Source: an uncultured Methanosarcinales archaeon (GTDB taxonomy: Archaea; Nanobdellota; Nanobdellia; Woesearchaeales; BS150m-G63). Taken from it: 64,000 bases of DNA. The position numbers were made by a program, and so were the translations under genes. The notes below the pieces were generated by a model, which ran no database searches, was not told where the DNA came from, and worked only from the letters and a program-made list of their open reading frames with translations. The number at the start of each line of letters is the position of its first letter. Within the stretch, counting starts at the first letter, position 1. Shown piece after piece: positions 1 to 64,000 of this stretch. The stretch is from contig CAZVVW010000005.1 of assembly GCA_964630685.1 (NCBI GenBank), positions 1 to 64,000 of the forward strand, given 5' to 3'.

Positions 1-2
1 TG

Positions 3-443
3 AAAAGGATTGAGATAAAAGAATATAAACAGAGCGATTTTAAGTACTTTGAAGGGATAAACGGGGTAAGATCGATGTTCACTGAATTCATCACGAACTG
101 CGAACCAAACACAAAAATGTATATAGCATCAGCACCAATAGCTTACGAAAAATGGAATGCCTTTTTAATAGAATTATTCCACAAACCAAGAATAAAAAAT
201 AATATACATCTACAAATAATAATACCAACAAAACTAAAAAAATACGGAAAAGAAAGGAAAAAACTACGACCAATAGAAATAAAATATTCAGAAACTGAAA
301 TGGAATCAGAATTTGGAGTAACAGAAGATTATGTTTACTTCTTGAGCTACGGAGACAAACCTTATGCATTATTAATAAAAGATAAAAACTTTGCAAACAC
401 ACAAAAAAAGATATTCAAAACAATGTGGAGCGCAATAAAATAG
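3..443 (+). CDS. TrmB-like transcriptional regulator, C-terminal part (5'-truncated by window edge)
   Basis: Frame open from position 3; FEGINGVRSMF and LIKDKNFANTQKKIFKTMW match C-termini of TrmB-like regulators in DPANN/CPR genomes. Confidence 0.6.
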   Translation, partial: KRIEIKEYKQSDFKYFEGINGVRSMFTEFITNCEPNTKMYIASAPIAYEKWNAFLIELFHKPRIKNNIHLQIIIPTKLKKYGKERKKLRPIEIKYSETEMESEFGVTEDYVYFLSYGDKPYALLIKDKNFANTQKKIFKTMWSAIK

Positions 444-479
444 TAACCTTTATAAAACATATATTTCTGCTGAAACAAC

Positions 480-707
480 ATGAAGATACAAAATACACCA
501 ACAAGTACATTATTAGATAATGTTTCAAAGCAATTAAAAGAAATAAAAGAGATTACACCACCAGAATGGTCTAATTTCGTTAAAACCAGCTCTGCTAGAG
601 AAAGGCCCCCCGTAGAAAAAGATTGGTGGTACGCAAGAGCAGCTTCAATTTTAAGAAAGGTATACATTTTAGGACCAATTGGAGTAAACAAATTAAGAAA
701 AAAATAA
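480..707 (+). pseudogene. rps19e: 30S ribosomal protein S19e, truncated (N-terminal half only)
   Basis: PEWSNFVKTS..RERPP..DWWYARAASILRKVY..GPIGVNKLRKK is S19e; stops at 75 aa where YGG.. is expected (full length ~150 aa). Confidence 0.8.
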
Positions 708-722
708 ATAGCGAGGTAGATT

Positions 723-1265
723 ATGATAATAACAATATCTGGAGATCCTGGTTCTGGGAAAAGTACGGTTAGAAATTTATTAGCAGAGAGGTTAGGGTTG
801 AAAAAGTATTCTATAGGGGATTTACGTGGTAAGATGGCTTTGGATAGGGGGCTGGATATTGATGAGTTGAATAAATTAGGTGAAGAAGAAGCATTTACTG
901 ATGAGGACGCAGATAAATATCAAAAAAAATTAGGAAAAGGGGAAGACAATTTTATTATTGATGGAAGGTTGAGTTATCATTTTATACCTAATTCTCTGAA
1001 ATTGTTTTTGAAAGTAAATGTAAGAGAAGGGGCTAAGAGGATTTTTGGAGATAAAAGAGAAGATGAAGGTGATGCTGATAGTGTGGAAGAAGTTGAAGAA
1101 AGAGTGAAGAAAAGAATTGAAAGTGATAAAAGAAGATATCAAAAATATTATGGTCTTGATTATGAAAAAGAAGATAATTATGACTTAATTATTGACACCA
1201 CTGAAATTTCTGCTAAAGAAGCTGCTGATAAGATTGTGAGTTTTATCCAAAAAACATATAAATAG
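723..1265 (+). CDS. cmk: cytidylate kinase (archaeal type)
   Basis: ITISGDPGSGKST P-loop, DGRLS, RYQKYYG, YDLIIDT; RBS GAGGT upstream. Confidence 0.9.
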   Translation: MIITISGDPGSGKSTVRNLLAERLGLKKYSIGDLRGKMALDRGLDIDELNKLGEEEAFTDEDADKYQKKLGKGEDNFIIDGRLSYHFIPNSLKLFLKVNVREGAKRIFGDKREDEGDADSVEEVEERVKKRIESDKRRYQKYYGLDYEKEDNYDLIIDTTEISAKEAADKIVSFIQKTYK

Positions 1266-1281
1266 GGGTTGGATTCTTTTT

Positions 1282-1377
1282 GTAAAATGGCAAAAACAAT
1301 AAGACTTGCTACGCTTCGTCTTAAAGCCTTTGCAATTTTAAAAAATCAATAAAAATTAAGTAAAATGGCAAAAACAA
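1282..1377. repeat. AAGAC/GTCTT hairpin element between 18-bp direct repeats of the slyD start region
   Basis: GTAAAATGGCAAAAACAA at 1282-1299 and 1360-1377; hairpin AAGAC-N12-GTCTT between them. Confidence 0.75.
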
Positions 1378-2021
1378 AGATAAAAGATTTCATAGAAGTT
1401 GATTTTACTGGAAGAATAAAAGAAACCAACGAGGTTTTTGATACTACTGTAGCTAAAATAGCTAAAGATAATGGGCTTACTGATAAAAGTGAGTATAAAC
1501 CAACTGTAATTTGTGTTGGTCAAGGACATTTATTCAAAAAAATTGAAGAACAAATAGTTGGTAAAGAAGCTGGAAGAAATTACAAAGTGGAATTAAGTCC
1601 AGAAGAATCTTTTGGTAAAAAAGATGCTAAATTATTTAGAATGATTCCCGTTTCTGTTTTTAAGAAAAATAAAATGAACCCTGTTCCTGGATTACCTTTA
1701 GAAGTTGATGGAATGAGAGGTATTGTAAGAACTGTTGGTGGTGGAAGATGTATGGTTGATTTTAACCACCCTTTATCTGGAAAAGATGTTGTTTATACCA
1801 TTAAAGTAAATAAGATTGTTAAAGATGTTATTGATAAAGTTAAATCTATAATTGAAATGGATTTAAGGGTTAATGAATTTAAAGTTGAACAAAAAGATAA
1901 AAGTAAGGGTATAAATATTATCTTTGAGGAAAAAGTTGCAAAACATTTCAATGATGAAATGAAAAAAGCAGTTGAGAAAAGGGTTAAAGACTTAGTGGGT
2001 GTTAAAGTAAATATTAAGTGA
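1365..2021 (+). CDS. slyD: FKBP-type peptidyl-prolyl cis-trans isomerase (archaeal long type, SlyD-like)
   Basis: DFIEVDFTGRIKETNEVFDTT, PEESFG, VDFNHPLSGK. Confidence 0.9.
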   Translation: MAKTKIKDFIEVDFTGRIKETNEVFDTTVAKIAKDNGLTDKSEYKPTVICVGQGHLFKKIEEQIVGKEAGRNYKVELSPEESFGKKDAKLFRMIPVSVFKKNKMNPVPGLPLEVDGMRGIVRTVGGGRCMVDFNHPLSGKDVVYTIKVNKIVKDVIDKVKSIIEMDLRVNEFKVEQKDKSKGINIIFEEKVAKHFNDEMKKAVEKRVKDLVGVKVNIK

Positions 2022-2126
2022 TTCTAGGTATATTCATATTGTTCTTCTATATATATTGCTGTACCGAAATGTTTTTAAAAAAGGGTGAGTTAATCTTTAT
2101 TTAAGTAAAACGTGGGGGGAAATAAT

Positions 2127-3764
2127 ATGAGTTCAGTACAACCTATATTTATAATGCCAGAAGATTCAGAAAGAGCTTCTGGAAAAAATGCACAAAAGAT
2201 GAATATTTCTGCTGCCAAACAAGTTGCAGAAGCTGTAAAATCCACTTTAGGTCCTAAAGGAATGGATAAAATGCTTGTTGATTCTATGGGTAATGTTACT
2301 GTTACCAATGATGGAGTTACTATCCTAAATGAAATGTCTATAGAACATCCTTCTGCTAAAATGATTGTTGAAGTCGCAAAAACCCAAGAAACTGAAGTTG
2401 GGGATGGTACTACAACTGCTGTTATTTTGGCTGGTGAATTATTAAAAAAATCGGAAGATTTACTTGATCAAGAAGTTCATCCTACTGTAATCATCAAAGG
2501 GTATAGGATAGCTGCTGAAAAAGCACAGGTTGTACTTAATAATATTGCAGAAAACATTTCCGAACATAATAATGAATTATTAAAAAATATTGCAATTACT
2601 GGTATGACTGGCAAAGGCGCTGAAGTTGCTAAAGAAAAACTTAGTGAACTTGCAATGGGTGCTGTTAAAAGTGTAATGGAAAAAGAAAATGGTTCTATTA
2701 ATATTGATTTGGATAACATTAAAATAGAAAAAAAGGTGGGTGCTTCTGTTGAAGATTCTGAACTTGTTGAAGGGATTATTCTAGATAAAGAAAAAATACA
2801 CCCTGGAATGCCTAGAATTGTAAAAAACGCCAAAGTTGCATTAATTGATTCATCTATTGAAATAAAAAGTACTGAAATAGATGCAAAAATACAAATTACA
2901 GATCCTGGACAAATGCAGGCTTTCTTAGACCAAGAAGAAAAAATGATCAAGGGTATGGTGAATAAAATTGTGAAAAGTGGTGCAAAGGTAGTTTTTTGTC
3001 AAAAAGGGGTTGATGATATTGCTCAACATTTTTTAGCTAAAAATGATATGTATGTTTGTAGGAGAGTTAAAGCGAGTGATATGAAAAAATTAAGCAGAGC
3101 TACTGGCGCCAAAATAATCACAAATTTAGATGACTTGAGCAAAAATGATTTAGGTAATGTGGGAGTTGTTGAAGAATCCAAAGTTGGAGATGAAGAAATG
3201 ACTTATGTTAAAAAATGTAAAAACGCTAAATCTGTTACTTTACTTTTGAGGGGTGGAACAGAACATGTTACTGACGAAATAAAAAGAGCTATGGATGATG
3301 CTGTTGGAGATGTGGCTGCTGCACTTAAAATAGGGAAAATTGTTGGTGGTGCAGGAAGTATTGAGATAGAACTATCACGAAATATTAGTCATTTCGCAAG
3401 TAGCTTGTTTGGACGAGAAAGATTAGCTGTACAAGCTTTTGCTGATGCTATGGAAGTGATTCCGCGAACATTGGCAGAAAATGCAGGGCTTGACCCTATT
3501 GATGTGATTACAGAAATGAAAGCAATGCATGATAAAGGTAAAAAATGGGCTGGCGTTGATGTTATTAGTGGTAGGACAGTTGATGCTTGGAAAAATGGGA
3601 TAATTGAACCTTTGAAGATAAAAACTCAGGCACTTAGTTCTGCAGCTGAAGTTGCTACTATGATTTTAAGGATTGATGATGTAATTATGAGTAATAGTAG
3701 TAAAGAAGGGGGAGCTCCAATGGGAATGCCCTCAGGTGGAATGAGTGGAATGCCTCCCATGTAG
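2127..3764 (+). CDS. ths: thermosome (group II chaperonin) subunit
   Basis: [35 protein letters not shown]-type tail; ATG 2127 after G-rich RBS. Confidence 0.97.
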
Positions 3765-3970
3765 GATTGTTTAGTCTACTCATTTGTCTTGATTCTGTTA
3801 TTTTTTTAGGGTGATTTAAAAACTAGTTGAAAAAACTAACTGAAAAAGTGAAGAAATAAAAAAGAATAAGAAAGAATAAAAAAATGGAAAAAATTAATTT
3901 TTTCTGAATAGACCTTTAATTTTGTTTACTGCTCTTGAATACATTGAAGGTTTGTGGTCTGGTTTAGATA

Positions 3971-4870
3971 CTAAATTGGATTTTCTCCTGTTTTATAGAT
4001 GTGAGTTTCATAAAACTGTTTGATCTTTCCAATCAAGTTGGTTTCTTTATTTCCTAATAGTTTTTCTCTCAAATCATTTGCAGATTTTTTTTGTTTCAAA
4101 TAAAGGAATGCATATCCCTCAATTGTAGCTACTTTATCAGCATGACTTAAACCTCTTAGATTAAATATATAATCTCTATTTCCTGTGCTTTCTCTTGAAA
4201 AATAATCTTTTACTTCAGGGGTTATATTAGAATCATTATCTAATTTTTCTCCAAAAGTATTCAGATTTATATCATCCCAATTTGTAGTGTTTTCTTCAAA
4301 TTTATCGATTTCACTTAAAATATAATTCTTAATTTCTGTATTAAAGATATCAAAAATTTGTTTGGTTTCTTCTGTTTTTTCAGCGTATAGTTTAACAAAT
4401 TTCTTTTTTTGTTTTTTAGTAAATAGAGAATCAATAACTTTGTCCTTGAAATGGTCTTTTCTTGCATCTGAAATCTCAATAGTCCCACCAAATAAATGGT
4501 CTTTTCTTAAATAATTTAAATCTTCTTCTGAATGTAATTTATCTAACCACTTATCAACTGCAACTACTGTTTGTTCGTATTTAGCTAAAGGGGCTAAAGA
4601 TTCACTACATTCATAATTTCCATTTTTTATAGCTTCCAAATCATTATCTAATGATTTAATTTGGGTTCTATAATTTCTTGAATTTAAATTAAAATCTTGT
4701 TCAAAAGAACTTCTATCAGCTTTTATATCATTAATAATTGTATTTAAATTTCTTGTTGGTTGTGTAGCTCCTGTATGATAAATTGGATCTAGAGAAGTTA
4801 CTGGCGAAACAAAAGATTGAGTAATAAACAATTGATTATAATCTCTTGCTATGGGCTTATTATTCATCAA
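3971..4870 (-). CDS. hypothetical protein (possibly frameshifted 5' end)
   Basis: 299-aa ORF, no recognisable motif. Confidence 0.6.
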   Translation of the reverse strand: MMNNKPIARDYNQLFITQSFVSPVTSLDPIYHTGATQPTRNLNTIINDIKADRSSFEQDFNLNSRNYRTQIKSLDNDLEAIKNGNYECSESLAPLAKYEQTVVAVDKWLDKLHSEEDLNYLRKDHLFGGTIEISDARKDHFKDKVIDSLFTKKQKKKFVKLYAEKTEETKQIFDIFNTEIKNYILSEIDKFEENTTNWDDINLNTFGEKLDNDSNITPEVKDYFSRESTGNRDYIFNLRGLSHADKVATIEGYAFLYLKQKKSANDLREKLLGNKETNLIGKIKQFYETHIYKTGENPI

Positions 4871-5302
4871 ATTAACTGGAGAAGATGTGTCTGGTAAAGA
4901 ATATATTTTTTTAGTTTTAAATGACTCTTATCTAAATTTTTGATTTTAAAATAATTTTTTCCGAATAAATCAAGAACATTTTGATTTAAATCTTTATTGA
5001 TTTTATAATTAAATGAATTTCTTCTATTTTTAAAATATTTTTTATTTTTCCTATAAGTGACATTTTTTCACCTCCTCAAATGGTGTAACCATTATTGAGT
5101 AATTACTTAATAGTAGTAACTTATTTATAAGTCTTTCTGTTTTTTTCTGAAAATCTTTCAGAAATGTGTTTAGCGCTTTTTTTATGAAATATTGTATTAA
5201 CTTAGATATAATCTTTTTAAAAAACGAAAACATTATAAATTAATAAACAATTAGTTGTGTTAAGTTTAAGGATATTTATATTCAAAAAAAGTGGTGATTA
5301 AT

Positions 5303-5794
5303 ATGGCTGATAAAGAACCTTTTGAAATTGTACCTAAAAAAGAAGTTGATGATCTTAAAAAAGATGTTAAGGAACTCAAAGAAAATCCCTTGGGATCTAG
5401 TTCTTCTGGTAATGAGTTAATTAATTCTGTTGGTAGATTAACTCAAAGTATGGATAATATGTTTGAATTGTTCAAGGTTGCTAATAAAGAAATAAAAGAA
5501 GAAGCGAGCACTCTTGAATTTATTAAAAAAATTACACCTTTGTTTGATAATCTAAATAAAAAATTAGATCATTTGACAGAACAGCATGATAAAATTGCTG
5601 AAGGTATTGTTGCAGTTGCAGAAATGGCGAAAGAGATTAAGGACAGGAATGTGCCTGTAATTCAAAAAACAAAAGAACCAGCCTATGAAGCTGCTGCAAA
5701 ACCTATTCCTGCACCAAGACCTGGAAGAATGGCTCCTCCTTCAGCTGGAATGAGGCCTGCGCCAGGAAGACCTCCGATTGCACCCCCAAGATAA
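5303..5794 (+). CDS. hypothetical coiled-coil protein with Pro-rich tail
   Basis: ORF with GGTGA RBS; helical body then PAPRPG../PPIAPPR tail. Confidence 0.7.
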   Translation: MADKEPFEIVPKKEVDDLKKDVKELKENPLGSSSSGNELINSVGRLTQSMDNMFELFKVANKEIKEEASTLEFIKKITPLFDNLNKKLDHLTEQHDKIAEGIVAVAEMAKEIKDRNVPVIQKTKEPAYEAAAKPIPAPRPGRMAPPSAGMRPAPGRPPIAPPR

Positions 5795-5795
5795 G

Positions 5796-6365
5796 ATGGT
5801 GGAAGAAACGGATTCTAATAATGAGAAAGAAATAGATATTAAGAGAGTAAAATATTTTTTAAAGCATGTTTTTGGAGCACATAAAAAAGTCGATGATAGA
5901 AATAAAGCACGGGATGAGTTAAATAATCATTTTGAAAAACTGAGGAACACGCCAGGGATTAGTAAAACAAAAAGGATTAATGATGGATTGGATGTGCTTA
6001 GAGAAAAAATGCACAATGTGCTGAAAAAAGAGAAAGATATTATTTCTTATCGTGAAATTGAATCTGAAAAAATTGCTGGTTTAATGGAAGAGGTAAGAGT
6101 TTTGAAAGAGGAATTAACCAAAGTTAAAGATGAAAAAAAATCTAAAGTTGTTGAAGTCAAAGAAAAGATTGTTAAAAATAATAAACCCAAACCTCTTCAA
6201 GTAAAAACTAAAAAACCATCAAAAACAGTAAGATTACTTAAAGATAAAATAAAAGAATTGGAACTTGTTCATAAAAAATTCAAAAAAAGTGGAAAACATA
6301 AAAAAGAATTAAAGATAATTGAAACTAAATTAAAATCATTTAAAGCTAAACTTAAAAAATCTTAA
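5796..6365 (+). CDS. hypothetical basic coiled-coil protein
   Basis: Lys/Glu-rich ORF starting 1 nt after the preceding stop. Confidence 0.65.
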   Translation: MVEETDSNNEKEIDIKRVKYFLKHVFGAHKKVDDRNKARDELNNHFEKLRNTPGISKTKRINDGLDVLREKMHNVLKKEKDIISYREIESEKIAGLMEEVRVLKEELTKVKDEKKSKVVEVKEKIVKNNKPKPLQVKTKKPSKTVRLLKDKIKELELVHKKFKKSGKHKKELKIIETKLKSFKAKLKKS

Positions 6366-6532
6366 AGATCTTTCGCCATAACTGTTTTTCTGCCATTAGA
6401 TTCTGCACGAGAAATCGCTTCTATAATAAGTTTTTGCACTTTACTATTTAATGCGTCTGCAAAATCGCCTGCAACATTGTATTTTCCAACAACATTCTTT
6501 ATATTTGATTTAACTATTAAATTGTCTGACAT
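6362..6532 (-). CDS. small histone-fold protein (DUF1931/face-to-face-like), 56 aa; not in ORF track
   Basis: MSDNLIVKSNIKNVVGKYNVAGDFADALNSKVQKLIIEAISRAESNGRKTVMAKDL; histone RKTVxxxD motif; AGGTGAT RBS. Confidence 0.85.
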   Translation of the reverse strand: MSDNLIVKSNIKNVVGKYNVAGDFADALNSKVQKLIIEAISRAESNGRKTVMAKDL

Positions 6533-6590
6533 TTGTATCACCTGTGTTATTATTTGTGAAAGTAATTTATAAATTTTTGTCTTATTTTAT

Positions 6591-6705
6591 TTATTTATGG
6601 CAACAAGAAGACTATTGTCTTCAGGTAGCTATAAATGATTCTTATTTATGGCAACAAGAAGACTATTGTCTTCAGGTAGCTATAAATGATTCTTATTTAT
6701 GGCAA
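6591..6705. repeat. two exact 51-bp tandem copies of an AAGAC/GTCTT hairpin element at the gltX stop
   Basis: 6591-6641 = 6642-6692; each begins TTATTTATGGCAA, the same 13-mer as the gltX 3' end (6693-6705). Confidence 0.9.
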
Positions 6706-8390
6706 AACCAAAACACTAATTTATTTTTTGATTTTTTATCTAATCTGCAGAAGCCAAAACGCTCAAACTGAATAATATCGCCTTCTTTAAGTTTAGATGT
6801 TAATGGTTCTGCTAACCCTTTTAAGGTTGTATTGTTAGGCATTAGTACTTCTACTATTGTTAACTTCTCTTCTGTTGGGAGCCAATGTATAATCTCATCT
6901 CCTTTTTGCCTATAGGATTCTGGCGAAGTTGAATCAAAAACTAATTTTTTTCCTTGTTTTTGGAAAGTTAAACAATCCATCAATCTGTATAGTTTTTTAT
7001 CTTTTAATGTATCTGAATCTTCTTTAGTTATGTAAAAAGAATCGCTGGTTTTTAATGTCCTATTGCCTCTTTTAGGGTAATCTGGATGAAGTTTCAATTT
7101 TACTTCTCTTTTTTCTGCTTTTTCTATTTTAATCTTTATGGGGTTGGGGATGAAAAAGTAACGATTACTTTTTAGCTCAAGAATTGATTTATTGAAGGAG
7201 TTTAGTGCTTTAAAAAATTCTTTTGATGTGATTACTTTGTCTACTAAAGATAATCCAATTTGTTTGGTGTATTCAATAAATGCATTTGGTTGATACCCCC
7301 TCCTTCTAAGCGCTTCTAAAAAAGGAAGTCTTATATCATCCCAACCAGAAAAATCGCCTTTTTCTATTCTTTCTTTAGTTTTACTACAAGAGATTTCTAA
7401 GCCTTTGAATTTGTACCTTCCAATAAAATATGTTTTAGGAATTTGTTTATTGAGCACTTTATACATTAATTCTTGTCTTTTGGCATTATCTGCATGGTCT
7501 TTTCCACGAATTATGTGGGTCATTCCTGCTGAAATATCATCAACAGTTACTGAAAAATTCATTAAGGGCCAAACCCTGTATTTGGTGCCTTGTCTTGGAT
7601 GTTTTGATTCATTTATTCTTGCTAAAGGAAAATCCCTCATTGCTGGATTGTTGTGCGCCATGTCTGCTTTAAATCTTAAAACTGCTTCTCCTTGTTTGAA
7701 TCCTTTTTTGTTAAGCATTTTTTCCCATCTTTCAATATTTTCTGTTATTGAAAAATATCTGCAAGGGCAATTTTCTTTATTTTTTGAATATTGTTTGAAT
7801 TTTTCAGGATCACATGTACAAACATATGCTTTGCCTTTTTTTATGAATTTTTCAGCATATTTGTAATAAGTTTCCATCCTATCTGACTGAATCCATACTT
7901 CCGATACATTTCCAAATATCCAATCAGCATCTCTTGGTAATAGTTTGTATGCTGGAATATAGATATTGTCTGGATTTGTATCTTCAATTCTCAGTATGAA
8001 TTTTCCTTTGTATTTTTTGGTGTAAAGAGAAGTCAGTGCCCCTGTGATTGCATGTCCTATATGCATAGGTCCAGAAGGCGATGGTGCTAAACGCATTATG
8101 ACTCCATTTTCTGTATTTTCTAGCTCTTTTAGCTTTTTTTCTTCTTTTGGTCTGGTTTCTAACAGTTCTGGAGCTAATTTTTTTAATTGGTTTAGTTGTG
8201 CTTCTTGAGGTAGGGAATTTACTTCACTAATTATTTTATTTATCTCTGGAACAAGAGTTTTCATATCATTTTTAGCAGAAGGAATGTCTCCAATTATTTT
8301 TGGAATTACACTCTTTAGTTGTGCCTTTCCCTTATATTTAACAGCATTTTGAAGAGTATATTTTAGCACTACTTTTTTTATATTGGGCAT
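6693..8390 (-). CDS. gltX: glutamate--tRNA ligase (archaeal type)
   Basis: RLAPSPSGPMHIGH, LRIEDTNP, THIIRGKDH, GWDDIRL, IQFERFGFCRLD. Confidence 0.97.
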   Translation of the reverse strand: MPNIKKVVLKYTLQNAVKYKGKAQLKSVIPKIIGDIPSAKNDMKTLVPEINKIISEVNSLPQEAQLNQLKKLAPELLETRPKEEKKLKELENTENGVIMRLAPSPSGPMHIGHAITGALTSLYTKKYKGKFILRIEDTNPDNIYIPAYKLLPRDADWIFGNVSEVWIQSDRMETYYKYAEKFIKKGKAYVCTCDPEKFKQYSKNKENCPCRYFSITENIERWEKMLNKKGFKQGEAVLRFKADMAHNNPAMRDFPLARINESKHPRQGTKYRVWPLMNFSVTVDDISAGMTHIIRGKDHADNAKRQELMYKVLNKQIPKTYFIGRYKFKGLEISCSKTKERIEKGDFSGWDDIRLPFLEALRRRGYQPNAFIEYTKQIGLSLVDKVITSKEFFKALNSFNKSILELKSNRYFFIPNPIKIKIEKAEKREVKLKLHPDYPKRGNRTLKTSDSFYITKEDSDTLKDKKLYRLMDCLTFQKQGKKLVFDSTSPESYRQKGDEIIHWLPTEEKLTIVEVLMPNNTTLKGLAEPLTSKLKEGDIIQFERFGFCRLDKKSKNKLVFWFCHK

Positions 8391-8511
8391 ATAGTGTTTA
8401 AGAGATAACCTGTATAAAAATCTTTCTTATATCTCTGTTTTTCTAAAAATATGGGGACTTTTAGAAAGATTTATAAATTAAGTAGGGGTTATAGAGTATC
8501 CGAGGGAAACC

Positions 8512-8706
8512 ATGGGACGAATAAAAACACAATTAGTAAAAAGGATAACAAACGATTTAATTAAAGCACATAGTAAAGAACTTAAAAAGGACTTTGATGA
8601 AAACAAAGGAATTATAGGAAAATTTGCAAAAATTCCCTCTACAAAGATGAGAAATGTGATTGCGGGATATGTGACTAGAAGAATGAAAAATGATGAAGAT
8701 TTATAA
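8512..8706 (+). CDS. rps17e: 30S ribosomal protein S17e
   Basis: MGRIKT..VKR, DFDENK, STKMRNVIAGYVT. Confidence 0.95.
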   Translation: MGRIKTQLVKRITNDLIKAHSKELKKDFDENKGIIGKFAKIPSTKMRNVIAGYVTRRMKNDEDL

Positions 8707-8750
8707 TCATTTTTAGCTGAAATAAAATAATAACTAGTGAGGTAACTAAT

Positions 8751-9032
8751 ATGGGATCAGACAACTCGATTTTTGTTGGCGGAAAGCCTTTTATGAACTA
8801 TGTGACTGGAATAGTTATGCAATTTACTACAAAAGGTGCTGAAGAAGTTATAGTGAAGGCAAGAGGTAAGTTTATTTCTCGAGCAGTGGATATATCTGAA
8901 GTAACAACTAAAAGATTCTTAAAAGACCAAGTAAAAGTAATTGGTATTGAAATAGACTCAGAAGAATTCAAAAACAAAGAAGGCAAAGACGTAAGGGTTT
9001 CGACAATAGAAATCACTTTGAAAAAAGAATAA
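8751..9032 (+). CDS. albA: DNA/RNA-binding protein Alba
   Basis: IFVGGKPFMNYV, VKARGKFISRAVD, VSTIEITL. Confidence 0.95.
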   Translation: MGSDNSIFVGGKPFMNYVTGIVMQFTTKGAEEVIVKARGKFISRAVDISEVTTKRFLKDQVKVIGIEIDSEEFKNKEGKDVRVSTIEITLKKE

Positions 9033-9049
9033 TTGATTGATGAGCGACC

Positions 9050-9163
9050 ATGAAATTAATAAAATTAACAAGAGTAGTCTGGGGTGAACTCAAGGAACTA
9101 TTCAAAAAGAAAGAAGCTAAATATCTTTGGGTAGGGCCTGGTAAGAACCCTTTTGAGAATTAA
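9050..9163 (+). CDS. putative 37-aa microprotein
   Basis: MKLIKLTRVVWGELKELFKKKEAKYLWVGPGKNPFEN directly after alba, followed by a T-rich tract. Confidence 0.45.
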   Translation: MKLIKLTRVVWGELKELFKKKEAKYLWVGPGKNPFEN

Positions 9164-9231
9164 TTTTTTCTTTATTTTTACTTATTTTTACATTACTTTT
9201 TTATATTAAAGATTCTTTTAATATTAGTTAT

Positions 9232-9305
9232 GGCCCTATAGCATAACCTGGATAGTGCATCCGGCTTCGGACCGGCTGATGAGGGTTCGAATCCCTCTAG
9301 GGTCA
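9232..9305 (+). tRNA. tRNA-Arg(TCG)
   Basis: Acceptor GGCCCTA/TAGGGTC, anticodon loop CT-TCG-GA, T-arm GAGGG-TTCGAAT-CCCTC; CCA not encoded. Confidence 0.9.
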
Positions 9306-9387
9306 TTTTTTATTTTAATCTAGATAAAATCACCTAAGAAAAAGAAAAAAAATTGTATTAAAATTTGGTTCTTGTTGATTATTTATT

Positions 9388-9567
9388 CTATTTATTTATT
9401 GCTTTTTGGAATTTGTGGATTCCTATGATGAGGAAAGCTACAGTCCACCAATTCAATGCCCAAAAACTCCACCATCCTAAATCTTGACCTAGATATAAAA
9501 TACCTACAATCAAAACAAGAAGTCCCCAAGTTTTTGAAGAGTGGCAACAACATTCTTTTTTAGCCAT
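9388..9567 (-). CDS. small membrane protein
   Basis: GGAGGT RBS; two hydrophobic, Trp-rich segments. Confidence 0.7.
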   Translation of the reverse strand: MAKKECCCHSSKTWGLLVLIVGILYLGQDLGWWSFWALNWWTVAFLIIGIHKFQKAINK

Positions 9568-9649
9568 ATCGATTACCTCCAATATTTTTGTTTTATGATT
9601 ATCTTATCAATTAATGAAAACTATTTTATGTTAATTATAATAAAATTTA

Positions 9650-9931
9650 TCAAGGTGATTGTTGACAGTTGTATAAGAATACTGCTTTCTCATTTCCGGT
9701 TTTTACAACAGTTGCAGAACAATATTCTCTTTCTTCAAATTCCCCTTCTGTCAAATTCATTATTTGGCCCTCTCTGATATCTGTAAGCACATCTATTGCT
9801 TCTCCAGCTAAAGAAGAAGTTTTACCAAGACTAAATAGAAATATAAACGATGCTAAAATAGCAAAAGCGATTACTCCAACAAGAACTATCTTTAAGGTTT
9901 TATCGACATCTAAATCACTCTTTTTTGGCAT
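9650..9931 (-). CDS. hypothetical membrane-anchored protein
   Basis: N-terminal TM helix, upstream TATA-like TTTATATA. Confidence 0.6.
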   Translation of the reverse strand: MPKKSDLDVDKTLKIVLVGVIAFAILASFIFLFSLGKTSSLAGEAIDVLTDIREGQIMNLTEGEFEEREYCSATVVKTGNEKAVFLYNCQQSP

Positions 9932-10180
9932 TTTAAAGACTAAGAATGGTAAATATATAAAAGTTTCGGAAAACCAAAAATTTATTAATGAATGATGTTT
10001 AAATTATTTTAGAATGGTGGTGATATGAAAAGAACATTTATTCTTTCAAATAGGGTGTTTCTTAAAAAGGGAGTTATACTATTACTTATCTTACAAATAT
10101 TTTGTGAATAATGTATTTATGTGCTTAATTGTCTTGCAAAAGAAAGACAATTAATTAAAAACCTTGGAGGTGTTTGGTGA

Positions 10181-10552
10181 ATGAAAAAAATAGTGTATAA
10201 AGGAATACATAAATTAAATAAACAAGAAGAGAAAAAATTAAATGTATTGGCCAAAGAGTATTTTGAAAAAATAAAATTAGTGTTAAAGGACTTGAATTCT
10301 ATACAAGTTAATGTTGATACTCATCATACAGAAGGTAAAAGAAAAAAATATGAGTTAAACATTAAAGCAATTGCACCTAGTAATGTTTTAAGAACTCAGG
10401 TTGATGAATGGGATCTAGCGAAAACAACCCATAAAGGATTTAAAAAAATTATTAAAGAAGCCCAACATAAAACGAAATATTCTGGGAAAAAAGTGAAAGG
10501 TAAATGGCGTATGGCTGGGCTACTTAAGAAAACAGGACTGTTTAGAAGGTGA
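10181..10552 (+). CDS. HPF/RaiA-like (ribosome hibernation factor-fold) protein, putative
   Basis: KKYELNIKAI..EWDLAKTTHKGFKKI resembles the archaeal HPF-like domain; GGAGGTG RBS. Confidence 0.55.
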   Translation: MKKIVYKGIHKLNKQEEKKLNVLAKEYFEKIKLVLKDLNSIQVNVDTHHTEGKRKKYELNIKAIAPSNVLRTQVDEWDLAKTTHKGFKKIIKEAQHKTKYSGKKVKGKWRMAGLLKKTGLFRR

Positions 10553-10642
10553 GATAGAAAAGTTTATAAATGGTAAATTAATCCTTGAATGTAAGAAAGA
10601 GAAGAAAAGAAGCAAGAGGTTTGCTTTTTCTCTAAATATAAG

Positions 10643-10981
10643 ATGAAACCTCTATTACCAAGTTTACGGGAAAAGAAAAGGTATTTGGCGTTTGAGATTA
10701 TCTCAAGCAAAAAAGTAAATAAAATGCCTTACGAAGAAATACAGAAATCTATGTTAGGTTTACATGGAAGTGTAGGTTTAGCTGATGCTGGATTAATATT
10801 CCTTAAAAACAAATGGAACACAGAATTACAAAGAGGTATAGTGAAAGTGAGTCATCGGAGTGTTGATGACTTAAAAGGAACATTATGTTTTGTTGATAAA
10901 ATTAATAATACAGAAAGCATCATAAAAAGTGTTGGTGTTTCTGGAATTTTAAAAAAGGCAGAGGAAAAATATTTGAGATAA
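10643..10981 (+). CDS. rnp2: ribonuclease P protein Pop5/Rpp14
   Basis: MKPLLPSLREKKRYLAFEIIS, GVSGILKKA; upstream of psmA. Confidence 0.92.
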   Translation: MKPLLPSLREKKRYLAFEIISSKKVNKMPYEEIQKSMLGLHGSVGLADAGLIFLKNKWNTELQRGIVKVSHRSVDDLKGTLCFVDKINNTESIIKSVGVSGILKKAEEKYLR

Positions 10982-11012
10982 AAAATTTAAAACTAGGAGG
11001 AGATAAAATAAA

Positions 11013-11738
11013 ATGGATCAAATGTCACATCAAGCAATGGGTTATGACAGGGCAATTACAATGTTTAGTCCTGACGGAAGATTGTTACAAGTAGAATATG
11101 CTAAAAAAACTGTAAAGCAAGGCTCAACTGCTATTGGAATAGTATGTAAAGATGGTGTTTTGTTGGTTACAGATAAAAGAATAGTTAGTAAATTAGTGGT
11201 TACTGGAGCTATTGAAAAAATATGGCAAATAGATGACCATGTTGGTGTTACTGCATCCGGAATATTATCTGATGCAAGAGTGTTAATAGAAAATGCTCAA
11301 GTAAAAGCACAACAACATAGAGTTACTTATAATAATGAAATAGATATCTTGAGTGTAGTTAAAGATATATGTCAATTAAAACAAATTTGCACTCAAAGTG
11401 GCGGATTAAGACCTTTTGGTGTAAGTTTATTGGTTGCAGGAGTAGATGAAACAGGCCCTGTATTATTTGAAACAGATCCTATTGGAATCTATTTTAGGTA
11501 TAAAGCAGCTGCAATCGGAGAAGGAGAAGCAGAAGTTGAACAAATGCTTGAAAAATATTACAAAGAAGATATGACTCTTGAAGAAGGATTGAAACTTGCA
11601 TTAAAAGCATTAAGTAAATCTCTCGGAAAAGGTTTCAAAGCAGAAAGGGTAGATGCAGCATATATCTCTGTTAAAGATAAAAAATTCCAAAAATTAGGAA
11701 GAAAAGATATTGATAAAGCTAGTAAGGGAAACAAGTGA
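11013..11738 (+). CDS. psmA: proteasome subunit alpha
   Basis: GYDRAITMFSPDGRLLQVEYA, RPFGVSLL. Confidence 0.97.
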   Translation: MDQMSHQAMGYDRAITMFSPDGRLLQVEYAKKTVKQGSTAIGIVCKDGVLLVTDKRIVSKLVVTGAIEKIWQIDDHVGVTASGILSDARVLIENAQVKAQQHRVTYNNEIDILSVVKDICQLKQICTQSGGLRPFGVSLLVAGVDETGPVLFETDPIGIYFRYKAAAIGEGEAEVEQMLEKYYKEDMTLEEGLKLALKALSKSLGKGFKAERVDAAYISVKDKKFQKLGRKDIDKASKGNK

Positions 11739-11747
11739 TGTAGATGT

Positions 11748-11785
11748 AAAACCAGAAGACTCATTAACATTCGTCTTCAGGCCTT
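11748..11785. repeat. AAGAC/GTCTT hairpin element, intergenic copy
   Basis: AAAACCAGAAGAC-N12-GTCTTCAGGCCTT; 28 of 38 positions identical to 1293-1330 by manual alignment. Confidence 0.7.
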
Positions 11786-11824
11786 GTTCACCCCTCGTAA
11801 AAACAGAACTCGGAGGTTCACAAG

Positions 11825-12538
11825 ATGGTAGGAATAACACATGATCATGAAAAGATTCATCTGAATCTTGGAAGAATAAAGAAGGAAGGGGAAAACTTTG
11901 AGATAGTTGTAGACCCTGATTTAGCTATTGAATTTAAAGATGGAAAAGAAGTAGATATTAGAGAAGTGTTAAAGAGTGAGGAAGTGTTTTCTGATGCTAA
12001 AAAAGGATTATTGTGTTCTGAAACAAGAATGAAAGAAGTGTTTGGCACTGAAGATGTTTTAGAAGTTGCAAAAATAATCTTAAAAGAAGGTGAAGTCCAA
12101 TTAACTGCAGAGTACCGGCAAAGTTTAATTGAAGCAAAAAGAAAACAAATTATAGAAAATATTCACAAAAATGCTGTTGATCCAAGTAATGGATTGCCTC
12201 ATCCAGTAGCAAGGATAGAGAATGCATTTGATGAAGCAAAGGTGCGGATTGATGAATTCAAATCTGCTAAAGATCAACTACAAGACATACTAAAACAGAT
12301 AAGGCCAATTTTACCAATAAGTTTTGAATTAAAAGAAATTGAGATAAAAATACCAGCAGAACATGCTGGAAAGGCTAATTCAATTGTTAGGAATCTTGCT
12401 AGTATAAAAAATGAAAATTGGCTGAACGATGGTTCTTGGTCAGTTGTTGTTGAGATTCCTGCTGGAATACAACAAGAATTATTTGACCGATTAAATGAAG
12501 TTGTTCATGGCGAATTAGAATCAAAAATATTAAAGTAA
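11825..12538 (+). CDS. ribosome maturation factor SBDS
   Basis: FEIVVDP, EVFSDAKKG, GEVQLTAEYR, PHPVARIENA. Confidence 0.95.
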   Translation: MVGITHDHEKIHLNLGRIKKEGENFEIVVDPDLAIEFKDGKEVDIREVLKSEEVFSDAKKGLLCSETRMKEVFGTEDVLEVAKIILKEGEVQLTAEYRQSLIEAKRKQIIENIHKNAVDPSNGLPHPVARIENAFDEAKVRIDEFKSAKDQLQDILKQIRPILPISFELKEIEIKIPAEHAGKANSIVRNLASIKNENWLNDGSWSVVVEIPAGIQQELFDRLNEVVHGELESKILK

Positions 12539-12557
12539 AATATAGGAGGAAAATACG

Positions 12558-13376
12558 ATGAGTAAATTATTAGTAAAAGAAAGAGACGTTGTTGTCCCTG
12601 GCGAAGATATTGTAGAAGGGATGGATTACTTACCATCTAAAGGAACATATAGGGAAGGAGATAAAATAGTTGCTTCCCAATTAGGATTAGTTAGGATAGA
12701 TGGAAAAGTGATAAAAGTTATACCACTATCAGGAAAATATTCCCCTAAAAGGGGAGACACAGTAATCGGAAAAGTGATTGATGTGTTAATGAGTGGTTGG
12801 AGAATAGACATGGATGGAGCATATTCTGCAATGTTGGGATTAAAAGAAGCTACTTCTTCATTTATAGCAAGAGGTGCTGATTTAACAAAATATTATGATA
12901 TTGGAGACTATATCGCAGTTAATATTACAAATGTTACAAGTCAAAAATTAATTGATGTTAGTATGCGAGGTCCTGGGCTAAGGAAACTTGAAGGTGGCTG
13001 TTTTATTGAAGTCAACACAAGCAAAGTGCCTAGAATTATAGGTAAACAGGGTTCAATGATTTCTATGATAAAACAAGCAACTGATTGTAGGGTAATTGTT
13101 GGTCAAAATGGTATTGTTTGGATATCTGGAACTCCAGAAATGGAAGCTATTGTAATTGATGTAATTAAAAAAATTGCAAAAGAAGCGCATGTTCCAGGAT
13201 TAACAGATACAATTCAAAAATATTTGGACAAAAAAGTTCCAAAGAAAAAACCTGTTGAACCTAAAGCTGTAGCTACAGAAGCTGAAGAAGAATCAAAAAA
13301 AGATTCTTCAACCAAAGAAGAAATTAAAGATACTAAGGAGAAAGAAAACACCCCAAGTAAGGAGGAGAAAAAATGA
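12558..13376 (+). CDS. rrp4: exosome RNA-binding protein Rrp4
   Basis: VVPGE, S1 domain, KVPRIIGKQGSMI KH motif, GQNGIVWI; charged tail. Confidence 0.95.
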   Translation: MSKLLVKERDVVVPGEDIVEGMDYLPSKGTYREGDKIVASQLGLVRIDGKVIKVIPLSGKYSPKRGDTVIGKVIDVLMSGWRIDMDGAYSAMLGLKEATSSFIARGADLTKYYDIGDYIAVNITNVTSQKLIDVSMRGPGLRKLEGGCFIEVNTSKVPRIIGKQGSMISMIKQATDCRVIVGQNGIVWISGTPEMEAIVIDVIKKIAKEAHVPGLTDTIQKYLDKKVPKKKPVEPKAVATEAEEESKKDSSTKEEIKDTKEKENTPSKEEKK

Positions 13377-14068
13377 GTTATAAGAAAAGATTAGATGGGA
13401 GAAAATTCGATGAATTGCGACCTATTGAAGCAAAAGCAGGCATTATAGCAAGAGCAGATGGCTCTGGTTATTTTAAAATTGGAAACACAATTGCCTATGC
13501 GGCTGTTTATGGTCCAAGGGAATTATATCCAAGATTTATGCAAAATCCTGAAAAAGGAATAATAAGGGTTAACTATAATATGCTTCCATTTTCTAGTAAA
13601 GGAAACAGGGTACGACCTGGAGGAAGTAGGCGAAGTCAAGAAATTTCAATGGTAACTGAAAAGGCATTGTTGCCGGTTCTTAATTTGGAAGAATTTCCAA
13701 ATTCAGTTGTAGATATATTTATTGAGTTACCTCAAACAGATGCAGGAACAAGATGTGCAGGTATTTGTGCTGCTTCAATCGCTTTAGCAGATGCTGGCAT
13801 AACTATGAAAGACATGGTTTCTTCAGTCTCTGTAGGGAGAGTTGACGACCAAGTTGTTGTTGATTTAAACTATGATGAAGAAGCATATGATGCGCCTGTA
13901 GCAGATGTACCTCTTGCTTTTTTAAATAAGAGTGATGAGATTTCATTGCTTCAGATGGACGGAGATATAACTGAAGAACAATTGTTCAAAGCAGTTGAAA
14001 TGGGAAAGAAAGCTTGTAAACAAATAAATAAAGCACAAAAAGAAGCTTTGAAAAATAAATATAAGTGA
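13373..14068 (+). CDS. rrp41: exosome exonuclease Rrp41
   Basis: RLDGRKFDELRPI, AVYGPRE, DAGTRCA, LLQMDG. Confidence 0.96.
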   Translation: MSYKKRLDGRKFDELRPIEAKAGIIARADGSGYFKIGNTIAYAAVYGPRELYPRFMQNPEKGIIRVNYNMLPFSSKGNRVRPGGSRRSQEISMVTEKALLPVLNLEEFPNSVVDIFIELPQTDAGTRCAGICAASIALADAGITMKDMVSSVSVGRVDDQVVVDLNYDEEAYDAPVADVPLAFLNKSDEISLLQMDGDITEEQLFKAVEMGKKACKQINKAQKEALKNKYK

Positions 14069-14078
14069 GGTTAAGAAA

Positions 14079-14849
14079 ATGGAACAAGAAAATAATGATC
14101 ATCTGGTAAAGGCATTAGAAGCTGATGTTAGATTTGATGGAAGAAAAAAATTACAATATAGAGATATAACAATAGAATCTGGAGTTTACAAAAACGCTGA
14201 AGGTTCTGCAAGAGTGACTATTGGCGGAACTGAAGTTTTGGCAGGAGTCAAAATGGAAATCAGAGAACCATACCCTGATAGCCCTGATAAAGGAACTATT
14301 ATGGTTGGTGCTGAATTAATACCTTTAGCTAATCCAGAATTTGAATTAGGAAGACCAAGTATTCAAGCTGTTGAATTAGCAAGAGTTGTGGATAGAGGAA
14401 TTAGAGAATCTGGAATGATTGATTTTAAGAAACTCTGCATCAAAAAAGGAGAAAACGTTTGGGTAGTTTCTATCGATATAGTGCCTATGAATGATGAAGG
14501 GAACTTATTTGATGCGTCTGCTTTAGCTGCTTTGGTTGCTGTAAAAGATGCTGTTTTTCCTAAATTAGATGGAGATGTAATTGATTATTCGGAAAAAACA
14601 AAAAATAAATTACCTTTAGATAAGGAACCAATTTCAGTTACAGTATTAAAGATTGGAAAACACTTTATAGTGGATCCTACAATCACTGAAGAATCTAAAA
14701 TCGATGCTAGATTAATGACTTCTTTTGGTGAAGATGGAACAATCCATGCTATGCAAAAAGGTGGAGAATCTCCTTTAAGTGCTGATGACTTGAAAGAAAT
14801 GGTAAAAATAGCAAAGACTAAATCAAAAGAACTTAGAAAATTTATTTGA
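14079..14849 (+). CDS. rrp42: exosome protein Rrp42
   Basis: RFDGRK, AEGSARV, ELARVVDRGIRES, DEGNLFDA, AMQKGG. Confidence 0.96.
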   Translation: MEQENNDHLVKALEADVRFDGRKKLQYRDITIESGVYKNAEGSARVTIGGTEVLAGVKMEIREPYPDSPDKGTIMVGAELIPLANPEFELGRPSIQAVELARVVDRGIRESGMIDFKKLCIKKGENVWVVSIDIVPMNDEGNLFDASALAALVAVKDAVFPKLDGDVIDYSEKTKNKLPLDKEPISVTVLKIGKHFIVDPTITEESKIDARLMTSFGEDGTIHAMQKGGESPLSADDLKEMVKIAKTKSKELRKFI

Positions 14850-14860
14850 GGTGATATAAT

Positions 14861-15100
14861 ATGGCTGAAGATAAAAAAGTAAGTTACACTAAGTATGAAA
14901 AAGCAAGGATGATAGGAAGTAGAGCTCTACAACTTTCTCAGGGAGCTCCTTTTTATGTGAAATTAAGTGAAAAAGAATTAAAAGCGATAAAATATAACCC
15001 TATAGAGATTGCAACCTTAGAATTTGATCAAGGGTTACTTCCTATAACAGTTAAAAGACCTTTAACTAAAAAAGGAAAAGAAGAGGACGAAAAGAATTAG
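14861..15100 (+). CDS. rpoK: DNA-directed RNA polymerase subunit K (Rpo6)
   Basis: TKYEKARMIGSRALQLSQGAP, LPITVKR. Confidence 0.95.
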   Translation: MAEDKKVSYTKYEKARMIGSRALQLSQGAPFYVKLSEKELKAIKYNPIEIATLEFDQGLLPITVKRPLTKKGKEEDEKN

Positions 15101-15157
15101 CTCTTCAAAAAAGAAAAAATAAAATTATGCTGAAATTATTTCAGCAAAATTCTTTTT

Positions 15158-15547
15158 TCACATTAGAAATGCTCCAATTATTAGGAGTATTCCTATGATC
15201 ACATAAAGATATGGGCTGTATAAAAATGCCAAGAAAGGTATGGCTATACTTATACCAAAATTTGCTAAAAGAGGTATGATGCCCATTATTGTGACTACTA
15301 TTCCTGCTATGATGCTGACCCATTTCATGAAATCTTCGTCTTCTATAAAACCCATTATCATAAGATAGATTCCGCCTACTGTAAGGAGTATTTCTAACAC
15401 TATCCCTGCTGGTGTGTATGGTAGATTAAAATCTAAAACTCCAAATTTGTTTAGTAATGGAAATATACCCATTACAAAAATGAGTAAACCTAGAATTAAT
15501 CCCGGAAGACTTTTTTCAACTTCCCAGTCACCTTTTTTGTCCCACAT
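15158..15547 (-). CDS. membrane protein (about 4 TM)
   Basis: Hydrophobic helices with internal repeat (MGIFPLL/MGIIPLL); GAGGTGAT RBS. Confidence 0.75.
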   Translation of the reverse strand: MWDKKGDWEVEKSLPGLILGLLIFVMGIFPLLNKFGVLDFNLPYTPAGIVLEILLTVGGIYLMIMGFIEDEDFMKWVSIIAGIVVTIMGIIPLLANFGISIAIPFLAFLYSPYLYVIIGILLIIGAFLM

Positions 15548-15617
15548 TGATATCACCTCTGAGTATGATGTAAGGTATAAAGAAGAGGGGATATATAAAA
15601 CTTACTTCTAAAAAGAT

Positions 15618-16553
15618 TCAACAACTAATGTTTTTAGGTGAACATTTCTTTTGGGGTTTGTCTTTTAGAGAAAGAATTATTTCGCACTTTTTGCAAATTT
15701 CTTTGCTTGCTGGACCTTCACAAATAGTGCATTCATTTACAGTTCCTTTTACTTTATCCTTTTGCTTGTGAACTGTTTCTAAAAAGAATCTTACTATTTT
15801 ATATTTTACATCTGGGTGGTCTTTTTCGAATTTATTCAACATATCTAAAAATTTCTTCCTGTAAGAGTTTGTTCTACAAGGGCAAGGAGTGTAATTTACT
15901 GGGAATTTCATTAGTTTTGAATATGTTTCTGCCTCTTTTTCTGAACAGAGATATAATGGTTTTACCCTTCTTACAAATGCTTTGGTTTCTTTTGAACCTG
16001 CGATTGGACCTTGCCTTCTTGCTAATTTAGGATCATTTCTGAATATGTTCATAAGAAAAGCTTGTGCTTCATCGTCTAGGTTATGTCCTGTAACCAACAC
16101 ATCTAATTTATGTTTTTTAGCGTATTTGTTTAACAAAAATCTTCTTAGAATTCCGCAAACCATACAAGAAGAATAATTATGTCCTTTGGAGTTTAATACT
16201 GATTTTAGATAGCAAAGAGAGTATCCAAACTCTTTTCTGAAAGAAATTTCATTTAGTTTTATTTCGTATTTTTTGCAGACTGATTTTAGGTTTTTTAGGT
16301 TTTCTTTTGTGTAATTTCCAATTAAAGCGTCAACTGTTAGTGCGATTGGATTGTAACCTAGTTTATGTAGAATGTACATCACAACAGTAGAATCTTTTCC
16401 CCCAGATACAGCCACGCCTATTTTCTCTTTATGTGTGAATAATTTAAACTTTCTTATTGTTTTTCTTACTTTATTTTCAAAATAATCTATAAAATGAGAC
16501 CTACATAAATCTGAACATATTGCCTTCTTTCCGCATTTAATACACTTTTTCAT
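15618..16553 (-). CDS. TtuA/Ncs6-family tRNA 2-thiolation protein (TIGR00269-like)
   Basis: PP-loop VAVSGGKDS, CxxC (CMVCG), TGHNLDDEAQ, N- and C-terminal Zn fingers. Confidence 0.88.
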   Translation of the reverse strand: MKKCIKCGKKAICSDLCRSHFIDYFENKVRKTIRKFKLFTHKEKIGVAVSGGKDSTVVMYILHKLGYNPIALTVDALIGNYTKENLKNLKSVCKKYEIKLNEISFRKEFGYSLCYLKSVLNSKGHNYSSCMVCGILRRFLLNKYAKKHKLDVLVTGHNLDDEAQAFLMNIFRNDPKLARRQGPIAGSKETKAFVRRVKPLYLCSEKEAETYSKLMKFPVNYTPCPCRTNSYRKKFLDMLNKFEKDHPDVKYKIVRFFLETVHKQKDKVKGTVNECTICEGPASKEICKKCEIILSLKDKPQKKCSPKNISC

Positions 16554-16606
16554 AAGAATTTGTTGGTTTGTGGGGGTTTTTATTATTTGTGGTTTTAATT
16601 AGTGAT

Positions 16607-17623
16607 TCAAGAAATAACATTCACTGGCTTTTTCTTTAAAAAAGAAGTAATATTTGTGATTGTTGTGTCAACAATTCTCTTTATTGCTTCTTTACTATTA
16701 AAGGCATTGTGAGGAGTAAATACTACATTATCCATTTTAAATATTTCATAGTCTTTGACTAATTGCTTCCATTTTTTTAAGTGTTTTTCTTTGTAAAGTC
16801 TTTGTTTTTCTTCTCTCACCATCTCTTCACCTTCAATCACATCTAAACCAGCTCCAGCAATGTGTTTTTTCTTTAAAGCAGAGTATAATGCCTCTGTTTC
16901 TATGAGTCCCCCTCTGGCTGTATTAATCAGGATTGCGCCCTTTTTGATTTTGCTTATATTCTCTTTGTTAATTATGTGATGAGTATATTTATTCAATGGA
17001 GCATGTAATGTAATTATATCTGAATGTGATAATAGGTTATCTAAATCAGAATATTCAAAACCAAGTACTTCTGAAAGAAATTTATTTTTTCTCACATCAT
17101 AAGCTAAAACTTTCATGCCAAACCCTTTTGCGATTTTGATTACATGCAAACCAATATGGCCTGCACCAATTACACCCAAAGTTTTTCCTTTCAAATCAAA
17201 ACCAGTTAATCCATCTATTGAAAAATCATCTTTTAATGTCCTTACATAAGATTTGTGAATGTGCCTTGAAAGGGATAATATTAATCCAAAAGTGTGTTCA
17301 GCTACAGTGTTTTCCCCATAAAAAGGTACATTAGTAACAACTATTTTCTTTTTTCTACATAATTTTGTATCAATATGGTCAAAACCAGTTGATCTTGTAG
17401 ATATCATCTTTAAGTTAGGAAATTGCTTGATGACTTCTTTATTAATTTTAGAATTAATAAAAACAGAAATTATATCTGCATTTTTTGCTTTTTTGATGTT
17501 CTCGGGAGTTGTGTGCTCATTAAAGAAATAAAGGGTATGACTTTTTAATTGATCTCTTATGTGTGGTTTTTCCCATGCTTCTGAACGTTTAATTCCAAAA
17601 AATGCTATTTTTATCTTAATCAC
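16607..17623 (-). CDS. D-2-hydroxyacid (D-lactate-like) dehydrogenase
   Basis: STRSTGFDHID, VAEH, GAGHIG, INTARGGLI, GLDVIEGE, TPHNAF; start uncertain. Confidence 0.9.
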   Translation of the reverse strand: MIKIKIAFFGIKRSEAWEKPHIRDQLKSHTLYFFNEHTTPENIKKAKNADIISVFINSKINKEVIKQFPNLKMISTRSTGFDHIDTKLCRKKKIVVTNVPFYGENTVAEHTFGLILSLSRHIHKSYVRTLKDDFSIDGLTGFDLKGKTLGVIGAGHIGLHVIKIAKGFGMKVLAYDVRKNKFLSEVLGFEYSDLDNLLSHSDIITLHAPLNKYTHHIINKENISKIKKGAILINTARGGLIETEALYSALKKKHIAGAGLDVIEGEEMVREEKQRLYKEKHLKKWKQLVKDYEIFKMDNVVFTPHNAFNSKEAIKRIVDTTITNITSFLKKKPVNVIS

Positions 17624-17707
17624 CTCGTCTGATTATTAAAATGGTTTAAGTATTTAATTTTAACTATTTATAAAAAAAGAAAAAATAATGATTATGTTCG
17701 CTTAAAA

Positions 17708-18085
17708 TTATTTTAAGTTCCATAAACCATGTAAATTACAGTATGCTCTTGCTGTGATATCTTCTGTTTTTATGTTGAATTCTGCTGTTGGTGCATCTCC
17801 AGGATTTAAGTCTTGCCGATACACTTTTCCGCCTGCTATAACTTCTATCCATTCAATATAATGATCAGATTCCATCGGATGTTCAACAGAGCCCACTTTT
17901 ACTTTGACTCCAGTTTCAGTTTTTTCTATAACTGGAACGTGTTTCTCTTGTGCAGCATCTTCTGTATTTTCAGTCATTAATTTCATAGGTTTATTGCAAC
18001 ATACTAATTCACCTACACCACCATGCAATACTTCAACAATATTCCCACAAATATTGCATTTATAGATTTGTTTTTGTTCAGCCAT
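17708..18085 (-). CDS. dfx: desulfoferrodoxin (2Fe superoxide reductase)
   Basis: [37 protein letters not shown]. Confidence 0.96.
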
Positions 18086-18096
18086 TTTATTGTTTC

Positions 18097-18621
18097 TTAA
18101 AATTCACACATATCTTCTGGCTCAAAATGTTCTTGTTTATGTTTGCAAGAGGGGCATTCTCTTGGCGCTTCTTTGCCTTTGTGAATGTATCCACATTTAT
18201 CACATTTCCATTTTATTGGTTTATCTCTTTTGAATACATTTCCTTTTTCAACCATTTCTAAGAGTTTTTTATATCTCTCTTCATGATGTTTTTCAGTTTT
18301 TCCTATTTCTGCAAATAATTTAGCAGCTTCTTTGTTTCCTTCTTCTTCTGCATCTTTAACGAAATCAGGATACATATTTTCTGTTTCAAAATGCTCTCCT
18401 TCGATTGCTGCTTTTAGATTTGCTTTTGTAGTTCCAATACCATTTAGTAATTTAAACTCATCTTTTGCGTGTTGCATCTCGTTATTTGCTGTTTCTTCAA
18501 ATATTTTTGCTATGTAATTATAGCCTTCTTTTTTTGCCACTTTTGCAAAAAAAGTATATTTATTCCTTGCTTGGCTTTCACCCGCAAAGGCTGCTTTTAG
18601 ATTCTGTTTTGTTTTACTCAT
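18097..18621 (-). CDS. rbr: rubrerythrin
   Basis: [12 protein letters not shown], ExxH motifs, C-terminal rubredoxin [12 protein letters not shown]. Confidence 0.95.
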
Positions 18622-18622
18622 T

Positions 18623-19000
18623 TTATTTTTTCCTCCGGCATTTACTACAAATGCCATTAAATATTATATGAACATTATTTACCCTAAACTTATTTTGATC
18701 AATTTCATCAAGAGCATACTCTGATATGTCTGGGTGGAATATATCATGTATTTTTCCACATTTATCACATACAAAATGTTGATGTAAAGAAGTATCTGCA
18801 TCAAAATGATATTGCCCTTTTACTTCTAATTTAAGAATTTGATTAGCTTCAGCCATTTGGTTTAAATTTCTATGTACAGTTGCTAGGCTTATTGTATGTA
18901 TTTTTGATTTAATTTTTTTATATACCTGTTCTGCTGTAGGGTGTGTTTTTACACCTTTCAAGTATTCTAAAATCTTTAATCTTTGGTGAGTATTTTTCAT
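18623..19000 (-). CDS. Fur/PerR family transcriptional regulator
   Basis: THPTAEQVY, ISLATVHRNL, HQHFVCDKCG, CSKC; heads the rbr-dfx operon. Confidence 0.92.
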   Translation of the reverse strand: MKNTHQRLKILEYLKGVKTHPTAEQVYKKIKSKIHTISLATVHRNLNQMAEANQILKLEVKGQYHFDADTSLHQHFVCDKCGKIHDIFHPDISEYALDEIDQNKFRVNNVHIIFNGICSKCRRKK

Positions 19001-19015
19001 TTTGATATTTATTTT

Positions 19016-19036
19016 AAATAATAATGATTACTATTT
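19016..19036. promoter_or_regulatory. Per/Fur-box-like operator
   Basis: AAATAATAAT-G-ATTACTATTT near-perfect palindrome between TATA (about 19052-19059) and the regulator's start. Confidence 0.6.
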
Positions 19037-19138
19037 AGGAATTAATCCTACTTTATAAAGTTTTTGGAATTGTGATAAATATGAAAAAGATTAATCACAA
19101 CAGAAAAAGTTAAAAAGCCCTATCTATTATGATGGGTT

Positions 19139-19426
19139 ATGAAAGAAATAACTGATGAAAAACTCAGAAAATACTTTTCAGTAACAAGAAAAGCATTAGA
19201 TGTGTTAAAAATAGTTGCACCTACAAAAACCCCTTTACATGATGTTGCAAAAGATTTCCTTAAAATGGCTGTAAATTATTTTAAAGATGCTGCTCATTTT
19301 AAAGAAAAGGGAGAATATGTTAATGCTTTTGCTGCCTTAAATTATGCACATGGTTGGCTTGATGCTGGAGCAAGACTGGGTCTTTTTGATGTAAATCATA
19401 ATAATAAATTATTTACTGTTGATTGA
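19139..19426 (+). CDS. DUF357 family protein
   Basis: YFKDAAHFKEKGEYVNAFAALNYAHGWLDAGARLG. Confidence 0.9.
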   Translation: MKEITDEKLRKYFSVTRKALDVLKIVAPTKTPLHDVAKDFLKMAVNYFKDAAHFKEKGEYVNAFAALNYAHGWLDAGARLGLFDVNHNNKLFTVD

Positions 19427-19449
19427 TTATTGAATTAATTCTATATTGC

Positions 19450-20145
19450 TTAGATCATTCCTAGAGAAAGAGCAACAGCCATTGCTATACCTATTAAAAT
19501 CATTATTATTCCAGCTATAAGGTGGAGTAATCTCAATCTTCTTTGTCTTAATCTTTCTAACCTTTCTGTAGTAGAAAGTCCATTATAAACAATGAGTGTG
19601 ATAGCAATCATTGGAGAAATGAATATTAAGTTGTAAAGTAAAAGGTAGAGTATTCCTGCTAGTTGTGTTGCTTGTTTTGCCAGCAATCCAAGGATTACTA
19701 TGTAAGGTCCTGAGGTGCAGGGCAAGAGAAAAAGACTTACTATAAATCCAACTACAAGTGCTCCTGGAATTGAAGTTATTCCTGTAATCAATTTTTTCAT
19801 TCTTGGACGCCAACTTATTGGCACTTCCATTAAAATTCCTTTACCATACCAAAAATAATCTTTCACATTCATTATTCCTACTATAAATGCCAACATTGTT
19901 ACAACAATGTAGAAAGTTCTTGTTAATCCAGATGCCTGGAGTGCACTAAATAACCCTAAACCCATCAAGAAGTAAGAAATATAAATTGCAGCTGAAAAAG
20001 TAAATCCTGCTAATAATGCTCTTTTTCTTTTTCCTGTTGAGAGTATTGCTGTCATTAATAAAATTAGTACTGCAAAGGCACATGGATTTATTGCGTCAAC
20101 TATTGCTGCGCCGATTACGACTGGAATTGTTAGTGCTGTAGTCAT
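19450..20145 (-). CDS. CcdA/DsbD-like membrane disulfide-transfer protein
   Basis: DAINPCAFAVL and LPCTSGPY motifs, multiple TM helices. Confidence 0.85.
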   Translation of the reverse strand: MTTALTIPVVIGAAIVDAINPCAFAVLILLMTAILSTGKRKRALLAGFTFSAAIYISYFLMGLGLFSALQASGLTRTFYIVVTMLAFIVGIMNVKDYFWYGKGILMEVPISWRPRMKKLITGITSIPGALVVGFIVSLFLLPCTSGPYIVILGLLAKQATQLAGILYLLLYNLIFISPMIAITLIVYNGLSTTERLERLRQRRLRLLHLIAGIIMILIGIAMAVALSLGMI

Positions 20146-20696
20146 TTTCTTTTTGTTTTGTGTTTTATTTTATTTTTATGTTTTTTTCTCTTTGTTAAAT
20201 AATAAATTATTAAAAGTAGGACTGAAGCAATGAATGCCCAACCCACTATTGAATGTGATTGATTGATTTGGGGATTTATAGGGTCTGAATCATCTATGGT
20301 ACATTCTGTTTCATTAGAACTTCCAGGCATTGCTGTTTCACAATAGTTTTTTAAACAATAGTTTATTCTTGCTTCTACTTTTTCTGCAATAGAATTACTA
20401 AAACCAGTATAAATCTGTTCGCCTATGATGCTTGTAGGGACCCCTTCAATATTTGCATCTAATGCGCTACAAGATTGTTGTAAAAGAAGACTATTTTCTG
20501 GATTAAAATATACTTCATATCTTATAATATTTAAAGTTGGGTATTTCTCTTGCATATCTTCTAAGAAAATTTCCATGCCTGCGCAATGAGGACACCCTTG
20601 CCCATAAAAGAAATAAAGATTTACTGGATTTTGGGCTATAACTGTGCTTAAACTGATTACTGCGATTAATAAAAATAATAATGTTTTTTTATTCAT
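20142..20696 (-). CDS. exported, membrane-anchored thioredoxin/glutaredoxin-fold protein
   Basis: Signal peptide, FYGQGCPHC, GVPT, C-terminal TM; overlaps the ccdA-like gene by 4 nt. Confidence 0.85.
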   Translation of the reverse strand: MNKKTLLFLLIAVISLSTVIAQNPVNLYFFYGQGCPHCAGMEIFLEDMQEKYPTLNIIRYEVYFNPENSLLLQQSCSALDANIEGVPTSIIGEQIYTGFSNSIAEKVEARINYCLKNYCETAMPGSSNETECTIDDSDPINPQINQSHSIVGWAFIASVLLLIIYYLTKRKKHKNKIKHKTKRK

Positions 20697-20939
20697 GTTA
20701 ATTCCTTTGTTAAAACAATAAAAAGAGAAGGATATTTAAATTTTGTTGTTTCTATTAAGTGTTATTTTAAAGTTTTATTTTCTATTTTGACGCGGTTATA
20801 TTATTATTAAATAAATTAAACTAGTTATAAGAAATAACTTAGCAATAATTGGATAAAAATTTAATTTTATGGGGGTGATTAAATTCTTTCTTTACTTCTG
20901 AAGGGTATTTAATAATTTTAAAAAAATATAAACAGAAAA

Positions 20940-21962
20940 TTATCTCCTAATCTTAGGATAAATATCTGGTTCCATGAATACTCTAAAAGTCTTTACTGCA
21001 TATCCTTTTTCTTTTACCATCATCTCTTCTGAAGTGAGTCTTGCTGCTCCGAGTGCGATTAATTCTCCTTTAAGTGTTACAACAGCAACTAAATCATGAG
21101 GATTAATCTCTGAATCCAATCTTGAGATTCCTGGCAAAGAAAGATTAGAACCATGACATAAAGAGTCAACTGCTGTATCTAATGCATATATTTTTGGAAG
21201 GTGTGCTATTGCAGCTTCTACTGGTTTTATGCAATATCTTATGAACTTTTCGTTGTTTGAAAAATTTGAAGAATTTTTAGAATTCTTGTTATTTTTTTCT
21301 TTTTTATAATAGTGTAATGCGTCTGCTAAATCTTGAAGCGTAACTATTGTGGATTCATCAAAAGGTCCTGCTTTTGTTCTTCTTAATTCAGCCATATGTG
21401 CTCCGCCAAGGTTTCTCCCAATATCATGAATGAGTTTTCTGATATAAGTTCCTGCTTGACAACCAACCCTAAATAAAACATCTTGGCCAGTTATTTCCAT
21501 AATTTCTATGTAATAAATATTTCTTTCTCTTAACTGTCTTTTTACAGCTGACTTAACTGGTGGAAGTTGTTCTATTTTTCCAATATAATTATTAAATTCG
21601 TTTCTTATATCTTTTTCTGAAACAGATTTATGAAAATGAGCGACTGCTATGTATTCCTTTCCTGCCGGAAGAAGTACTTGAACTATCTTGGTTGAGTCTT
21701 CTAGTGCTGTTGGGAGCACACCTGTTACATTTGGATCTAAGGTGCCTGAATGTCCTGCTTTTTTTGCTTTTAATATTCTTTTAATATAATCGGCTACTTG
21801 GTGAGATGTTGGACCTTGTGGTTTGTCTATATTGATTATCCCTGTTTTGAGTAATGTTTCTACTGAACGCTCTTCCGGAATTGCACCATATTCTGAGCTA
21901 GTTTGAGCTTGTTTTTTTGTCAAGACTTTTCTTTTTATTAATTCAAAGGGTAATTTATTCAT
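20940..21962 (-). CDS. cbf5: H/ACA pseudouridine synthase Cbf5
   Basis: IDKPQGPTSHQV, GHSGTLDP, CQAGTYIRKL, PUA domain; start moved to ATG 21962. Confidence 0.95.
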   Translation of the reverse strand: MNKLPFELIKRKVLTKKQAQTSSEYGAIPEERSVETLLKTGIINIDKPQGPTSHQVADYIKRILKAKKAGHSGTLDPNVTGVLPTALEDSTKIVQVLLPAGKEYIAVAHFHKSVSEKDIRNEFNNYIGKIEQLPPVKSAVKRQLRERNIYYIEIMEITGQDVLFRVGCQAGTYIRKLIHDIGRNLGGAHMAELRRTKAGPFDESTIVTLQDLADALHYYKKEKNNKNSKNSSNFSNNEKFIRYCIKPVEAAIAHLPKIYALDTAVDSLCHGSNLSLPGISRLDSEINPHDLVAVVTLKGELIALGAARLTSEEMMVKEKGYAVKTFRVFMEPDIYPKIRR

Positions 21963-22016
21963 AAAATTGCTTGTTGGTGTTTGGTTTAATAAATTTTTGT
22001 TTTTAGTTTGAATTGA

Positions 22017-22210
22017 TTTGAAGTTATAGGAGATGTAATTAACTGGTTTCAGGAGCAAGAAACTGAAATTAACTTTAGTAATACAGACGTAGATGGTGGA
22101 GAAGATTTTGTAGATATATGGGAATTAACTGGTGAAGGATATACCTTCGCATGTCTAAACAGTGAAGGACAATTATTCAGAAGCGACATTGCATGTAATG
22201 AACTAAATTA
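22017..22210 (+). pseudogene. 5'-truncated gene fragment
   Basis: Open frame without start: ..WELTGEGYTFACLNSEGQLFRSDIACNE; coding-like composition. Confidence 0.45.
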
Positions 22211-22263
22211 ATTTTAGTTCAATTTTTTTCTTTTATTTCTTTTATTTCTTTTATTTTTTTAAT

Positions 22264-23385
22264 TTAGAAAACAGATTTGATTCTTTTAAAAAAACCTTTG
22301 TGTTTACTCTCTTTTGCTAATTGTTTGAATATGTCTTTTTGTTTTTTAGTGAGTTTTTCTGGTGTTTCTACTATAACTTTGACTATCTGAGAACCTACAC
22401 CATAACCTTGTAAATGAGGGATTCCTTTTCCTTTCATTTTGAATTGTGTGTCTGTTTGTGTTCCTGCTGGCACTTTTAGTGTTGCTTTACTATTTAATAT
22501 TGGAACCTCTATTTCTGTGCCTAAAGCTGCTTCTGAGAAAGAGATTGGTGCTTCGAGGAATATGTCATCATCTTTTCTCTCAAACGTGCTGTGGGGCTTT
22601 ATATGAATGCTTATGTAAAGATCTCCTGGCACTCCATCTTCGCTAGCTTCACCTTCCCCACTTAATCTTAATTTAAATCCATTAGCGATTCCTTTAGGGA
22701 CATCTACTTCTATTTTTTTCTCAACTTCTACTCTTTTTTTACCTTGACATTTTGAGCAATTAGAAGTGATTACTTTACCTTCCCCCCTACATATATTACA
22801 AGGTGCGGTTGTGCTAAAAACACCAAATGGAGTTCTCTGTGTTCTTCTTTGATATCCTGCACCTTGACAATTATCGCAGGTTTTGATATCTGAAGCCGAT
22901 TTTGCGCCAGTACCATTGCATTGGTCACAAGTTTCAAATTTATTAATTATGATCTGTTTTTTTGCGCCAAAAGCTGCGTCTTCTAATTCTATCTCTAAAT
23001 TGTAAAGGAGGTCTGAGCCTTTACGTGGTGCTCTATGTCCATTACGGAAAAAACCTCCTCCGCCAAAAAAAGTGTCAAAGATATCATCAAAATCAAAACT
23101 ATCGTGCATAAATTCAGAGAAATCAAATCCTTCAAATCCTGATTTAAATCCTGCTCCACCCGCTCCTTCTGAGCCAAATTTATCATAATTAGCTTTTTTT
23201 TCATCATCTGCCAATACAGATGCTGCTTCATTTATCCCTTTAAATTTCTCTTCATACTCTTTTTTCTTATCATCTGGAGCTCTATCTGGATGAAATTTTA
23301 AAGCTAATTTTTTGTAAGCTTTCTTAATCTCTTGCTTGGTTGCGTTCTTGTTAACTCCAAGTGTTTCATAATAATCTTTGCTCAT
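22264..23385 (-). CDS. dnaJ: chaperone DnaJ
   Basis: J domain HPD, G/F region, four CxxCxGxG-type repeats. Confidence 0.97.
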   Translation of the reverse strand: MSKDYYETLGVNKNATKQEIKKAYKKLALKFHPDRAPDDKKKEYEEKFKGINEAASVLADDEKKANYDKFGSEGAGGAGFKSGFEGFDFSEFMHDSFDFDDIFDTFFGGGGFFRNGHRAPRKGSDLLYNLEIELEDAAFGAKKQIIINKFETCDQCNGTGAKSASDIKTCDNCQGAGYQRRTQRTPFGVFSTTAPCNICRGEGKVITSNCSKCQGKKRVEVEKKIEVDVPKGIANGFKLRLSGEGEASEDGVPGDLYISIHIKPHSTFERKDDDIFLEAPISFSEAALGTEIEVPILNSKATLKVPAGTQTDTQFKMKGKGIPHLQGYGVGSQIVKVIVETPEKLTKKQKDIFKQLAKESKHKGFFKRIKSVF

Positions 23386-23432
23386 GTGTATTACCTAAAA
23401 TTAAAATAAATAGAAAAATAAAATAAAAAGAA

Positions 23433-25364
23433 CTATTTGTTCTTTTTCTTATCTTTTTCTTTAAACTCTGCGTCAACTACTTTTTCGTCTTTACTTTTTG
23501 TTTCTGCTTTATCAGTCTTTCCTTTTTTGTCGTCTTTTGGTTTTTCTTTTGCTGCTTTAGCTGCTTGTTCTGCTGCAACTTTTTGATACATCTCTGTTGA
23601 TATTGCTTGAACTTTCTCGTTTACTTCTTCGAGTTTTTTCTTAATTTTTTCAATATCTTTTTTCTCTGGTTCAAGTAGTTTTTTCAGCTCATCAATCATC
23701 TTTTTGACTTCACCTAGTTTTTTGTCATCTGCTTTACCTTTCATATCTTTGAAAAGTTTTTCAGTTGTGTAAACTAAAGTATCTGCTTGATTAATAGTCT
23801 CGATTTCTTCTTTCTTCTTCTTATCTTCTTCTGAATGTTCTTCTGCAGATTTTTTCATATTCTCAATGTCATCATCACTTAAGTTTGAAGTTCCTGTAAC
23901 TGTTATCTGTTGTTGTTTTCCTGTACCAAGATCTTTTGCGCTAACATTCACAATTCCATTAGCGTCAATGTCAAAAGTAACCTCTATCTGAGGTATTCCT
24001 CTTGGTGCTGGAGGTATTCCAACTAAATCAAATCTTCCAAGTGCTTTATTATCTGTAGCCATAGCTCTTTCACCTTGCAATACATTAATTGTTACTGCTG
24101 GTTGATTATCTGCTGCTGTAGAGAACACTTGTGATTTCTTTGTTGGAATTGTTGTGTTCTTTTCAATTAAAGGGGTTCTTACTCCGCCAAGAGTTTCTAT
24201 ACCTAAGGTTAGTGGAGTTACATCTAACAATAAAATATCTTTAATGTCTCCTCCAAGTATTCCTGCCTGAATTGCTGCGCCAAGAGCTACAACTTCATCA
24301 GGATTAACAGATTTGTCTCCATCTTTTCCTGTAATATCTTTAACCATCTTCTGTACAGAAGGAATTCTTGTTGAACCACCCACTAAAATTACTTTATCAA
24401 TATCTTTTGAAGTTACTTTAGCATCTTTCATTGCTTGTTTTGTTGGACCTTCTAAATTATCGATTATTGTTGAGATTAATTCTTCAAATTTAGATTTCTT
24501 AAGTTCCATGTTCAAATGTTTTGGACCTGCATCTGTTGCAGTTACAAAAGGTAGATTGATTGTTGCTTTTTGTGCTGTACTCAATTCAATCTTTGCTTTT
24601 TCTGCTGCTTCTCTTAATCTTTGAAGAGCTGTTTTATCTTCTCTTAAATCAACTTTATTTTCTTTTTTGAATTCTTCTGCCATCCAATCAATCAATAGAT
24701 CATCAATATCATCCCCACCTAAATGGTTATTTCCAGAGGTAGATTTAACTTCAAAAACTCCGTCGCCCAATTCTAAAACTGACACGTCAAAAGTTCCACC
24801 GCCAAAATCAAACACCATTATAGTGTGGTCGTGATCTTTATCTAAACCATAAGCTAATGATGCTGCTGTTGGTTCGTTTACTATTCTTAATACTTTTAAT
24901 CCGGCAATTTCTCCAGCGTCTTTTGTTGCTTGTCTTTGAGAATCATTAAAATATGCTGGTACAGTAATTACTGCATCTGTAACTTTCCTTCCCAAGTAAG
25001 CTTCTGCATCTGTTTTCAATTTTTGTAAAACCATCGCACTTAACTCTTGAGGTGTGTAATCTTTATCTTCAACAGTTATCTTTTCTGAAGAACCCATTTT
25101 TCTCTTTATACTCCTAACAGTATGTTCTGGATTCAAAACTGCTTGGTTTCTTGCTAATTTCCCTATGATTATTTCTTTGTCTTTAATCAAAACTACACTA
25201 GGTGTAGTCCTATCTCCTTCTGCGTTAGGTATAATTGTTGGTTTTCCAGCCTCCATTACTGCTGCTGCTGAAAAGGTAGTACCAAGGTCTATACCTATGG
25301 CTTTGCTAACTCCACTCTCTTTTTTGGTGGTTTGTTTTTTTTCTTTTGTTTTTTCTTTTGTCAT
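23433..25364 (-). CDS. dnaK: chaperone DnaK (Hsp70)
   Basis: [34 protein letters not shown]. Confidence 0.98.
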
Positions 25365-25389
25365 TTTATTTATTCCTCCTATGAATCTA

Positions 25390-25926
25390 TTATCTCAATA
25401 TTTCATAATTGATTATTTTTCTTAATTTGATTTTATTTGGAACTAATTCAAGTAGTGCTCCACCTGGGATAGTTTTATTGTGTTTGAGGTATTCTGCATA
25501 TTGCCTAATTGATTCTGGATCATCTGGATTTACAAAATGATTCAAAATGAACCAAGTATGCATTTGTTCTCCGTGTGCGTGACCACTTGCAATTTTGCAT
25601 TGAAGTGGTTTTGCTTTGTGTACTTTACAAATATTTTTTTCATCATCAAAGAAGACACATTTGCCATAAGGTTTTCCTTGTTCTTTGAGTATTTTTGGTC
25701 TTAAGAGTTTAGTGTTGAATAACTCTATCTCTTCGAGATATTTGTCTTTGAGTTCCTTTTCATTGAGTTTTAAAAATTTGGCTAGCTTTTTTTCTTCTCC
25801 TTTTTTGAATGCTCCTGCACCATACTTACATCCATGATTACATTTATCACATTTACATTCTCCTGCTAATTTTATTGCAACTTTTTCTGGTGTCAAACTT
25901 GAAATAAATAAAGAATTAAAATACAT
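25390..25926 (-). CDS. YkgJ-like cysteine-cluster (Zn/Fe-chelating) protein
   Basis: [26 protein letters not shown]. Confidence 0.75.
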
Positions 25927-25931
25927 TTTTA

Positions 25932-26414
25932 TCACCCTTTCTTGGCCACTTTTACTTTTGTTGGCCTGATAACTTTGTCATTAAGCGTATATCCTTTTTG
26001 GAACTCTTCAATTATTGTTCCTGGTTTTTCTTTTGAGATTTCTTGCATCAATGCTTCGTGTTCTTCAGGGTTAAATTGTGTTTTTAATGCTTGAATTGAT
26101 TTTAATCCTGCTTTTCCTAAGATATCTCTTAAATTTGCGTAGACTAAATCAATGCCTTTAATGAATTCTTCTTTATTGGAGGTGTGTTTTAATGCTAATT
26201 CAAAATTATCTAACACGGGAAGAATATTTGAAATCAAATCTTTATTAACATATTTAATAAATTCTGCTTTTTCTATCTCTGTTCTTTTTTTATAATTCTC
26301 AAAATCTGCTTGAATGTGTTGTAATGTTAGTGTCAATTCTTTTATTTTATGTAAAGATTCATCTTTTTCTTTATATGTTTCCTTTTTTGGCGATTTTGAT
26401 TTTTTTGCTGTCAT
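25932..26414 (-). CDS. grpE: nucleotide exchange factor GrpE
   Basis: QADFENYKKR, LPVLDNFELA, FNPEEHEA, QKGYTLNDKVIRP. Confidence 0.96.
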   Translation of the reverse strand: MTAKKSKSPKKETYKEKDESLHKIKELTLTLQHIQADFENYKKRTEIEKAEFIKYVNKDLISNILPVLDNFELALKHTSNKEEFIKGIDLVYANLRDILGKAGLKSIQALKTQFNPEEHEALMQEISKEKPGTIIEEFQKGYTLNDKVIRPTKVKVAKKG

Positions 26415-26522
26415 TTTAGTGGTTTTCGTTGATTTTAAATCAACATAGTTTAATTAAAAGCAACAACTAATATATAAATGTTTCGGGGAAGATTTAAATA
26501 TCTTAAAAAAATAATTAAAATT

Positions 26523-26924
26523 ATGGCATCTAGCTATCAAAGAATCACTATAATCAAAATAAGAAAACCATTGAAAAAAGATATTAATGATGAACTTCAA
26601 TGGTTGGGAGCATCTCTTGGCTTGTTTAATTTACGTGATAAGGATAAAAGTTGTTTTAGGATTTTTGTAGAATTATTAAAAATTTCTAAGAAAGGGAATA
26701 GTGTTTCTAGTGATGAACTTGCTTTTAGGGCTGGTTTAAGTCGCGGAACTGTGATTCATCATATCAATAAATTAATTGATGCAGGACTTGTGGTTACTGA
26801 TGATAGAAAATACATTCTTAGAGAAAATAAATTAGCCCCTTTAATAGATGAGCTAGAAAATGATATGAAAAGAACTTATAACGCCCTTAAAGAGATAGCG
26901 AAAGATATTGATGAAAAGATTTGA
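26523..26924 (+). CDS. winged-helix transcriptional regulator
   Basis: SSDELAFRAGLSRGTVIHHINKLIDAGLV; divergent from grpE. Confidence 0.85.
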   Translation: MASSYQRITIIKIRKPLKKDINDELQWLGASLGLFNLRDKDKSCFRIFVELLKISKKGNSVSSDELAFRAGLSRGTVIHHINKLIDAGLVVTDDRKYILRENKLAPLIDELENDMKRTYNALKEIAKDIDEKI

Positions 26925-27032
26925 TGGGTAGGGTTGAATAATTTTCAGATTATACAAAATATTGACGGATTTTTCTCAAAAAGACTTATAAATCTCAAAA
27001 TAGAATTATTATTTTAGTGTTGTGGAGGTAAA

Positions 27033-27473
27033 ATGATATCAAATAAAGAATTACTAATATTAAATCATTTGAGGGGTGACTCTAGAAAATCTTTAGCTGA
27101 AATAAGCAGAAATACTGGGATCCCTATAAGTACTGTTTTTGATAAATTGGTATGGTTAGAAAAAAAAGTGATTAATAGGTATGTCTCTTTGTTGGATTTT
27201 CAAAAAATTGGTTATGGAATCAAAGTTAATATGTTGTTTAAAATTAATAAAGACTTCACTGAATTTAAAAAATTTTTAATGAATCACAAAAAAATAAATT
27301 CCATTTTTAGATTAAGTGGAAATTATGATTTCTTAGCTGAATGTGTGTTTAAAGATATGAAAGAATTTAGTTGTTTTTCTGAAAAATTGGATAAATTTGA
27401 TCTAATTGATAAACAAGAATACCACTTAATTGAAGAGATAAAGGTTGAAGGATTTAATCCTAAATCAATGTAA
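27033..27473 (+). CDS. Lrp/AsnC family transcriptional regulator
   Basis: LRGDSRKSLAEIS..GIPISTVFD, LSGNYDFL. Confidence 0.9.
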   Translation: MISNKELLILNHLRGDSRKSLAEISRNTGIPISTVFDKLVWLEKKVINRYVSLLDFQKIGYGIKVNMLFKINKDFTEFKKFLMNHKKINSIFRLSGNYDFLAECVFKDMKEFSCFSEKLDKFDLIDKQEYHLIEEIKVEGFNPKSM

Positions 27474-27491
27474 CACTCAAAAATTTTATAA

Positions 27492-28397
27492 TCACTCTTT
27501 TTTAGATGTGCCAAACCAGTTCTTAATATTTTTTTTTATTTTTTCTTTTAATTTTAAAAATATACGTTTGACATTTCCTTTTATTACGTGTTGATATTTA
27601 ACTTTAAGTGCTGGTTTTAGGTGACGAACATAATTATGATAAACTCCTGGAGAGTAAGATGCTAATCTAGATGCACTTTTTGGTTCTTTTCCCACTACAA
27701 AATTTTTTTTATTTCTTATATTTTCAAAAAAAGATTTAATGTCTTTAGCTCTAGAATATGTAACTATTTTTCCTACTTCAAATAATGCGTGTGCATCTGA
27801 ACCTCCAGTTATTGATTTATTGAGTTGCCAAGCCCACTCTATAGATTTCTTATTCATCCCCCTTAAATTTGAACCACATAATACTTCAAAAGTGGGTAAT
27901 TCTCTTAGAATAGATTCACTCAGGTGTTTCTTTTTTATACAATTAAATAAACCCACCCTAGATGGTGCAAAAGGGTGTGCTACTGAAAGAACACAATCAT
28001 ATTTTTTCGAATGTTCAATAATCTCTTTTGTTTTGACTTTTGTGGTAAAATTTGGGTGTTCTAATTTTTTATCTTTTATGTATTTAATATAAAAATATTC
28101 TAAATCTCTTGGGTGTGTGAAATAAAACAAAAGATGTATGCCTTCAAATGTTGTTAGTTCTATCCCAGGAATTATCTTAACTCCAAAAGTATTTGTGTAT
28201 GCTTTTAATGCGCCGATTATTTCATTATGGTCTGTAATTGCTAAACCAATTCCTAATTTTTTTGCTTTTTTGAGGATTGTAGGAACTCCGTTTGCACCAT
28301 CAGAATATTTAGTATGTACATGCATATCAAACATAGAGAATCCTTGTTTGTTTAATTTCTCGTAATCAGGTTTTCCGAATGAAACGTTTTTGAGCAT
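27492..28397 (-). CDS. PHP-domain metal-dependent phosphoesterase
   Basis: DMHVHTKYSDG, AITDHN, GIE, AHPF, GGSDAH. Confidence 0.9.
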   Translation of the reverse strand: MLKNVSFGKPDYEKLNKQGFSMFDMHVHTKYSDGANGVPTILKKAKKLGIGLAITDHNEIIGALKAYTNTFGVKIIPGIELTTFEGIHLLFYFTHPRDLEYFYIKYIKDKKLEHPNFTTKVKTKEIIEHSKKYDCVLSVAHPFAPSRVGLFNCIKKKHLSESILRELPTFEVLCGSNLRGMNKKSIEWAWQLNKSITGGSDAHALFEVGKIVTYSRAKDIKSFFENIRNKKNFVVGKEPKSASRLASYSPGVYHNYVRHLKPALKVKYQHVIKGNVKRIFLKLKEKIKKNIKNWFGTSKKE

Positions 28398-28442
28398 AGT
28401 GCTTTTAGATTTTTGTAGATTTATAAAGATTACGAATTACCA

Positions 28443-29039
28443 TTATACTAAATATGCCAATGTTGAAGGGCTTCTTCTTCCAATAATTGGTCCATCTTTA
28501 ACTATGAATCCTGTGTTTTTTAAGTTGTCCCTTGTTATTCTTGCACAACTATAAGTTGCTAAAATTGCTTTAGGTTTCATTAATTTTTTAATATCTCTAA
28601 AAAAAGATTCTGTCCAAAGTTCTGGATTTTTTGGTGGTGAGAATGGATCGAGAAAGATGGCATCAAACTTTTCTGTGATTGTTTTAATTGTATTTACTGC
28701 ATCTCCAATAATTATTTTCAATCTTTCGTGAGGTTTTCCAGAAGCAACTGATTGAATTATCTTGTAAGATTTTAAGGGTATTGATAATTTTTGGGTTGCT
28801 TTTAATGCTTTTGGATCTTTTTCAAGAGAAATCACCTCTGCACCAACTTCTAAAGCCGCTGCCGCATTGTACCCCAGACCAAATCCAATATCAAGAACTT
28901 TTGAGTTTTTGGTTATCTTGCAAGGTTTTATGTATTTTAATTCTGATTCTTCTAATGCTCCACTTTTAGAATGATAACATTCATCATATTCTGGATTTCT
29001 TAAAGTTACTGAACCATCATCTGTTATTACTCTTTTCAT
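28443..29039 (-). CDS. MnmC/MnmD-like tRNA U34 methyltransferase
   Basis: TDDGSVTL..YHSKSGA, LDIGFGLGYN, LDPFSPPKNPELW, ATYSCA. Confidence 0.85.
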   Translation of the reverse strand: MKRVITDDGSVTLRNPEYDECYHSKSGALEESELKYIKPCKITKNSKVLDIGFGLGYNAAAALEVGAEVISLEKDPKALKATQKLSIPLKSYKIIQSVASGKPHERLKIIIGDAVNTIKTITEKFDAIFLDPFSPPKNPELWTESFFRDIKKLMKPKAILATYSCARITRDNLKNTGFIVKDGPIIGRRSPSTLAYLV

Positions 29040-29049
29040 AATCTTGTTT

Positions 29050-30477
29050 TTATAATCTAATTATTTCAGAACGTTTTGGACCTACAGAAATTTCTTTAAT
29101 GTTTATGTTTTTTCCTCCTGGAGATTCCCTCATTAACTGTCGGATTCTAGTTACATAGACTTTTGCATTATTAGGTAACTCTTGGAAAGTTCTTGCGCCA
29201 GAGATGTCTTCTGTCCATCCACTCATTTCTTCATAAATTGGTTCTGCTTTGCTTAATGATTCTAAATCTAAAGGGAATGTTTTATGGACTGTTCCATCTA
29301 CTTTGTAGGCTGTGCATATTTTTAATGGAGAAATTCCTGTTAATACATCTAATTTAGTGATTGCTACGCTTGTAAGGCCGTTCAGGTATGCTGCAGTTCT
29401 TGTCATAACTGCATCAAAATATCCACATCTTCTTTCTCTTCCTGTGCTGGCTCCAACCTCATTTCCTTGTTTTCTTACTTGATCTATGAGTTGATCTTTA
29501 AATTCTGTAGGAAAAGGACCTTCTCCAACTCTTGTGGTGTATGCTTTAACTATCCCTACAACCTCATCTATTTTTGTAGGTCCAACCCCTAATCCTACAC
29601 AAGCTCCCCCTGCAATTGGATTTGAACTAGTAACAAATGGATATGTTCCATAATTTAAATCGAGAAAGGTGCCTTGTGCACCTTCAAATAGCACATTTTT
29701 TCCTTCTGCTATTGCATTATTGATTATTATTGAAGTATCTGCTATATGGGGTTTTAATTTATTCCCTATCCTTAACAAATCTTCTAGCATTTGTTTGCTT
29801 TTAATTCCATGATCATTCCCATATTTTGTATAATCTAAAAGAGTTTTATCTAAACCTTTTTCTATTAAATCTTGGTTGGATCTAACTTCTTCTCGAGTTA
29901 GGTGTCTTAAAATATCATTAATATCAAAAGAATTCAGACATAGATTGAAAATATACCTATTGGTTTCATCTATTTTAGATTTTAAATTTTCTTCAAATGA
30001 ATTTTCGTTGAGTAAATCCATCACCCTCAAACCTGTTCTTTCTGTTTTATCAGTATAAGATGGGCCTATCCCTCTTGCTGTTGTTCCTATGGCATTCCCT
30101 CCTCTTTTCTTTATCCTTTCTTGAGCAACATCTTTTATTCTGTGGTATGGCAAAATAAGGTGTGTTCTTCCATCAATGAATAGTCTGTCTTCTAGATCTA
30201 TATTTTTGTTATCTAGATATTTGAATTCGTTCATCAATGCTTTTGGATCTAAAACAACTCCTGGACCAATTATAGATTTCTTGTGTTTTTCTTTATGAAT
30301 TATCCCAGAAGGAACTAAATGAAGAACAAAAGTTTCTTCTCCAACTACGACTGTATGGCCTGCGTTTGCGCCACCTTGGTATCTTGCAACAATATCTGAT
30401 TCTGCTGTATAAACATCAACTAATTTTCCTTTTCCTTCATCGCCCCATTGGCAACCCACAACTACTTTGACAGTCAT
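29050..30477 (-). CDS. purA: adenylosuccinate synthetase
   Basis: QWGDEGKGK, GGANAGHT, GIGPSY, EGAQG, GTYPFVTSS, TKLDVL. Confidence 0.96.
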   Translation of the reverse strand: MTVKVVVGCQWGDEGKGKLVDVYTAESDIVARYQGGANAGHTVVVGEETFVLHLVPSGIIHKEKHKKSIIGPGVVLDPKALMNEFKYLDNKNIDLEDRLFIDGRTHLILPYHRIKDVAQERIKKRGGNAIGTTARGIGPSYTDKTERTGLRVMDLLNENSFEENLKSKIDETNRYIFNLCLNSFDINDILRHLTREEVRSNQDLIEKGLDKTLLDYTKYGNDHGIKSKQMLEDLLRIGNKLKPHIADTSIIINNAIAEGKNVLFEGAQGTFLDLNYGTYPFVTSSNPIAGGACVGLGVGPTKIDEVVGIVKAYTTRVGEGPFPTEFKDQLIDQVRKQGNEVGASTGRERRCGYFDAVMTRTAAYLNGLTSVAITKLDVLTGISPLKICTAYKVDGTVHKTFPLDLESLSKAEPIYEEMSGWTEDISGARTFQELPNNAKVYVTRIRQLMRESPGGKNINIKEISVGPKRSEIIRL

Positions 30478-30594
30478 AAAACCACCCCACTTAGTATTAA
30501 TTTCATAAGTATTTAGTTTATATATTTAATTATGTATATGTTGAAGAATAACAAAAAATAAAAAGCTTTGCTTTTTTATATTATTTATTAGGGG

Positions 30595-31803
30595 ATGGTA
30601 AACATAAAAAATTTAGATGAATTAGTTGTTGCAACCATTTCTAGAACTCATGAAGAATTTTCACAGAATGTTGCTGAGTATGTTGGACAACATGAAGATA
30701 TTGAAAATGTGATGGATCCAAGAATTTTTTCTGGTGGCGAATATAATTCAAAATTTAGATATGAGAATGGGGGGAAAACTGATTTAGAAGGGAAAGCAGT
30801 TTACCTTATTTCTACTCAAGGGCCTTTTCAGAATCCTCAAGATATGGCTATGCGTGCTTTTATTGCTGCGCGTACTGCAAAAGAAAATGGAGCTGGTGGA
30901 GTGTATCTTGTTGCTACTGATTTAAGTTATTCTAGACAAGATAGGGGTGCCAAAGAAGATGGAAGAATGATGGGAGAAGGTAATGCTGCCAAATTGTATT
31001 CTGAATTGTTAGCTCATTCAGGAGTTGATGGTGTTATAACTATGCATGGTCACAATAAAAAAATACGTGGTTTTTATAAAAAAGAAATAGGGAAAAATGG
31101 AGATAAAATATTTTTTGATGTCTGGCCATATAGTTTACTTGCACATTACTTAGTTACAAAATCTTCTTTGAAAATAAAAAACCGTGGAGAGAATATTGTT
31201 GTTGTTTCTCCCGATAAGGGCGCACGAAAATTTTCAGAAAAATTAAGAGATGCATTATATCTTAAAAATGTTGGAATGCTTTACCTCAATAAAGCCAGGC
31301 GAATGGTAAATAAGCCAGATGCTGTTACTATTGATAATCCTCAACTAGTTGGTGCTGATTCTCTCGAAGGAAAAACAATCATCTTTCCTGATGATATAAT
31401 AGATACTGGCGGAACACTAATGAAAACAGTGGATTGGTTAAATAACACTCATTGGGACCATGGATTGGGAATTCCTTCAAAATATTTCTTTTATTTTACT
31501 CATGCTGTCATGAGTGGCAAAGCACATAATGAAATACAGAATAAATTATCGAAATTAAATGCTCAGGAATTTATAACTACTAATACTAGGCCTTACATTA
31601 CTGATCAAAGAACATTTAGATTTAAGAAAAATTCTACTATCTTATGAGTTCCTAATCTTTTTGGTGATATTATTTTAAAGTATTTTAAGGGGGAAGATTT
31701 AGAGAATATTTATGATTTTAAAACAAAAAAAGAAATGATGAAAACTATGAAACCACTTTATGAAACTAAAAGAAGTTCTAGACATTTTATGAAAAAAAAG
31801 TGA
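30595..31803 (+). CDS. prs: ribose-phosphate pyrophosphokinase with in-frame TGA at 31645-31647
   Basis: FSGGE, YSRQDR, VSPDKGA, DDIIDTGGT, THAV; frame continues 51 codons after the TGA. Confidence 0.8.
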
Positions 31804-31828
31804 TTAAGAATTAATTGATGTTATGTGG

Positions 31829-33388
31829 TTAGCTATATTTCTTTAAACTCATTTGACCTTTTCTTCTTCCTTTTTTGACTTTTAATTTTGTGAAATCCTG
31901 GCCCACTTGTTTTTTTATATTTATTGCTGTGTTATTGCCTAAAAGTTGGGAGATTTTCATGAAATCTGCTTTTTTAACTCCTGAAACATCCTTGATATGG
32001 TTGTTGAATAATTTTCTTGCTCTCACTCTTCCAATATTTTTGAATTTTAATAGTGGAAGAAGCTCTTCTTTTGCACCATATTTTAATCTTAATCTTAATT
32101 TTATCATATCTGCTATCAGCCCTTTAAAATGAAGAATTTTTGATAGTTCTGTTGCTGTATATAATAACCAGTTTCCTCTTTCTAGTTTTGAAGCTATCTC
32201 CCCTGGTTTGATATCAAATTTTTCCAAGAGAAACTCTTCATCTTTTTCATGGACCCAATCTCTGAAAAATAATGCTGTTTTTATTGAGGACATAAATGTG
32301 CTGTATTCGTCATTATATTCAAATTCATAGATGGATGCGTCTTCTAATAGATTGTCTTCATGTCTTACTAAGGCTGATTCTACAAAATCAACATCTTTTC
32401 TTTTTACTCTTAATAATGGCCTAAGTTCCAGTGTGTTGCTAAGCATCTGGAAATAAGAAAAATCTGTTGGAGATTTTGAGGCTGCGTTTCTTAAACAATC
32501 TATGAAAAAGTTTGCTGTTAAAGGGTCAATATAGAGTTCAGCGACTCTTTTTCCTAATTTGGTTGAGTTTATTTTATAGTCTTCGTCTGCTGACATGAAA
32601 TCTTTTTTTTCTGTTTTTATAAATTCCCATTCTTCTAAAAGATCCATCATCTTATCGATTATTTTCTGAAGTTCCCACATGTCTTGATAATGATGTGCCC
32701 AAAAAGTTTTGCTGAAAAAGTTGAATAATTGATTTTTTGTTCCAACAAATTCTGATGCTATTAATGAAAGGATATATGTTCTAAGCACTGGTTCTGCAGC
32801 TAATTTGGAATAAATTGTTTCTGGTTTCCCTTTTAGATAAATTTCTTCTATTTCATCTTTTATTTTTTCTGTGTTGGCTATTGCTATTGACTCTCCGCAA
32901 TTATCAAATTTAGGTCTTCCTGCTCTTCCAGACATCTGAAGATATTCTAACACTGGGATATATTGCATTCCCCTATAAGTGAATCTTTTTAGGTCTCTTA
33001 TGATTACTCTAAATGCTGGAAGATCTAATCCATATGCTAGAGTAGGTGTTGAGCAAATTACTTTGATTACTCCATTTCTAAATGAATCCTCTATTAAACT
33101 TCTTTGAGCTGGGGCTAAACCTGCATGATGGAAAGCTATTCCTTTTTTTATACAAAATGCGAGTCTCTTGCACTGTTTTGTGGGTTTGCTTAATGCGTGT
33201 AGAATATCATATTCAATTTCTGCTAAATCTTCAATGGTTGATTGTTTTAGTGTTTTTGCCATCTCTTCTGCTGTTTTTTCTGTAGAACTTCTTGTATTTG
33301 CAAAAACTATTGCCTGTTTTTTTATGTTTATTGTTTCTAATGCTAGTGTTATTGCTGCTTGAGTATTATTTTCATTAGCTGAACTCAT
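31829..33388 (-). CDS. Hel308/Ski2-like helicase lacking the N-terminal RecA1 domain
   Basis: AFHHAGL, STPTLAYGLDLPA, QMSGRAGRP, IGRVRARKL present; Walker A and DEXH absent. Confidence 0.85.
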   Translation of the reverse strand: MSSANENNTQAAITLALETINIKKQAIVFANTRSSTEKTAEEMAKTLKQSTIEDLAEIEYDILHALSKPTKQCKRLAFCIKKGIAFHHAGLAPAQRSLIEDSFRNGVIKVICSTPTLAYGLDLPAFRVIIRDLKRFTYRGMQYIPVLEYLQMSGRAGRPKFDNCGESIAIANTEKIKDEIEEIYLKGKPETIYSKLAAEPVLRTYILSLIASEFVGTKNQLFNFFSKTFWAHHYQDMWELQKIIDKMMDLLEEWEFIKTEKKDFMSADEDYKINSTKLGKRVAELYIDPLTANFFIDCLRNAASKSPTDFSYFQMLSNTLELRPLLRVKRKDVDFVESALVRHEDNLLEDASIYEFEYNDEYSTFMSSIKTALFFRDWVHEKDEEFLLEKFDIKPGEIASKLERGNWLLYTATELSKILHFKGLIADMIKLRLRLKYGAKEELLPLLKFKNIGRVRARKLFNNHIKDVSGVKKADFMKISQLLGNNTAINIKKQVGQDFTKLKVKKGRRKGQMSLKKYS

Positions 33389-33444
33389 GAAAAAATAGTT
33401 TGTTATTAAGTTTATAAGTTTTATGTGGGGATGTCCAGTGAATA

Positions 33445-33750
33445 TTATTTAGAGATATAATCTTTTGCTTTTTTAAAATGTTTTTTGAGAATGGGAAAAT
33501 AAAAATCTTTTGCAGAAGTATTTGGCACAAAGAGCAATGAATTTTTAGTGTAATAGATTCTTTCGATGCTATTGAAATTGAACTGTGTTGGTTCACAAAT
33601 GTTGTGTAGGTTTTCTAGGTCTTCTTCTAATTGAGACAAACAACTACCTTTAGTGATTACTTGGTCTAAAGAAATGATGTAATCTTTAATCTCTTTTGTA
33701 GATCCAGAAATTAAAATTCTATAATTTTGTAGGTCTATTTTGTAATTCAT
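33445..33750 (-). CDS. hypothetical protein
   Basis: 101-aa ORF directly downstream of the tRNA pair. Confidence 0.55.
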   Translation of the reverse strand: MNYKIDLQNYRILISGSTKEIKDYIISLDQVITKGSCLSQLEEDLENLHNICEPTQFNFNSIERIYYTKNSLLFVPNTSAKDFYFPILKKHFKKAKDYISK

Positions 33751-33787
33751 TTTTGAAAATTAAAAAGGGATGGTGGTAGTAATAAAG

Positions 33788-33861
33788 TGGGCCCGCCGAG
33801 ATTTGAACTCGGGACCACTCGATTATCAGTCGAGCACTCTACCAGGCTAAGCTACGGGCCC
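33788..33861 (-). tRNA. tRNA-Ile(GAT)
   Basis: GGGCCCG acceptor, CTCGA-CTGATAA-TCGAG anticodon arm, TTCAAAT T-loop. Confidence 0.95.
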
Positions 33862-33870
33862 AAAAAAAGG

Positions 33871-33942
<72 letters not shown>

Positions 33943-34044
33943 ACAAAAAGATTTAAATTAAAATCTTTAAGCTATACTAAAAAATTTAATTTTCTAGTAT
34001 GCTGAGGATAAAAAACTAAAGTTTTATTTAAATAACTTTCGTTG

Positions 34045-34377
34045 TTATCCTAAGTTTTTATAGTAAATTATTATGTTTGTAAAGGGGGTTCCAGGTATAT
34101 GACTATACTTTCTTTGTTTAACAACATCTTGAAAAAGGTCATTATTTAAATCGATATCTAAAACAAGTTCATGTGCTCCTTGTTTATAACATTCTTTCTC
34201 TAACTTTTGTAACACATAATTTAAAGTATTTGAAGTTCTATTTTTTAAAGTGATATCTCCTGGCGCCGCACTTGCTGAACCTTTTTTGATAAAATAATCC
34301 ACATTTCCTAATTCTGTTTCTAGTCTTAATTCTTTATTTTTTGATTCTAACTTATTATTTAATTTATCATCTATCAT
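34045..34377 (-). CDS. hypothetical protein
   Basis: 110-aa ORF overlapping the radical SAM stop by 4 nt. Confidence 0.6.
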   Translation of the reverse strand: MIDDKLNNKLESKNKELRLETELGNVDYFIKKGSASAAPGDITLKNRTSNTLNYVLQKLEKECYKQGAHELVLDIDLNNDLFQDVVKQRKYSHIPGTPFTNIIIYYKNLG

Positions 34378-35861
34378 TTTTTAATTACCTCCCCAACTAC
34401 ACTTCTAAGCATGTAATTCACCACTTTTACATCATAAAATTCGTTTAGTTTAAGTCTTTTTCCTTTTATTCCCACGACTAATGGATATGTTCCAAACTGC
34501 CTACCAAATGTTGTGTTGCCGTCATAGATTTCCATCCTTACATCTTTTAATGTTGTGCCTTTTGGCACTAATTTTTTCAGTAAAGGGTTGTCTATTTCTC
34601 TTCTTAGCTGTTTTCTCCATTTCCAATAATATTTTTTGTTCTTTTTGATGAATTTTGTTCCTGCAGTATCATATAAAGTTGTGCCTTCAAAAGGGGTAAC
34701 TTGACGGATATTTATTCTTCTCAGTAGTAAGTTTTCATCTAAAATTTTATTTAGCCATTTCATGTTTTCTTGATGAGTGTCTTTGTTTTCTCCAATTAAC
34801 CCAAAAAGAATATTTATTCCTGGAAGAAAGTGAGGCATCCCACTTTTACCTCTTTTTGAACCTATTTTGTTTATGAGTTTAATTGCTTTATATGCAATTA
34901 AAGGTGTTGTGTTTAGGCAGTTCTTTTTCACGACCTCTTTATCAAAAGATTCTACACCTAAAGCCGCTACATTTCCTGAAGTGCAATATTTTACTATGAG
35001 TTTTGCTATTTTTTCTCCATCTTTTCCAACTATTTTATTTGGATTTACATTATCTATATGGAGGGTTTTTGGTTTAAGTTCGTGCGCTGCTTTTAGAATT
35101 TTTTCGATTTCCTTTAAATTTCCATTTTGATATGAGAAAAAGCATGTCTGTTTGCCAAAACGAAAATGTTCAATACCTTGTTTTTTTAGTTCTTTTAATT
35201 CTTCAATTATATCTTTTGACTGCCTGAACTGCACCTTGCTCTTTAAAGATTCTGTACAAAAAGAACATTTTCCAATATCACATCCTTTTCCAGTTTCTAT
35301 TTCTGCTATAACTTGCCAAGGAATCTGTTTTAGAATCTGTGCTCCTTGTTTTGCTTTTATTTCATCGTAATCGTTTATATTGAGGTAATTAAAATCTATT
35401 AAATCGAATGCTTTGGCGTTGTATTTTTCTGGTTTTCTTCCACCTTCTTGTGTAGAACCTATAAGTGCTGCTGGCCCTGTAAGAATTTTATAAGAGTTGA
35501 TATCTTTTATGTACTCTGTTATTTCTGATAATGTGCCTGGCACTGCGCTAAGATATTTTCCAGGAACATTAATTCCTGCAATGATTATTAGGTGAGTTGT
35601 TTTTTTAAGAATTTCATCGACTTTTTGGTGATTTTTTGTGAGATTGTATATTCTTTTATTTGTTTTTACTTCTTTTGATCTATCTGGCGCTATGGAGTTC
35701 TGTTTTTTCCAGAGTCTGATATCGTCTATTGTTAAATAAGAGGGATTATTACCTACATCTGTTAATGCTCCATAAATATACCTTGGGAATGTTCCTAAGT
35801 ATGGTGGCACCCCCAATCCAGATGGTTCATCAGTATAACAATCAATAATTGTGTAGTTCAT
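34374..35861 (-). CDS. radical SAM protein with C-terminal TRAM-like domain (uncharacterised archaeal family)
   Basis: IDCYTDEPSGLGVPPYLG, ETGKGCDIGKCSFC, LRRINIRQV, GRQFGTYP. Confidence 0.85.
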   Translation of the reverse strand: MNYTIIDCYTDEPSGLGVPPYLGTFPRYIYGALTDVGNNPSYLTIDDIRLWKKQNSIAPDRSKEVKTNKRIYNLTKNHQKVDEILKKTTHLIIIAGINVPGKYLSAVPGTLSEITEYIKDINSYKILTGPAALIGSTQEGGRKPEKYNAKAFDLIDFNYLNINDYDEIKAKQGAQILKQIPWQVIAEIETGKGCDIGKCSFCTESLKSKVQFRQSKDIIEELKELKKQGIEHFRFGKQTCFFSYQNGNLKEIEKILKAAHELKPKTLHIDNVNPNKIVGKDGEKIAKLIVKYCTSGNVAALGVESFDKEVVKKNCLNTTPLIAYKAIKLINKIGSKRGKSGMPHFLPGINILFGLIGENKDTHQENMKWLNKILDENLLLRRINIRQVTPFEGTTLYDTAGTKFIKKNKKYYWKWRKQLRREIDNPLLKKLVPKGTTLKDVRMEIYDGNTTFGRQFGTYPLVVGIKGKRLKLNEFYDVKVVNYMLRSVVGEVIKK

Positions 35862-35899
35862 ACGGGTTGTAGTAGAGTTTAGTTAATAAAAAAGTTTGG

Positions 35900-35935
35900 G
35901 TTATTGGAGTTATTGGAGTTATTGGAGTTATTGGA
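35900..35935. repeat. 9-bp tandem repeat (GTTATTGGA)x4
   Basis: Exact copies between two divergent promoters. Confidence 0.9.
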
Positions 35936-35969
35936 AATATTTATATAGGGTTAAGATTTTTTATATTCT

Positions 35970-36395
35970 ATGTTTTTAGAATTAATTCAAAACAAAATCG
36001 TGTTGAGTTGTTTTTTTGGATGGTTTTTTGTCCAATTGCTTAAAGGGATTTTGGTTTGTGTAAAAAAGGGGAAATTTGATGTTAAATATTTTTTCTTAAT
36101 GGGTCATATGCCAAGTTCTCATTCTAGTTTTGTTAGTGCTCTAACTGCTGGCGTGTTTTTAGAGCAAGGAGTCTCTTCATTATTTGTTGTGAGTGCTGTA
36201 TTTGCTCTTGTTATCATGAGAGACGCTTTTGGTGCAAGATATCAAATAGGAGAAAACGCTAAAGTGATTAATAAGATTGCCAAAAATAAATCTTCTAAAA
36301 ATAAATTAAAGGATGTTACAGGTCATAAATTTACAGAAGTTATTGTTGGAGCAATTCTTGGTATTGTTATTGCTGTGTTAATTTTTTCTTTCTAG
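35970..36395 (+). CDS. divergent PAP2 family protein (DUF212)
   Basis: GHMPSSHS, VIMRDAFGAR, GHKFTEVIVG. Confidence 0.9.
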   Translation: MFLELIQNKIVLSCFFGWFFVQLLKGILVCVKKGKFDVKYFFLMGHMPSSHSSFVSALTAGVFLEQGVSSLFVVSAVFALVIMRDAFGARYQIGENAKVINKIAKNKSSKNKLKDVTGHKFTEVIVGAILGIVIAVLIFSF

Positions 36396-36877
36396 AACAA
36401 AAATTTTAATAAGAAAAATATTAGTATTATTGCTAAAACTACAAATCCTAAATGTTTTGCCATTACTTTAAGAGATTCTTTTTTCCTTTGTGTTAGTTTT
36501 CCCTTTTTAGGTGCTTCTAATGAACCTGTGGGGATTCCATATAATGTTATTAAAGCTGCTTGTATTGCGAATATGTTTTGGTTTTTTGATGATAGGGCTA
36601 ATAAGATTGCAAGTGCAAAGTATGTTATTATACTCTTGTATTTGTTTTTCCAGTAGAACAATAGAATAAAAACTATTGAAGTGGTTATTGCAGAAAAGAT
36701 TATGTTTAAGTTATATAATTCCAACACTAGAAAAAGAACGAGTACTACAAAGATGTTCTGAAGTAAGTGAAAATACTTTTTTCCAGGTTTCATCTCTTCT
36801 GGGTTTGTGAATGAGAAAAAAACTCCTACTGGGAATCCAAAAAATGCTATTATTGGTGCTAAAAGGTAGTTTAACAT
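36392..36877 (-). CDS. membrane protein
   Basis: Multiple TM helices, PEEMKPGKKYF loop. Confidence 0.7.
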   Translation of the reverse strand: MLNYLLAPIIAFFGFPVGVFFSFTNPEEMKPGKKYFHLLQNIFVVLVLFLVLELYNLNIIFSAITTSIVFILLFYWKNKYKSIITYFALAILLALSSKNQNIFAIQAALITLYGIPTGSLEAPKKGKLTQRKKESLKVMAKHLGFVVLAIILIFFLLKFLF

Positions 36878-36920
36878 GTTTTAAATTATATTGTAATTCT
36901 ATATAAAAGTTTGGGGTAAC

Positions 36921-37613
36921 TTATTTGTTATCTTTTTTGTTTTTGTTTTTATTATTTTTTCTTTTTTTATGGTGGGGATTTTCTAAACCAATTAATTCAC
37001 ATATACCAAAATAAAGTGGACCTAATAATATATATGAAATTTGCATCCAAAGTGGTGCATGAATACAATTACAGAAAGGTAATCCAACATAACTTGCTGT
37101 TGCTAAATTTTTTATGTTAAATGTGTGGTATGCTGTTGCCTCAACAGAAATTAATAATAGCCAATAAAAAGCTGTAAAAAGAAGCATTTTTTTTATTAAA
37201 CTGTGTTTTTTTATTAGGTGTTCCCAGTGAGAATATATCAAATATGCTGCAAATAACCCTATCGCCCAAGTAAAAAGTGGATAAGAATTTAAACCAAAAA
37301 TTAATAACATTTTTTGATTATATCCATACTGTGAATTTGCAATTAACACCCACATTAATGAAACTGCAGACGCGATTAACAAATGGGTCACTGCCTTTTT
37401 TCTTGCTGTTAAAAATAAATAAGGATATAACAAAAAATAAACAGCAATCATCAAAAAATCAGGACGAAATACGCCAAGTAAAAGAACTATGATAATATAA
37501 AGAGCTTTATCTGCAATGATTAATTGATTTTCCCATTTATGAAACTTGTATTTAATTCTTTTTTTGGATGAATTAAATCTTTTGGATATCTCTTTTTTTA
37601 TTTGGTTTTTCAT
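36921..37613 (-). CDS. membrane protein
   Basis: About 6 TM helices. Confidence 0.7.
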   Translation of the reverse strand: MKNQIKKEISKRFNSSKKRIKYKFHKWENQLIIADKALYIIIVLLLGVFRPDFLMIAVYFLLYPYLFLTARKKAVTHLLIASAVSLMWVLIANSQYGYNQKMLLIFGLNSYPLFTWAIGLFAAYLIYSHWEHLIKKHSLIKKMLLFTAFYWLLLISVEATAYHTFNIKNLATASYVGLPFCNCIHAPLWMQISYILLGPLYFGICELIGLENPHHKKRKNNKNKNKKDNK

Positions 37614-37631
37614 ATGATTTTTGTTTTTGGA

Positions 37632-37880
37632 TTATCTCCATTCGCTGTGGCCAAACTGAACTAATAAATCAAAGCCAAGATGTTTTATGTTTGGCGTATC
37701 ACATGCTCCAAAACAAGAGCCTGCCCAGAGTACTGCTTGTGTGTTTGTTTTTTTATGAATCAAATCAGTTATCTCTTTTGCTTTTGGTTTTAATCCATCA
37801 GGTAATTGGATGCACACTAGTTTAGCTTTTTCTTTTTTTATTTTAGTGATTACTTTTTCCAGCTCAAGGTCATAGTTCAT
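37632..37880 (-). CDS. diphthamide synthesis Dph2-like protein, N-terminal domain only (82 aa)
   Basis: VCIQLPDGLK, SCFGACD, LLVQFGHS. Confidence 0.8.
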   Translation of the reverse strand: MNYDLELEKVITKIKKEKAKLVCIQLPDGLKPKAKEITDLIHKKTNTQAVLWAGSCFGACDTPNIKHLGFDLLVQFGHSEWR

Positions 37881-38074
37881 AAGATAAAAAAAGTGAAAGA
37901 TGTATAAAAAACTATCTAATGTTAGTTAATAGAAGAAGACAAAAGTTTTTTGTGAATTTTAGTCTTCTTCAAACATAGTAGAGGACATAAATTATTAGTA
38001 ATTTATGTACTCCTACTATAATAAGGTAAATTTTATATAGTTAATTACCTTTAGATAAATTATTCTACTTAAAA

Positions 38075-38218
38075 ATGGTTTTCAATTTGTTTGAGATTTT
38101 GAATGGAGAGAAGTGTCCTAGTTGCAATAATATTCTCCAGTGGGGAGTTACCACTAAATATGATAAAAAAGCAGACAAAGAAGTATGTATTAATTGTAAA
38201 AGTGTTCTTGGTGAATAA
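38075..38218 (+). CDS. 47-aa zinc-ribbon microprotein; not in ORF track
   Basis: CPSC..CINC pair; upstream TTTTATATA box. Confidence 0.65.
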   Translation: MVFNLFEILNGEKCPSCNNILQWGVTTKYDKKADKEVCINCKSVLGE

Positions 38219-38229
38219 TATTTTCTAAT

Positions 38230-39450
38230 TTATTTTAACTTATTTCTATTATTGTTCAAATGGAAAGTCCATAATAAAATAATTAGATTTATTACTAATA
38301 GTATTACAAAGAATATAAATGCTTCTTTTAATCCCCAAAAGTCAATTAGCCACCCTATGAAAGGTGCTGATAATGTGCAGAGCATACTTCCAGATAAATC
38401 TGATAATGCCATAACTGTTGCCCTGTGATGTGAACTTACGTGCTTGTTAATATAATCCATTATAATAGGATATTTTAGTCCTCCAACAAAAGAGGATATT
38501 AATAAGAATAGTGCTCCAAAATAAAGTATATTGAGACTCATTCCTGCATAAGCAAATATAGCTAAAGCTAGCATTATTAAAAGAATCTTTTTTTCTCCAA
38601 AAAATTCTTCTACTTTATGAGCTATTTTTGATGCAAATGCAGCTATAAAATCCATAAACATAAACACCACTCCAAAATAAATCAAAGGAATCTGTATCTG
38701 TTTCAAATAAGGTTGATAAACCATGAATGCGTTGAAAAATACTGCCCCAAATAGTGCTGCGTAGATTATGAAAAACTTCACCTTTGGATGAGTTATACTG
38801 AATTTTACTGCATCTTTTAGGTGGGTGATGTAATGCTGATCTCCGTGTTTGTATTTTTTTGTTTCTGTAAAACTCAAGGTTACTAAGATTGATAAAAACA
38901 CTGGAGGTATTACTGCAAAATAAGGAAGTCTTAAACTATATGTTGCTAAGTAACCCCCAACTAAAGCCGACAATCCCCACACTATATGACTAATAGTCAT
39001 TGTATTCCCATAAAGATGTTTGAATTTACTTTCTTGTTTCAATTCTTTTAATGTGTCATAAAAGAATGCTGTCCCTGAAGAGTTCCACAATGCAGCTGAT
39101 ATGGCCATGAATATTTCAGTTATTAAAAATGCAAAGAAAGTATGGCTCAATGCATAAAGTGTCCAACCTAGAGTGAAAAATATAGAATTTATCACTAATG
39201 CAGTTTTTCTTCCTATGTAATCTGCAAATATTCCTGCAGGTATTACTGCAAGCATAATTACTGCAGTATAGACTGCTTGTAAAATCATAACTTGAGTCAT
39301 ACTAAGTCCATTTTCTTGTAAGAATAATACAAATATTGGAATTACAAATATCATGCTAGAGAAAAATCTATACAAATAAAACTTCCAGATATTCTGTTTA
39401 AGTTTTTTTTCTCGTTCTATTGTCATATTTTTAGTTGACATTTTAGGCAC
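38230..39450 (-). CDS. MFS transporter
   Basis: About 12 TM helices, GIFADYIGRK motif A; true start may be ATG 39441 or 39426. Confidence 0.9.
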   Translation of the reverse strand: MPKMSTKNMTIEREKKLKQNIWKFYLYRFFSSMIFVIPIFVLFLQENGLSMTQVMILQAVYTAVIMLAVIPAGIFADYIGRKTALVINSIFFTLGWTLYALSHTFFAFLITEIFMAISAALWNSSGTAFFYDTLKELKQESKFKHLYGNTMTISHIVWGLSALVGGYLATYSLRLPYFAVIPPVFLSILVTLSFTETKKYKHGDQHYITHLKDAVKFSITHPKVKFFIIYAALFGAVFFNAFMVYQPYLKQIQIPLIYFGVVFMFMDFIAAFASKIAHKVEEFFGEKKILLIMLALAIFAYAGMSLNILYFGALFLLISSFVGGLKYPIIMDYINKHVSSHHRATVMALSDLSGSMLCTLSAPFIGWLIDFWGLKEAFIFFVILLVINLIILLWTFHLNNNRNKLK

Positions 39451-39575
39451 CCTATGAAATTTTAAAGAAATAAAATAAATCTATGGAGCTTAACCTAATT
39501 AGATAGGTCATTGTTAATGGTTTTAGCTCTCATAATAAATCACAAGGAAAAAGAAATTATTAGTAATATTTAAAG

Positions 39576-39914
39576 CTATCTTTTTTCAATCGGAGAGTTT
39601 CCGGTTTTGTATGTGAATCTGTTGAACTTTTTACATTTAAGACAATAATAAACTAAATGGCCATTATGAGTTCTTATTCTACAAGTTTTATCTGGCATTA
39701 GATAGCTATAGCAATGTTTACAGTATTGCCTTTTGTATTTTGAAGGTATTTTTACTTTATATCTCATTGCTAATTTTCTTGCGAGCTGAACATAACGATC
39801 TGATAATTTAGGATCTAATGAGAAATTTTCTTGAGCTTGCTCGAATAAGGTTTGAATTCTCTCTAAAACTATATTTCTGTGTGATGCTGGTTTTTTCTTA
39901 TGTTTTCTTACCAT
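39576..39914 (-). CDS. rnp4: ribonuclease P protein Rpp21
   Basis: ERIQTLF, RYVQLARKL, YCKHC..CLKC. Confidence 0.9.
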   Translation of the reverse strand: MVRKHKKKPASHRNIVLERIQTLFEQAQENFSLDPKLSDRYVQLARKLAMRYKVKIPSKYKRQYCKHCYSYLMPDKTCRIRTHNGHLVYYCLKCKKFNRFTYKTGNSPIEKR

Positions 39915-39987
39915 AATTTGGAATATGGAAAAAATAGTTTATAATATTTTGCAAAAAAATATAAACCAGGAGTTATTTTATTGATAT

Positions 39988-41238
39988 ATGGGGGTTTTTG
40001 ATTTTTTGAAGAAGTTTTCTAAGAAAGAAGAAGGGGGTGTTGAGCTTAAGCTGGATGAAATTAGTGATTGGGTAGATTCTCATTTTAAAAAAAATATTGA
40101 AAATGTAGAAACTAAACTAACTGGTATTAGAAAAAATATTGAAAATGAAAAGAAAAAAGTTGATGCAAATCTTAAGGAATTAAAAGAAGCTAAACTTAGA
40201 AACAAAAATGTTCCTGAAAGAGTTGTTCAAATAATTAATGGTAATAGAGAAACTTATATTCAAAAAGTTGGATTGCTTATGAGTGAAGTGATTGTCCCTA
40301 AAGAGTTTGATGAGATAATTGAATTTTGTGAAGATTTTGAGAATGTGATTAACACTTTTAGTAAATCTACTATGAAAGCTTATCAAGTGTTACAAGAATT
40401 TTTTGGAGATAAATCGTTTAGTGTTGCTGAAAGCATAAGAGATACTGATAAGTTGGTTAAAGGGGCGAGGACTGTTCTGAAGAATGCTGATATTGATAAA
40501 TTAGAAGAATTAAAACAAAAAGTTGGTGCTGTTTTGAAAAAGATAAACTCAAAAGGGGAATTAAAAGAGGAAGTACGTTTGGCTAAAAACGAATTGTGTG
40601 AGAAAAATAAAAAATTAGTTGATTTAGAAAAAGAACTTGAGGATATCAAAAAAGGTGGGGATTATAGGTTATTTAATGAATTGGTTGATAAAAAAGAAAA
40701 GTTAAGTAAAAAAAAGAAAGAACTAGAAATGAGGTTATGGCATTCTTTTTCTGTTATTGAAGCGGGATTGAAAAAATATGAAAGAGTCACTTTAGAAAAA
40801 GAGACTGTTAGGAAATATCTGGCTAATTCCCTGATGGCCCTATTAAAAGATACTGAATTAAAAATTGCTGATATTTTAAGTAAAATGGGGGGCGCTATTT
40901 CTGGAGGAGAGGTTGAGTTGAAGGATAAGAAGAAAGAAAAAATATTACATGAACTTGAAGGATTGGGTGCTGATTATTTTAAATCATTTTTGGAAGAGTA
41001 TAACAAGCTTAAATGGGAATTAGATCAATTAAGGGTTAAATTTGAAGAATCCACAGTTATAAAAAATGTTGAAAAATTGAATGTGGCGATTGAGGGTGAT
41101 AAAACTAAAATTGGTTCTATAAAAATTAAAATTAAAAATTCATCTGAAGAAATAAATACTATTGATATTGACAAATTGAAAAAGAAGCTTGAAAAAGAAA
41201 TAAAAGAGACTACAAATAAAATTATTGTTGTTTCTTAA
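39988..41238 (+). CDS. hypothetical coiled-coil protein
   Basis: 416-aa Lys/Glu-rich helical ORF. Confidence 0.75.
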   Translation: MGVFDFLKKFSKKEEGGVELKLDEISDWVDSHFKKNIENVETKLTGIRKNIENEKKKVDANLKELKEAKLRNKNVPERVVQIINGNRETYIQKVGLLMSEVIVPKEFDEIIEFCEDFENVINTFSKSTMKAYQVLQEFFGDKSFSVAESIRDTDKLVKGARTVLKNADIDKLEELKQKVGAVLKKINSKGELKEEVRLAKNELCEKNKKLVDLEKELEDIKKGGDYRLFNELVDKKEKLSKKKKELEMRLWHSFSVIEAGLKKYERVTLEKETVRKYLANSLMALLKDTELKIADILSKMGGAISGGEVELKDKKKEKILHELEGLGADYFKSFLEEYNKLKWELDQLRVKFEESTVIKNVEKLNVAIEGDKTKIGSIKIKIKNSSEEINTIDIDKLKKKLEKEIKETTNKIIVVS

Positions 41239-41288
41239 TTTTGTTTCAGCAAAGTTTAAAAAGAACAAGAAATAATAAAACTTAGTGG

Positions 41289-44042
41289 ATGGGTAAATTG
41301 GCTAAAAAAAATATACTACAATCAATTATTCTTTTTTTAGTAATTGTATTTCTTTTTTCGATCTCCGGGTTAGCAAGATTTTTTACTGATTATCTTTGGT
41401 TTGATGCTTTAGGCTTTTCTCAAATTTTTTTAACTATATTTACGTCTAAAATTATATTGTTTTTTATTGGTGCATTAATTTTTCTTTCTTTCTCTAGTTT
41501 TAATTTGTGGATTGCTTCAAAGCTGAGTAAAATAGAAAAAGGATTTATGTCCTTTAAAGTTAAATCATTGATAGTTTTAATAATTTCTTTTATGGTTGGA
41601 GTTAGTGTTTCTTCTAATTGGATGGCTGTGTTAAAATATATTAACCAATTTCCATTTAACCTAAAAGACCCTATTTTTTTGAAAGATGTTGCTTTCTATG
41701 TTTTTTCCTTGCCTTTGTTTTTAATGGTATGGAAATTCCTTATGATATGTGTTGTTATTACAATCATATTGAGTTTATTATATTACTTGCAATCTATTAA
41801 ATTAGATTTTGGAGTTACTGATATTCATACTGGCCAAGTTAGTGGAAATCCATTAAATGTTAAGAAAATTTTTGATGGATTTAAAAAAAATGCAATGATT
41901 CATTTAAGTGTTCTTGGTTCATTGTTCTTTGTACTTCTTGCAATTAGGCATTATCTTTCTCGATTTTCAATTATGTATTCGCAAGCAGGAATAGTTGTGG
42001 GTGCAGGATATACAGATGTAGTTGCTTATCTTCCTATTGTCAAAATATTAATGATTCTTGCAATTGTTATTGCTGTATTATTTATTGTTTGGGTATTTTA
42101 TTTTTCAAAGAATCCTCAAATCAAAAAAAGACATATCTTAATGTATGGTTTAATTATCTATTTTTTATTTGCATTTGTTGGTTCTGTTTTTATTCCTGGA
42201 CTTGTTCAGTCATTAAAAGTTGAGCCAAACGAAATAAATTTAGAAAAACCATATATTGAAAATAATATAAAATTTACAAGAATTGCTTATGGTTTATCAG
42301 ATGTTGAAGAAAAAGATTTTTCTGTTGAAATGAATTTAGATCCTCAAGTTATTAATAGAGCAACTGGAACTATTGATAATATTAGAATATTAGATTGGAG
42401 ACCTTTAATTCAAACGTATAAACAAACACAAGAAATAAGATTATATTATGATCTTTCTGGAATTGATATTGATAGGTACAATATTGATGGAAAATATACC
42501 CAAGTTATGATAGCTCCAAGAGAGTTAGAACAAGCCCAAATTGCACAAAATGCAAAAACTTGGGTTAATTTACATATGGTTTATTCTCATGGTTTTGGTG
42601 CTGTTATGAGCCCAGTAAATTCAGTAACTTCAGAGGGTTTGCCTAATTTTTTCATAAAAGATATACCTCCTGTTTATACTGTAAATGATAGTGTGTTACG
42701 TATTTCTCAACCCAGAATATATTATGGTGAAAAAGATAATAATTTTGTATTAGTAAATACAAAAACAAATGAATTTGATTATCCAAAAGGAAATAAAAAC
42801 AAATATATTAATTATGATGGTATTGGGGGGGTTGAACTTGATTCATTCTTTAAAAAAGTGTTAATGGCGCTTAGATTTGGAGATATTAAAATCTTATTGT
42901 CTTCTGATATAACTTCTGAAAGTAAAATTATGTTTACGAGAAATATACAACAAAGAATATCTAAAATTACTCCTTTTTTAAAATTAGATAGGGACCCTTA
43001 TTTAGTTGTAGAAGATGAAAGATTAGTTTGGATTCAAGATGCTTATACTGTATCTGGTAATTTCCCTTATTCTGAAAAAAATGGACCTATTAATTATATT
43101 AGAAATTCTGTAAAAATTATTGTTGATGCTTATAACGGAAATATAGATTATTATGTTTCTGATGTAAATGATCCTCTAATTATTACTTATGCTAAGATAT
43201 TCCCTCAGCAATTTAAATCAATAGATAATATGCCAGAAGAGCTTAAAAAACATATTAGATATCCTACAGACCTTTTTAGTATTCAATCTAAAATATACAG
43301 CACATATCACATGGAAGATATATCTGTATTTTATAATAAAGAAGATGCGTGGCAAATTCCTAAAGAAGTTTATGGTGTTGGCCAACAAATAATAGTAGAA
43401 CCTTATTATATGATTATGAAGCTTCCTGGAGAAGTTGAAGAGGAATTTATTTTAATGACTCCTTTTACACCTATTAAAAAAGATAATATGGTTGCTTGGA
43501 TGGCTGCTCGTTCTGACTTCGAGAATTATGGTAAATTAGTGTTATATAAATTCCCAAAAGATAAATTAATTTATGGCCCTTCACAAATAGAAGCCAAATT
43601 TGATCAAGATTCTGAAATTTCTCAGCAGTTAACCTTATGGTCTCAACAAGGTTCTAGAATTACAAGGGGAAATCTTCTTGTTATACCTATAGAAAATAGC
43701 ATACTTTATGTTGAACCTTTATATATTCAGGCAGAAACAGGACAACTTCCTGAATTAAAAAGAGTGTTAATGTCTGATGGTGAAAGAGTTGTGATGGAAA
43801 AAGATATTGGTTCTGCTTTAGTTGCATTATTTGGATATTCAACAAGTAAGGATGTTGGGGTGGATGAATCTCAAGAAGGATCTTATCTTCAAGACTCTAG
43901 TGTCCAGAGTCAAGAAGAATTAATTGAAGAAGCAAATATTTACTATAATTTGATTCTTGATTCAATGAATCAACAAGACTGGTCAGGCATTGGAAATAAT
44001 TTTGATAAACTAGGTGAAGTGTTAGGTAATCTTGCAGAATGA
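41289..44042 (+). CDS. UPF0182 family membrane protein
   Basis: TDYLWF, DPIF..D..FYVFSLP, GAGYTDV, IDIDRY, YSHGFG, NYIRNSVK, LYVEPLY. Confidence 0.93.
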   Translation: MGKLAKKNILQSIILFLVIVFLFSISGLARFFTDYLWFDALGFSQIFLTIFTSKIILFFIGALIFLSFSSFNLWIASKLSKIEKGFMSFKVKSLIVLIISFMVGVSVSSNWMAVLKYINQFPFNLKDPIFLKDVAFYVFSLPLFLMVWKFLMICVVITIILSLLYYLQSIKLDFGVTDIHTGQVSGNPLNVKKIFDGFKKNAMIHLSVLGSLFFVLLAIRHYLSRFSIMYSQAGIVVGAGYTDVVAYLPIVKILMILAIVIAVLFIVWVFYFSKNPQIKKRHILMYGLIIYFLFAFVGSVFIPGLVQSLKVEPNEINLEKPYIENNIKFTRIAYGLSDVEEKDFSVEMNLDPQVINRATGTIDNIRILDWRPLIQTYKQTQEIRLYYDLSGIDIDRYNIDGKYTQVMIAPRELEQAQIAQNAKTWVNLHMVYSHGFGAVMSPVNSVTSEGLPNFFIKDIPPVYTVNDSVLRISQPRIYYGEKDNNFVLVNTKTNEFDYPKGNKNKYINYDGIGGVELDSFFKKVLMALRFGDIKILLSSDITSESKIMFTRNIQQRISKITPFLKLDRDPYLVVEDERLVWIQDAYTVSGNFPYSEKNGPINYIRNSVKIIVDAYNGNIDYYVSDVNDPLIITYAKIFPQQFKSIDNMPEELKKHIRYPTDLFSIQSKIYSTYHMEDISVFYNKEDAWQIPKEVYGVGQQIIVEPYYMIMKLPGEVEEEFILMTPFTPIKKDNMVAWMAARSDFENYGKLVLYKFPKDKLIYGPSQIEAKFDQDSEISQQLTLWSQQGSRITRGNLLVIPIENSILYVEPLYIQAETGQLPELKRVLMSDGERVVMEKDIGSALVALFGYSTSKDVGVDESQEGSYLQDSSVQSQEELIEEANIYYNLILDSMNQQDWSGIGNNFDKLGEVLGNLAE

Positions 44043-44054
44043 GTACTGATTTGA

Positions 44055-45212
44055 TTAATTAAATTTTCTTGAGTTGATTTCTAGTGCTTTTATTGCTGGA
44101 AGTTTTTTTTCTGAAATAAACTCTAATGAAGCCCCTCCACCTGTACTAACATGATAAAACTTTTTTTCAAGTGTTCTTATTGCATTTGCTGTATCCCCTC
44201 CACCAATAATTGTTTTTATTTTTTTAGGGTTTTTTGAGAGAAATTTAGCGATTTGGTTTGTTGAGCTTTTGTAATTTTTATTTTCATAAAAACCCAATGG
44301 CCCGTTCCAGAAAACTGTTTTGGCTTTTTTTAATTCTTTGAGGAAGAGTTTTACTGAATCTGGTCCAATATCATAACCAATAAGATTTTTTGGAATATTA
44401 TTTATCTTAACTGTTTTAAATTTGGTTAGTGAATTTAGTGAGACTTTTACATCTAATGGGAGAATGATTTTATTTGGGTATTTTTTTAAGAGAGCTTTTG
44501 CTGTTCTAAGTTTTGATGTTTCTACTCTTGTGAGTCCAACTTCATATCCTTGTGCTTTTAAAAATGTAAATGCCACTAGTCCCCCTAGAAGAAGTTTATC
44601 TACTCGTTTTAATAGAGCTTTGATTAAATCTATTTTATCTGATAATTTTGCACAACCAAGAATTGCTATGAAAGGTTTTTTTGGTTTTTTTAGATTTAAT
44701 TTTTCTATTTCTTTTTTCATAAGAAATCCTGCGTAACTTGGGAGAAATTTAGTTACTTCATTATTTGATGCGTGCTTTCTGTGTGCTGTACCGAATGCAT
44801 CATTTATATAGATATCTGCGTAGGATGCTAATTTTTTTGCAAATAATTGGTTATTTTCTTTTTCTTGTTTATGGAATCTTAAGTTTTCAAGTAGCACTAT
44901 TTTTGAATTTGGAATTTTTATGTTTATGCAATCTCTTGTTTTCATGAGGTCTTGCTTTAAGAGTTTTTGTAATACTCTTGTAACTTTGGTGAGTTTTAAT
45001 TTGGGAATTATTTTTGCTTTTGGCCTCCCCAAGTGAGACATAATAATTAATTGAGATGGTTTTTTTGAAAGAATGTAATTTATTGTGGGTAATGATTTTT
45101 TTATTCTGCTGTCGTCAGTCATATTTCCTTTTTTATCTAAAGGTACATTGAGATCTAATCTAAGAAGGACTCTTTTGTCTTTTATTTTGGCTTTTGTTAA
45201 GAAATTAATCAT
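44055..45212 (-). CDS. pgk: phosphoglycerate kinase
   Basis: LRLDLNVP, SHLGRP, LENLRF, NDAFGTAHR, STGGGASLE. Confidence 0.96.
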   Translation of the reverse strand: MINFLTKAKIKDKRVLLRLDLNVPLDKKGNMTDDSRIKKSLPTINYILSKKPSQLIIMSHLGRPKAKIIPKLKLTKVTRVLQKLLKQDLMKTRDCINIKIPNSKIVLLENLRFHKQEKENNQLFAKKLASYADIYINDAFGTAHRKHASNNEVTKFLPSYAGFLMKKEIEKLNLKKPKKPFIAILGCAKLSDKIDLIKALLKRVDKLLLGGLVAFTFLKAQGYEVGLTRVETSKLRTAKALLKKYPNKIILPLDVKVSLNSLTKFKTVKINNIPKNLIGYDIGPDSVKLFLKELKKAKTVFWNGPLGFYENKNYKSSTNQIAKFLSKNPKKIKTIIGGGDTANAIRTLEKKFYHVSTGGGASLEFISEKKLPAIKALEINSRKFN

Positions 45213-45213
45213 A

Positions 45214-45279
45214 TTGATTGTTGTTGGTTATTTGTTTGTTATTTGTTAGTTTGTTTGTTAGTTTGTTTGTTATTGGTTA
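45214..45279. repeat. degenerate TTTG/TTAG microsatellite
   Basis: GTTATTTGTTTGTTATTTGTTAGTTTGTTTGTTAGTTTGTTTG in the gap-pgk spacer. Confidence 0.7.
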
Positions 45280-45280
45280 T

Positions 45281-48704
<3,424 letters not shown>

Positions 48705-48743
48705 AATTCACCTCTTTTGTTGAATCTCTTTTTATTTTAAATA

Positions 48744-49280
48744 TTATTGAATATATCTCTTCTTCGCCGAATGAATGCTAAATGCTAATATTCCACCCAT
48801 TATTGCTGTATAAAATTGAAATAAGCCCATTGCTGTTAAAAATACTGTTGGTAGCAAACTTATTTTGACAAATAGATAAGCTATTGAAAATAAAAATGCT
48901 GTTTTAAATGCTGATGCAAATAATAATGTTATCCACTTATTCATTTTTTTCTGTAAATTGAATTTTTTGAATGTGAAAACTAATATTGCGTTTCCAACCC
49001 ATATAAATGGAATCATGTATAATAAAAATATTGTAAAAGGTCCAAAAATTAATCCTTTTGTTAATACAGCTAAACTTGGAAGAACAATAATTGGGATTGT
49101 TTTGTAGATCTTAAAATTTAATGCTGCTAAGATTAATGATGCATTAACTATTGTTCCAACTAGTAGTTGTGGTTGTCCAATTAAGAAAGGAACAAAAAAA
49201 CAAATTACAGAATAAATAACTAATTCAATGTTCTCTTGAAGGTAAGTTAATGGGTATTCTTGAATAAATAAGTATTTCAT
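48744..49280 (-). CDS. membrane protein (ECF S-component-like)
   Basis: QLLVGTIVNA motif, about 5-6 TM helices; divergent from hydC. Confidence 0.6.
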   Translation of the reverse strand: MKYLFIQEYPLTYLQENIELVIYSVICFFVPFLIGQPQLLVGTIVNASLILAALNFKIYKTIPIIVLPSLAVLTKGLIFGPFTIFLLYMIPFIWVGNAILVFTFKKFNLQKKMNKWITLLFASAFKTAFLFSIAYLFVKISLLPTVFLTAMGLFQFYTAIMGGILAFSIHSAKKRYIQ

Positions 49281-49401
49281 ATCTTCTTCTAGGTTGGATG
49301 TATATAAAAAAGTTTCGTAATGTTTCTTTGATTTAGAGTTTAGTAACATTTATATAAATAAGTATAATCTAAATGGATATCTTTTAATAAAAAGGTGACT
49401 G

Positions 49402-49806
49402 ATGGATAAAATCTTAATAAATATTCTAAAAAAGGTCCAAGATAAGTATGGTTATATTTCTGAAAAATCTATGAAAAATATTAGTGTAAAATATAATGTT
49501 CCTTTAGCTAAATTATATGGTGTTGCAACATTTTATGCTATGTTTAAAACTGAAAGGCAAGGAAAAAACGTTATTGAAATCTGTGGAAGTCCGAGTTGTA
49601 TGCTCAATAATGGTCAAAAAATAGAAGATTTTCTGGAAAAAGAATTAAAAATAATGGTTGGTAAAACAACTAAAAATAAAAAATTTTCTTTGTATAAAAC
49701 TTCTTGTATTGGCTGTTGTGATGAAGCTCCTGCAATGTTGCTTAATGGGAAACCTTGTACAAGTCTTACTATTGAAAAAATAAAAAAGATTTTAAAAAAT
49801 TGTTAA
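49402..49806 (+). CDS. hydC: [FeFe]-hydrogenase subunit HydC (NuoE-like, 2Fe-2S)
   Basis: GVATFY, ICGSPSC, CIGCCDEAP. Confidence 0.9.
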   Translation: MDKILINILKKVQDKYGYISEKSMKNISVKYNVPLAKLYGVATFYAMFKTERQGKNVIEICGSPSCMLNNGQKIEDFLEKELKIMVGKTTKNKKFSLYKTSCIGCCDEAPAMLLNGKPCTSLTIEKIKKILKNC

Positions 49807-49884
49807 AAAAATTAAAAAATGCAAACAATAAGATTAAAAATAAATCTTAAAGTTTGCAAATTTAAAAAAATTAAAAAATGCAAA
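49803..49884. repeat. hairpin element between 23-bp direct repeats of the hydB start region
   Basis: TTAAAAAAATTAAAAAATGCAAA at 49803-49825 and 49862-49884; TGCAAAC-AAT-AAGATT-N7-AATCTT-AAA-GTTTGCA. Confidence 0.75.
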
Positions 49885-51002
49885 TAGAATTAAAAACTGA
49901 TCTTATAGCCTTGGAAAAAGCAAAAAAGATGGGTGCCAAAGAAGTGTTGAAATTATTAGATAAAAAAGGAGTGGTAGGTAGGGGAGGTGCTTCTTTTCCA
50001 ACTGGAAGAAAATGGAATATTGCTCTTGAGACTAAATCTGACGAAAAATTTGTGATTTGCAATGCTGATGAGGGAGAACCCGGGACATTCAAAGACAAAC
50101 TGATTATTGAACGAAATGCAGAAACAATGATTGAAGGAATTCTTATAGCTGCTTACACTATTGGTGCAAAAAGATGTTTTATTTATTTGAGGGGAGAATA
50201 TAGGTATTTGAGGAAGGAGTTAGGGAGAAAAATAAATCGTATGGTTAAGAAATCTGGGTTGGATGTTACTATTGATGTGGTAATGGGTGCTGGCGCTTAT
50301 ATTTGTGGTGAAGAAACAGCCATAATCCAATCTATCATGGGCCATAGAGGTCATGCAATGTATAAACCACCATATCCTCCTGTGGAGGGTTTGTGGGGAA
50401 AACCTACTGTAGTTAATAATGTTGAAACATTAACTTGTGTTTCGCAGGCAATATTATTTGATGATTGGGATCCTTCTCTTAGATTGTTTTCTTTATCTGG
50501 GAATGTTAAAAATCCAGGAGTTTATGAATTTCCTCTTGGGATTAAGATGTCTAAAATTTTAGATGTTGTTATACCTCAAAAAGAGATTAAAGCTGTATCT
50601 TTTGGTTGCTTTGGCGGGTTCATGAAAGTTAAGAAAAATATGGAGATTACTCATGAAAATATTTGTAAAAAAGATTGTCAACATGGTGCTTTTAGTATGA
50701 TTTTCATAGATGAAACTAATAATATTGTAGATGTATCTTATACTATTGCCAAATTTTATACTTATGAATCTTGTGGAAAATGCACTCCTTGTAGAGAGGG
50801 GACCATAAGATTATTAGAAAGAATAAAACAGGTAAAAGGGGGAACTGCGACAAAAACGGATTTGGAATTATTGAAAGAATTTGCAGAGCATGTTCAAGAA
50901 ACGAGTTTATGTGGGTTGGGGCAAAGTGCTGGAAATTATATTCTTACTGGATTAAAGTATTTTAAAGAAGATTATATGAAATATATTAAATCTAAAAAAT
51001 GA
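49878..51002 (+). CDS. hydB: [FeFe]-hydrogenase diaphorase subunit HydB (NuoF-like, minimal)
   Basis: GRGGASFPTG, CNADEGEPGTFKD, AYICGEET, ESCGKCTPCREG..SLCGLG. Confidence 0.92.
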   Translation: MQIELKTDLIALEKAKKMGAKEVLKLLDKKGVVGRGGASFPTGRKWNIALETKSDEKFVICNADEGEPGTFKDKLIIERNAETMIEGILIAAYTIGAKRCFIYLRGEYRYLRKELGRKINRMVKKSGLDVTIDVVMGAGAYICGEETAIIQSIMGHRGHAMYKPPYPPVEGLWGKPTVVNNVETLTCVSQAILFDDWDPSLRLFSLSGNVKNPGVYEFPLGIKMSKILDVVIPQKEIKAVSFGCFGGFMKVKKNMEITHENICKKDCQHGAFSMIFIDETNNIVDVSYTIAKFYTYESCGKCTPCREGTIRLLERIKQVKGGTATKTDLELLKEFAEHVQETSLCGLGQSAGNYILTGLKYFKEDYMKYIKSKK

Positions 51003-52666
51003 TAATTAAATTAAATGGTGAGGAAATAGAAGTTGATGAAAAAGATAGTCTTTTAGATATTTGTAAATTTAGGGGGATTTCTATTCCCACTTTGTGTTAC
51101 CATAAAAGTTTATTTCCTGAAGCGAGATGTAGGGTTTGTTTAGTGGAAATGAATGGGAAATTAGTCACTGCTTGTTCTACTTATCCTTTTGAAGGTGTTG
51201 AAATTTTGACTAAATCTGAAAGAGTGATTAAAGCCAGAAAGAGAAATGTTGAATTGATGATGCCAAAAAATATCAGTTGTGATATCCATGACGATTTTGA
51301 AATTTGTGATATATTTCAAGAAGTTGGGCTGAATGAAGAAAGATTTGAATCATTAAAACATTATAAGGCAGATCTAGGGGCGTCTGTTGTTAGAGATAAT
51401 AATAAATGTATTAATTGTGGGAGATGTGTACAGGTGTGTGCTAAAATTCAGGAAGTATATGCCATTGATTTTGTTAGTAGAGGGTTTGAAGAGCACATTG
51501 CACCTTACAATGAAAACCATTTGGCAGATATTGCTTGTATTAAATGTGGACAATGTATTGTTAATTGTCCTGTTGGCGCTATTGCTGAGAGGCCCCATAT
51601 TAAGGAAGTTATTTCTGCTTTGAATAATCCTAAAAAACATGTTGTTGTACAAACAGCTCCAGCTATTAGGGCTACGCTTGGAGAGTTATTTGGGATTGAG
51701 GCTGGAACTCCTGTTACTGGAAAAATGGTTGCTGCTTTGCGTAAATGTGGTTTTGATAAAGTTTTTGATGTTAATTTGGGGGCAGATATAACTATAATGG
51801 AAGAAGCTTCTGAGCTTTTGAAAAGGGTTGAGAAGGGGGGAGTGCTTCCACTTATCACTACTTGCTGTCCTGGGTGGATCTTGATGATGGAACATTTTCA
51901 TCATGAATTAGTTCCAAATATGTCTACGTGTAAGAGCCCCCATGAAATGTTGGGTTCGTTGATTAAAAATTATTATGCTAAAAATAATGGATTGAATCCA
52001 AAAGAGGTTGTTGTTGTAAGTATTATGCCTTGTACTGCTAAGAAATTTGAAAGTACGCGTAAGGAATTGAAAAGTGCTGTTGATTATGTGTTGACAACAA
52101 GAGAGCTTGGAAGATTAATCAAAAAGAAAGAAATTGATTTTAAAAATCTTGATGATGGAAATTTTGATCCTGCATTAGGTATTTCTACGGGTGCTGCAGC
52201 AGTCTTTGGAGCTAGTGGAGGAGTTATGGAAGCTGCTCTGCGAACTGCGTATGAATTTGGAACTGGGAAAATTTTAACAAAAGTTGAGTTTAAACAAATT
52301 AGGGGAATGAGAGGGGTAAAAGAAGGTAAAGTTGACCTTAATGGTACTGAAGTGAAATTTGCTGTTGCTCATGGAGGAACAAATATCCATAAATTATTAG
52401 AGAAAAAAGATGATTATCATTTTATTGAAATGATGGCTTGCCCTGGTGGATGTATAGGTGGTGGTGGCCAACCAATTTATAGAGATCCAGATGTTTTAAG
52501 AAAAAGAATGGAAGCAATATATCAAGTGGATAAAAGTCTGCCTTTGCGAAAATCTCATGAAAATCCAATTGTTAAAAAACTCTATAAAGAATATCTGGGA
52601 AAACCATTGGGTAAAAAATCTGAGAAACTATTGCATACCACATATACTAAGAGAAGTCAGTTTTAG
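50999..52666 (+). CDS. hydA: group A [FeFe]-hydrogenase catalytic subunit HydA
   Basis: H-cluster motifs TTCCPGW, MPCTAKKFE, EMMACPGGCIGGGGQP; 2Fe-2S and two 4Fe-4S motifs; LLHT terminus. Confidence 0.96.
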   Translation: MIIKLNGEEIEVDEKDSLLDICKFRGISIPTLCYHKSLFPEARCRVCLVEMNGKLVTACSTYPFEGVEILTKSERVIKARKRNVELMMPKNISCDIHDDFEICDIFQEVGLNEERFESLKHYKADLGASVVRDNNKCINCGRCVQVCAKIQEVYAIDFVSRGFEEHIAPYNENHLADIACIKCGQCIVNCPVGAIAERPHIKEVISALNNPKKHVVVQTAPAIRATLGELFGIEAGTPVTGKMVAALRKCGFDKVFDVNLGADITIMEEASELLKRVEKGGVLPLITTCCPGWILMMEHFHHELVPNMSTCKSPHEMLGSLIKNYYAKNNGLNPKEVVVVSIMPCTAKKFESTRKELKSAVDYVLTTRELGRLIKKKEIDFKNLDDGNFDPALGISTGAAAVFGASGGVMEAALRTAYEFGTGKILTKVEFKQIRGMRGVKEGKVDLNGTEVKFAVAHGGTNIHKLLEKKDDYHFIEMMACPGGCIGGGGQPIYRDPDVLRKRMEAIYQVDKSLPLRKSHENPIVKKLYKEYLGKPLGKKSEKLLHTTYTKRSQF

Positions 52667-53601
52667 ATAGCTTTTTTTATCTTTGCAACGAAAAATCCTT
52701 CTGTGTCATTATCTTGTGGCCAGATTCTTAGGCATTTTTTTACTTCTTTGTTGTATTTTTTTCCTTCAAATTTTAAAATGGGGGGGCTTCTTTTTATTGG
52801 AAGTTTAATTTCTTGTAATTTTGCGTTTTTGTATTTATCTATGAGAAAGGATACAACTTCTTCGTCTTCTTCTGGTTCTAAGCTACAAGTAGAATAAACA
52901 ATAGTGCCCCCTGGTTTAAGATTATTAAAAGCAGTTTCTAAAAGTTGTTTTTGTGTTCCAGATAATCTTCTTATCATATTTGGGTTCCACATCCTTAATG
53001 TTTTAAGACTTTTTCTTATTGTGCCTGTACCCGAACAAGGTGCATCTACTAATATCCTGTCAAACTGAAACCCTTTAAATCTCCTCCCCTCCATTAATGT
53101 TGTTAGTGTGTTTGTGAGTCCTGTTCTTTGTAAATTTATACCTAAAGGTCTAAGACGCATTCCTTTGTAATCATTAGTTATGAGTATCCCTTTATTTTCC
53201 ATTGTGATTGCTATCTGAGTTGATTTAGAGCCTGGAGAAGCACACATATCAAGAATGGTTTCACCTGGTTGAGGGTTAAGGGCCAAGGGAGGGAGCATTG
53301 ATGCTGCTTCCTGCACATGAAAATATCCTAGCTGATGTTCTTTTAGATTTCCTATATCTCTTCTTTCTTTTTTCTTGTGCTCTATCCAAAATCCTTCTTT
53401 ACACCAAGGAATTTGTGTTAATTCCCATTTTGGGAGTCTTTTTTTTAATTCTGTGGGTGAAATTTTTAATGTGTTTACCCTTAAGCTTCTTCTAAGAAAA
53501 GTCATAGAAATGTCCATGAATTTTTTGTAGTTTTTTCCTACTAATAGTTTATATCTCTCTTCAAATTTTTCTTTTATCTGAATATCTTTTTGATTTATCA
53601 T
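52663..53601 (-). CDS. NOL1/NOP2/RsmB family RNA m5C methyltransferase
   Basis: QEAASM, LDMCASPGSKS, DAPCSGTG, YSTCS. Confidence 0.95.
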   Translation of the reverse strand: MINQKDIQIKEKFEERYKLLVGKNYKKFMDISMTFLRRSLRVNTLKISPTELKKRLPKWELTQIPWCKEGFWIEHKKKERRDIGNLKEHQLGYFHVQEAASMLPPLALNPQPGETILDMCASPGSKSTQIAITMENKGILITNDYKGMRLRPLGINLQRTGLTNTLTTLMEGRRFKGFQFDRILVDAPCSGTGTIRKSLKTLRMWNPNMIRRLSGTQKQLLETAFNNLKPGGTIVYSTCSLEPEEDEEVVSFLIDKYKNAKLQEIKLPIKRSPPILKFEGKKYNKEVKKCLRIWPQDNDTEGFFVAKIKKAI

Positions 53602-53684
53602 AATTTAAGAATATTGAGGTGGTATAAAAAAGTTTTCAAAACATTTATTAATCCATTGGGTTTAATTAAAATTGGGTGATATTT

Positions 53685-54443
53685 ATGTTTGGATTAGGTT
53701 GGATTGGAACAATAATTGGATTCTTAGTGCTGTATATTTTTGCAGGCATTAAAATTGTTAATGAATATGAGAGGGGAGTAAGATTTACTCTTGGAAAATA
53801 TAAAGGAATAATTGATCCTGGATTAAGAGTTGTTTTTCCAGTTATACAAAGTTGGAGAAGGGTTGATATGAGAGTAAAAACCATAGATGTACCTGATCAA
53901 GATTGTATGACTAAAGATAATGTGAGTGTTAATGTTAATGCTGTTTTGTATTACAAAGTTAGTGGTGCAGAAAAAGCTATTTTGGAAGTAGAACATTATG
54001 ATTATGCTGTTTCTCAGCTTTCACAGACTACTATGAGGGATGTTGTTGGTGAAGTAACTTTGGATAAATTATTGGCAGAAAGAGATGCTCTCAGTAAAAG
54101 AATAAAACAAATAGTTGACAAAGCAACAGATCCATGGGGAATTAAGATTGAAAGTGTTGAGCTAAAGCATATTGAACTACCTCAAGATATGAAAAGAACT
54201 ATGGCCAAAGAAGCAGAAGCAGAAAGAGAAAAAAGGGCAGTTATAATTAAAGCTCAAGGGGAAGTTATGGCTGCAACAAATATGGCAAAGGCAGCGAAAA
54301 CGTTGTCTGGCTCTAAAGGTGCATTACATTTAAGAACTTTACAAACCTTGAATGACTTGAGTTCTGATGCAAGTAATACAATAATCTTTGCTACCCCAAT
54401 TGAAGTGCTTGATGCTTTTAAGGGGATTGCTAAAAGAAAGTGA
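53685..54443 (+). CDS. SPFH/stomatin-family protein
   Basis: EYERGV, TKDNVSV, QTTMR, WGIKIESVE, AEAEREKRA. Confidence 0.95.
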   Translation: MFGLGWIGTIIGFLVLYIFAGIKIVNEYERGVRFTLGKYKGIIDPGLRVVFPVIQSWRRVDMRVKTIDVPDQDCMTKDNVSVNVNAVLYYKVSGAEKAILEVEHYDYAVSQLSQTTMRDVVGEVTLDKLLAERDALSKRIKQIVDKATDPWGIKIESVELKHIELPQDMKRTMAKEAEAEREKRAVIIKAQGEVMAATNMAKAAKTLSGSKGALHLRTLQTLNDLSSDASNTIIFATPIEVLDAFKGIAKRK

Positions 54444-54555
54444 TTCTTTTTTGTTTTATTTTTTCTTTTTTTTTGATTTATTTATGATTTCTTTTCTTTT
54501 TGTCAAAAAAAATTGAGATACTAATTTAAATACAAGGGTAATTTCCCTTATTATT

Positions 54556-55272
54556 ATGGAAATAGTTCAAGAAATTCAAAAGAAAATACTCGTAAAATTA
54601 ATGCATAATCCTGGAATGCACTATAATGAATTATGGGGTAAAGAAGGAGAGAGTAATAAATTTAATTATCACCTACAGCGATTGATTGATGATGGATTAG
54701 TTACTAAAAAAGATGATGAGTATAAATTAACCACAAAAGGGAAAAAGATAGTTACCCATTTAGATGGTGAGACAGGAAATAAAAACCATAAACCTGTTGT
54801 GTGTTCTTTTATTGTTGGGTATAATTCTAAAACAAAAAAGATTTTAATAAATATCAGAAAAAAAGAACCTTTTTATGGGTATGCTGGGATTCCTGGTGGC
54901 AAAATAGATTTTGGAAATTCTCCAATTAAAACAGCTGAAGAAGAGTTTTTAGAGGAAACTGGATTAAAAGGAAAAATGAAATTAAAAGTTGTATCTAATT
55001 ATAACACCTATAATGACGGGGAACTTATGCACCATTTAATCGCATTTACTTATATTTGTGAAAATCCAACAGGAGAATTAATTAAAGAAGATAGAGAGGG
55101 GAGAAATGAGTGGATAGATGTAAAAGATATTGATAAACATCCTCGTTACCCTGATTTAGATCTTATGATTAATAATTCTCTGGCAAAAGGGGATAAAATT
55201 CATTTTTTGAATATTCACAGATGGCAGGAAGAAGAGAAATTTGTGGATATGAAAATTTTTGATGATTTCTAG
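54556..55272 (+). CDS. winged-helix + NUDIX domain protein
   Basis: SNKFNYHLQRL wHTH; PGGKIDFG..AEEEFLEETGL Nudix box. Confidence 0.85.
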   Translation: MEIVQEIQKKILVKLMHNPGMHYNELWGKEGESNKFNYHLQRLIDDGLVTKKDDEYKLTTKGKKIVTHLDGETGNKNHKPVVCSFIVGYNSKTKKILINIRKKEPFYGYAGIPGGKIDFGNSPIKTAEEEFLEETGLKGKMKLKVVSNYNTYNDGELMHHLIAFTYICENPTGELIKEDREGRNEWIDVKDIDKHPRYPDLDLMINNSLAKGDKIHFLNIHRWQEEEKFVDMKIFDDF

Positions 55273-55365
55273 ACTATTATTAGAAACTTTTATAAACAGC
55301 CCTTTAGTTTTCTATAGAATAAGCTTGTGCTGAGGGTACATAAGATATCCTCGGGAGGTCGGAAC

Positions 55366-55980
55366 ATGACAGATTATAAATTAGTTTTAGCTGACCCTAA
55401 GACTGGCAAATGTTATCAGCGTGAAATAAAAGATGCTGAATCAGAAGTCTTCTTGGGTAAAAAATTAGGAGAAAAAATTAAAGGTGACTCTTTTGGATTG
55501 AGTGGCTATGAGTTTGAAATTACTGGTGGTAGTGATAGCTGTGGATTTCCAATGCGAAAAGATGTTAATGGTGTTGAAAGAAAAAAAGTTTTAGTTATCT
55601 CTGGTGTTGGTGTAAAAATAAAGAGAAAAGGGCAAAGGCAAAGAAAGACTGTAAGGGGAAGAACAATTGGTAGAAATACCAGTCAAATTAATCTTAAGAT
55701 AATTAAGTATGGTAAATCTAAATTAGGTGCTGTTCCAGAAGGAATAGGGGAAGGCGAATCTAAAGAAGAAGAATCTAAAAAAGATTCTCCAACACTTTCA
55801 GAAAAAGAAAGCGAAAAAGAATCTAAGGCTAAAGAAGAAAAACCTAAAGAAGAAGTAGAGAAATCAGAAAAAGAAGCGCCAGAAGAGAAAGCTAAAGAAG
55901 AAGTAGAGAAATCAGAAAAAGAAGCGCCAGAAGAGAAAGCTAAAGAAGAAAAACCTAAAGAAGGTAAAGGTGACAAATAG
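55366..55980 (+). CDS. rps6e: 30S ribosomal protein S6e with acidic repetitive C-terminal extension
   Basis: ITGGSDSCGFPMRKDV, RKTVRG, QINLKI; GGAGGT RBS before ATG 55366. Confidence 0.95.
   Translation: MTDYKLVLADPKTGKCYQREIKDAESEVFLGKKLGEKIKGDSFGLSGYEFEITGGSDSCGFPMRKDVNGVERKKVLVISGVGVKIKRKGQRQRKTVRGRTIGRNTSQINLKIIKYGKSKLGAVPEGIGEGESKEEESKKDSPTLSEKESEKESKAKEEKPKEEVEKSEKEAPEEKAKEEVEKSEKEAPEEKAKEEKPKEGKGDK
55846..55941. repeat. 48-bp exact tandem duplication in the S6e tail
   Basis: Encodes KEEVEKSEKEAPEEKA twice. Confidence 0.9.
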
Positions 55981-57221
55981 TGAAAAAGGACACTTACAAA
56001 CAACCAGAAGTAAACATTGGGTTAGTTGGCCATGTAGATCATGGTAAGACTACTCTAACCGAGAGACTTAGCGGTAAATGGACAGATACTCATTCTGAAG
56101 AACTGAAAAAAGGAATTACTATAAGGTTGGGGTATGCTAATACTATTTTCAGAAAATGTAGTAAATGTAAAGGTGCTAAAGCTTATACTGTAAAAGAAAC
56201 TTGTGAACACTGTAAGTCAAAGACTAAAGAATTGAGAGGTGTTTCTTTTGTTGATGCTCCTGGGCACGAGAGTTTAATGGCTACTATGTTGAGTGGAGCA
56301 AATGTTATGGATGGTGCTCTGTTGCTGATTTCTGCGAATGAAAAATGCCCACAACCTCAAACAAGAGAACATTTGATGGCTTTAGAGATTATTGGAATTA
56401 AAAATGTGATAATTGTTCAAAATAAAATTGATTTAGTGTCTAAAGAAGATGTATTGAAAAATTATGAAGAGATTAAAGAGCTTATTAAAGGCACTCAATA
56501 CAAAGATGCTCCCATTATTCCTGTTTCTGCCCAATTTGCAATTAATATAGGCCATTTAATAGGAATGATAGAGAAAACTATACCTACTCCTAAACGAGAT
56601 AAAAAGAAATCTCCGATTATGTTTGTTGTTAGGTCTTTTGATATTAATAAGCCTGGTTCTGGTCCAGGAAAACTTGTCGGTGGAATACTTGGTGGCGCCT
56701 TGAAAGAAGGTATGTTAAAAGAAGGAGATGATATAACTATCCTCCCTGGAAGAAGCAAAGAAGAACACAATCAAAAGGTTTGGATGCCAATAAAAACCAA
56801 AGTAACTGGATTGATGAGTGGTACCCAAAAAATTAAAGAAGCTGGACCTGGGGGCTCTATAGCTGTAGCAACTTCATTAGATCCTTCTATTGTTAAATCA
56901 GATAATCTTAGCGGAAATGTAGTGGGATTGTTTGGAAAATTGCCTAAAGTGTGGAGCGAACTTCATCTTGAATCAAAATTATTAGAAAGGGTAGTGGGAA
57001 CAAAAGAAGAATTAGATGTTGAACCAATAAAGATAAATGAAGTGATAATGTTTAATGTAAATTCATCTGTAACTGCAGGGGTTGTTAGTGAATTGAGCAA
57101 AGAAGGGTTTAAATCTAAATTAAAATTACCTGTATGTGCTGATGTAGGTGATAGAGTAACTATTTCTAGAATGGTTGGTTCTAGATTTAGGTTAATTGGT
57201 TATGGGATTATTAAGGGGTGA
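55980..57221 (+). CDS. eif2g: translation initiation factor aIF2 gamma
   Basis: QPEVNIGLVGHVDHGKTT, GITIRLGYA, DAPGHE, NKID, RSFDINKPG. Confidence 0.97.
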   Translation: MKKDTYKQPEVNIGLVGHVDHGKTTLTERLSGKWTDTHSEELKKGITIRLGYANTIFRKCSKCKGAKAYTVKETCEHCKSKTKELRGVSFVDAPGHESLMATMLSGANVMDGALLLISANEKCPQPQTREHLMALEIIGIKNVIIVQNKIDLVSKEDVLKNYEEIKELIKGTQYKDAPIIPVSAQFAINIGHLIGMIEKTIPTPKRDKKKSPIMFVVRSFDINKPGSGPGKLVGGILGGALKEGMLKEGDDITILPGRSKEEHNQKVWMPIKTKVTGLMSGTQKIKEAGPGGSIAVATSLDPSIVKSDNLSGNVVGLFGKLPKVWSELHLESKLLERVVGTKEELDVEPIKINEVIMFNVNSSVTAGVVSELSKEGFKSKLKLPVCADVGDRVTISRMVGSRFRLIGYGIIKG

Positions 57222-57226
57222 ATCAA

Positions 57227-57403
57227 ATGGTTGATAAAAGAATAAAAAAAGCTGCACTAAAAAAGACAAAAACTCTTGAGAAAAAAAAGATTATGAGTAA
57301 AGAAGAATTAAAAAAAGATGATGCTGCTTTTATAAAAATGGCTAAAAGTTTGCCTAGATTGTTAAAAGGTAAATTTGCTAAAAGAATCAAAAAAAAGAAA
57401 TGA
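57227..57403 (+). CDS. small basic hypothetical protein
   Basis: GGGGTGA RBS; Lys-rich 58 aa. Confidence 0.5.
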   Translation: MVDKRIKKAALKKTKTLEKKKIMSKEELKKDDAAFIKMAKSLPRLLKGKFAKRIKKKK

Positions 57404-57410
57404 TATGGTA

Positions 57411-58121
57411 TTAAGGAGTTAATACTTTTGAAATTCTCTTAATTACATATCCCTTATCTCTCGGATTATTAACAAAATCTAATTTATCTCTATCTATGAT
57501 TATTGTTTTCTTTGGATTCCAATCATATTTTCTTAATGAGATTACATAATCTCTGTAGAATCCATCTAAATGTTTGATGTAATCTAAACTTATTGCTTGA
57601 GTTCCATCTGCATCGTCTTGTAATTCCATATCTCTCTGTCTTTCACTATGGATATTGTCATAAGAATGTTGAGGAGATATTTGGAGTAATATCAAAAGAT
57701 CTATGGGCCTTATGTTGTCTGTTTTTTCCTTAAATAAGTCAAGATATTGAATGTGTTCTTTATCAGATAAATATCCAAAATGGTTGAGTGATTTTGCAAA
57801 AACTAAAGGATCTTCATATATTGAACGGTCAAATATTGCTGAATTGCCTTCTTTCTCAAAAGAATCATAATCTTTAACTCTTCTATTCAAAAGATATTTT
57901 TGCAATTCAAAAGAGTATTTTTTCTTGTCTTCATAAAATTTAGAAAGTATGGGGTTTTCAGCTATCTCTTCGTAAAATGCGTTAATTGATGCTGTGTTTT
58001 CTATTAGTTTTGCTAATGATGTTTTTCCAGAACCAATGTTTCCTGCAACAGCTAAGAGTAGATTTTCATGAGATAGGCGTGCTCTTAAAATTCCATTGTT
58101 AGTCGATGGTTTTTTAATCAT
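57411..58121 (-). CDS. deoxynucleoside kinase
   Basis: AGNIGSGKTS, KFYED, FDRSIYED, LDFVNN. Confidence 0.9.
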   Translation of the reverse strand: MIKKPSTNNGILRARLSHENLLLAVAGNIGSGKTSLAKLIENTASINAFYEEIAENPILSKFYEDKKKYSFELQKYLLNRRVKDYDSFEKEGNSAIFDRSIYEDPLVFAKSLNHFGYLSDKEHIQYLDLFKEKTDNIRPIDLLILLQISPQHSYDNIHSERQRDMELQDDADGTQAISLDYIKHLDGFYRDYVISLRKYDWNPKKTIIIDRDKLDFVNNPRDKGYVIKRISKVLTP

Positions 58122-58265
58122 TTTTATATTAATTATTCTTGATATATTTAGTTGATTCTTTTATTCACTCCCTTGTTTTTATTGTTTATTGATACTATAA
58201 AAAAGTTTCTATGATTGATCCCCATACTAAAAATTTATATTGTTTATTAGTTTAACTTAATAAAA

Positions 58266-58406
58266 ATGGAAGTTCCTGATTATGAAGAAGTAGAATTTGT
58301 ATGTGAATGTTGTGGTAAAAAAGTTAAAAGAATTAGGCGAAAAAATAATGATTCTAATGAATTTTTATGTCAACAATGTGGTAAAATAAGTATTGGATCT
58401 GATTAA
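58266..58406 (+). CDS. 46-aa zinc-finger microprotein; not in ORF track
   Basis: FVCECCGK..FLCQQCGK; upstream TTTATAT box. Confidence 0.7.
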   Translation: MEVPDYEEVEFVCECCGKKVKRIRRKNNDSNEFLCQQCGKISIGSD

Positions 58407-58466
58407 TGTTTTTAGAAAAGTTTATATAGTTTTATTCGTGAAAAGTTTACAAAAGAGCGTGAATAA

Positions 58467-59180
58467 ATGAAATTAACTCTAAAGAAAAAACCAAAAAATC
58501 CAATTCTTATAGAGGGTTTTCCTGGTTTTGGTTTGATTGGCACTATTGCCACTGAATATCTTATTGACCATTTAGATTGTGAATTAATCGGAAGGTATTG
58601 GTTTGAAGATCTTCCTGCGACTGTTGCGATTCATGAAGAAAAAATGGTGAATCCTGTGGGTATTTTCTATAACAAAAAAAACAATATTGTGATTATTCAT
58701 TCTATTGCTGGTGCTACAGGTGTTGAATGGAAAGCAGCTGATTTTGTATTTGGTGTTGCTAAAGCGCTCAGGGTTAAAGAAATTATTAGTTTAGAAGGTG
58801 TTGGGGCTACAATTTTAAGTGAAAAAAGCAGTGTATTTTACCATACTAATAAAGAAAAAACAAAGAAAAAGATTGAAAAGATGGGGATTAAACCCTTGAA
58901 AGAAGGAATCATTATGGGGATTACGTCTGCATTGATGGTTATCATTAAAGAAAAAATTCCCATGACTTGCTTTTTTGCTGAAACTCACACTAGTTTGCCA
59001 GATAGCAAAGCCGCAGCTAAAGTTATAGAGGTTTTAGATAAATATTTAGGGTTGAATGTAGACTATAAACCTTTATTAAAACAAGCTGAAAAATTTGAAG
59101 ATAAATTAAGAAAATTAATGGAACGGGGAGTTACTGCCAAAAAACAGAAGGATCGTAAATCTTTGAGTTATGTTGGTTAA
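58467..59180 (+). CDS. PAC2-family proteasome assembly chaperone
   Basis: IEGFPGFGLIGTIATEYL, PDSKAAA, C-terminal SYVG. Confidence 0.88.
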   Translation: MKLTLKKKPKNPILIEGFPGFGLIGTIATEYLIDHLDCELIGRYWFEDLPATVAIHEEKMVNPVGIFYNKKNNIVIIHSIAGATGVEWKAADFVFGVAKALRVKEIISLEGVGATILSEKSSVFYHTNKEKTKKKIEKMGIKPLKEGIIMGITSALMVIIKEKIPMTCFFAETHTSLPDSKAAAKVIEVLDKYLGLNVDYKPLLKQAEKFEDKLRKLMERGVTAKKQKDRKSLSYVG

Positions 59181-59682
59181 TTTAATATATTCTTTAATAT
59201 ATATTTTAGGGTTTATAGTTTTAAATGGTTATTTTTTAAAATATATTCTGTAAAAGATATGATTTAATGTGTTTTTTGTAGTGCTTATAACTTTTAGTCT
59301 TTGCTTAAAAGTTTTAATACGTTAAATTGAGCTTAGAGGTTTTAATCTTTTCTTAAATGTTTTAGTTAGATTAACAAGAAAGATTTTGATTTTTAAAATC
59401 TTAAATCATTATAAAAATTTTTAAATTTTTTATATAATTGCAATATTGAAAATAAATACTACTCTTTTTTGTTGAAAAGTGTAAAGAATTTTTTGGATAT
59501 AAAAAAATAAATATTGTTTTTTGAAAAAAGTTGGGTTTTTGATATTTTTTGTTTTTGCTGGTTTTATGATATTTTTAAGTGTGTTGTTTTTTATGAAAAA
59601 CCCTTGCGGTTTTTGTGTAAATAAGGCAAAGTAAGTCCATTTAAGCACAAAAATAGGGGTTTTAAGGGAAGATTTATATATT

Positions 59683-59710
59683 TACGCGTATAAGGTACAT
59701 TATACGCGTA
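59683..59710. other. dif-like Xer recombination site
   Basis: TACGCGTATAA-GGTACA-TTATACGCGTA: perfect 11-bp inverted arms, 6-bp spacer, inner ATAA/TTAT; 34 bp upstream of xerA. Confidence 0.8.
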
Positions 59711-59744
59711 TTTTTGAGCACAAAAGTCTAAAAAAGAGGTAAAA

Positions 59745-60557
59745 ATGATAGAAAAGCTTGAAACTGAATTGAAATTAAGGGGTTTTAGTAAACAAACTTT
59801 AAAGGCTTATTTGTATTATAATCGATTATTTCTTAGATATATTCAAAAAACGCCAGAAAGTATTTTAGAAGATGATATAAAAAAATATATAGGTCATCTT
59901 TTGACTGATGAAAACTATTCTGCTTCTTCGGTTAGTTTAGTAAAAGCTGCGTTGAAATTTTTTTATGATGAAGTGCTGAAAAAAGGGGTTGTTAATTTCA
60001 AGACTCCTAAAATCGATAAAAAGTTACCAATTGTGCTTTCTAAAGAAGAAGTGAGGAAATTGATAGATTCTGCAGGAACTGAGAAAAGTAAATTGATTAT
60101 CAAAATGTTGTATTCTTCTGGATTGAGGTTAAGTGAATGTATTAACTTGAAAAAAGGGGATTTAGAGTTTAGTGAGAAAATTGCGTGGGTTCGTGGCGGA
60201 AAAGGTAAAAAAGATAGAATTGTTATTTTTTCTGAGAATTTGATCGAAGAATTGAAAAAATACCTTGAAAACAAGGGTTTTGAGTCGGAATATGTGTTTT
60301 CAGGGCCAAATGGATCTATTAGTGCAAGGAATGTACAAGATATAGTAAAAAACGCTAGCAAACGTGCTGGAATCACTAAAAACGTTAGTCCCCACACTTT
60401 AAGACATTGTTTTGCAACACATTTACTTGAATCAGGAGTAGATATTAGAAAGATACAGGAATTACTTGGACACTCTAATCTTCAAACAACCCAGATATAT
60501 ACGAGAGTTTCTAAAGAAGAATTGAAGAAGGTAAAAAGCCCTTTGGATGATATCTAA
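59745..60557 (+). CDS. xerA: XerA-type tyrosine recombinase
   Basis: SGLRLSE (R), GKGKKDR (K), HTLRH (HxxR), LGHSN, TTQIY; N-terminal LRGFS..T..AY. Confidence 0.9.
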   Translation: MIEKLETELKLRGFSKQTLKAYLYYNRLFLRYIQKTPESILEDDIKKYIGHLLTDENYSASSVSLVKAALKFFYDEVLKKGVVNFKTPKIDKKLPIVLSKEEVRKLIDSAGTEKSKLIIKMLYSSGLRLSECINLKKGDLEFSEKIAWVRGGKGKKDRIVIFSENLIEELKKYLENKGFESEYVFSGPNGSISARNVQDIVKNASKRAGITKNVSPHTLRHCFATHLLESGVDIRKIQELLGHSNLQTTQIYTRVSKEELKKVKSPLDDI

Positions 60558-60690
60558 AACCTTTAAACTTTGCTTAAAAGTTTTAAGCGTGTAATTGTTA
60601 AGGGTGTTTTTATGTTTATTATATTCTTTAAACTATATATTGTTAAATAATCTTTTTAAAATAATTAATTTATACTATTTGTTGAGATAT

Positions 60691-61254
60691 CTATTTTTGA
60701 GATACTATCTTCTTAGAAACTGATTCATTGATTTTTACAATGTTCTTTTTTGCTTGGAGCTCTCTGAATTGAGGGCTTAATCTTAAGTAAACTTCTTTAT
60801 CCAGGTATTTTTTGTAGATAGGTATTCCTTTTTCAATAAGATTTGTAATATAGTTTTGAACTAAAGGGGGTGTTATACACAAAAACTTAGCGATTTTTGA
60901 GTAAGTAACTGGCTCTTGTTCTTGCTCTAATGTATAAAAGGTTAGAAAAATTTCTTGTTCTTTTCTCGTCAGAGGGGTTATTTTAAACTTAATTTTTTTG
61001 TGTTTTGATGTTTTTTTTCCGAGATGCTGAATAAACATCATCACTTCATCTAATTTCTCATTTAATTTATCTATTTTAGAATCTAATTCATATAAATATT
61101 CATAATTAGAATGGATTTCATTTGTATTTTCGTTTATAGCGTCGAGGTGTTCTTCAAATTCGTCTTTGATTTTATCAAAAGTTGCCTTTAATTTTTTGTT
61201 TAATCGTTCTTTTTCTCGACGAGAAACTTGATTTTTTAAATTTTTGTTTACCAT
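60691..61254 (-). CDS. coiled-coil + C-terminal winged-helix protein
   Basis: Heptad region, then PLTRKEQEIF..TYSKIAKFL..VQNYITNLIEKGIPI. Confidence 0.75.
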   Translation of the reverse strand: MVNKNLKNQVSRREKERLNKKLKATFDKIKDEFEEHLDAINENTNEIHSNYEYLYELDSKIDKLNEKLDEVMMFIQHLGKKTSKHKKIKFKITPLTRKEQEIFLTFYTLEQEQEPVTYSKIAKFLCITPPLVQNYITNLIEKGIPIYKKYLDKEVYLRLSPQFRELQAKKNIVKINESVSKKIVSQK

Positions 61255-61300
61255 ATCCCAACAAGACAACAAAGAAAGAGGAGATTTAAATAGTTTTCTA

Positions 61301-61951
61301 CTAAACTCTTTTAATTAATTTACTGAGGTATAATTTTTCGTTTCCTTGCCTTACAACATCGACGTGATCTGATTCTTCTATCTCTGTAAGAATACGGTAA
61401 AAAGAACTCTTTGAGCATAATCCTTGTTCATCTACAACTATTTCTCTTAATTTTAAAGAGGAAATATTTTCATATTTCTGGATTAATGAAAAAACTAGGT
61501 TTTTTACATACCCTTTAGAATTTCTAGTTATTTTTTGAATTAATTTTTCTTTAAATGATGGCTTTGGAGGGTTCCCTATTTGTTCTATTTTTGAGTGTAA
61601 TTCATGGATTTTGTCGTGCATAGGCTGATGTGAATCCATGATAGTGTTAATCTGTTGATCAAAGCTCTTTATCCTGTTTAATAATTCTTTGAATGCATAA
61701 TGATCGTCGAGAATTTCCCTTATTTCATGTTTTGATAAAGGAGATGTCGATATTTTTTCATGAAGATGTTGAAGAAGCCTTTGTTGGTTTGCCATTATTT
61801 TTTCTTGTTCTTGATGTTTAAGATGAAAATAATTGATCCATTCAAAAATATTGGATGTATGGGATTTTACATTATTAAAAGAATCTGCCAATGTAGAATG
61901 GAGCGAATGAATATCTTCTTTTGTTGCGTATTTCTTTTTAGACCAAAACAT
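61301..61951 (-). CDS. coiled-coil + C-terminal winged-helix protein
   Basis: Helical body, then ISSLKLREIVVDEQGLCSKSSFYRILTEIE. Confidence 0.72.
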   Translation of the reverse strand: MFWSKKKYATKEDIHSLHSTLADSFNNVKSHTSNIFEWINYFHLKHQEQEKIMANQQRLLQHLHEKISTSPLSKHEIREILDDHYAFKELLNRIKSFDQQINTIMDSHQPMHDKIHELHSKIEQIGNPPKPSFKEKLIQKITRNSKGYVKNLVFSLIQKYENISSLKLREIVVDEQGLCSKSSFYRILTEIEESDHVDVVRQGNEKLYLSKLIKRV

Positions 61952-61988
61952 TATTTTTGTAATAAAAGCATTCTCATATATAAATTTT

Positions 61989-62228
61989 TGGGAATGTTTT
62001 GGGAATATGTTGGGAAAAATGTGGGAATGTTTTGGGCTTTGAAGTTGCTAAAAATGATGTGTTGAGGGCGTATTGGTTTTTTTGATGGGAATGGAGTGGG
62101 AACGTATTGGGAATAGTTTGGGAATAGGGTGGGAATGTTTTGGGAATAGAAATATTGGGGTTTATAGAGGAGAAAATAGGCTGGGAATGTGGGAATCTTT
62201 GAGAATAAAGTGGGAATTGGAGGGGAAT
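61989..62228. repeat. 11-bp-phased TGGGAAT direct-repeat array
   Basis: 13 TGGGAA copies plus degenerate ones, all on +; starts 61989/62000/62011/62022 and 62086/97/108/119/130/141. Confidence 0.9.
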
Positions 62229-62416
62229 TAAGAAGTTTATAGGTATAGTGAGGGTAAAAGTTATATATCAGTGATGTTCTTGAATGCTGTAAATGAATAT
62301 GGCATAAATATGGTGATGATATCCATTATTTAAAAAAATTTAAGTTAAAAGTGAGAGTTTATGGAGGGGAGTATAAGGTAGATATAAGGTAAATATGAGG
62401 CAGATATAACATATAT

Positions 62417-63067
62417 ATGACAAATATAAGATCTAAAGGGGAATTAGCAGTGTTTTTAGCTAGTTTAAAGGGGTTTAAGAAGCCAAAAGTGAGACTTGAA
62501 CAATATATTATGGATAGTGAAATAGGTGCTCAAGTGCTTTGGGAAGCCTATATGAAGGGAGATATAGAGGGAAAAGTGATAGCTGACCTTGGTTGTGGTA
62601 CTGGTTTATTGGGTATTGGGGCGTTATTATTGGGTGCTAAGAAGGTTTTTCTCGTCGATATTGATGATTCTGCTATTGAAGTGGCTAAAACTAACCTTGC
62701 TAAAGTCAAAAGTGAGGGTTATGGGAATTATATGATTGGTGAATCCATCTTTTTAATGTGTGGTGTGGCAGGGTTTGATGAGTCTGTTGATGTTATTATA
62801 CAAAATCCTCCTTTTGGAGTCAAAGTGAGGGGGGCTGATAGGGCATTTCTTAAGAAATCCATGAGTGTTGCAGATGTTGTGTATAGTTTTCACAAAAGTG
62901 AGAGTAATGAGTTCATTAAAAAGTGTTCTAATGATGGAGGGTTTAGTGTTGAAGGTTATTGGGAATTTGATTATCCAATAAAAGCTATGCATGAATTCCA
63001 TACTCGGAGAATTTATAGGTTTAGGGTTGGGTGCTGGCGATTGGTAAGAAAAAGAGTGAAGTGTTGA
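62417..63067 (+). CDS. METTL5-family methyltransferase
   Basis: [23 protein letters not shown]. Confidence 0.9.
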
Positions 63068-63123
63068 GTGGAGTGTTGAGTGGAGTGTTGAGTGGAGTGT
63101 TGAGTGGAGTGTTGAGTGAAGTG
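63054..63123. repeat. 12-bp tandem repeat GAGTGGAGTGTT (about 6 copies)
   Basis: Four exact copies 63066-63113 with GAGTGAAGTG variants on each side; spans the METTL5 stop. Confidence 0.9.
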
Positions 63124-63173
63124 GCCTAATTAGTAAGTTTTATAAATAAAGGATTGTTTTTTGCTAAAGTAAA

Positions 63174-63449
63174 ATGGAAGTTAAAATTATTGAGGAGAAA
63201 AAGAATAGGATTGTATTGGAGATAGAAGGTGTTGGTCATGGTTTCTGCAATGCATTAGTCAAAGAATTATACAATGATAAAGATACTAAATCTGCTGGAT
63301 ATCATATTGATCATCCATTGGTTGGAGTTCCTAAATTTATTGTCGAGAGTAAAAGCGATGCTAGAAAAGCAGTGATGAATGCTATCAAAAGATTAAAAAA
63401 AGTTACTGATTCTTTTAAAAAAGAAGTTGTTAAGTCTATAAAAAAATGA
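63174..63449 (+). CDS. rpoL: DNA-directed RNA polymerase subunit L (Rpo11)
   Basis: GVGHGFCNAL, AGYHIDHPL. Confidence 0.9.
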   Translation: MEVKIIEEKKNRIVLEIEGVGHGFCNALVKELYNDKDTKSAGYHIDHPLVGVPKFIVESKSDARKAVMNAIKRLKKVTDSFKKEVVKSIKK

Positions 63450-64000
63450 TTGATTCTGCCAAGGAATTGGTGAATTTAGTTAAAGGAGTTATAGGGGCGC
63501 GTTTTTCTGGAAAAGATTTTAATGTTAATAATGAATTGAAAGAGAAGTTTTCTGATAAGTTAGGGGTGTTTGTTACACTCAATGAAATGACTGGTGAAGA
63601 AGAAAATCTTCGTGGGTGTATTGGATTTATTGAACCTGTTTTTCCCCTGTGGGAAGGTGTTGTTAAAGGCGCTGAAGCTGCTGCTTTCGAGGATCCAAGA
63701 TTTGTGCCGTTAGATAAAAGGGAATGGAAGGATATTAAAATTGAGATTTCTGTTTTGACTAAACCTGAATTAATTGAGGTTGATGAATCTGTTGGAGCCA
63801 GTGATTATCTGAATAAGATTAAAGTTGGCGAAGATGGGTTGATTGTTGAGTGCGGAATGTATAAAGGATTATTGTTGCCTAGGGTTGCTGAAGAATATGG
63901 TTGGGATAGTGAAGAATTCTTAAAACAGACATGCCATAAAGCAGGGCTTGAGTTTGATGCTTGGAGAAATGATGATGTGAAAGTGTATAAGTTCCAGGCA
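63446..64000 (+). CDS. AMMECR1-domain protein (3'-truncated by window edge)
   Basis: GVFVTL..LRGCIG, AAFEDPRF, EISVLT, GLLLP. Confidence 0.9.
   Translation, partial: MIDSAKELVNLVKGVIGARFSGKDFNVNNELKEKFSDKLGVFVTLNEMTGEEENLRGCIGFIEPVFPLWEGVVKGAEAAAFEDPRFVPLDKREWKDIKIEISVLTKPELIEVDESVGASDYLNKIKVGEDGLIVECGMYKGLLLPRVAEEYGWDSEEFLKQTCHKAGLEFDAWRNDDVKVYKFQA

Follow-up and report, generated by a model that had tools for sequence, protein, structure and literature searches.

Amongst the described systems closest to the repeats reported here, the MIRUs of mycobacteria vary in tandem copy number and, to our knowledge, have no conserved hairpin core bearing an inverted copy of the flank. MITEs possess two conserved terminal inverted repeats and a short target duplication of fixed length, and quasi-palindrome mutagenesis (i.e., intra-strand template switching) makes imperfect inverted repeats complementary, or keeps them so, without selection. 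We know of no preference of REPs for gene starts. In the part of the source drawn on here, REP/REPIN sequences are imperfect palindromes of 20-40 nt, extragenic, lineage-specific and non-autonomous, with many copies per genome (PMC3733652). Insertion with long target duplication, as set out in the excerpts used here, yields a long and variable direct duplication of the target without transposase or integrase, often at gene ends, and was found by genome comparison (Nobusato et al. 2000; Furuta, Abe and Kobayashi 2010, PMC2853133). The inserts described in those excerpts are kilobase-sized restriction-modification gene units of bacteria with repeats of at least 30 bp by the authors' criterion, and no archaeal case is given there as surviving the screen (PMC2853133).

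The window, i.e., the whole 64,000-nucleotide stretch of DNA that was analysed, carries cassettes in the order X, core, antiX, spacer, X. The host (G000) is a tiny marine archaeon, and the four genomes referred to below are those of the host and its three closest relatives (G001, G002 and G003). The core has the consensus C-AA-K-AAGAC-loop-GTCTT-M-AA-G, with a loop of 3-14 nt whose first base is mostly T. The base 5' of AAGAC pairs with the base 3' of GTCTT (UA 14, GC 7, AU 1; n=23); thus, the core folds into a 6-bp stem and a 2x2 A.A internal loop (AA/AA) closed by a C-G pair. A sequence-only reading had proposed a hairpin family with a 3x3 internal loop, of which the family is upheld and the loop size is corrected. 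The closing C-G was present in 23/23 copies, the AA/AA loop and the AAGAC/GTCTT stem were likewise retained, AAGA and TCTT were invariant across the four genomes, and no Rfam family matched the hairpins.

The X segments are 11-35 nt long and consist of the 5' signals of a gene, namely a Shine-Dalgarno sequence and spacer, a start codon and first codons or, in some copies, a neighbouring gene's stop codon or a TATA-like box. The upstream X (X1) and antiX lengthen the core into a 40-60-nt hairpin, and the downstream X (X2) is the copy serving the gene, so that the redundant X, not the working start, is paired. In-register pairing of the flank arms amounted to 80.6% of cells vs 64.4% in shuffled arms (0/500 shuffles as high) and fell to 33-50% when the partner was shifted by 1-3 columns. 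The X1|core junction is sharp, and the right side is variable and has no conserved end. Conserved mismatches in the arms are A.C in the mRNA sense and become G.U only in the antisense, and the strand antisense to the gene gives the more stable hairpin at 23/27 loci.

Five family cores, measured from closing C to closing G, lie in the window at 1297-1326, 6604-6625, 6655-6676, 11752-11781 and 49826-49852. The pattern AAGACN{3,16}GTCTT has five matches there against 0.98 expected, a count reached in 0/100 shuffles, and the sites claimed earlier make up four of the five; the hairpins are where they had been reported, and in excess of chance. The proposed arrangement of X, hairpin, imperfect reverse complement of X and X again was likewise recovered at sites 1, 2 and 4.

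At site 1 (all parts on the + strand), X1 (1282-1299) is an upstream copy of the start region of an FKBP gene with an ATG at 1287, is identical at 18/18 positions to 1360-1377 with a period of 78, and makes up the 5' side of the long hairpin. The core (1297-1326; CAAT-AAGAC-loop-GTCTT-AAAG) scored 48.4 bits with the family model (E 3.9e-08). It is followed by antiX (1327-1340), an imperfect inverted copy of X1 with 9 Watson-Crick pairs, 2 A.C and 1 other over 12 in-register positions, an A/T-rich spacer (1341-1359), and X2 (1360-1377), which serves the FKBP gene from the ATG at 1365. The block 1300-1377 is missing in full 5' of the FKBP orthologs in G001, G002 and G003, which indicates a gain.

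Site 2 (6591-6692, + strand) consists of two tandem 51-nt units, each made of X (13 nt), core (6604-6625 and 6655-6676; 44.1 bits each), antiX (13 nt) and TTC, giving a direct repeat of 64 nt with period 51. A third X (6693-6705, + strand) corresponds on the minus strand to the end of a GluRS gene, comprising its final codons and its stop codon (6693-6695). This site, alone among the copies in the window, is not followed by a gene on its own strand; it is missing in G001. The core of site 3 (11752-11781, + strand; 35.0 bits) lies between a proteasome alpha gene (stop 11736-11738) and an SBDS gene (ATG 11825) and has flanks of weak similarity only. The orthologous locus is filled in G001 (stem AAGAG/CTCTT), holds a degenerate copy in G002 and is empty in G003, and site 3 looks like an old copy.

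At site 4 (+ strand), X1 (49804-49825) spans the stop codon of an upstream 2Fe-2S gene (49804-49806) and an ATG at 49819, and is identical at 22/22 positions to X2 (49863-49884), which serves a NuoF-like gene with its ATG at 49878. The core (49826-49852), an AAGAT/ATCTT variant, scored 41.1 bits on the + strand vs 14.7 on the - strand and is followed by antiX (49853-49862). The site is missing in G001, and its core and antiX also resemble native sequence 3' of X2 (z 3.6). The GAAGAAGAC/GTCTTCTTC hairpin at 37932-37971 (no strand assigned), put forward earlier as a simpler member, has the stem, but the family model gave only 14.0 bits (E 2.8) and no flanking duplicate was seen within the 181 bases read there; we do not count it as a member.

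A scan of this and related genomes with a covariance model, suggested in the sequence-only reading, recovered further copies far above chance. At E<=0.01, model R1 gave 17, 27, 11 and 8 matches in G000, G001, G002 and G003, and was negative in 37 further genomes of the order; its training copies came solely from G000 and G001, which makes the matches in G002 and G003 independent. The pattern CAAKAAGACN{3,15}GTCTTMARG matched 11, 16, 4 and 3 times in the same four genomes and not at all in the other 37, and the reversed-pattern control had no match in any of the 41. Among the genomes searched, only those of a single family of Woesearchaeota-type DPANN archaea with small genomes contain the cassettes.

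Copies lie exclusively between genes and show a strong bias towards the orientation of the gene that follows. None of 22 matches in G000 fell inside ORFs of at least 100 aa, though such ORFs cover 87.6% of the genome, and an ORF of at least 60 aa begins within 200 nt downstream at 24/27 loci in the sense orientation vs 6/27 in the divergent one. The downstream genes are unrelated (FKBP isomerase, NuoF-like protein, SBDS, ribosomal protein P1, Toprim protein and others); some of their proteins have signal-peptide-like N-termini, and the first codons of one read MCGIFGY, which by our reading resembles GlmS. X1 contains an ATG in 17 copies, opening mini-ORFs of 2-6 codons in 7 and of 13-26 codons in 10. 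These either stop in CAA-TAA at the core or read through the hairpin, and seven of the ten long ones end between -10 and +12 nt from the ATG of the gene. Such an ending would fit translational coupling of the kind put forward for MIRUs.

Most copies are species-specific. Compared with G001, 20 mappable G000 loci comprised 4 shared, 15 missing and 1 ambiguous; in the reverse comparison, 5 of 16 mappable G001 loci were shared and 11 were missing in G000. The locus 5' of the ribosomal protein P1 gene (the P1 locus) carries an element in G000 and G001 but not in G002 or G003. Units amplify in tandem and arrays are common: G001:C24 has five units, G001:C4 has three vs one in G000, and copy number at one gene ranges from 1 to 5 between species. 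At G001:C15 and C16 the repeats are located at contig ends, and arrays in G000 are interrupted by N runs, so that their lengths are uncertain. Altogether, with empty orthologous sites and tandem arrays, these are dispersed, lineage-restricted, non-coding repeats behaving as mobile DNA, and the earlier interpretation is supported to that extent.

The claim that the outer stem is made from host sequence did not hold as a general rule. Whole units of subfamily B align over ~90 columns at 76% mean identity across three non-orthologous loci, including antiX, spacer and X2, and GG[AG]GGTAAAAAAC occurs three times in G000, each time as the X2 of a subfamily B copy. At C1:37108, antiX perfectly complements X2 but pairs only 8/9 with X1, and X1 retains the base of the empty G001 site. 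The G000:C13 unit is identical at 88/106 positions, including sequence 5' of X1, to a G001:C24 unit at a different gene, and the orthologous site in the other species is empty for both. X2 at several occupied sites does not match the native start seen in the empty ortholog and stands in place of the gene's native first codons; the gene start at G000:C13, for instance, is ATGAACCAA and that of its ortholog ATGAATACT. At C2:4841 and C1:146031, native intergenic sequence was replaced, not merely added to. Though site 2 lacks a gene start, its X resembles the ATGGCAAAAC type seen at site 1 and C10. Since whole cassettes recur at non-orthologous genes and native first codons are replaced, part of the apparent host sequence travels with the element, and X is often sequence carried over from an earlier host gene.

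Other observations weigh against this, and local sequence may also contribute. Most units of subfamily A share little outside the core and X type (site 1 and C10 are identical at 58/79 positions, C5:70673 and C2:4841 at 51/69), and an all-against-all comparison of units gave few extended matches. At G001:C17:33312, ATGTCT pairs with ..ATACAT, and the ortholog in G000 carries an X of its own, containing AGT AAG codons; some antiX arms thus follow gene-specific bases of the local X, which points to local generation or homogenisation, not import alone. X2 was identical or nearly identical to native sequence at 5 of 9 young sites compared (e.g., C10:28888 and C5:70673), which also fits true target duplication by a staggered cut.

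For the spread of these cassettes, the earlier proposal of fold-back or template-switch copying is plausible, and our best reading, at a little under an even chance, is transposase-free, microhomology-guided copying of cassettes followed by slippage. No dedicated transposase would be needed. A cassette or part of an array would be copied, by microhomology-guided template switching or ectopic gene conversion, into another gene boundary resembling its A-rich X; both X copies and the inverted arm would arrive together, and the target would still have a functional start. Units could then be expanded, contracted or precisely deleted through slippage or unequal exchange among the repeated X segments, and the inverted arm may be kept complementary by quasi-palindrome correction or by selection burying the redundant start. 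Counting against such copying, a near-identical donor-recipient pair within one genome was not found and the copying steps are ones we infer; the homologies required are very short (6-10 nt), and the invariance of the core across four genomes looks like a candidate protein recognition site. It is highly improbable that the hairpins arose by chance in an A/T-rich genome or that the duplications are products of assembly errors: G+C is 31% and the G000 arrays coincide with N gaps, but counts lie far above shuffles and reversed-pattern controls, the same architecture occurs in four separately assembled genomes, and single-unit sites (e.g., 1282-1377) are embedded in long contigs.

It is possible but doubtful that the cassette is a non-autonomous element moved in trans by a core-recognising enzyme, whether an HUH enzyme that works on the hairpin in single-stranded form or some unrecognised nuclease or recombinase. 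The target would be cut with a long, variable stagger whose repair duplicates X, and the invariant core, the strict orientation, the sharp left junction beside a variable right side and the exact identity of X1 and X2 at young sites argue for it, as does the antisense stability noted above, which is expected of a one-strand DNA substrate. The window has no transposase, as first stated, and profile searches for Y1_Tnp (PF01797) and RVT_1 (PF00078) were negative across G000 (96.6% complete), G002 and G003, with matches in G001 only; TnpB-type zinc ribbons were matched only below threshold. G001 is the genome richest in copies, and its Y1 gene would suit an enzyme in trans, but an HUH nuclease is unlikely for the other three. 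Duplications of variable length (11-35 nt) with no conserved right end also speak against it, and simple cut-and-fill does not predict altered X2 copies or units shared with their spacer between loci. A primarily cis-regulatory RNA in 5' leaders, with spread secondary, is somewhat harder to credit and we consider it unlikely. It could bind a lineage-specific protein, protect the 5' end as a stem, or act as a switch, with antiX able to pair with either X. Sense orientation at start signals and mini-ORFs ending near the real start suit such a role, as do old copies retained across species with compensatory stem changes (AAGAC/GTCTT vs AAGAG/CTCTT at site 3; T-A to A-T in the outer stem at the P1 locus; AAGGT/ACCTT and CAGAT/ATCTG variants). 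Yet the loci are mostly species-specific, the downstream genes have no common theme, site 2 lacks a gene on its strand, and copy number varies fivefold at one gene; moreover, the conserved mismatches are A.C in the mRNA sense, the pairing engages the redundant X, and Rfam offers no match.

Set beside the described systems, quasi-palindrome mutagenesis would account for the inverted arm and the compensatory stem changes, but it is a mutational process, not an element, and leaves dispersal and direct duplication unexplained. MITEs of bacteria and archaea (e.g., Correia elements and archaeal MITEs) are likewise small, non-coding and hairpin-forming, with flanking direct repeats and presence/absence differences between strains, whereas here only one ~30-nt core beside X1 is conserved, the right end is variable, the duplication measures 11-35 nt and the inverted flank copy forms part of the structure. 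Insertions with long target duplication share the long, variable direct duplication that flanks the cassettes but, in the excerpts used, have no conserved hairpin and do not form a multi-copy family (PMC2853133). Like REP/REPIN sequences, which RAYT (Y1 HUH) transposases mobilise, as portrayed in the part of the source drawn on, the cassettes are extragenic, lineage-specific, multi-copy imperfect palindromes (PMC3733652). Unlike REPs, they have no GTAG or CGTC tag at the hairpin foot, and no Y1 gene was found in three of the four genomes that carry them; REPs are not flanked by duplicated target sequence. The closest described counterpart is the MIRU. MIRUs are bacterial, the start region itself is doubled only in the cassettes, and -4 coupling occurs amongst these just once (C5:70673). 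Both, however, are short, non-coding, seemingly mobile units inserted at start codons, and in the cassettes, too, arrays vary between species and long mini-ORFs end near the ATG of the gene (7/10).

The hairpins scattered over gene boundaries in the window belong to a real, lineage-specific family of fast-turnover hairpin cassettes at gene starts, here called the AAGAC family. The genome under study (G000, whose contigs C1, C2 and so on are meant wherever no other genome is named) comprises 936 kb in 35 contigs at 31% G+C, and the window, which is C5:1-64000, carries archaeal marker genes for the thermosome, proteasome alpha, SBDS and diphthamide synthesis. The diphthamide-synthase match is confined to an 82-aa ORF (37632-37880, minus strand) and to profile positions 1-56 of 302, while the neighbouring 230-aa ORF (36921-37613, minus strand) matched nothing in Pfam; this may be a truncated, split or strongly diverged gene.

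A strict scan of the window with the motif C-NNN-AAGAY-loop-RTCTT-NNN-G bore out the hairpin positions proposed by the sequence-only reading. Five cores were found, at 1297-1326 (site 1, FKBP gene), 6604-6625 and 6655-6676 (site 2, minus-strand GluRS gene), 11752-11781 (site 3, proteasome alpha/SBDS) and 49826-49852 (site 4, NuoF-like gene), along with two further weak A/T-only cases. The pattern AAGACN{3,16}GTCTT occurs 5 times in the window against 0.98 expected, and 5 or more occurrences were reached in none of 100 shuffles. The hairpin at 37932-37971, which had been counted as a relative, is not counted here as a member, scoring 14 bits (E 2.8) under the covariance model of the family (the family model), and no flanking duplicate was seen in the 181 bases around it. 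Searching the window with Rfam 15 at the gathering threshold returned 3 tRNA matches only and none at the hairpins, and a scan of positions 1-13000 for terminator-like and promoter-like signals flagged no cassette site, its totals being at shuffle level.

The structure of the core was refined by aligning 23 family copies from G000 and G001, a genome of the same genus. The base 5' of AAGAC pairs with the base 3' of GTCTT in nearly every copy (UA in 14, GC in 7, AU in 1 and unpaired in 1), so the core is C-AA-[K AAGAC]-loop-[GTCTT M]-AA-G. An internal loop is indeed present, as had been described, at a size of 2x2 A.A rather than 3x3 and with a stem of 6 bp, and the folds agree. The covarying pair separates two subfamilies, A (CAAT...AAAG) and B (CAAG...CAAG-G), and variants changed in both arms keep the hairpin (AAGAG/CTCTT, AAGGT/ACCTT, CAGAT/ATCTG). 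Flank cells are paired in register in 80.6% of cases versus 64.4% when shuffled, a value reached in 0 of 500 shuffles; sliding the partner by 1-3 columns lowers pairing to 33-50%. In G000, the expected C and G flank 16 of 29 AAGAC...GTCTT hairpins.

The family is restricted to a narrow lineage. Matches to CAAKAAGACN{3,15}GTCTTMARG numbered 11 in G000, 16 in G001, 4 in G002 (same genus, unpublished) and 3 in G003 (same family), with 0 in 37 other genomes of the order and 0 in all 41 genomes for the reversed-pattern control. The family model, built from the 23 aligned copies with G000 and G001 as training genomes, is strand-specific (site 4 scores 41.1 bits on one strand versus 14.7 on the other). 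At E<=0.01 it matched 17, 27, 11 and 8 places in G000, G001, G002 and G003, respectively, and at E<=0.1 it matched 22, 33, 14 and 12; the trained G000 and G001 copies among these match by construction, and the matches in G002 and G003 and the untrained ones in G000 and G001 are independent. Further copies, for which the sequence-only reading had proposed a scan, were found in all four genomes, and at E<=0.01 none of the 37 others had a match. The unpublished genome G002 underlies its own pattern and model counts, an example at G002:C16:52033, and the empty FKBP and P1 sites and degenerate site-3 copy described below. The family model also matched nothing at E<=0.1 in 13 metagenome loci (136 kb) related to the GluRS locus; one of the 13 is close, at 78% identity over 1.5 kb, and the set is uninformative on empty sites.

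Within genomes, the copies lie mostly at gene starts. None of the 22 G000 family-model matches falls inside an ORF of at least 100 aa, although such ORFs make up 87.6% of the genome. At 24 of 27 loci, an ORF of at least 60 aa begins in the model's orientation no more than 200 nt downstream of the copy, as compared with 6 of 27 for a divergent ORF; with the cut-off at 100 aa and the distance at 250 nt, a downstream ORF was found at 15 of 22 loci in G000 and 13 of 17 in G001.

Nearly all copies share the order X1, core, antiX, spacer, X2, in which X is a copy of the start region and antiX its imperfect inverted copy. The X of subfamily A holds the start codon with the first codons (e.g., AAAATG-N3-9-C), and that of subfamily B holds the SD and its spacer (GGAGGTAAAAAAC, with ATG next). 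The ATG or SD of the downstream gene lies within X at most loci. A few copies have a TATA-like box in X (G001:C20:31317, G001:C23:12261 and C7:28102), and the stop codon of a neighbouring gene can also fall within it (site 4 and C2:4841). Site 2 is the exception: X there is antisense to the final GluRS codons and stop, and the element's strand carries no gene, yet in sequence this X is still like the ATGGCAAAAC-type one found at site 1 and C10:28888. The inserts are non-coding and 38-120 nt long, their conserved part is the core adjoining X1, and the sequence 5' of X2 varies from copy to copy. Direct repeats of X measure 11, 13, 17, 18, 22, 26 and about 35 nt across the family; in the window, exact repeats span 18 nt at site 1 (1282-1377, period 78) and 22 nt at site 4 (49804-49884), and site 2 (6591-6705) has a 51-nt unit twice followed by a third X.

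Copies are also compounded. A long form of 93 nt, whose loop contains additional G+C-rich hairpins, was seen three times, nested copies are present (C1:102186), and tandem arrays are common, with five units at G001:C24 and three at G001:C4 versus one in G000. Contigs C15 and C16 of G001 terminate in 93-nt units. Runs of N break three G000 arrays (C1:about 102300-102420, C1:about 132300 and C3:about 3990-4080), which indicates that the assembly collapses there and makes the true unit numbers uncertain. A second class of short-range direct repeats, without the AAGAC core, was observed in G000 at C13:5927, C7:40578, C2:68326, C3:69164 and C10:8032; its periods are 129-146 nt, and its G+C-rich repeats are, by their look, putative tRNA 3' ends. 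The AAGAC family may belong to a broader phenomenon.

An ATG within X1 opens a mini-ORF in 17 copies. Seven of these mini-ORFs have 2-6 codons, most stopping at the TAA of CAA-TAA-GAC, and stops at the core (7 of 17) lie 32-51 nt 5' of the gene start. The other ten, of 13-26 codons, read through the hairpin, and seven of them terminate between -10 and +12 nt from the real ATG, with an ATGA overlap (-4) in one copy. By analogy, these end positions are compatible with delivery of ribosomes by coupling, as translational coupling to the downstream gene is proposed for MIRUs in the available text of PMC12548453. The copy that pairs is the upstream X1, and X2 lies outside the minimum-free-energy hairpin. 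An SD-sequestering riboregulator, such as an RNA thermometer, would instead pair the SD or AUG on which the gene relies.

The sequence-only reading had proposed looking for empty orthologous sites, and aligning the flanks of every locus between G000 and G001 revealed many. Twenty of 25 G000 loci could be mapped (four had no ortholog match and one flank was too short); 15 of these lack the element in G001, one is ambiguous (C12:2374), and four are filled in both genomes, namely C4:66259, site 3, C5:68325 and C7:28102. Conversely, 16 of 17 G001 loci could be mapped, of which 5 also have the element in G000 and 11 do not. Empty sites have a single X and filled sites a duplicated one, and the inserts contain no mobility gene. 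None of G001, G002 and G003 has the element at site 1, which places its gain in the G000 line. Upstream of the ribosomal protein P1 gene (the P1 locus), G000 and G001 carry the element, and G002 and G003 have an empty site. At site 3, G000 and G001 again carry it, G002 has a degenerate copy (model E 0.016) and G003 has none. Two sites empty in G000 lie in the window, at about 17555-17718 and within 59367-59763, where the orthologous places in G001 hold, respectively, an array of two units (G001:C12:74677-74765) and a single cassette whose X is TATA-like (G001:C12:32077-32124). Over its first 100-plus bases (C5:68390 onward), the ribosomal protein P1 gene is identical to that on G001:C12, other flanks being about 78-91% identical; this identity suggests recent exchange or very strong constraint.

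The outer stem had been thought to be made from host sequence, and comparison across loci argued otherwise in general: much of it arrives with the element. Subfamily B units at three non-orthologous G000 loci and at the G001 P1 ortholog align over ~90 columns at 76% mean identity, and the alignment spans antiX, spacer and X2. The string GG[AG]GGTAAAAAAC occurs three times in G000, and each occurrence is the X2 of a subfamily B unit. The empty G001 site that corresponds to C1:37108 reads GGGGGTAAAAT-AAGATG; the X1 of the G000 copy keeps that T, its X2 carries the TAAAAAAC of the family, and its antiX is fully complementary to X2. The unit at C13:19934 and an array unit at G001:C24 are identical at 88 of 106 positions, a stretch that takes in sequence 5' of X1. 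These loci are non-orthologous, and for each the ortholog in the other species is empty. The gene start at C13:19934 is ATGAACCAA and that of its ortholog ATGAATACT. The cassettes at C2:4841 and C1:146031 have replaced native intergenic sequence, including the native SD, and codons 2-4 are changed. The FKBP gene likewise reads ATGGCAAAAACAAAG in G000 versus ATGGCAAAGATA in G001 and G002.

Other loci speak against pure import. At C10:28888, C5:70673 and site 4, X2 is the native sequence. In the copy shared by G001:C17:33312 and C1:31265, X1 and X2 within each species agree even in the choice of synonymous codons (TCT AAA vs AGT AAG), and the antiX at G001:C17:33312 follows its own X. Native-identical X2 and species-matched X1, X2 and antiX together mean that local copying or local homogenisation must also occur. 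The idea that the unit arose simply by tandem duplication of the 5' end of its gene and later divergence was discarded, as at 10 of 11 loci at least 31 of 300 shuffles reach the observed score; site 4 is the sole locus of the 11 at which the unit resembles the native sequence after X2 (z 3.6, score reached in 4 of 300 shuffles). In the NuoF-like gene on G001:C12, codons 5-12 (compared with window positions 49863-49920) contain a string resembling the right half of a cassette, GTCTT-AAAG-C-TTTG, and an old cassette half may there have become coding sequence. This ortholog (G001:C12:41068-42183) has one in-frame TGA within the match.

The reading we favour, while giving it somewhat less than an even chance, is that the family spreads by a process that needs no transposase, namely copying followed by slippage. 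It is favoured because the mobility enzymes searched for do not fit the family's distribution. Among G000-G003, the IS200-type transposase Y1_Tnp (PF01797) was found only at G001:C13:10604-10945, with none in G000 (96.6% complete), G002 or G003; the reverse transcriptase RVT_1 (PF00078) was found only at G001:C3:1410-2051, and the TnpB-type zinc ribbon (PF07282) gave matches below threshold only. The search covered these three families. A cassette or array segment would be copied into another gene boundary resembling its A-rich X by microhomology-guided template switching or ectopic gene conversion; the junctions on C13 lie in AAAGATT and AATGAA, which are common to the unit and the native site. 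Slippage between X repeats would then add, shrink or remove units, and the inverted arm could arise by fold-back synthesis and be kept via quasi-palindrome correction or selection. A further step, which we consider somewhat doubtful, is that the cassette is selfish without an enzyme of its own, spreading by homology to start and promoter signals, with a portable start region, made up of SD, ATG and initial codons, that overwrites those of its hosts and a hairpin that both triggers copy-choice and silences the redundant start.

The main rival to transposase-free copying invokes an enzyme, so far unrecognised, for which the invariant core on one strand of the DNA would be the recognition site. 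The gene-antisense strand folds better at 23 of 27 loci, and at site 1 it is the more stable strand (-20.3 vs -12.4 kcal/mol), as such an enzyme might require; we nevertheless regard it as unlikely. That the cassettes are primarily regulatory RNA seems to us more improbable still. Their orientation, position and compensatory changes would suit such a role, whereas their turnover, the unrelated genes downstream, the lack of a gene on the element's strand at site 2, and A.C mismatches in the mRNA sense all speak against it. The mismatches (29 A.C vs 18 G.T in 312 cells, ungapped) were non-decisive when GU wobble was tried as a guide to the strand that folds as RNA, since the bias comes mostly from one conserved A.C beside the closing pair.

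Classical mobile elements are regarded as scarce in reduced DPANN genomes, but G000 turns over dozens of small inserts where its genes are most sensitive, and does so within the range of divergence of a single genus. If their spread is transposase-free and guided by homology, it would be a mechanism of genome change that annotation pipelines miss, and one that breaks assemblies at arrays and alters start codons, N-terminal residues and the spacing of the SD, which puts gene-start calls in these genomes at risk. Were the selfish reading true, the cassettes would represent a distinct mode of mobility that shuffles gene starts and N-termini in reduced archaeal genomes. The family is also a natural experiment in how much structure archaeal translation starts tolerate.

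Several known systems were dropped on inspection of the sequence by eye, because the defining sequence or geometry is missing: the bulge-helix-bulge splicing motif, kink-turn, C/D-box sRNA, archaeal SECIS, DGR template/variable repeats, attC sites, casposon-type duplications and programmed translational bypassing. The missing features are staggered 3-nt bulges, tandem G.A pairs, C/D boxes, adenine-specific differences, a fixed 14-15-bp duplication, and in-frame take-off and landing. MITEs have terminal inverted repeats at both ends and a short target duplication of fixed length, whereas the cassettes conserve the X1-side core only and duplicate a variable 11 to about 35 nt. Like REPs and REPINs, they are short, extragenic, imperfect palindromes in many copies (17-27 per genome in the genus). 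A RAYT (Y1 HUH) gene was, however, not found in G000, G002 or G003, and the 23 aligned copies have CAAK...MAAG flanks without GTAG or CGTC, whereas a REP has one of these tetranucleotides at one palindrome end, as described in the available text of PMC3733652. Insertion with long target duplication is described in the accessible part of PMC2853133 for kilobase-sized, enzyme-less restriction-modification units of bacteria, with a repeat longer than 30 bp as the criterion. As far as that part goes, the likeness lies in a target that is duplicated versus single in the genome without the insert, and in the lack of a mobility gene, and the difference in that most AAGAC-family repeats are 11-26 nt and carry no gene cargo.

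The literature search turned up no account of such elements in DPANN or Woesearchaeota, nor of their architecture, a duplicated start region with an inverted arm in which the start region moves with the element. To our knowledge, sequence homology to mycobacterial MIRUs is not to be expected across domains, and MIRUs, unlike the AAGAC cassettes, have no known core of hairpin plus inverted flank. They are nonetheless the closest described analogue, as apparently mobile units at start codons with a proposed coupling to the gene, and the AAGAC cassettes also insert at gene starts. In kind, the AAGAC family belongs with the small non-autonomous repeats.

Follow-up and report, generated by a model that had tools for sequence, protein, structure and literature searches.

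A single-copy locus of phased repeats and two putative coiled-coil/winged-helix genes, often next to xerA, in Woesearchaeales

Many related species of tiny DPANN archaea share a locus, found once per genome and beside dif, that looks like a dedicated chromosome landmark. It brings together a phased array of TGGGAAT-like units, palindromic boxes and two small genes, protA and protB, and in the genome studied here (G000; 936 kb in 35 contigs) it also holds xerA and a dif-like site (Table 1). The reading that we favour, at a probability of roughly 45%, is that the two coiled-coil/winged-helix proteins coat the arrays and so build a single-copy nucleoprotein block beside dif, which would serve as a boundary, a roadblock or a centromere-like landmark and would also regulate its own genes. 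The window is the 64,000-nt stretch of G000 that was analysed, in which the locus occupies 59180..62416 and is described with its flanks. For comparison we used 29 protB loci of relatives, a set of 20 loci with 6-kb flanks, a survey of 201 genomes of the order for presence counts, a same-genus relative (G018) for local identity and a closed genome (G016) for GC-skew placement.

Table 1. Features of the locus and its array-side flank, in window coordinates.
Feature	Position	Strand	Basis or remark
Paired palindromic boxes in two units: CTTATAACTTTTAGT / CTTAAAAGTTTTAAT, followed by CTTAGAGGTTTTAAT / CTTAAATGTTTTAGT	59283..59365		repeat comparison
AT-rich variable spacer	59380..59600		poorly conserved, indels relative to G018
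dif-like site, TACGCGTATAA-GGTACA-TTATACGCGTA	59683..59710		perfect 11-bp inverted arms, 6-bp spacer
xerA, putative tyrosine recombinase, 270 aa	59745..60557	+	NF040815, Pfam and PDB matches
Palindromic box unit with perfect 17-bp palindrome GCTTAAAA-G-TTTTAAGC (60572-60588)	60555..60588		between the xerA and protA stops
protA, 187 aa	60691..61254	-	Fe_dep_repress 27.4 bits (cut-off 26); model pLDDT 84
protB, 216 aa	61301..61951	-	model pLDDT 79.7
Phased array, 16 TGGGAAT-like units, 11-bp period	61989..62228	+	three clusters
Five AAGTGAG motifs, all forward	62349..62902	+	intergenic region into methyltransferase gene
11-bp tandem repeat TATAAGGTAGA, about 3.5 copies	62372..62420		just upstream of methyltransferase start
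Small SAM-dependent methyltransferase, NPPF motif	62417..63067	+	Pfam MTS 3e-13
rpoL	63174..63449		with the methyltransferase, the conserved array-side neighbour

An earlier note on this DNA had reported xerA, a dif-like site, an AT-rich spacer with repeated palindromic boxes and a phased array starting at a promoter, and all four are present. By profile score and catalytic motifs, xerA appears to be a member of the archaeal XerA equivalog family: it scores 281.5 bits against NF040815 (cut-off 220), matches Pfam Phage_integrase at 2.6e-45 and P. abyssi XerA (PDB 4a8e) at E = 1e-56, and retains the GLR.SE, HxLRH, LGH and Y catalytic positions in the alignment with 4a8e. The dif-like site, a perfect palindrome located between the TATA-like TTTATATAT and the xerA ATG and overlapping the xerA promoter, has the 28-bp, 11+6+11 layout that the available text of PMC2958812 describes for archaeal dif, and is a candidate recombination site; a loose pattern search of the whole genome returned two sites, this one among them. 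Its sequence is identical in G018, and related palindromes lie upstream of xerA in L044, L050, L054 and L060. Of the 11 adjacent xerA genes of relatives, however, only 5 are preceded by a recognisable palindrome, and none was recognised upstream of xerA in G016.

The two winged-helix genes had been taken for a convergent pair of orphans. Both are instead minus-strand genes in tandem, separated by 46 nt, and only xerA is convergent with them; at E <= 1e-3 protB has 233 relatives and protA 352, the latter all uncharacterised, and protB was found in 90 of the 201 genomes of the order. The proposed coiled-coil and winged-helix folds did hold up, in that both proteins are modelled as a long N-terminal helix followed by a C-terminal winged helix. 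In protA, a predicted helix (residues 4-80) that carries an invariant motif in the family alignment (HLxAINxNTxEI, with H36, I40, N41, T44 and E46) precedes a winged helix of MarR/DtxR-like type (97-159), which is followed by two C-terminal helices. In protB, an N-terminal motif, SFxxVKxxTxxIFxW, predicted helices spanning residues 11-126 and a winged helix at 133-210 can be recognised, and a helix of the latter, EQGLCSKSSFYR, is nearly invariant in the family alignment. Profile-profile comparison of protA with protB detected no homology (probability 8.7%), and prediction of a complex of the two scored 0.08 against a mark of 0.32, which speaks neither for nor against their association.

Neither protein appears to fall in a known family beyond the generic winged helix. 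Foldseek searches of both models against the PDB returned only generic winged-helix matches, all at E > 1e-3, to MarR, PadR and ArsR-type regulators, with TubR among the weak ones, and the fold and family check assigned neither protein to an unrelated known family. No Pfam family scores above cut-off for protB; profile searches of PDB sequences with the two proteins gave coiled-coil and HTH noise only, and the ESM Atlas gave, for protA, only unnamed Woesearchaeota and Nanobdellota clusters. In a wide VIA-align search, the winged helix of protA matched Cdc6 winged-helix domains best (Z 9.0), tied with AF1382 and ArsR (Z 8-9); because all three lie within 1 Z unit, the likeness to Cdc6 is only a lead. 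Two specific assignments were rejected: the TrmB/TrmBL2 family, as Pfam TrmB is absent at E <= 1 for both proteins and their winged helix is C-terminal, not N-terminal, and ScpA/ScpB, as neither protein matches Pfam SMC_ScpA or ScpB and ScpB chains appear only among tied generic matches (Z 7.2-7.6).

The array begins directly upstream of the TATA-like element of protB, and its units, all on one strand, fall into three clusters (61989-62039, 62086-62147 and 62182-62228). Eleven exact copies of TGGGAAT, all on the plus strand, lie at 61989-62217; the window as a whole holds 31 copies of the heptamer where 13.6 are expected, and none of 100 shuffles reaches 31. Moreover, all 8 genome-wide matches to TGGGAANNNNNTGGGAA are inside this array (0 for the reversed control pattern), and the array is the densest 600-bp interval of TGGGA[AC] in the genome, with 14 copies against 4 in the next best. 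The locus also holds the densest TGGGA[AC] cluster in G016 (9 vs 5) and in G098 (8 vs 4). G018 has clusters 1 and 2 in nearly identical form, and across the order the unit consensus is T.TGGGA[AC]T[AG]T. Upstream of protB in the 29 relatives, GGGA[AC] occurs 222 times in the forward and 47 times in the reverse direction, its 195 successive spacings include 83 of exactly 11 bp and 18 of 22 bp, and at least 4 phased copies are found in 21 of these relatives, as in the window. Covariation between position 6 of the unit (A or C) and protein columns, in 14-15 usable loci confounded by kinship, gave no signal in the recognition helices. The AAGTGAG motifs likewise form their densest cluster of the genome here (5 in 2 kb vs 2 in the next best), and those inside the methyltransferase gene fall in two reading frames. 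The neighbouring TATAAGGTAGA tandem repeat is not conserved in G018, and an Rfam scan of 57000-64000 at E <= 1 found no RNA family. Contigs from four DNA sequencing runs, when compared with the locus, showed no variants, the only joints having sides of less than 30 letters. Contigs of other samples break at the arrays.

A 150-aa paralog of protB, on contig C10, follows the same rule of a gene with its own array, here of TGAGAC in 11-bp phase: the 140 bp immediately before its start hold six TGAGAC/GTCTCA copies, the five forward ones being spaced by 22, 11, 65 and 33 bp, over a genome background of 0.13 per kb. This layout would also be expected of an ordinary autoregulated pair of transcription factors, with arrays serving as operators in the promoter of the pair, and perhaps also in that of the divergent methyltransferase-rpoL genes, and with the proximity of dif and xerA a matter of inherited gene order without function; we regard this explanation as possible, if on balance doubtful. 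In the majority of loci, 36-65 nt separate the protB ATG from the start of the array, which lies just past the TATA-like element, so that plain autoregulation explains much of the anatomy. Yet 16 sites in 240 bp, with two further motif classes over about 1 kb, far exceed the usual operator; AGTGAG, at 67 forward and 0 reverse copies in the 30 regions examined, keeps strictly to one strand and extends into a coding region, and long non-coding gaps of 243-1102 bp are retained at the locus in very compact genomes. The fold matches to MarR, PadR and ArsR-type proteins, a protA homolog fused to PAS domains (P0206), which would suit a signal-responsive regulator, and the want of a nearby xerA in 7 of 20 loci are all in keeping with an autoregulated pair. 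The array, however, fills a non-coding gap of about 1 kb between protB and a convergent gene in G016, and lies 3' of protB, with about 17 copies each, in L038 and L039. Since it is thus 3' of protB in three relatives, once between convergent genes, the array is not merely a promoter element.

The palindromic boxes flank xerA on both sides. In the upstream pair, the spacing is 20 bp between half-boxes and 48 bp between units. The box CTTTGCTTAAAAGTTTTAA has exact copies at 59299 and 60568 and a copy with 3 mismatches at 59347, and the 14-nt box core, at up to 1 mismatch, has 4 matches genome-wide, 3 at the two box positions (the 60572 palindrome being matched on both strands) and 1 variant on contig C3. 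The block 59175-59380 shares about 90% identity with G018, whereas the middle of the 560-bp spacer is not conserved, and the AT-rich spacer is the least conserved part of the locus in that comparison; a 72-aa minus-strand ORF inside it found no support. Among 20 relatives, 10 have similar boxes no more than about 200 nt past the protA stop and another 2 have them 500-600 nt past it; loci that lack an adjacent xerA are among those with such boxes.

Gene order in relatives was checked, as were the protein families, against the refuting conditions named in the earlier note, and the locus withstands both checks: throughout the order the gene pair is linked to a phased array, and in many cases also to xerA. 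protA adjoins protB in all 29 related loci (20/20 in the set with 6-kb flanks), the methyltransferase adjoins protB in 26 of 29 (18/20), and the place of the locus between PAC2 and methyltransferase-rpoL is kept across many families, a constancy that points to vertical descent. xerA, in turn, is directly adjacent in 11 of the 20 relatives, but the coupling to dimer resolution proposed earlier is only partial because 7 of the 20 have no xerA within 6 kb; together with the recognition of a palindrome at 5 of 11 adjacent xerA genes, this makes the link to dif a loose one. The mirrored order in which the same two repeat types bracket xerA and its site (59177-59365 and 60555-60641), and the varying orientation of xerA relative to protA (6 convergent and 5 co-directional among the 11), might be read as signs of a domesticated remnant of an integrated plasmid or virus, or of accessory factors and sequences that control XerA recombination at dif, as ArgR and PepA do at cer. 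We consider this quite unlikely, given that the locus keeps its place across families, that tblastn of protA and protB against 72,556 plasmid and 50,697 phage records found no match, that 2.3 kb separate the array from dif, more than a cer-type accessory sequence would allow, and that the protA-side boxes persist where xerA is lacking.

Phased, iteron-like direct repeats beside a winged-helix gene, with an AT-rich spacer near, had also suggested an initiator- or origin-like role, which the genomic context weakens. In G000 orc1 is on contig C19; in three relatives its distance from the locus is 328 kb (G016), 360 kb (G098) and 354 kb (G173). Once detrended, the cumulative GC skew of G016 reaches its minimum at 760,920, next to orc1 (765,076) and an ORB-like box (764,088), and its maximum at 167,975. 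The curve does not turn at the locus (437 kb), which lies 324 kb from the minimum, about 90 degrees away, and 269 kb from the maximum. The skew of G098 is nearly monotonic, so that origin and terminus cannot be placed there. ORB-like boxes are absent from the locus, though present elsewhere in the same genomes (in G000 only on C10 and C19). A canonical archaeal oriC was rejected on these grounds, and an iteron replicon of the RepA/RepE/pi type because each protein is modelled with one winged helix behind a coiled coil and because 2 kb lie between the array and the AT-rich spacer, which is poorly conserved. An Orc1-independent secondary origin, in which the arrays would be iterons, unwinding would take place at the spacer and protA or protB would act as the winged-helix initiator, comparable to WhiP at Sulfolobus oriC3, could draw on the tied Cdc6 matches of protA as a lead; in view of the distance to orc1, the position of the skew minimum, the missing ORB-like box and the divergence of the spacer, it seems very unlikely.

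As to which protein binds which motif, how the proteins assemble and what they do on the chromosome, we infer a nucleoprotein block beside dif of the following kind. protB, probably with protA, would oligomerise via its N-terminal coiled coil, and its C-terminal winged helix would bind both along the row of TGGGA(A/C)T sites and at the palindromic boxes beyond the other end of the operon. Sites 11 bp apart lie on one face of the DNA helix, and once occupied they would form a rigid protein-DNA block next to dif and xerA; as the array starts at the TATA element, the block may also set the level of the protB-protA operon. Such a block would mark the dif neighbourhood as a chromosomal landmark, most likely as a roadblock or boundary for Smc-ScpAB or as a centromere-like pairing or anchoring site, and the centromere-like role put forward in the earlier note is plausible. 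G000 encodes Smc and ScpA, the latter on contig C9. The SMC hinge is found in 186 of the 201 genomes of the order against 90 with protB, which offers no presence/absence contrast, and the phylogenetic profile accordingly lends no support. The ParA-like genes of G000 are on another contig, and a motor ATPase is absent near the locus.

Chromosome organisation and segregation are little understood in archaea without ParAB or SegAB-type systems, above all in uncultivated DPANN, and a literature search extending to journals outside subscription found no description of the locus. We tentatively suggest that many families of Woesearchaeales may possess an undescribed chromosome-organising system, a sequence-defined, single-copy boundary or centromere element with two dedicated coiled-coil/winged-helix proteins, usually beside dif. 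The element may consist of the phased TGGGAMT array, the AGTGAG motifs and the palindromic boxes, and may act on Smc-ScpAB, by positioning or stalling it, or on sister chromosomes, by pairing them for XerA. If a boundary or centromere, it would be the first archaeal element of its kind with dedicated, locally encoded, sequence-specific binding proteins, and would amount to a prokaryotic equivalent of an insulator of the CTCF type, with the genes for its binding proteins included. With its defined DNA motifs and two small, expressible proteins, the locus lends itself to direct tests, and it links with the recent finding of SMC boundaries formed by sequences around dif in other archaea.

In the available text of PMC11840125, the intergenic sequence around dif of Thermococcus kodakarensis is necessary and sufficient for an SMC boundary that needs TrmBL2, not XerA or dif, and a haloarchaeal dif-like site upstream of the xerA operon lies at a boundary. 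By analogy, the locus may resemble this TrmBL2-dependent Smc-ScpAB boundary in its large non-coding region next to dif, its winged-helix protein making a stiff nucleoprotein, its single occurrence per chromosome, the presence of Smc and ScpA and, as in haloarchaea, a dif-like site upstream of xerA. TrmBL2, however, is a genome-wide nucleoid protein of the TrmB family, whereas the system described here, known from sequence, comprises two dedicated proteins of new families, locally encoded, and discrete phased motifs.

The iterons of the plasmid centromere parC are 11 bp long, the same as the phase of our array. In plasmid R1, as the accessible part of PMC2241845 describes, direct repeats around the promoter of the ParR gene form a type II centromere and ParR autoregulates; here, too, phased repeats in separate sets surround the promoter of a candidate binding-protein gene. 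ParR, however, is a ribbon-helix-helix protein with the actin-like ParM adjacent, whereas here a coiled coil and winged helix are predicted, no motor is nearby, and the locus is chromosomal and order-wide. A ribbon-helix-helix adaptor with an actin-like motor was rejected, as both proteins model as winged helices. The ORFs of the 56-64 kb region scanned by Pfam (dNK, PAC2, xerA, protA, protB, the methyltransferase and RpoL) are all assigned to other families, and the remaining ones are too short for an actin-like motor, with the exception of a 413-aa translation-GTPase-like ORF (55980-57221).

In type III partition, the winged-helix protein TubR binds the short-repeat array tubC, and pSK1 Par and RacA are anchoring proteins that join a coiled coil to a DNA-binding domain at the N terminus. 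The architecture of coiled coil plus DNA-binding domain is shared with protA and protB as modelled, and TubR is among their weak fold matches, a likeness that extends to the generic winged helix only (Foldseek E > 1e-3). The DNA-binding domain is C-terminal here, unlike that of pSK1 Par and RacA, and no TubZ or other partner was identified. With respect to xerA, the closest parallels are XerS/difSL of streptococci (in the available text of PMC2958812) and the xerA operons of haloarchaea (in that of PMC11840125), in which a single recombinase gene has an 11+6+11 site directly upstream. Unlike dif of Thermococcales, which, in the same part of PMC2958812, does not adjoin xerA and lies 122-142 degrees from oriC, the dif-like site described here overlaps the xerA promoter.

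The locus beside xerA is genuine, order-wide and single-copy, and comprises two new protein families, represented by the coiled-coil/winged-helix proteins protA (187 aa) and protB (216 aa), together with at least three conserved classes of DNA motif; dif and xerA usually lie beside it. We favour, with a probability of about 0.45, a reading in which it is a nucleoprotein landmark (a boundary, a roadblock or a centromere-like site) that is also autoregulating. The source assembly (936 kb, 35 contigs, 96.6% complete) carries the window as C5:1-64000, and homologs of the window's proteins bear Woesearchaeota or Nanoarchaeota names. Literature searches covering main texts brought up no description of it.

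The repeats of the locus are genuine and beyond chance. The window has 31 copies of TGGGAAT versus 13.6 expected, a count attained in 0 of 100 shuffles, and the phased array described in the earlier note is confirmed: it has 11 exact copies, every one on the + strand, and the inclusion of one-mismatch copies brings it to 16 units, which proceed in 11-bp steps and form three clusters. All eight genome-wide matches to TGGGAANNNNNTGGGAA fall inside it (the reversed control pattern gave 0), and with 14 copies of TGGGA[AC] per 600 bp, versus 4 at the runner-up site, it is the densest such cluster of the genome, as is the locus in two relatives, G016 and G098. The palindromic box CTTTGCTTAAAAGTTTTAA is found exactly on both sides of xerA; its 14-nt core (at most one mismatch) has four matches genome-wide, three at these two boxes, because the palindrome at 60572 matches on both strands, and one variant on contig C3. 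AAGTGAG is a third motif, with five copies, all forward, in the genome's densest such cluster, which extends into the methyltransferase gene and falls there in two reading frames. The gap between the methyltransferase gene and rpoL is taken up entirely by a tandem repeat of 12 bp, GAGTGGAGTGTT (5.8 copies, 96% matches), which begins within the final methyltransferase codons and is similar to the AGTGAG motif. Mirrored brackets composed of the same two repeat types enclose xerA and the dif-like site, in the order AT-rich box, palindromic boxes on one side and palindromic box, AT-rich box on the other.

Features of the locus and of the protB paralog (window positions unless a contig is given)
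Feature	Position	Strand	Remarks
PAC2		+	first gene of the 58.4-63.5 kb stretch; then 564-bp spacer
Brackets around xerA and dif-like site	59177-59365 and 60555-60641
Palindromic boxes	59299 and 60568
dif-like site	59683-59710
xerA	59745-60557	+
Perfect palindrome GCTTAAAA-G-TTTTAAGC	60572-60588		box at 60568
protA	60691-61254	-
protB	61301-61951	-	then 465-bp gap
Exact TGGGAAT copies	61989-62217	+
AAGTGAG cluster	62349-62896	+
Small methyltransferase	62417-63067	+
12-bp tandem repeat	63054-63123
rpoL		+	after methyltransferase
protB paralog and TGAGAC array	C10:16387-17100		L010 1438-2100

protB was detected in 90 of the 201 sampled genomes of the order (E <= 1e-5); in the phylum, a profile search recovered it from 176 of 301 genomes. 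Full-length matches are limited to certain families (22/24 in family f43, 0/36 in f94), and in other orders the match covers the N-terminal part only. Among the 29 best protB loci, protA is adjacent in all and the methyltransferase gene in 26 (26/26 and 23/26 when three loci from unpublished genomes, L022, L034 and L036, are excluded). A set of 20 loci with 6-kb flanks, drawn from published genomes only, has protA adjacent in 20 and the methyltransferase in 18, with xerA directly adjacent in 11, 3-5 kb off in 2 and absent from the region covered in 7. These adjacency counts define a conserved core of rpoL, methyltransferase, array, protB and protA; xerA lies outside it, as a frequent and not obligatory neighbour. 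The synteny envisaged in the earlier note holds for protA and, in 21 of the 29 relatives as well as in the window, for an array of at least four phased copies (unit consensus T.TGGGA[AC]T[AG]T), and holds often but not always for xerA. Upstream of protB in the 29 relatives, GGGA[AC] occurs 222 times in the forward versus 47 times in the reverse orientation, and successive spacings (n=195) are of 11 bp in 83 cases, 22 bp in 18 and 33 bp in 5. AGTGAG, mainly on the methyltransferase side, is found 67 times forward versus 0 reverse in 30 regions (29 relatives and the window); at six loci the region counted was set by default, at most 900 nt long, and reaches into genes. Box-like palindromes lie about 200 nt or less downstream of the protA stop codon in 10 of 20 loci and at 500-600 nt in 2 more, and are also seen in loci without xerA.

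xerA scores 281.5 bits with the XerA equivalog model NF040815 (cut-off 220) and aligns to P. abyssi XerA (4a8e) with E = 1e-56, its catalytic motifs being retained. The dif-like site is perfectly palindromic, with a 6-bp spacer between two 11-bp arms, in agreement with the organisation of archaeal dif given in PMC2958812, and both assignments made earlier are upheld. It is placed between a TATA-like element and the xerA ATG, so that XerA bound there would also cover its own promoter. G018, a genome of the same genus, has the site unchanged; at loci L044, L050, L054 and L060 xerA is preceded by related palindromes, and a palindrome in this position is found in 5 of the 11 relatives having an adjacent xerA. 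In these 11 relatives xerA is convergent with protA in six and co-directional in five. Within 59600-59740 of the window, GCACAAAA repeats flank the palindrome, and upstream of it lies an inverted pair, TTTTTGTG ... CACAAAAA; both are kept in G018. Xer-like matches are shorter in two relatives, L048 and L056.

protA and protB are separated by 46 nt, lie on the same strand and are probably a single operon; the earlier description of them as convergently transcribed is correct toward xerA only, not toward each other. The model of protA (pLDDT 84) has a single helix over residues 4-80 and, behind it, a winged helix of MarR/DtxR-like type, and an N-terminal motif (H36, I40, N41, T44 and E46) is invariant. 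That of protB (pLDDT 79.7) has helices over residues 11-126 and a winged helix, one helix of which, EQGLCSKSSFYR, is nearly without variation among relatives. Sequence, profile and fold searches yield a generic winged helix at most for either protein, and homology between the two is not detectable. They are not the orphans that had been proposed: at E <= 1e-3 protB has 233 relatives and protA 352, all unnamed or HTH-labelled. One protA homolog of 299 aa, P0206, is a fusion with PAS domains, suggesting signal sensing by some members of the family. At L031 (genome G104) the match to protA is split into two pieces in different frames (1068-1376), possibly through a frameshift or an assembly error.

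In the 140 bp immediately upstream of its start, a protB paralog (150 aa) on contig C10 carries six copies of TGAGAC/GTCTCA, five of them forward and spaced 22, 11, 65 and 33 bp; the background frequency in the genome is 0.13 per kb. Since the two paralogs have similar recognition helices and each stands behind an 11-bp-phased array, the heptamers of the two arrays being related (TGGGAMW and TGAGACW), the protB-type winged helix is predicted to read these arrays, for which the pairing provides indirect support. In most of the 29 loci the protB ATG and the first GGGA[AC] copy are 36-65 nt apart, an arrangement compatible with the main rival, a plain autoregulated regulator pair, which we consider somewhat doubtful. 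The array is more than a protB operator: at L038 and L039, where protB is inverted, the stretch separating the 3' end of protB from the methyltransferase gene holds about 17 copies, and in G016 the array occupies a non-coding gap of about 1 kb between protB and a convergent gene. Two ORB-like boxes are present at the C10 paralog (C10:16883 and 16917), and in G098 such a pair (379,605 and 379,635) adjoins the paralog at 379,749; a paralog with an ORB-like box pair may mark an Orc1-bound site remote from orc1.

That the locus acts as a replication origin, the initiator-like reading of the earlier note, is unlikely. orc1 is on a contig other than C5 in the source genome, and its distance to the locus is 328 kb in G016, 360 kb in G098 and 354 kb in G173. 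In the rebuilt closed chromosome of G016 (1,301,350 bp), the cumulative GC skew, once detrended, is lowest at 760,920, near an ORB-like box (764,088) and orc1 (765,076), and highest at 167,975. At the locus (about 437 kb), 324 kb away from the lowest point and 269 kb away from the highest, the curve does not turn. The nearly monotonic skew of G098 is uninformative in this respect. The ORB-like pattern is rare, with 3, 2 and 2 matches across the genomes scanned, none within the locus. The G016 skew, the orc1 distances and the lack of ORB-like boxes at the locus speak against a canonical origin there, and its position in G016 also speaks against the skew-defined terminus. Contigs C1-C12 of the source genome and the whole of G016 and G098 show a strong strand asymmetry with respect to Chargaff's second rule: one strand of G016 has 35.2% A and 29.2% T over 1.3 Mb, despite ORFs on both strands; G098 has 16.4% C versus 13.8% G, with a nearly monotonic cumulative skew; and G is well above C in 10 of the 12 largest contigs of the source genome (C1: 18.9% versus 11.9%).

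The parC iterons of plasmid R1 are 11 bp long. In its anatomy the locus is like parC/ParR of R1, described as two iteron sets around a promoter (PMC2241845); unlike that system, it has neither ribbon-helix-helix proteins nor a motor in its vicinity, the source genome's ParA-like genes being located on contig C3. The source genome also encodes Smc and ScpA, and SMC is found in 186 of 201 genomes of the order, so near-universal that a phylogenetic profile carries no signal for protB. For the nucleoprotein landmark that we favour, the nearest functional precedent is the dif-region boundary of Thermococcus kodakarensis, where, as described in PMC11840125, 1.9 kb of intergenic DNA surrounding dif is both required and enough to make an Smc-ScpAB boundary, which depends on the winged-helix protein TrmBL2, and not on XerA or dif; in haloarchaea, the same source places a dif-like site, upstream of a xerA operon, at a boundary.
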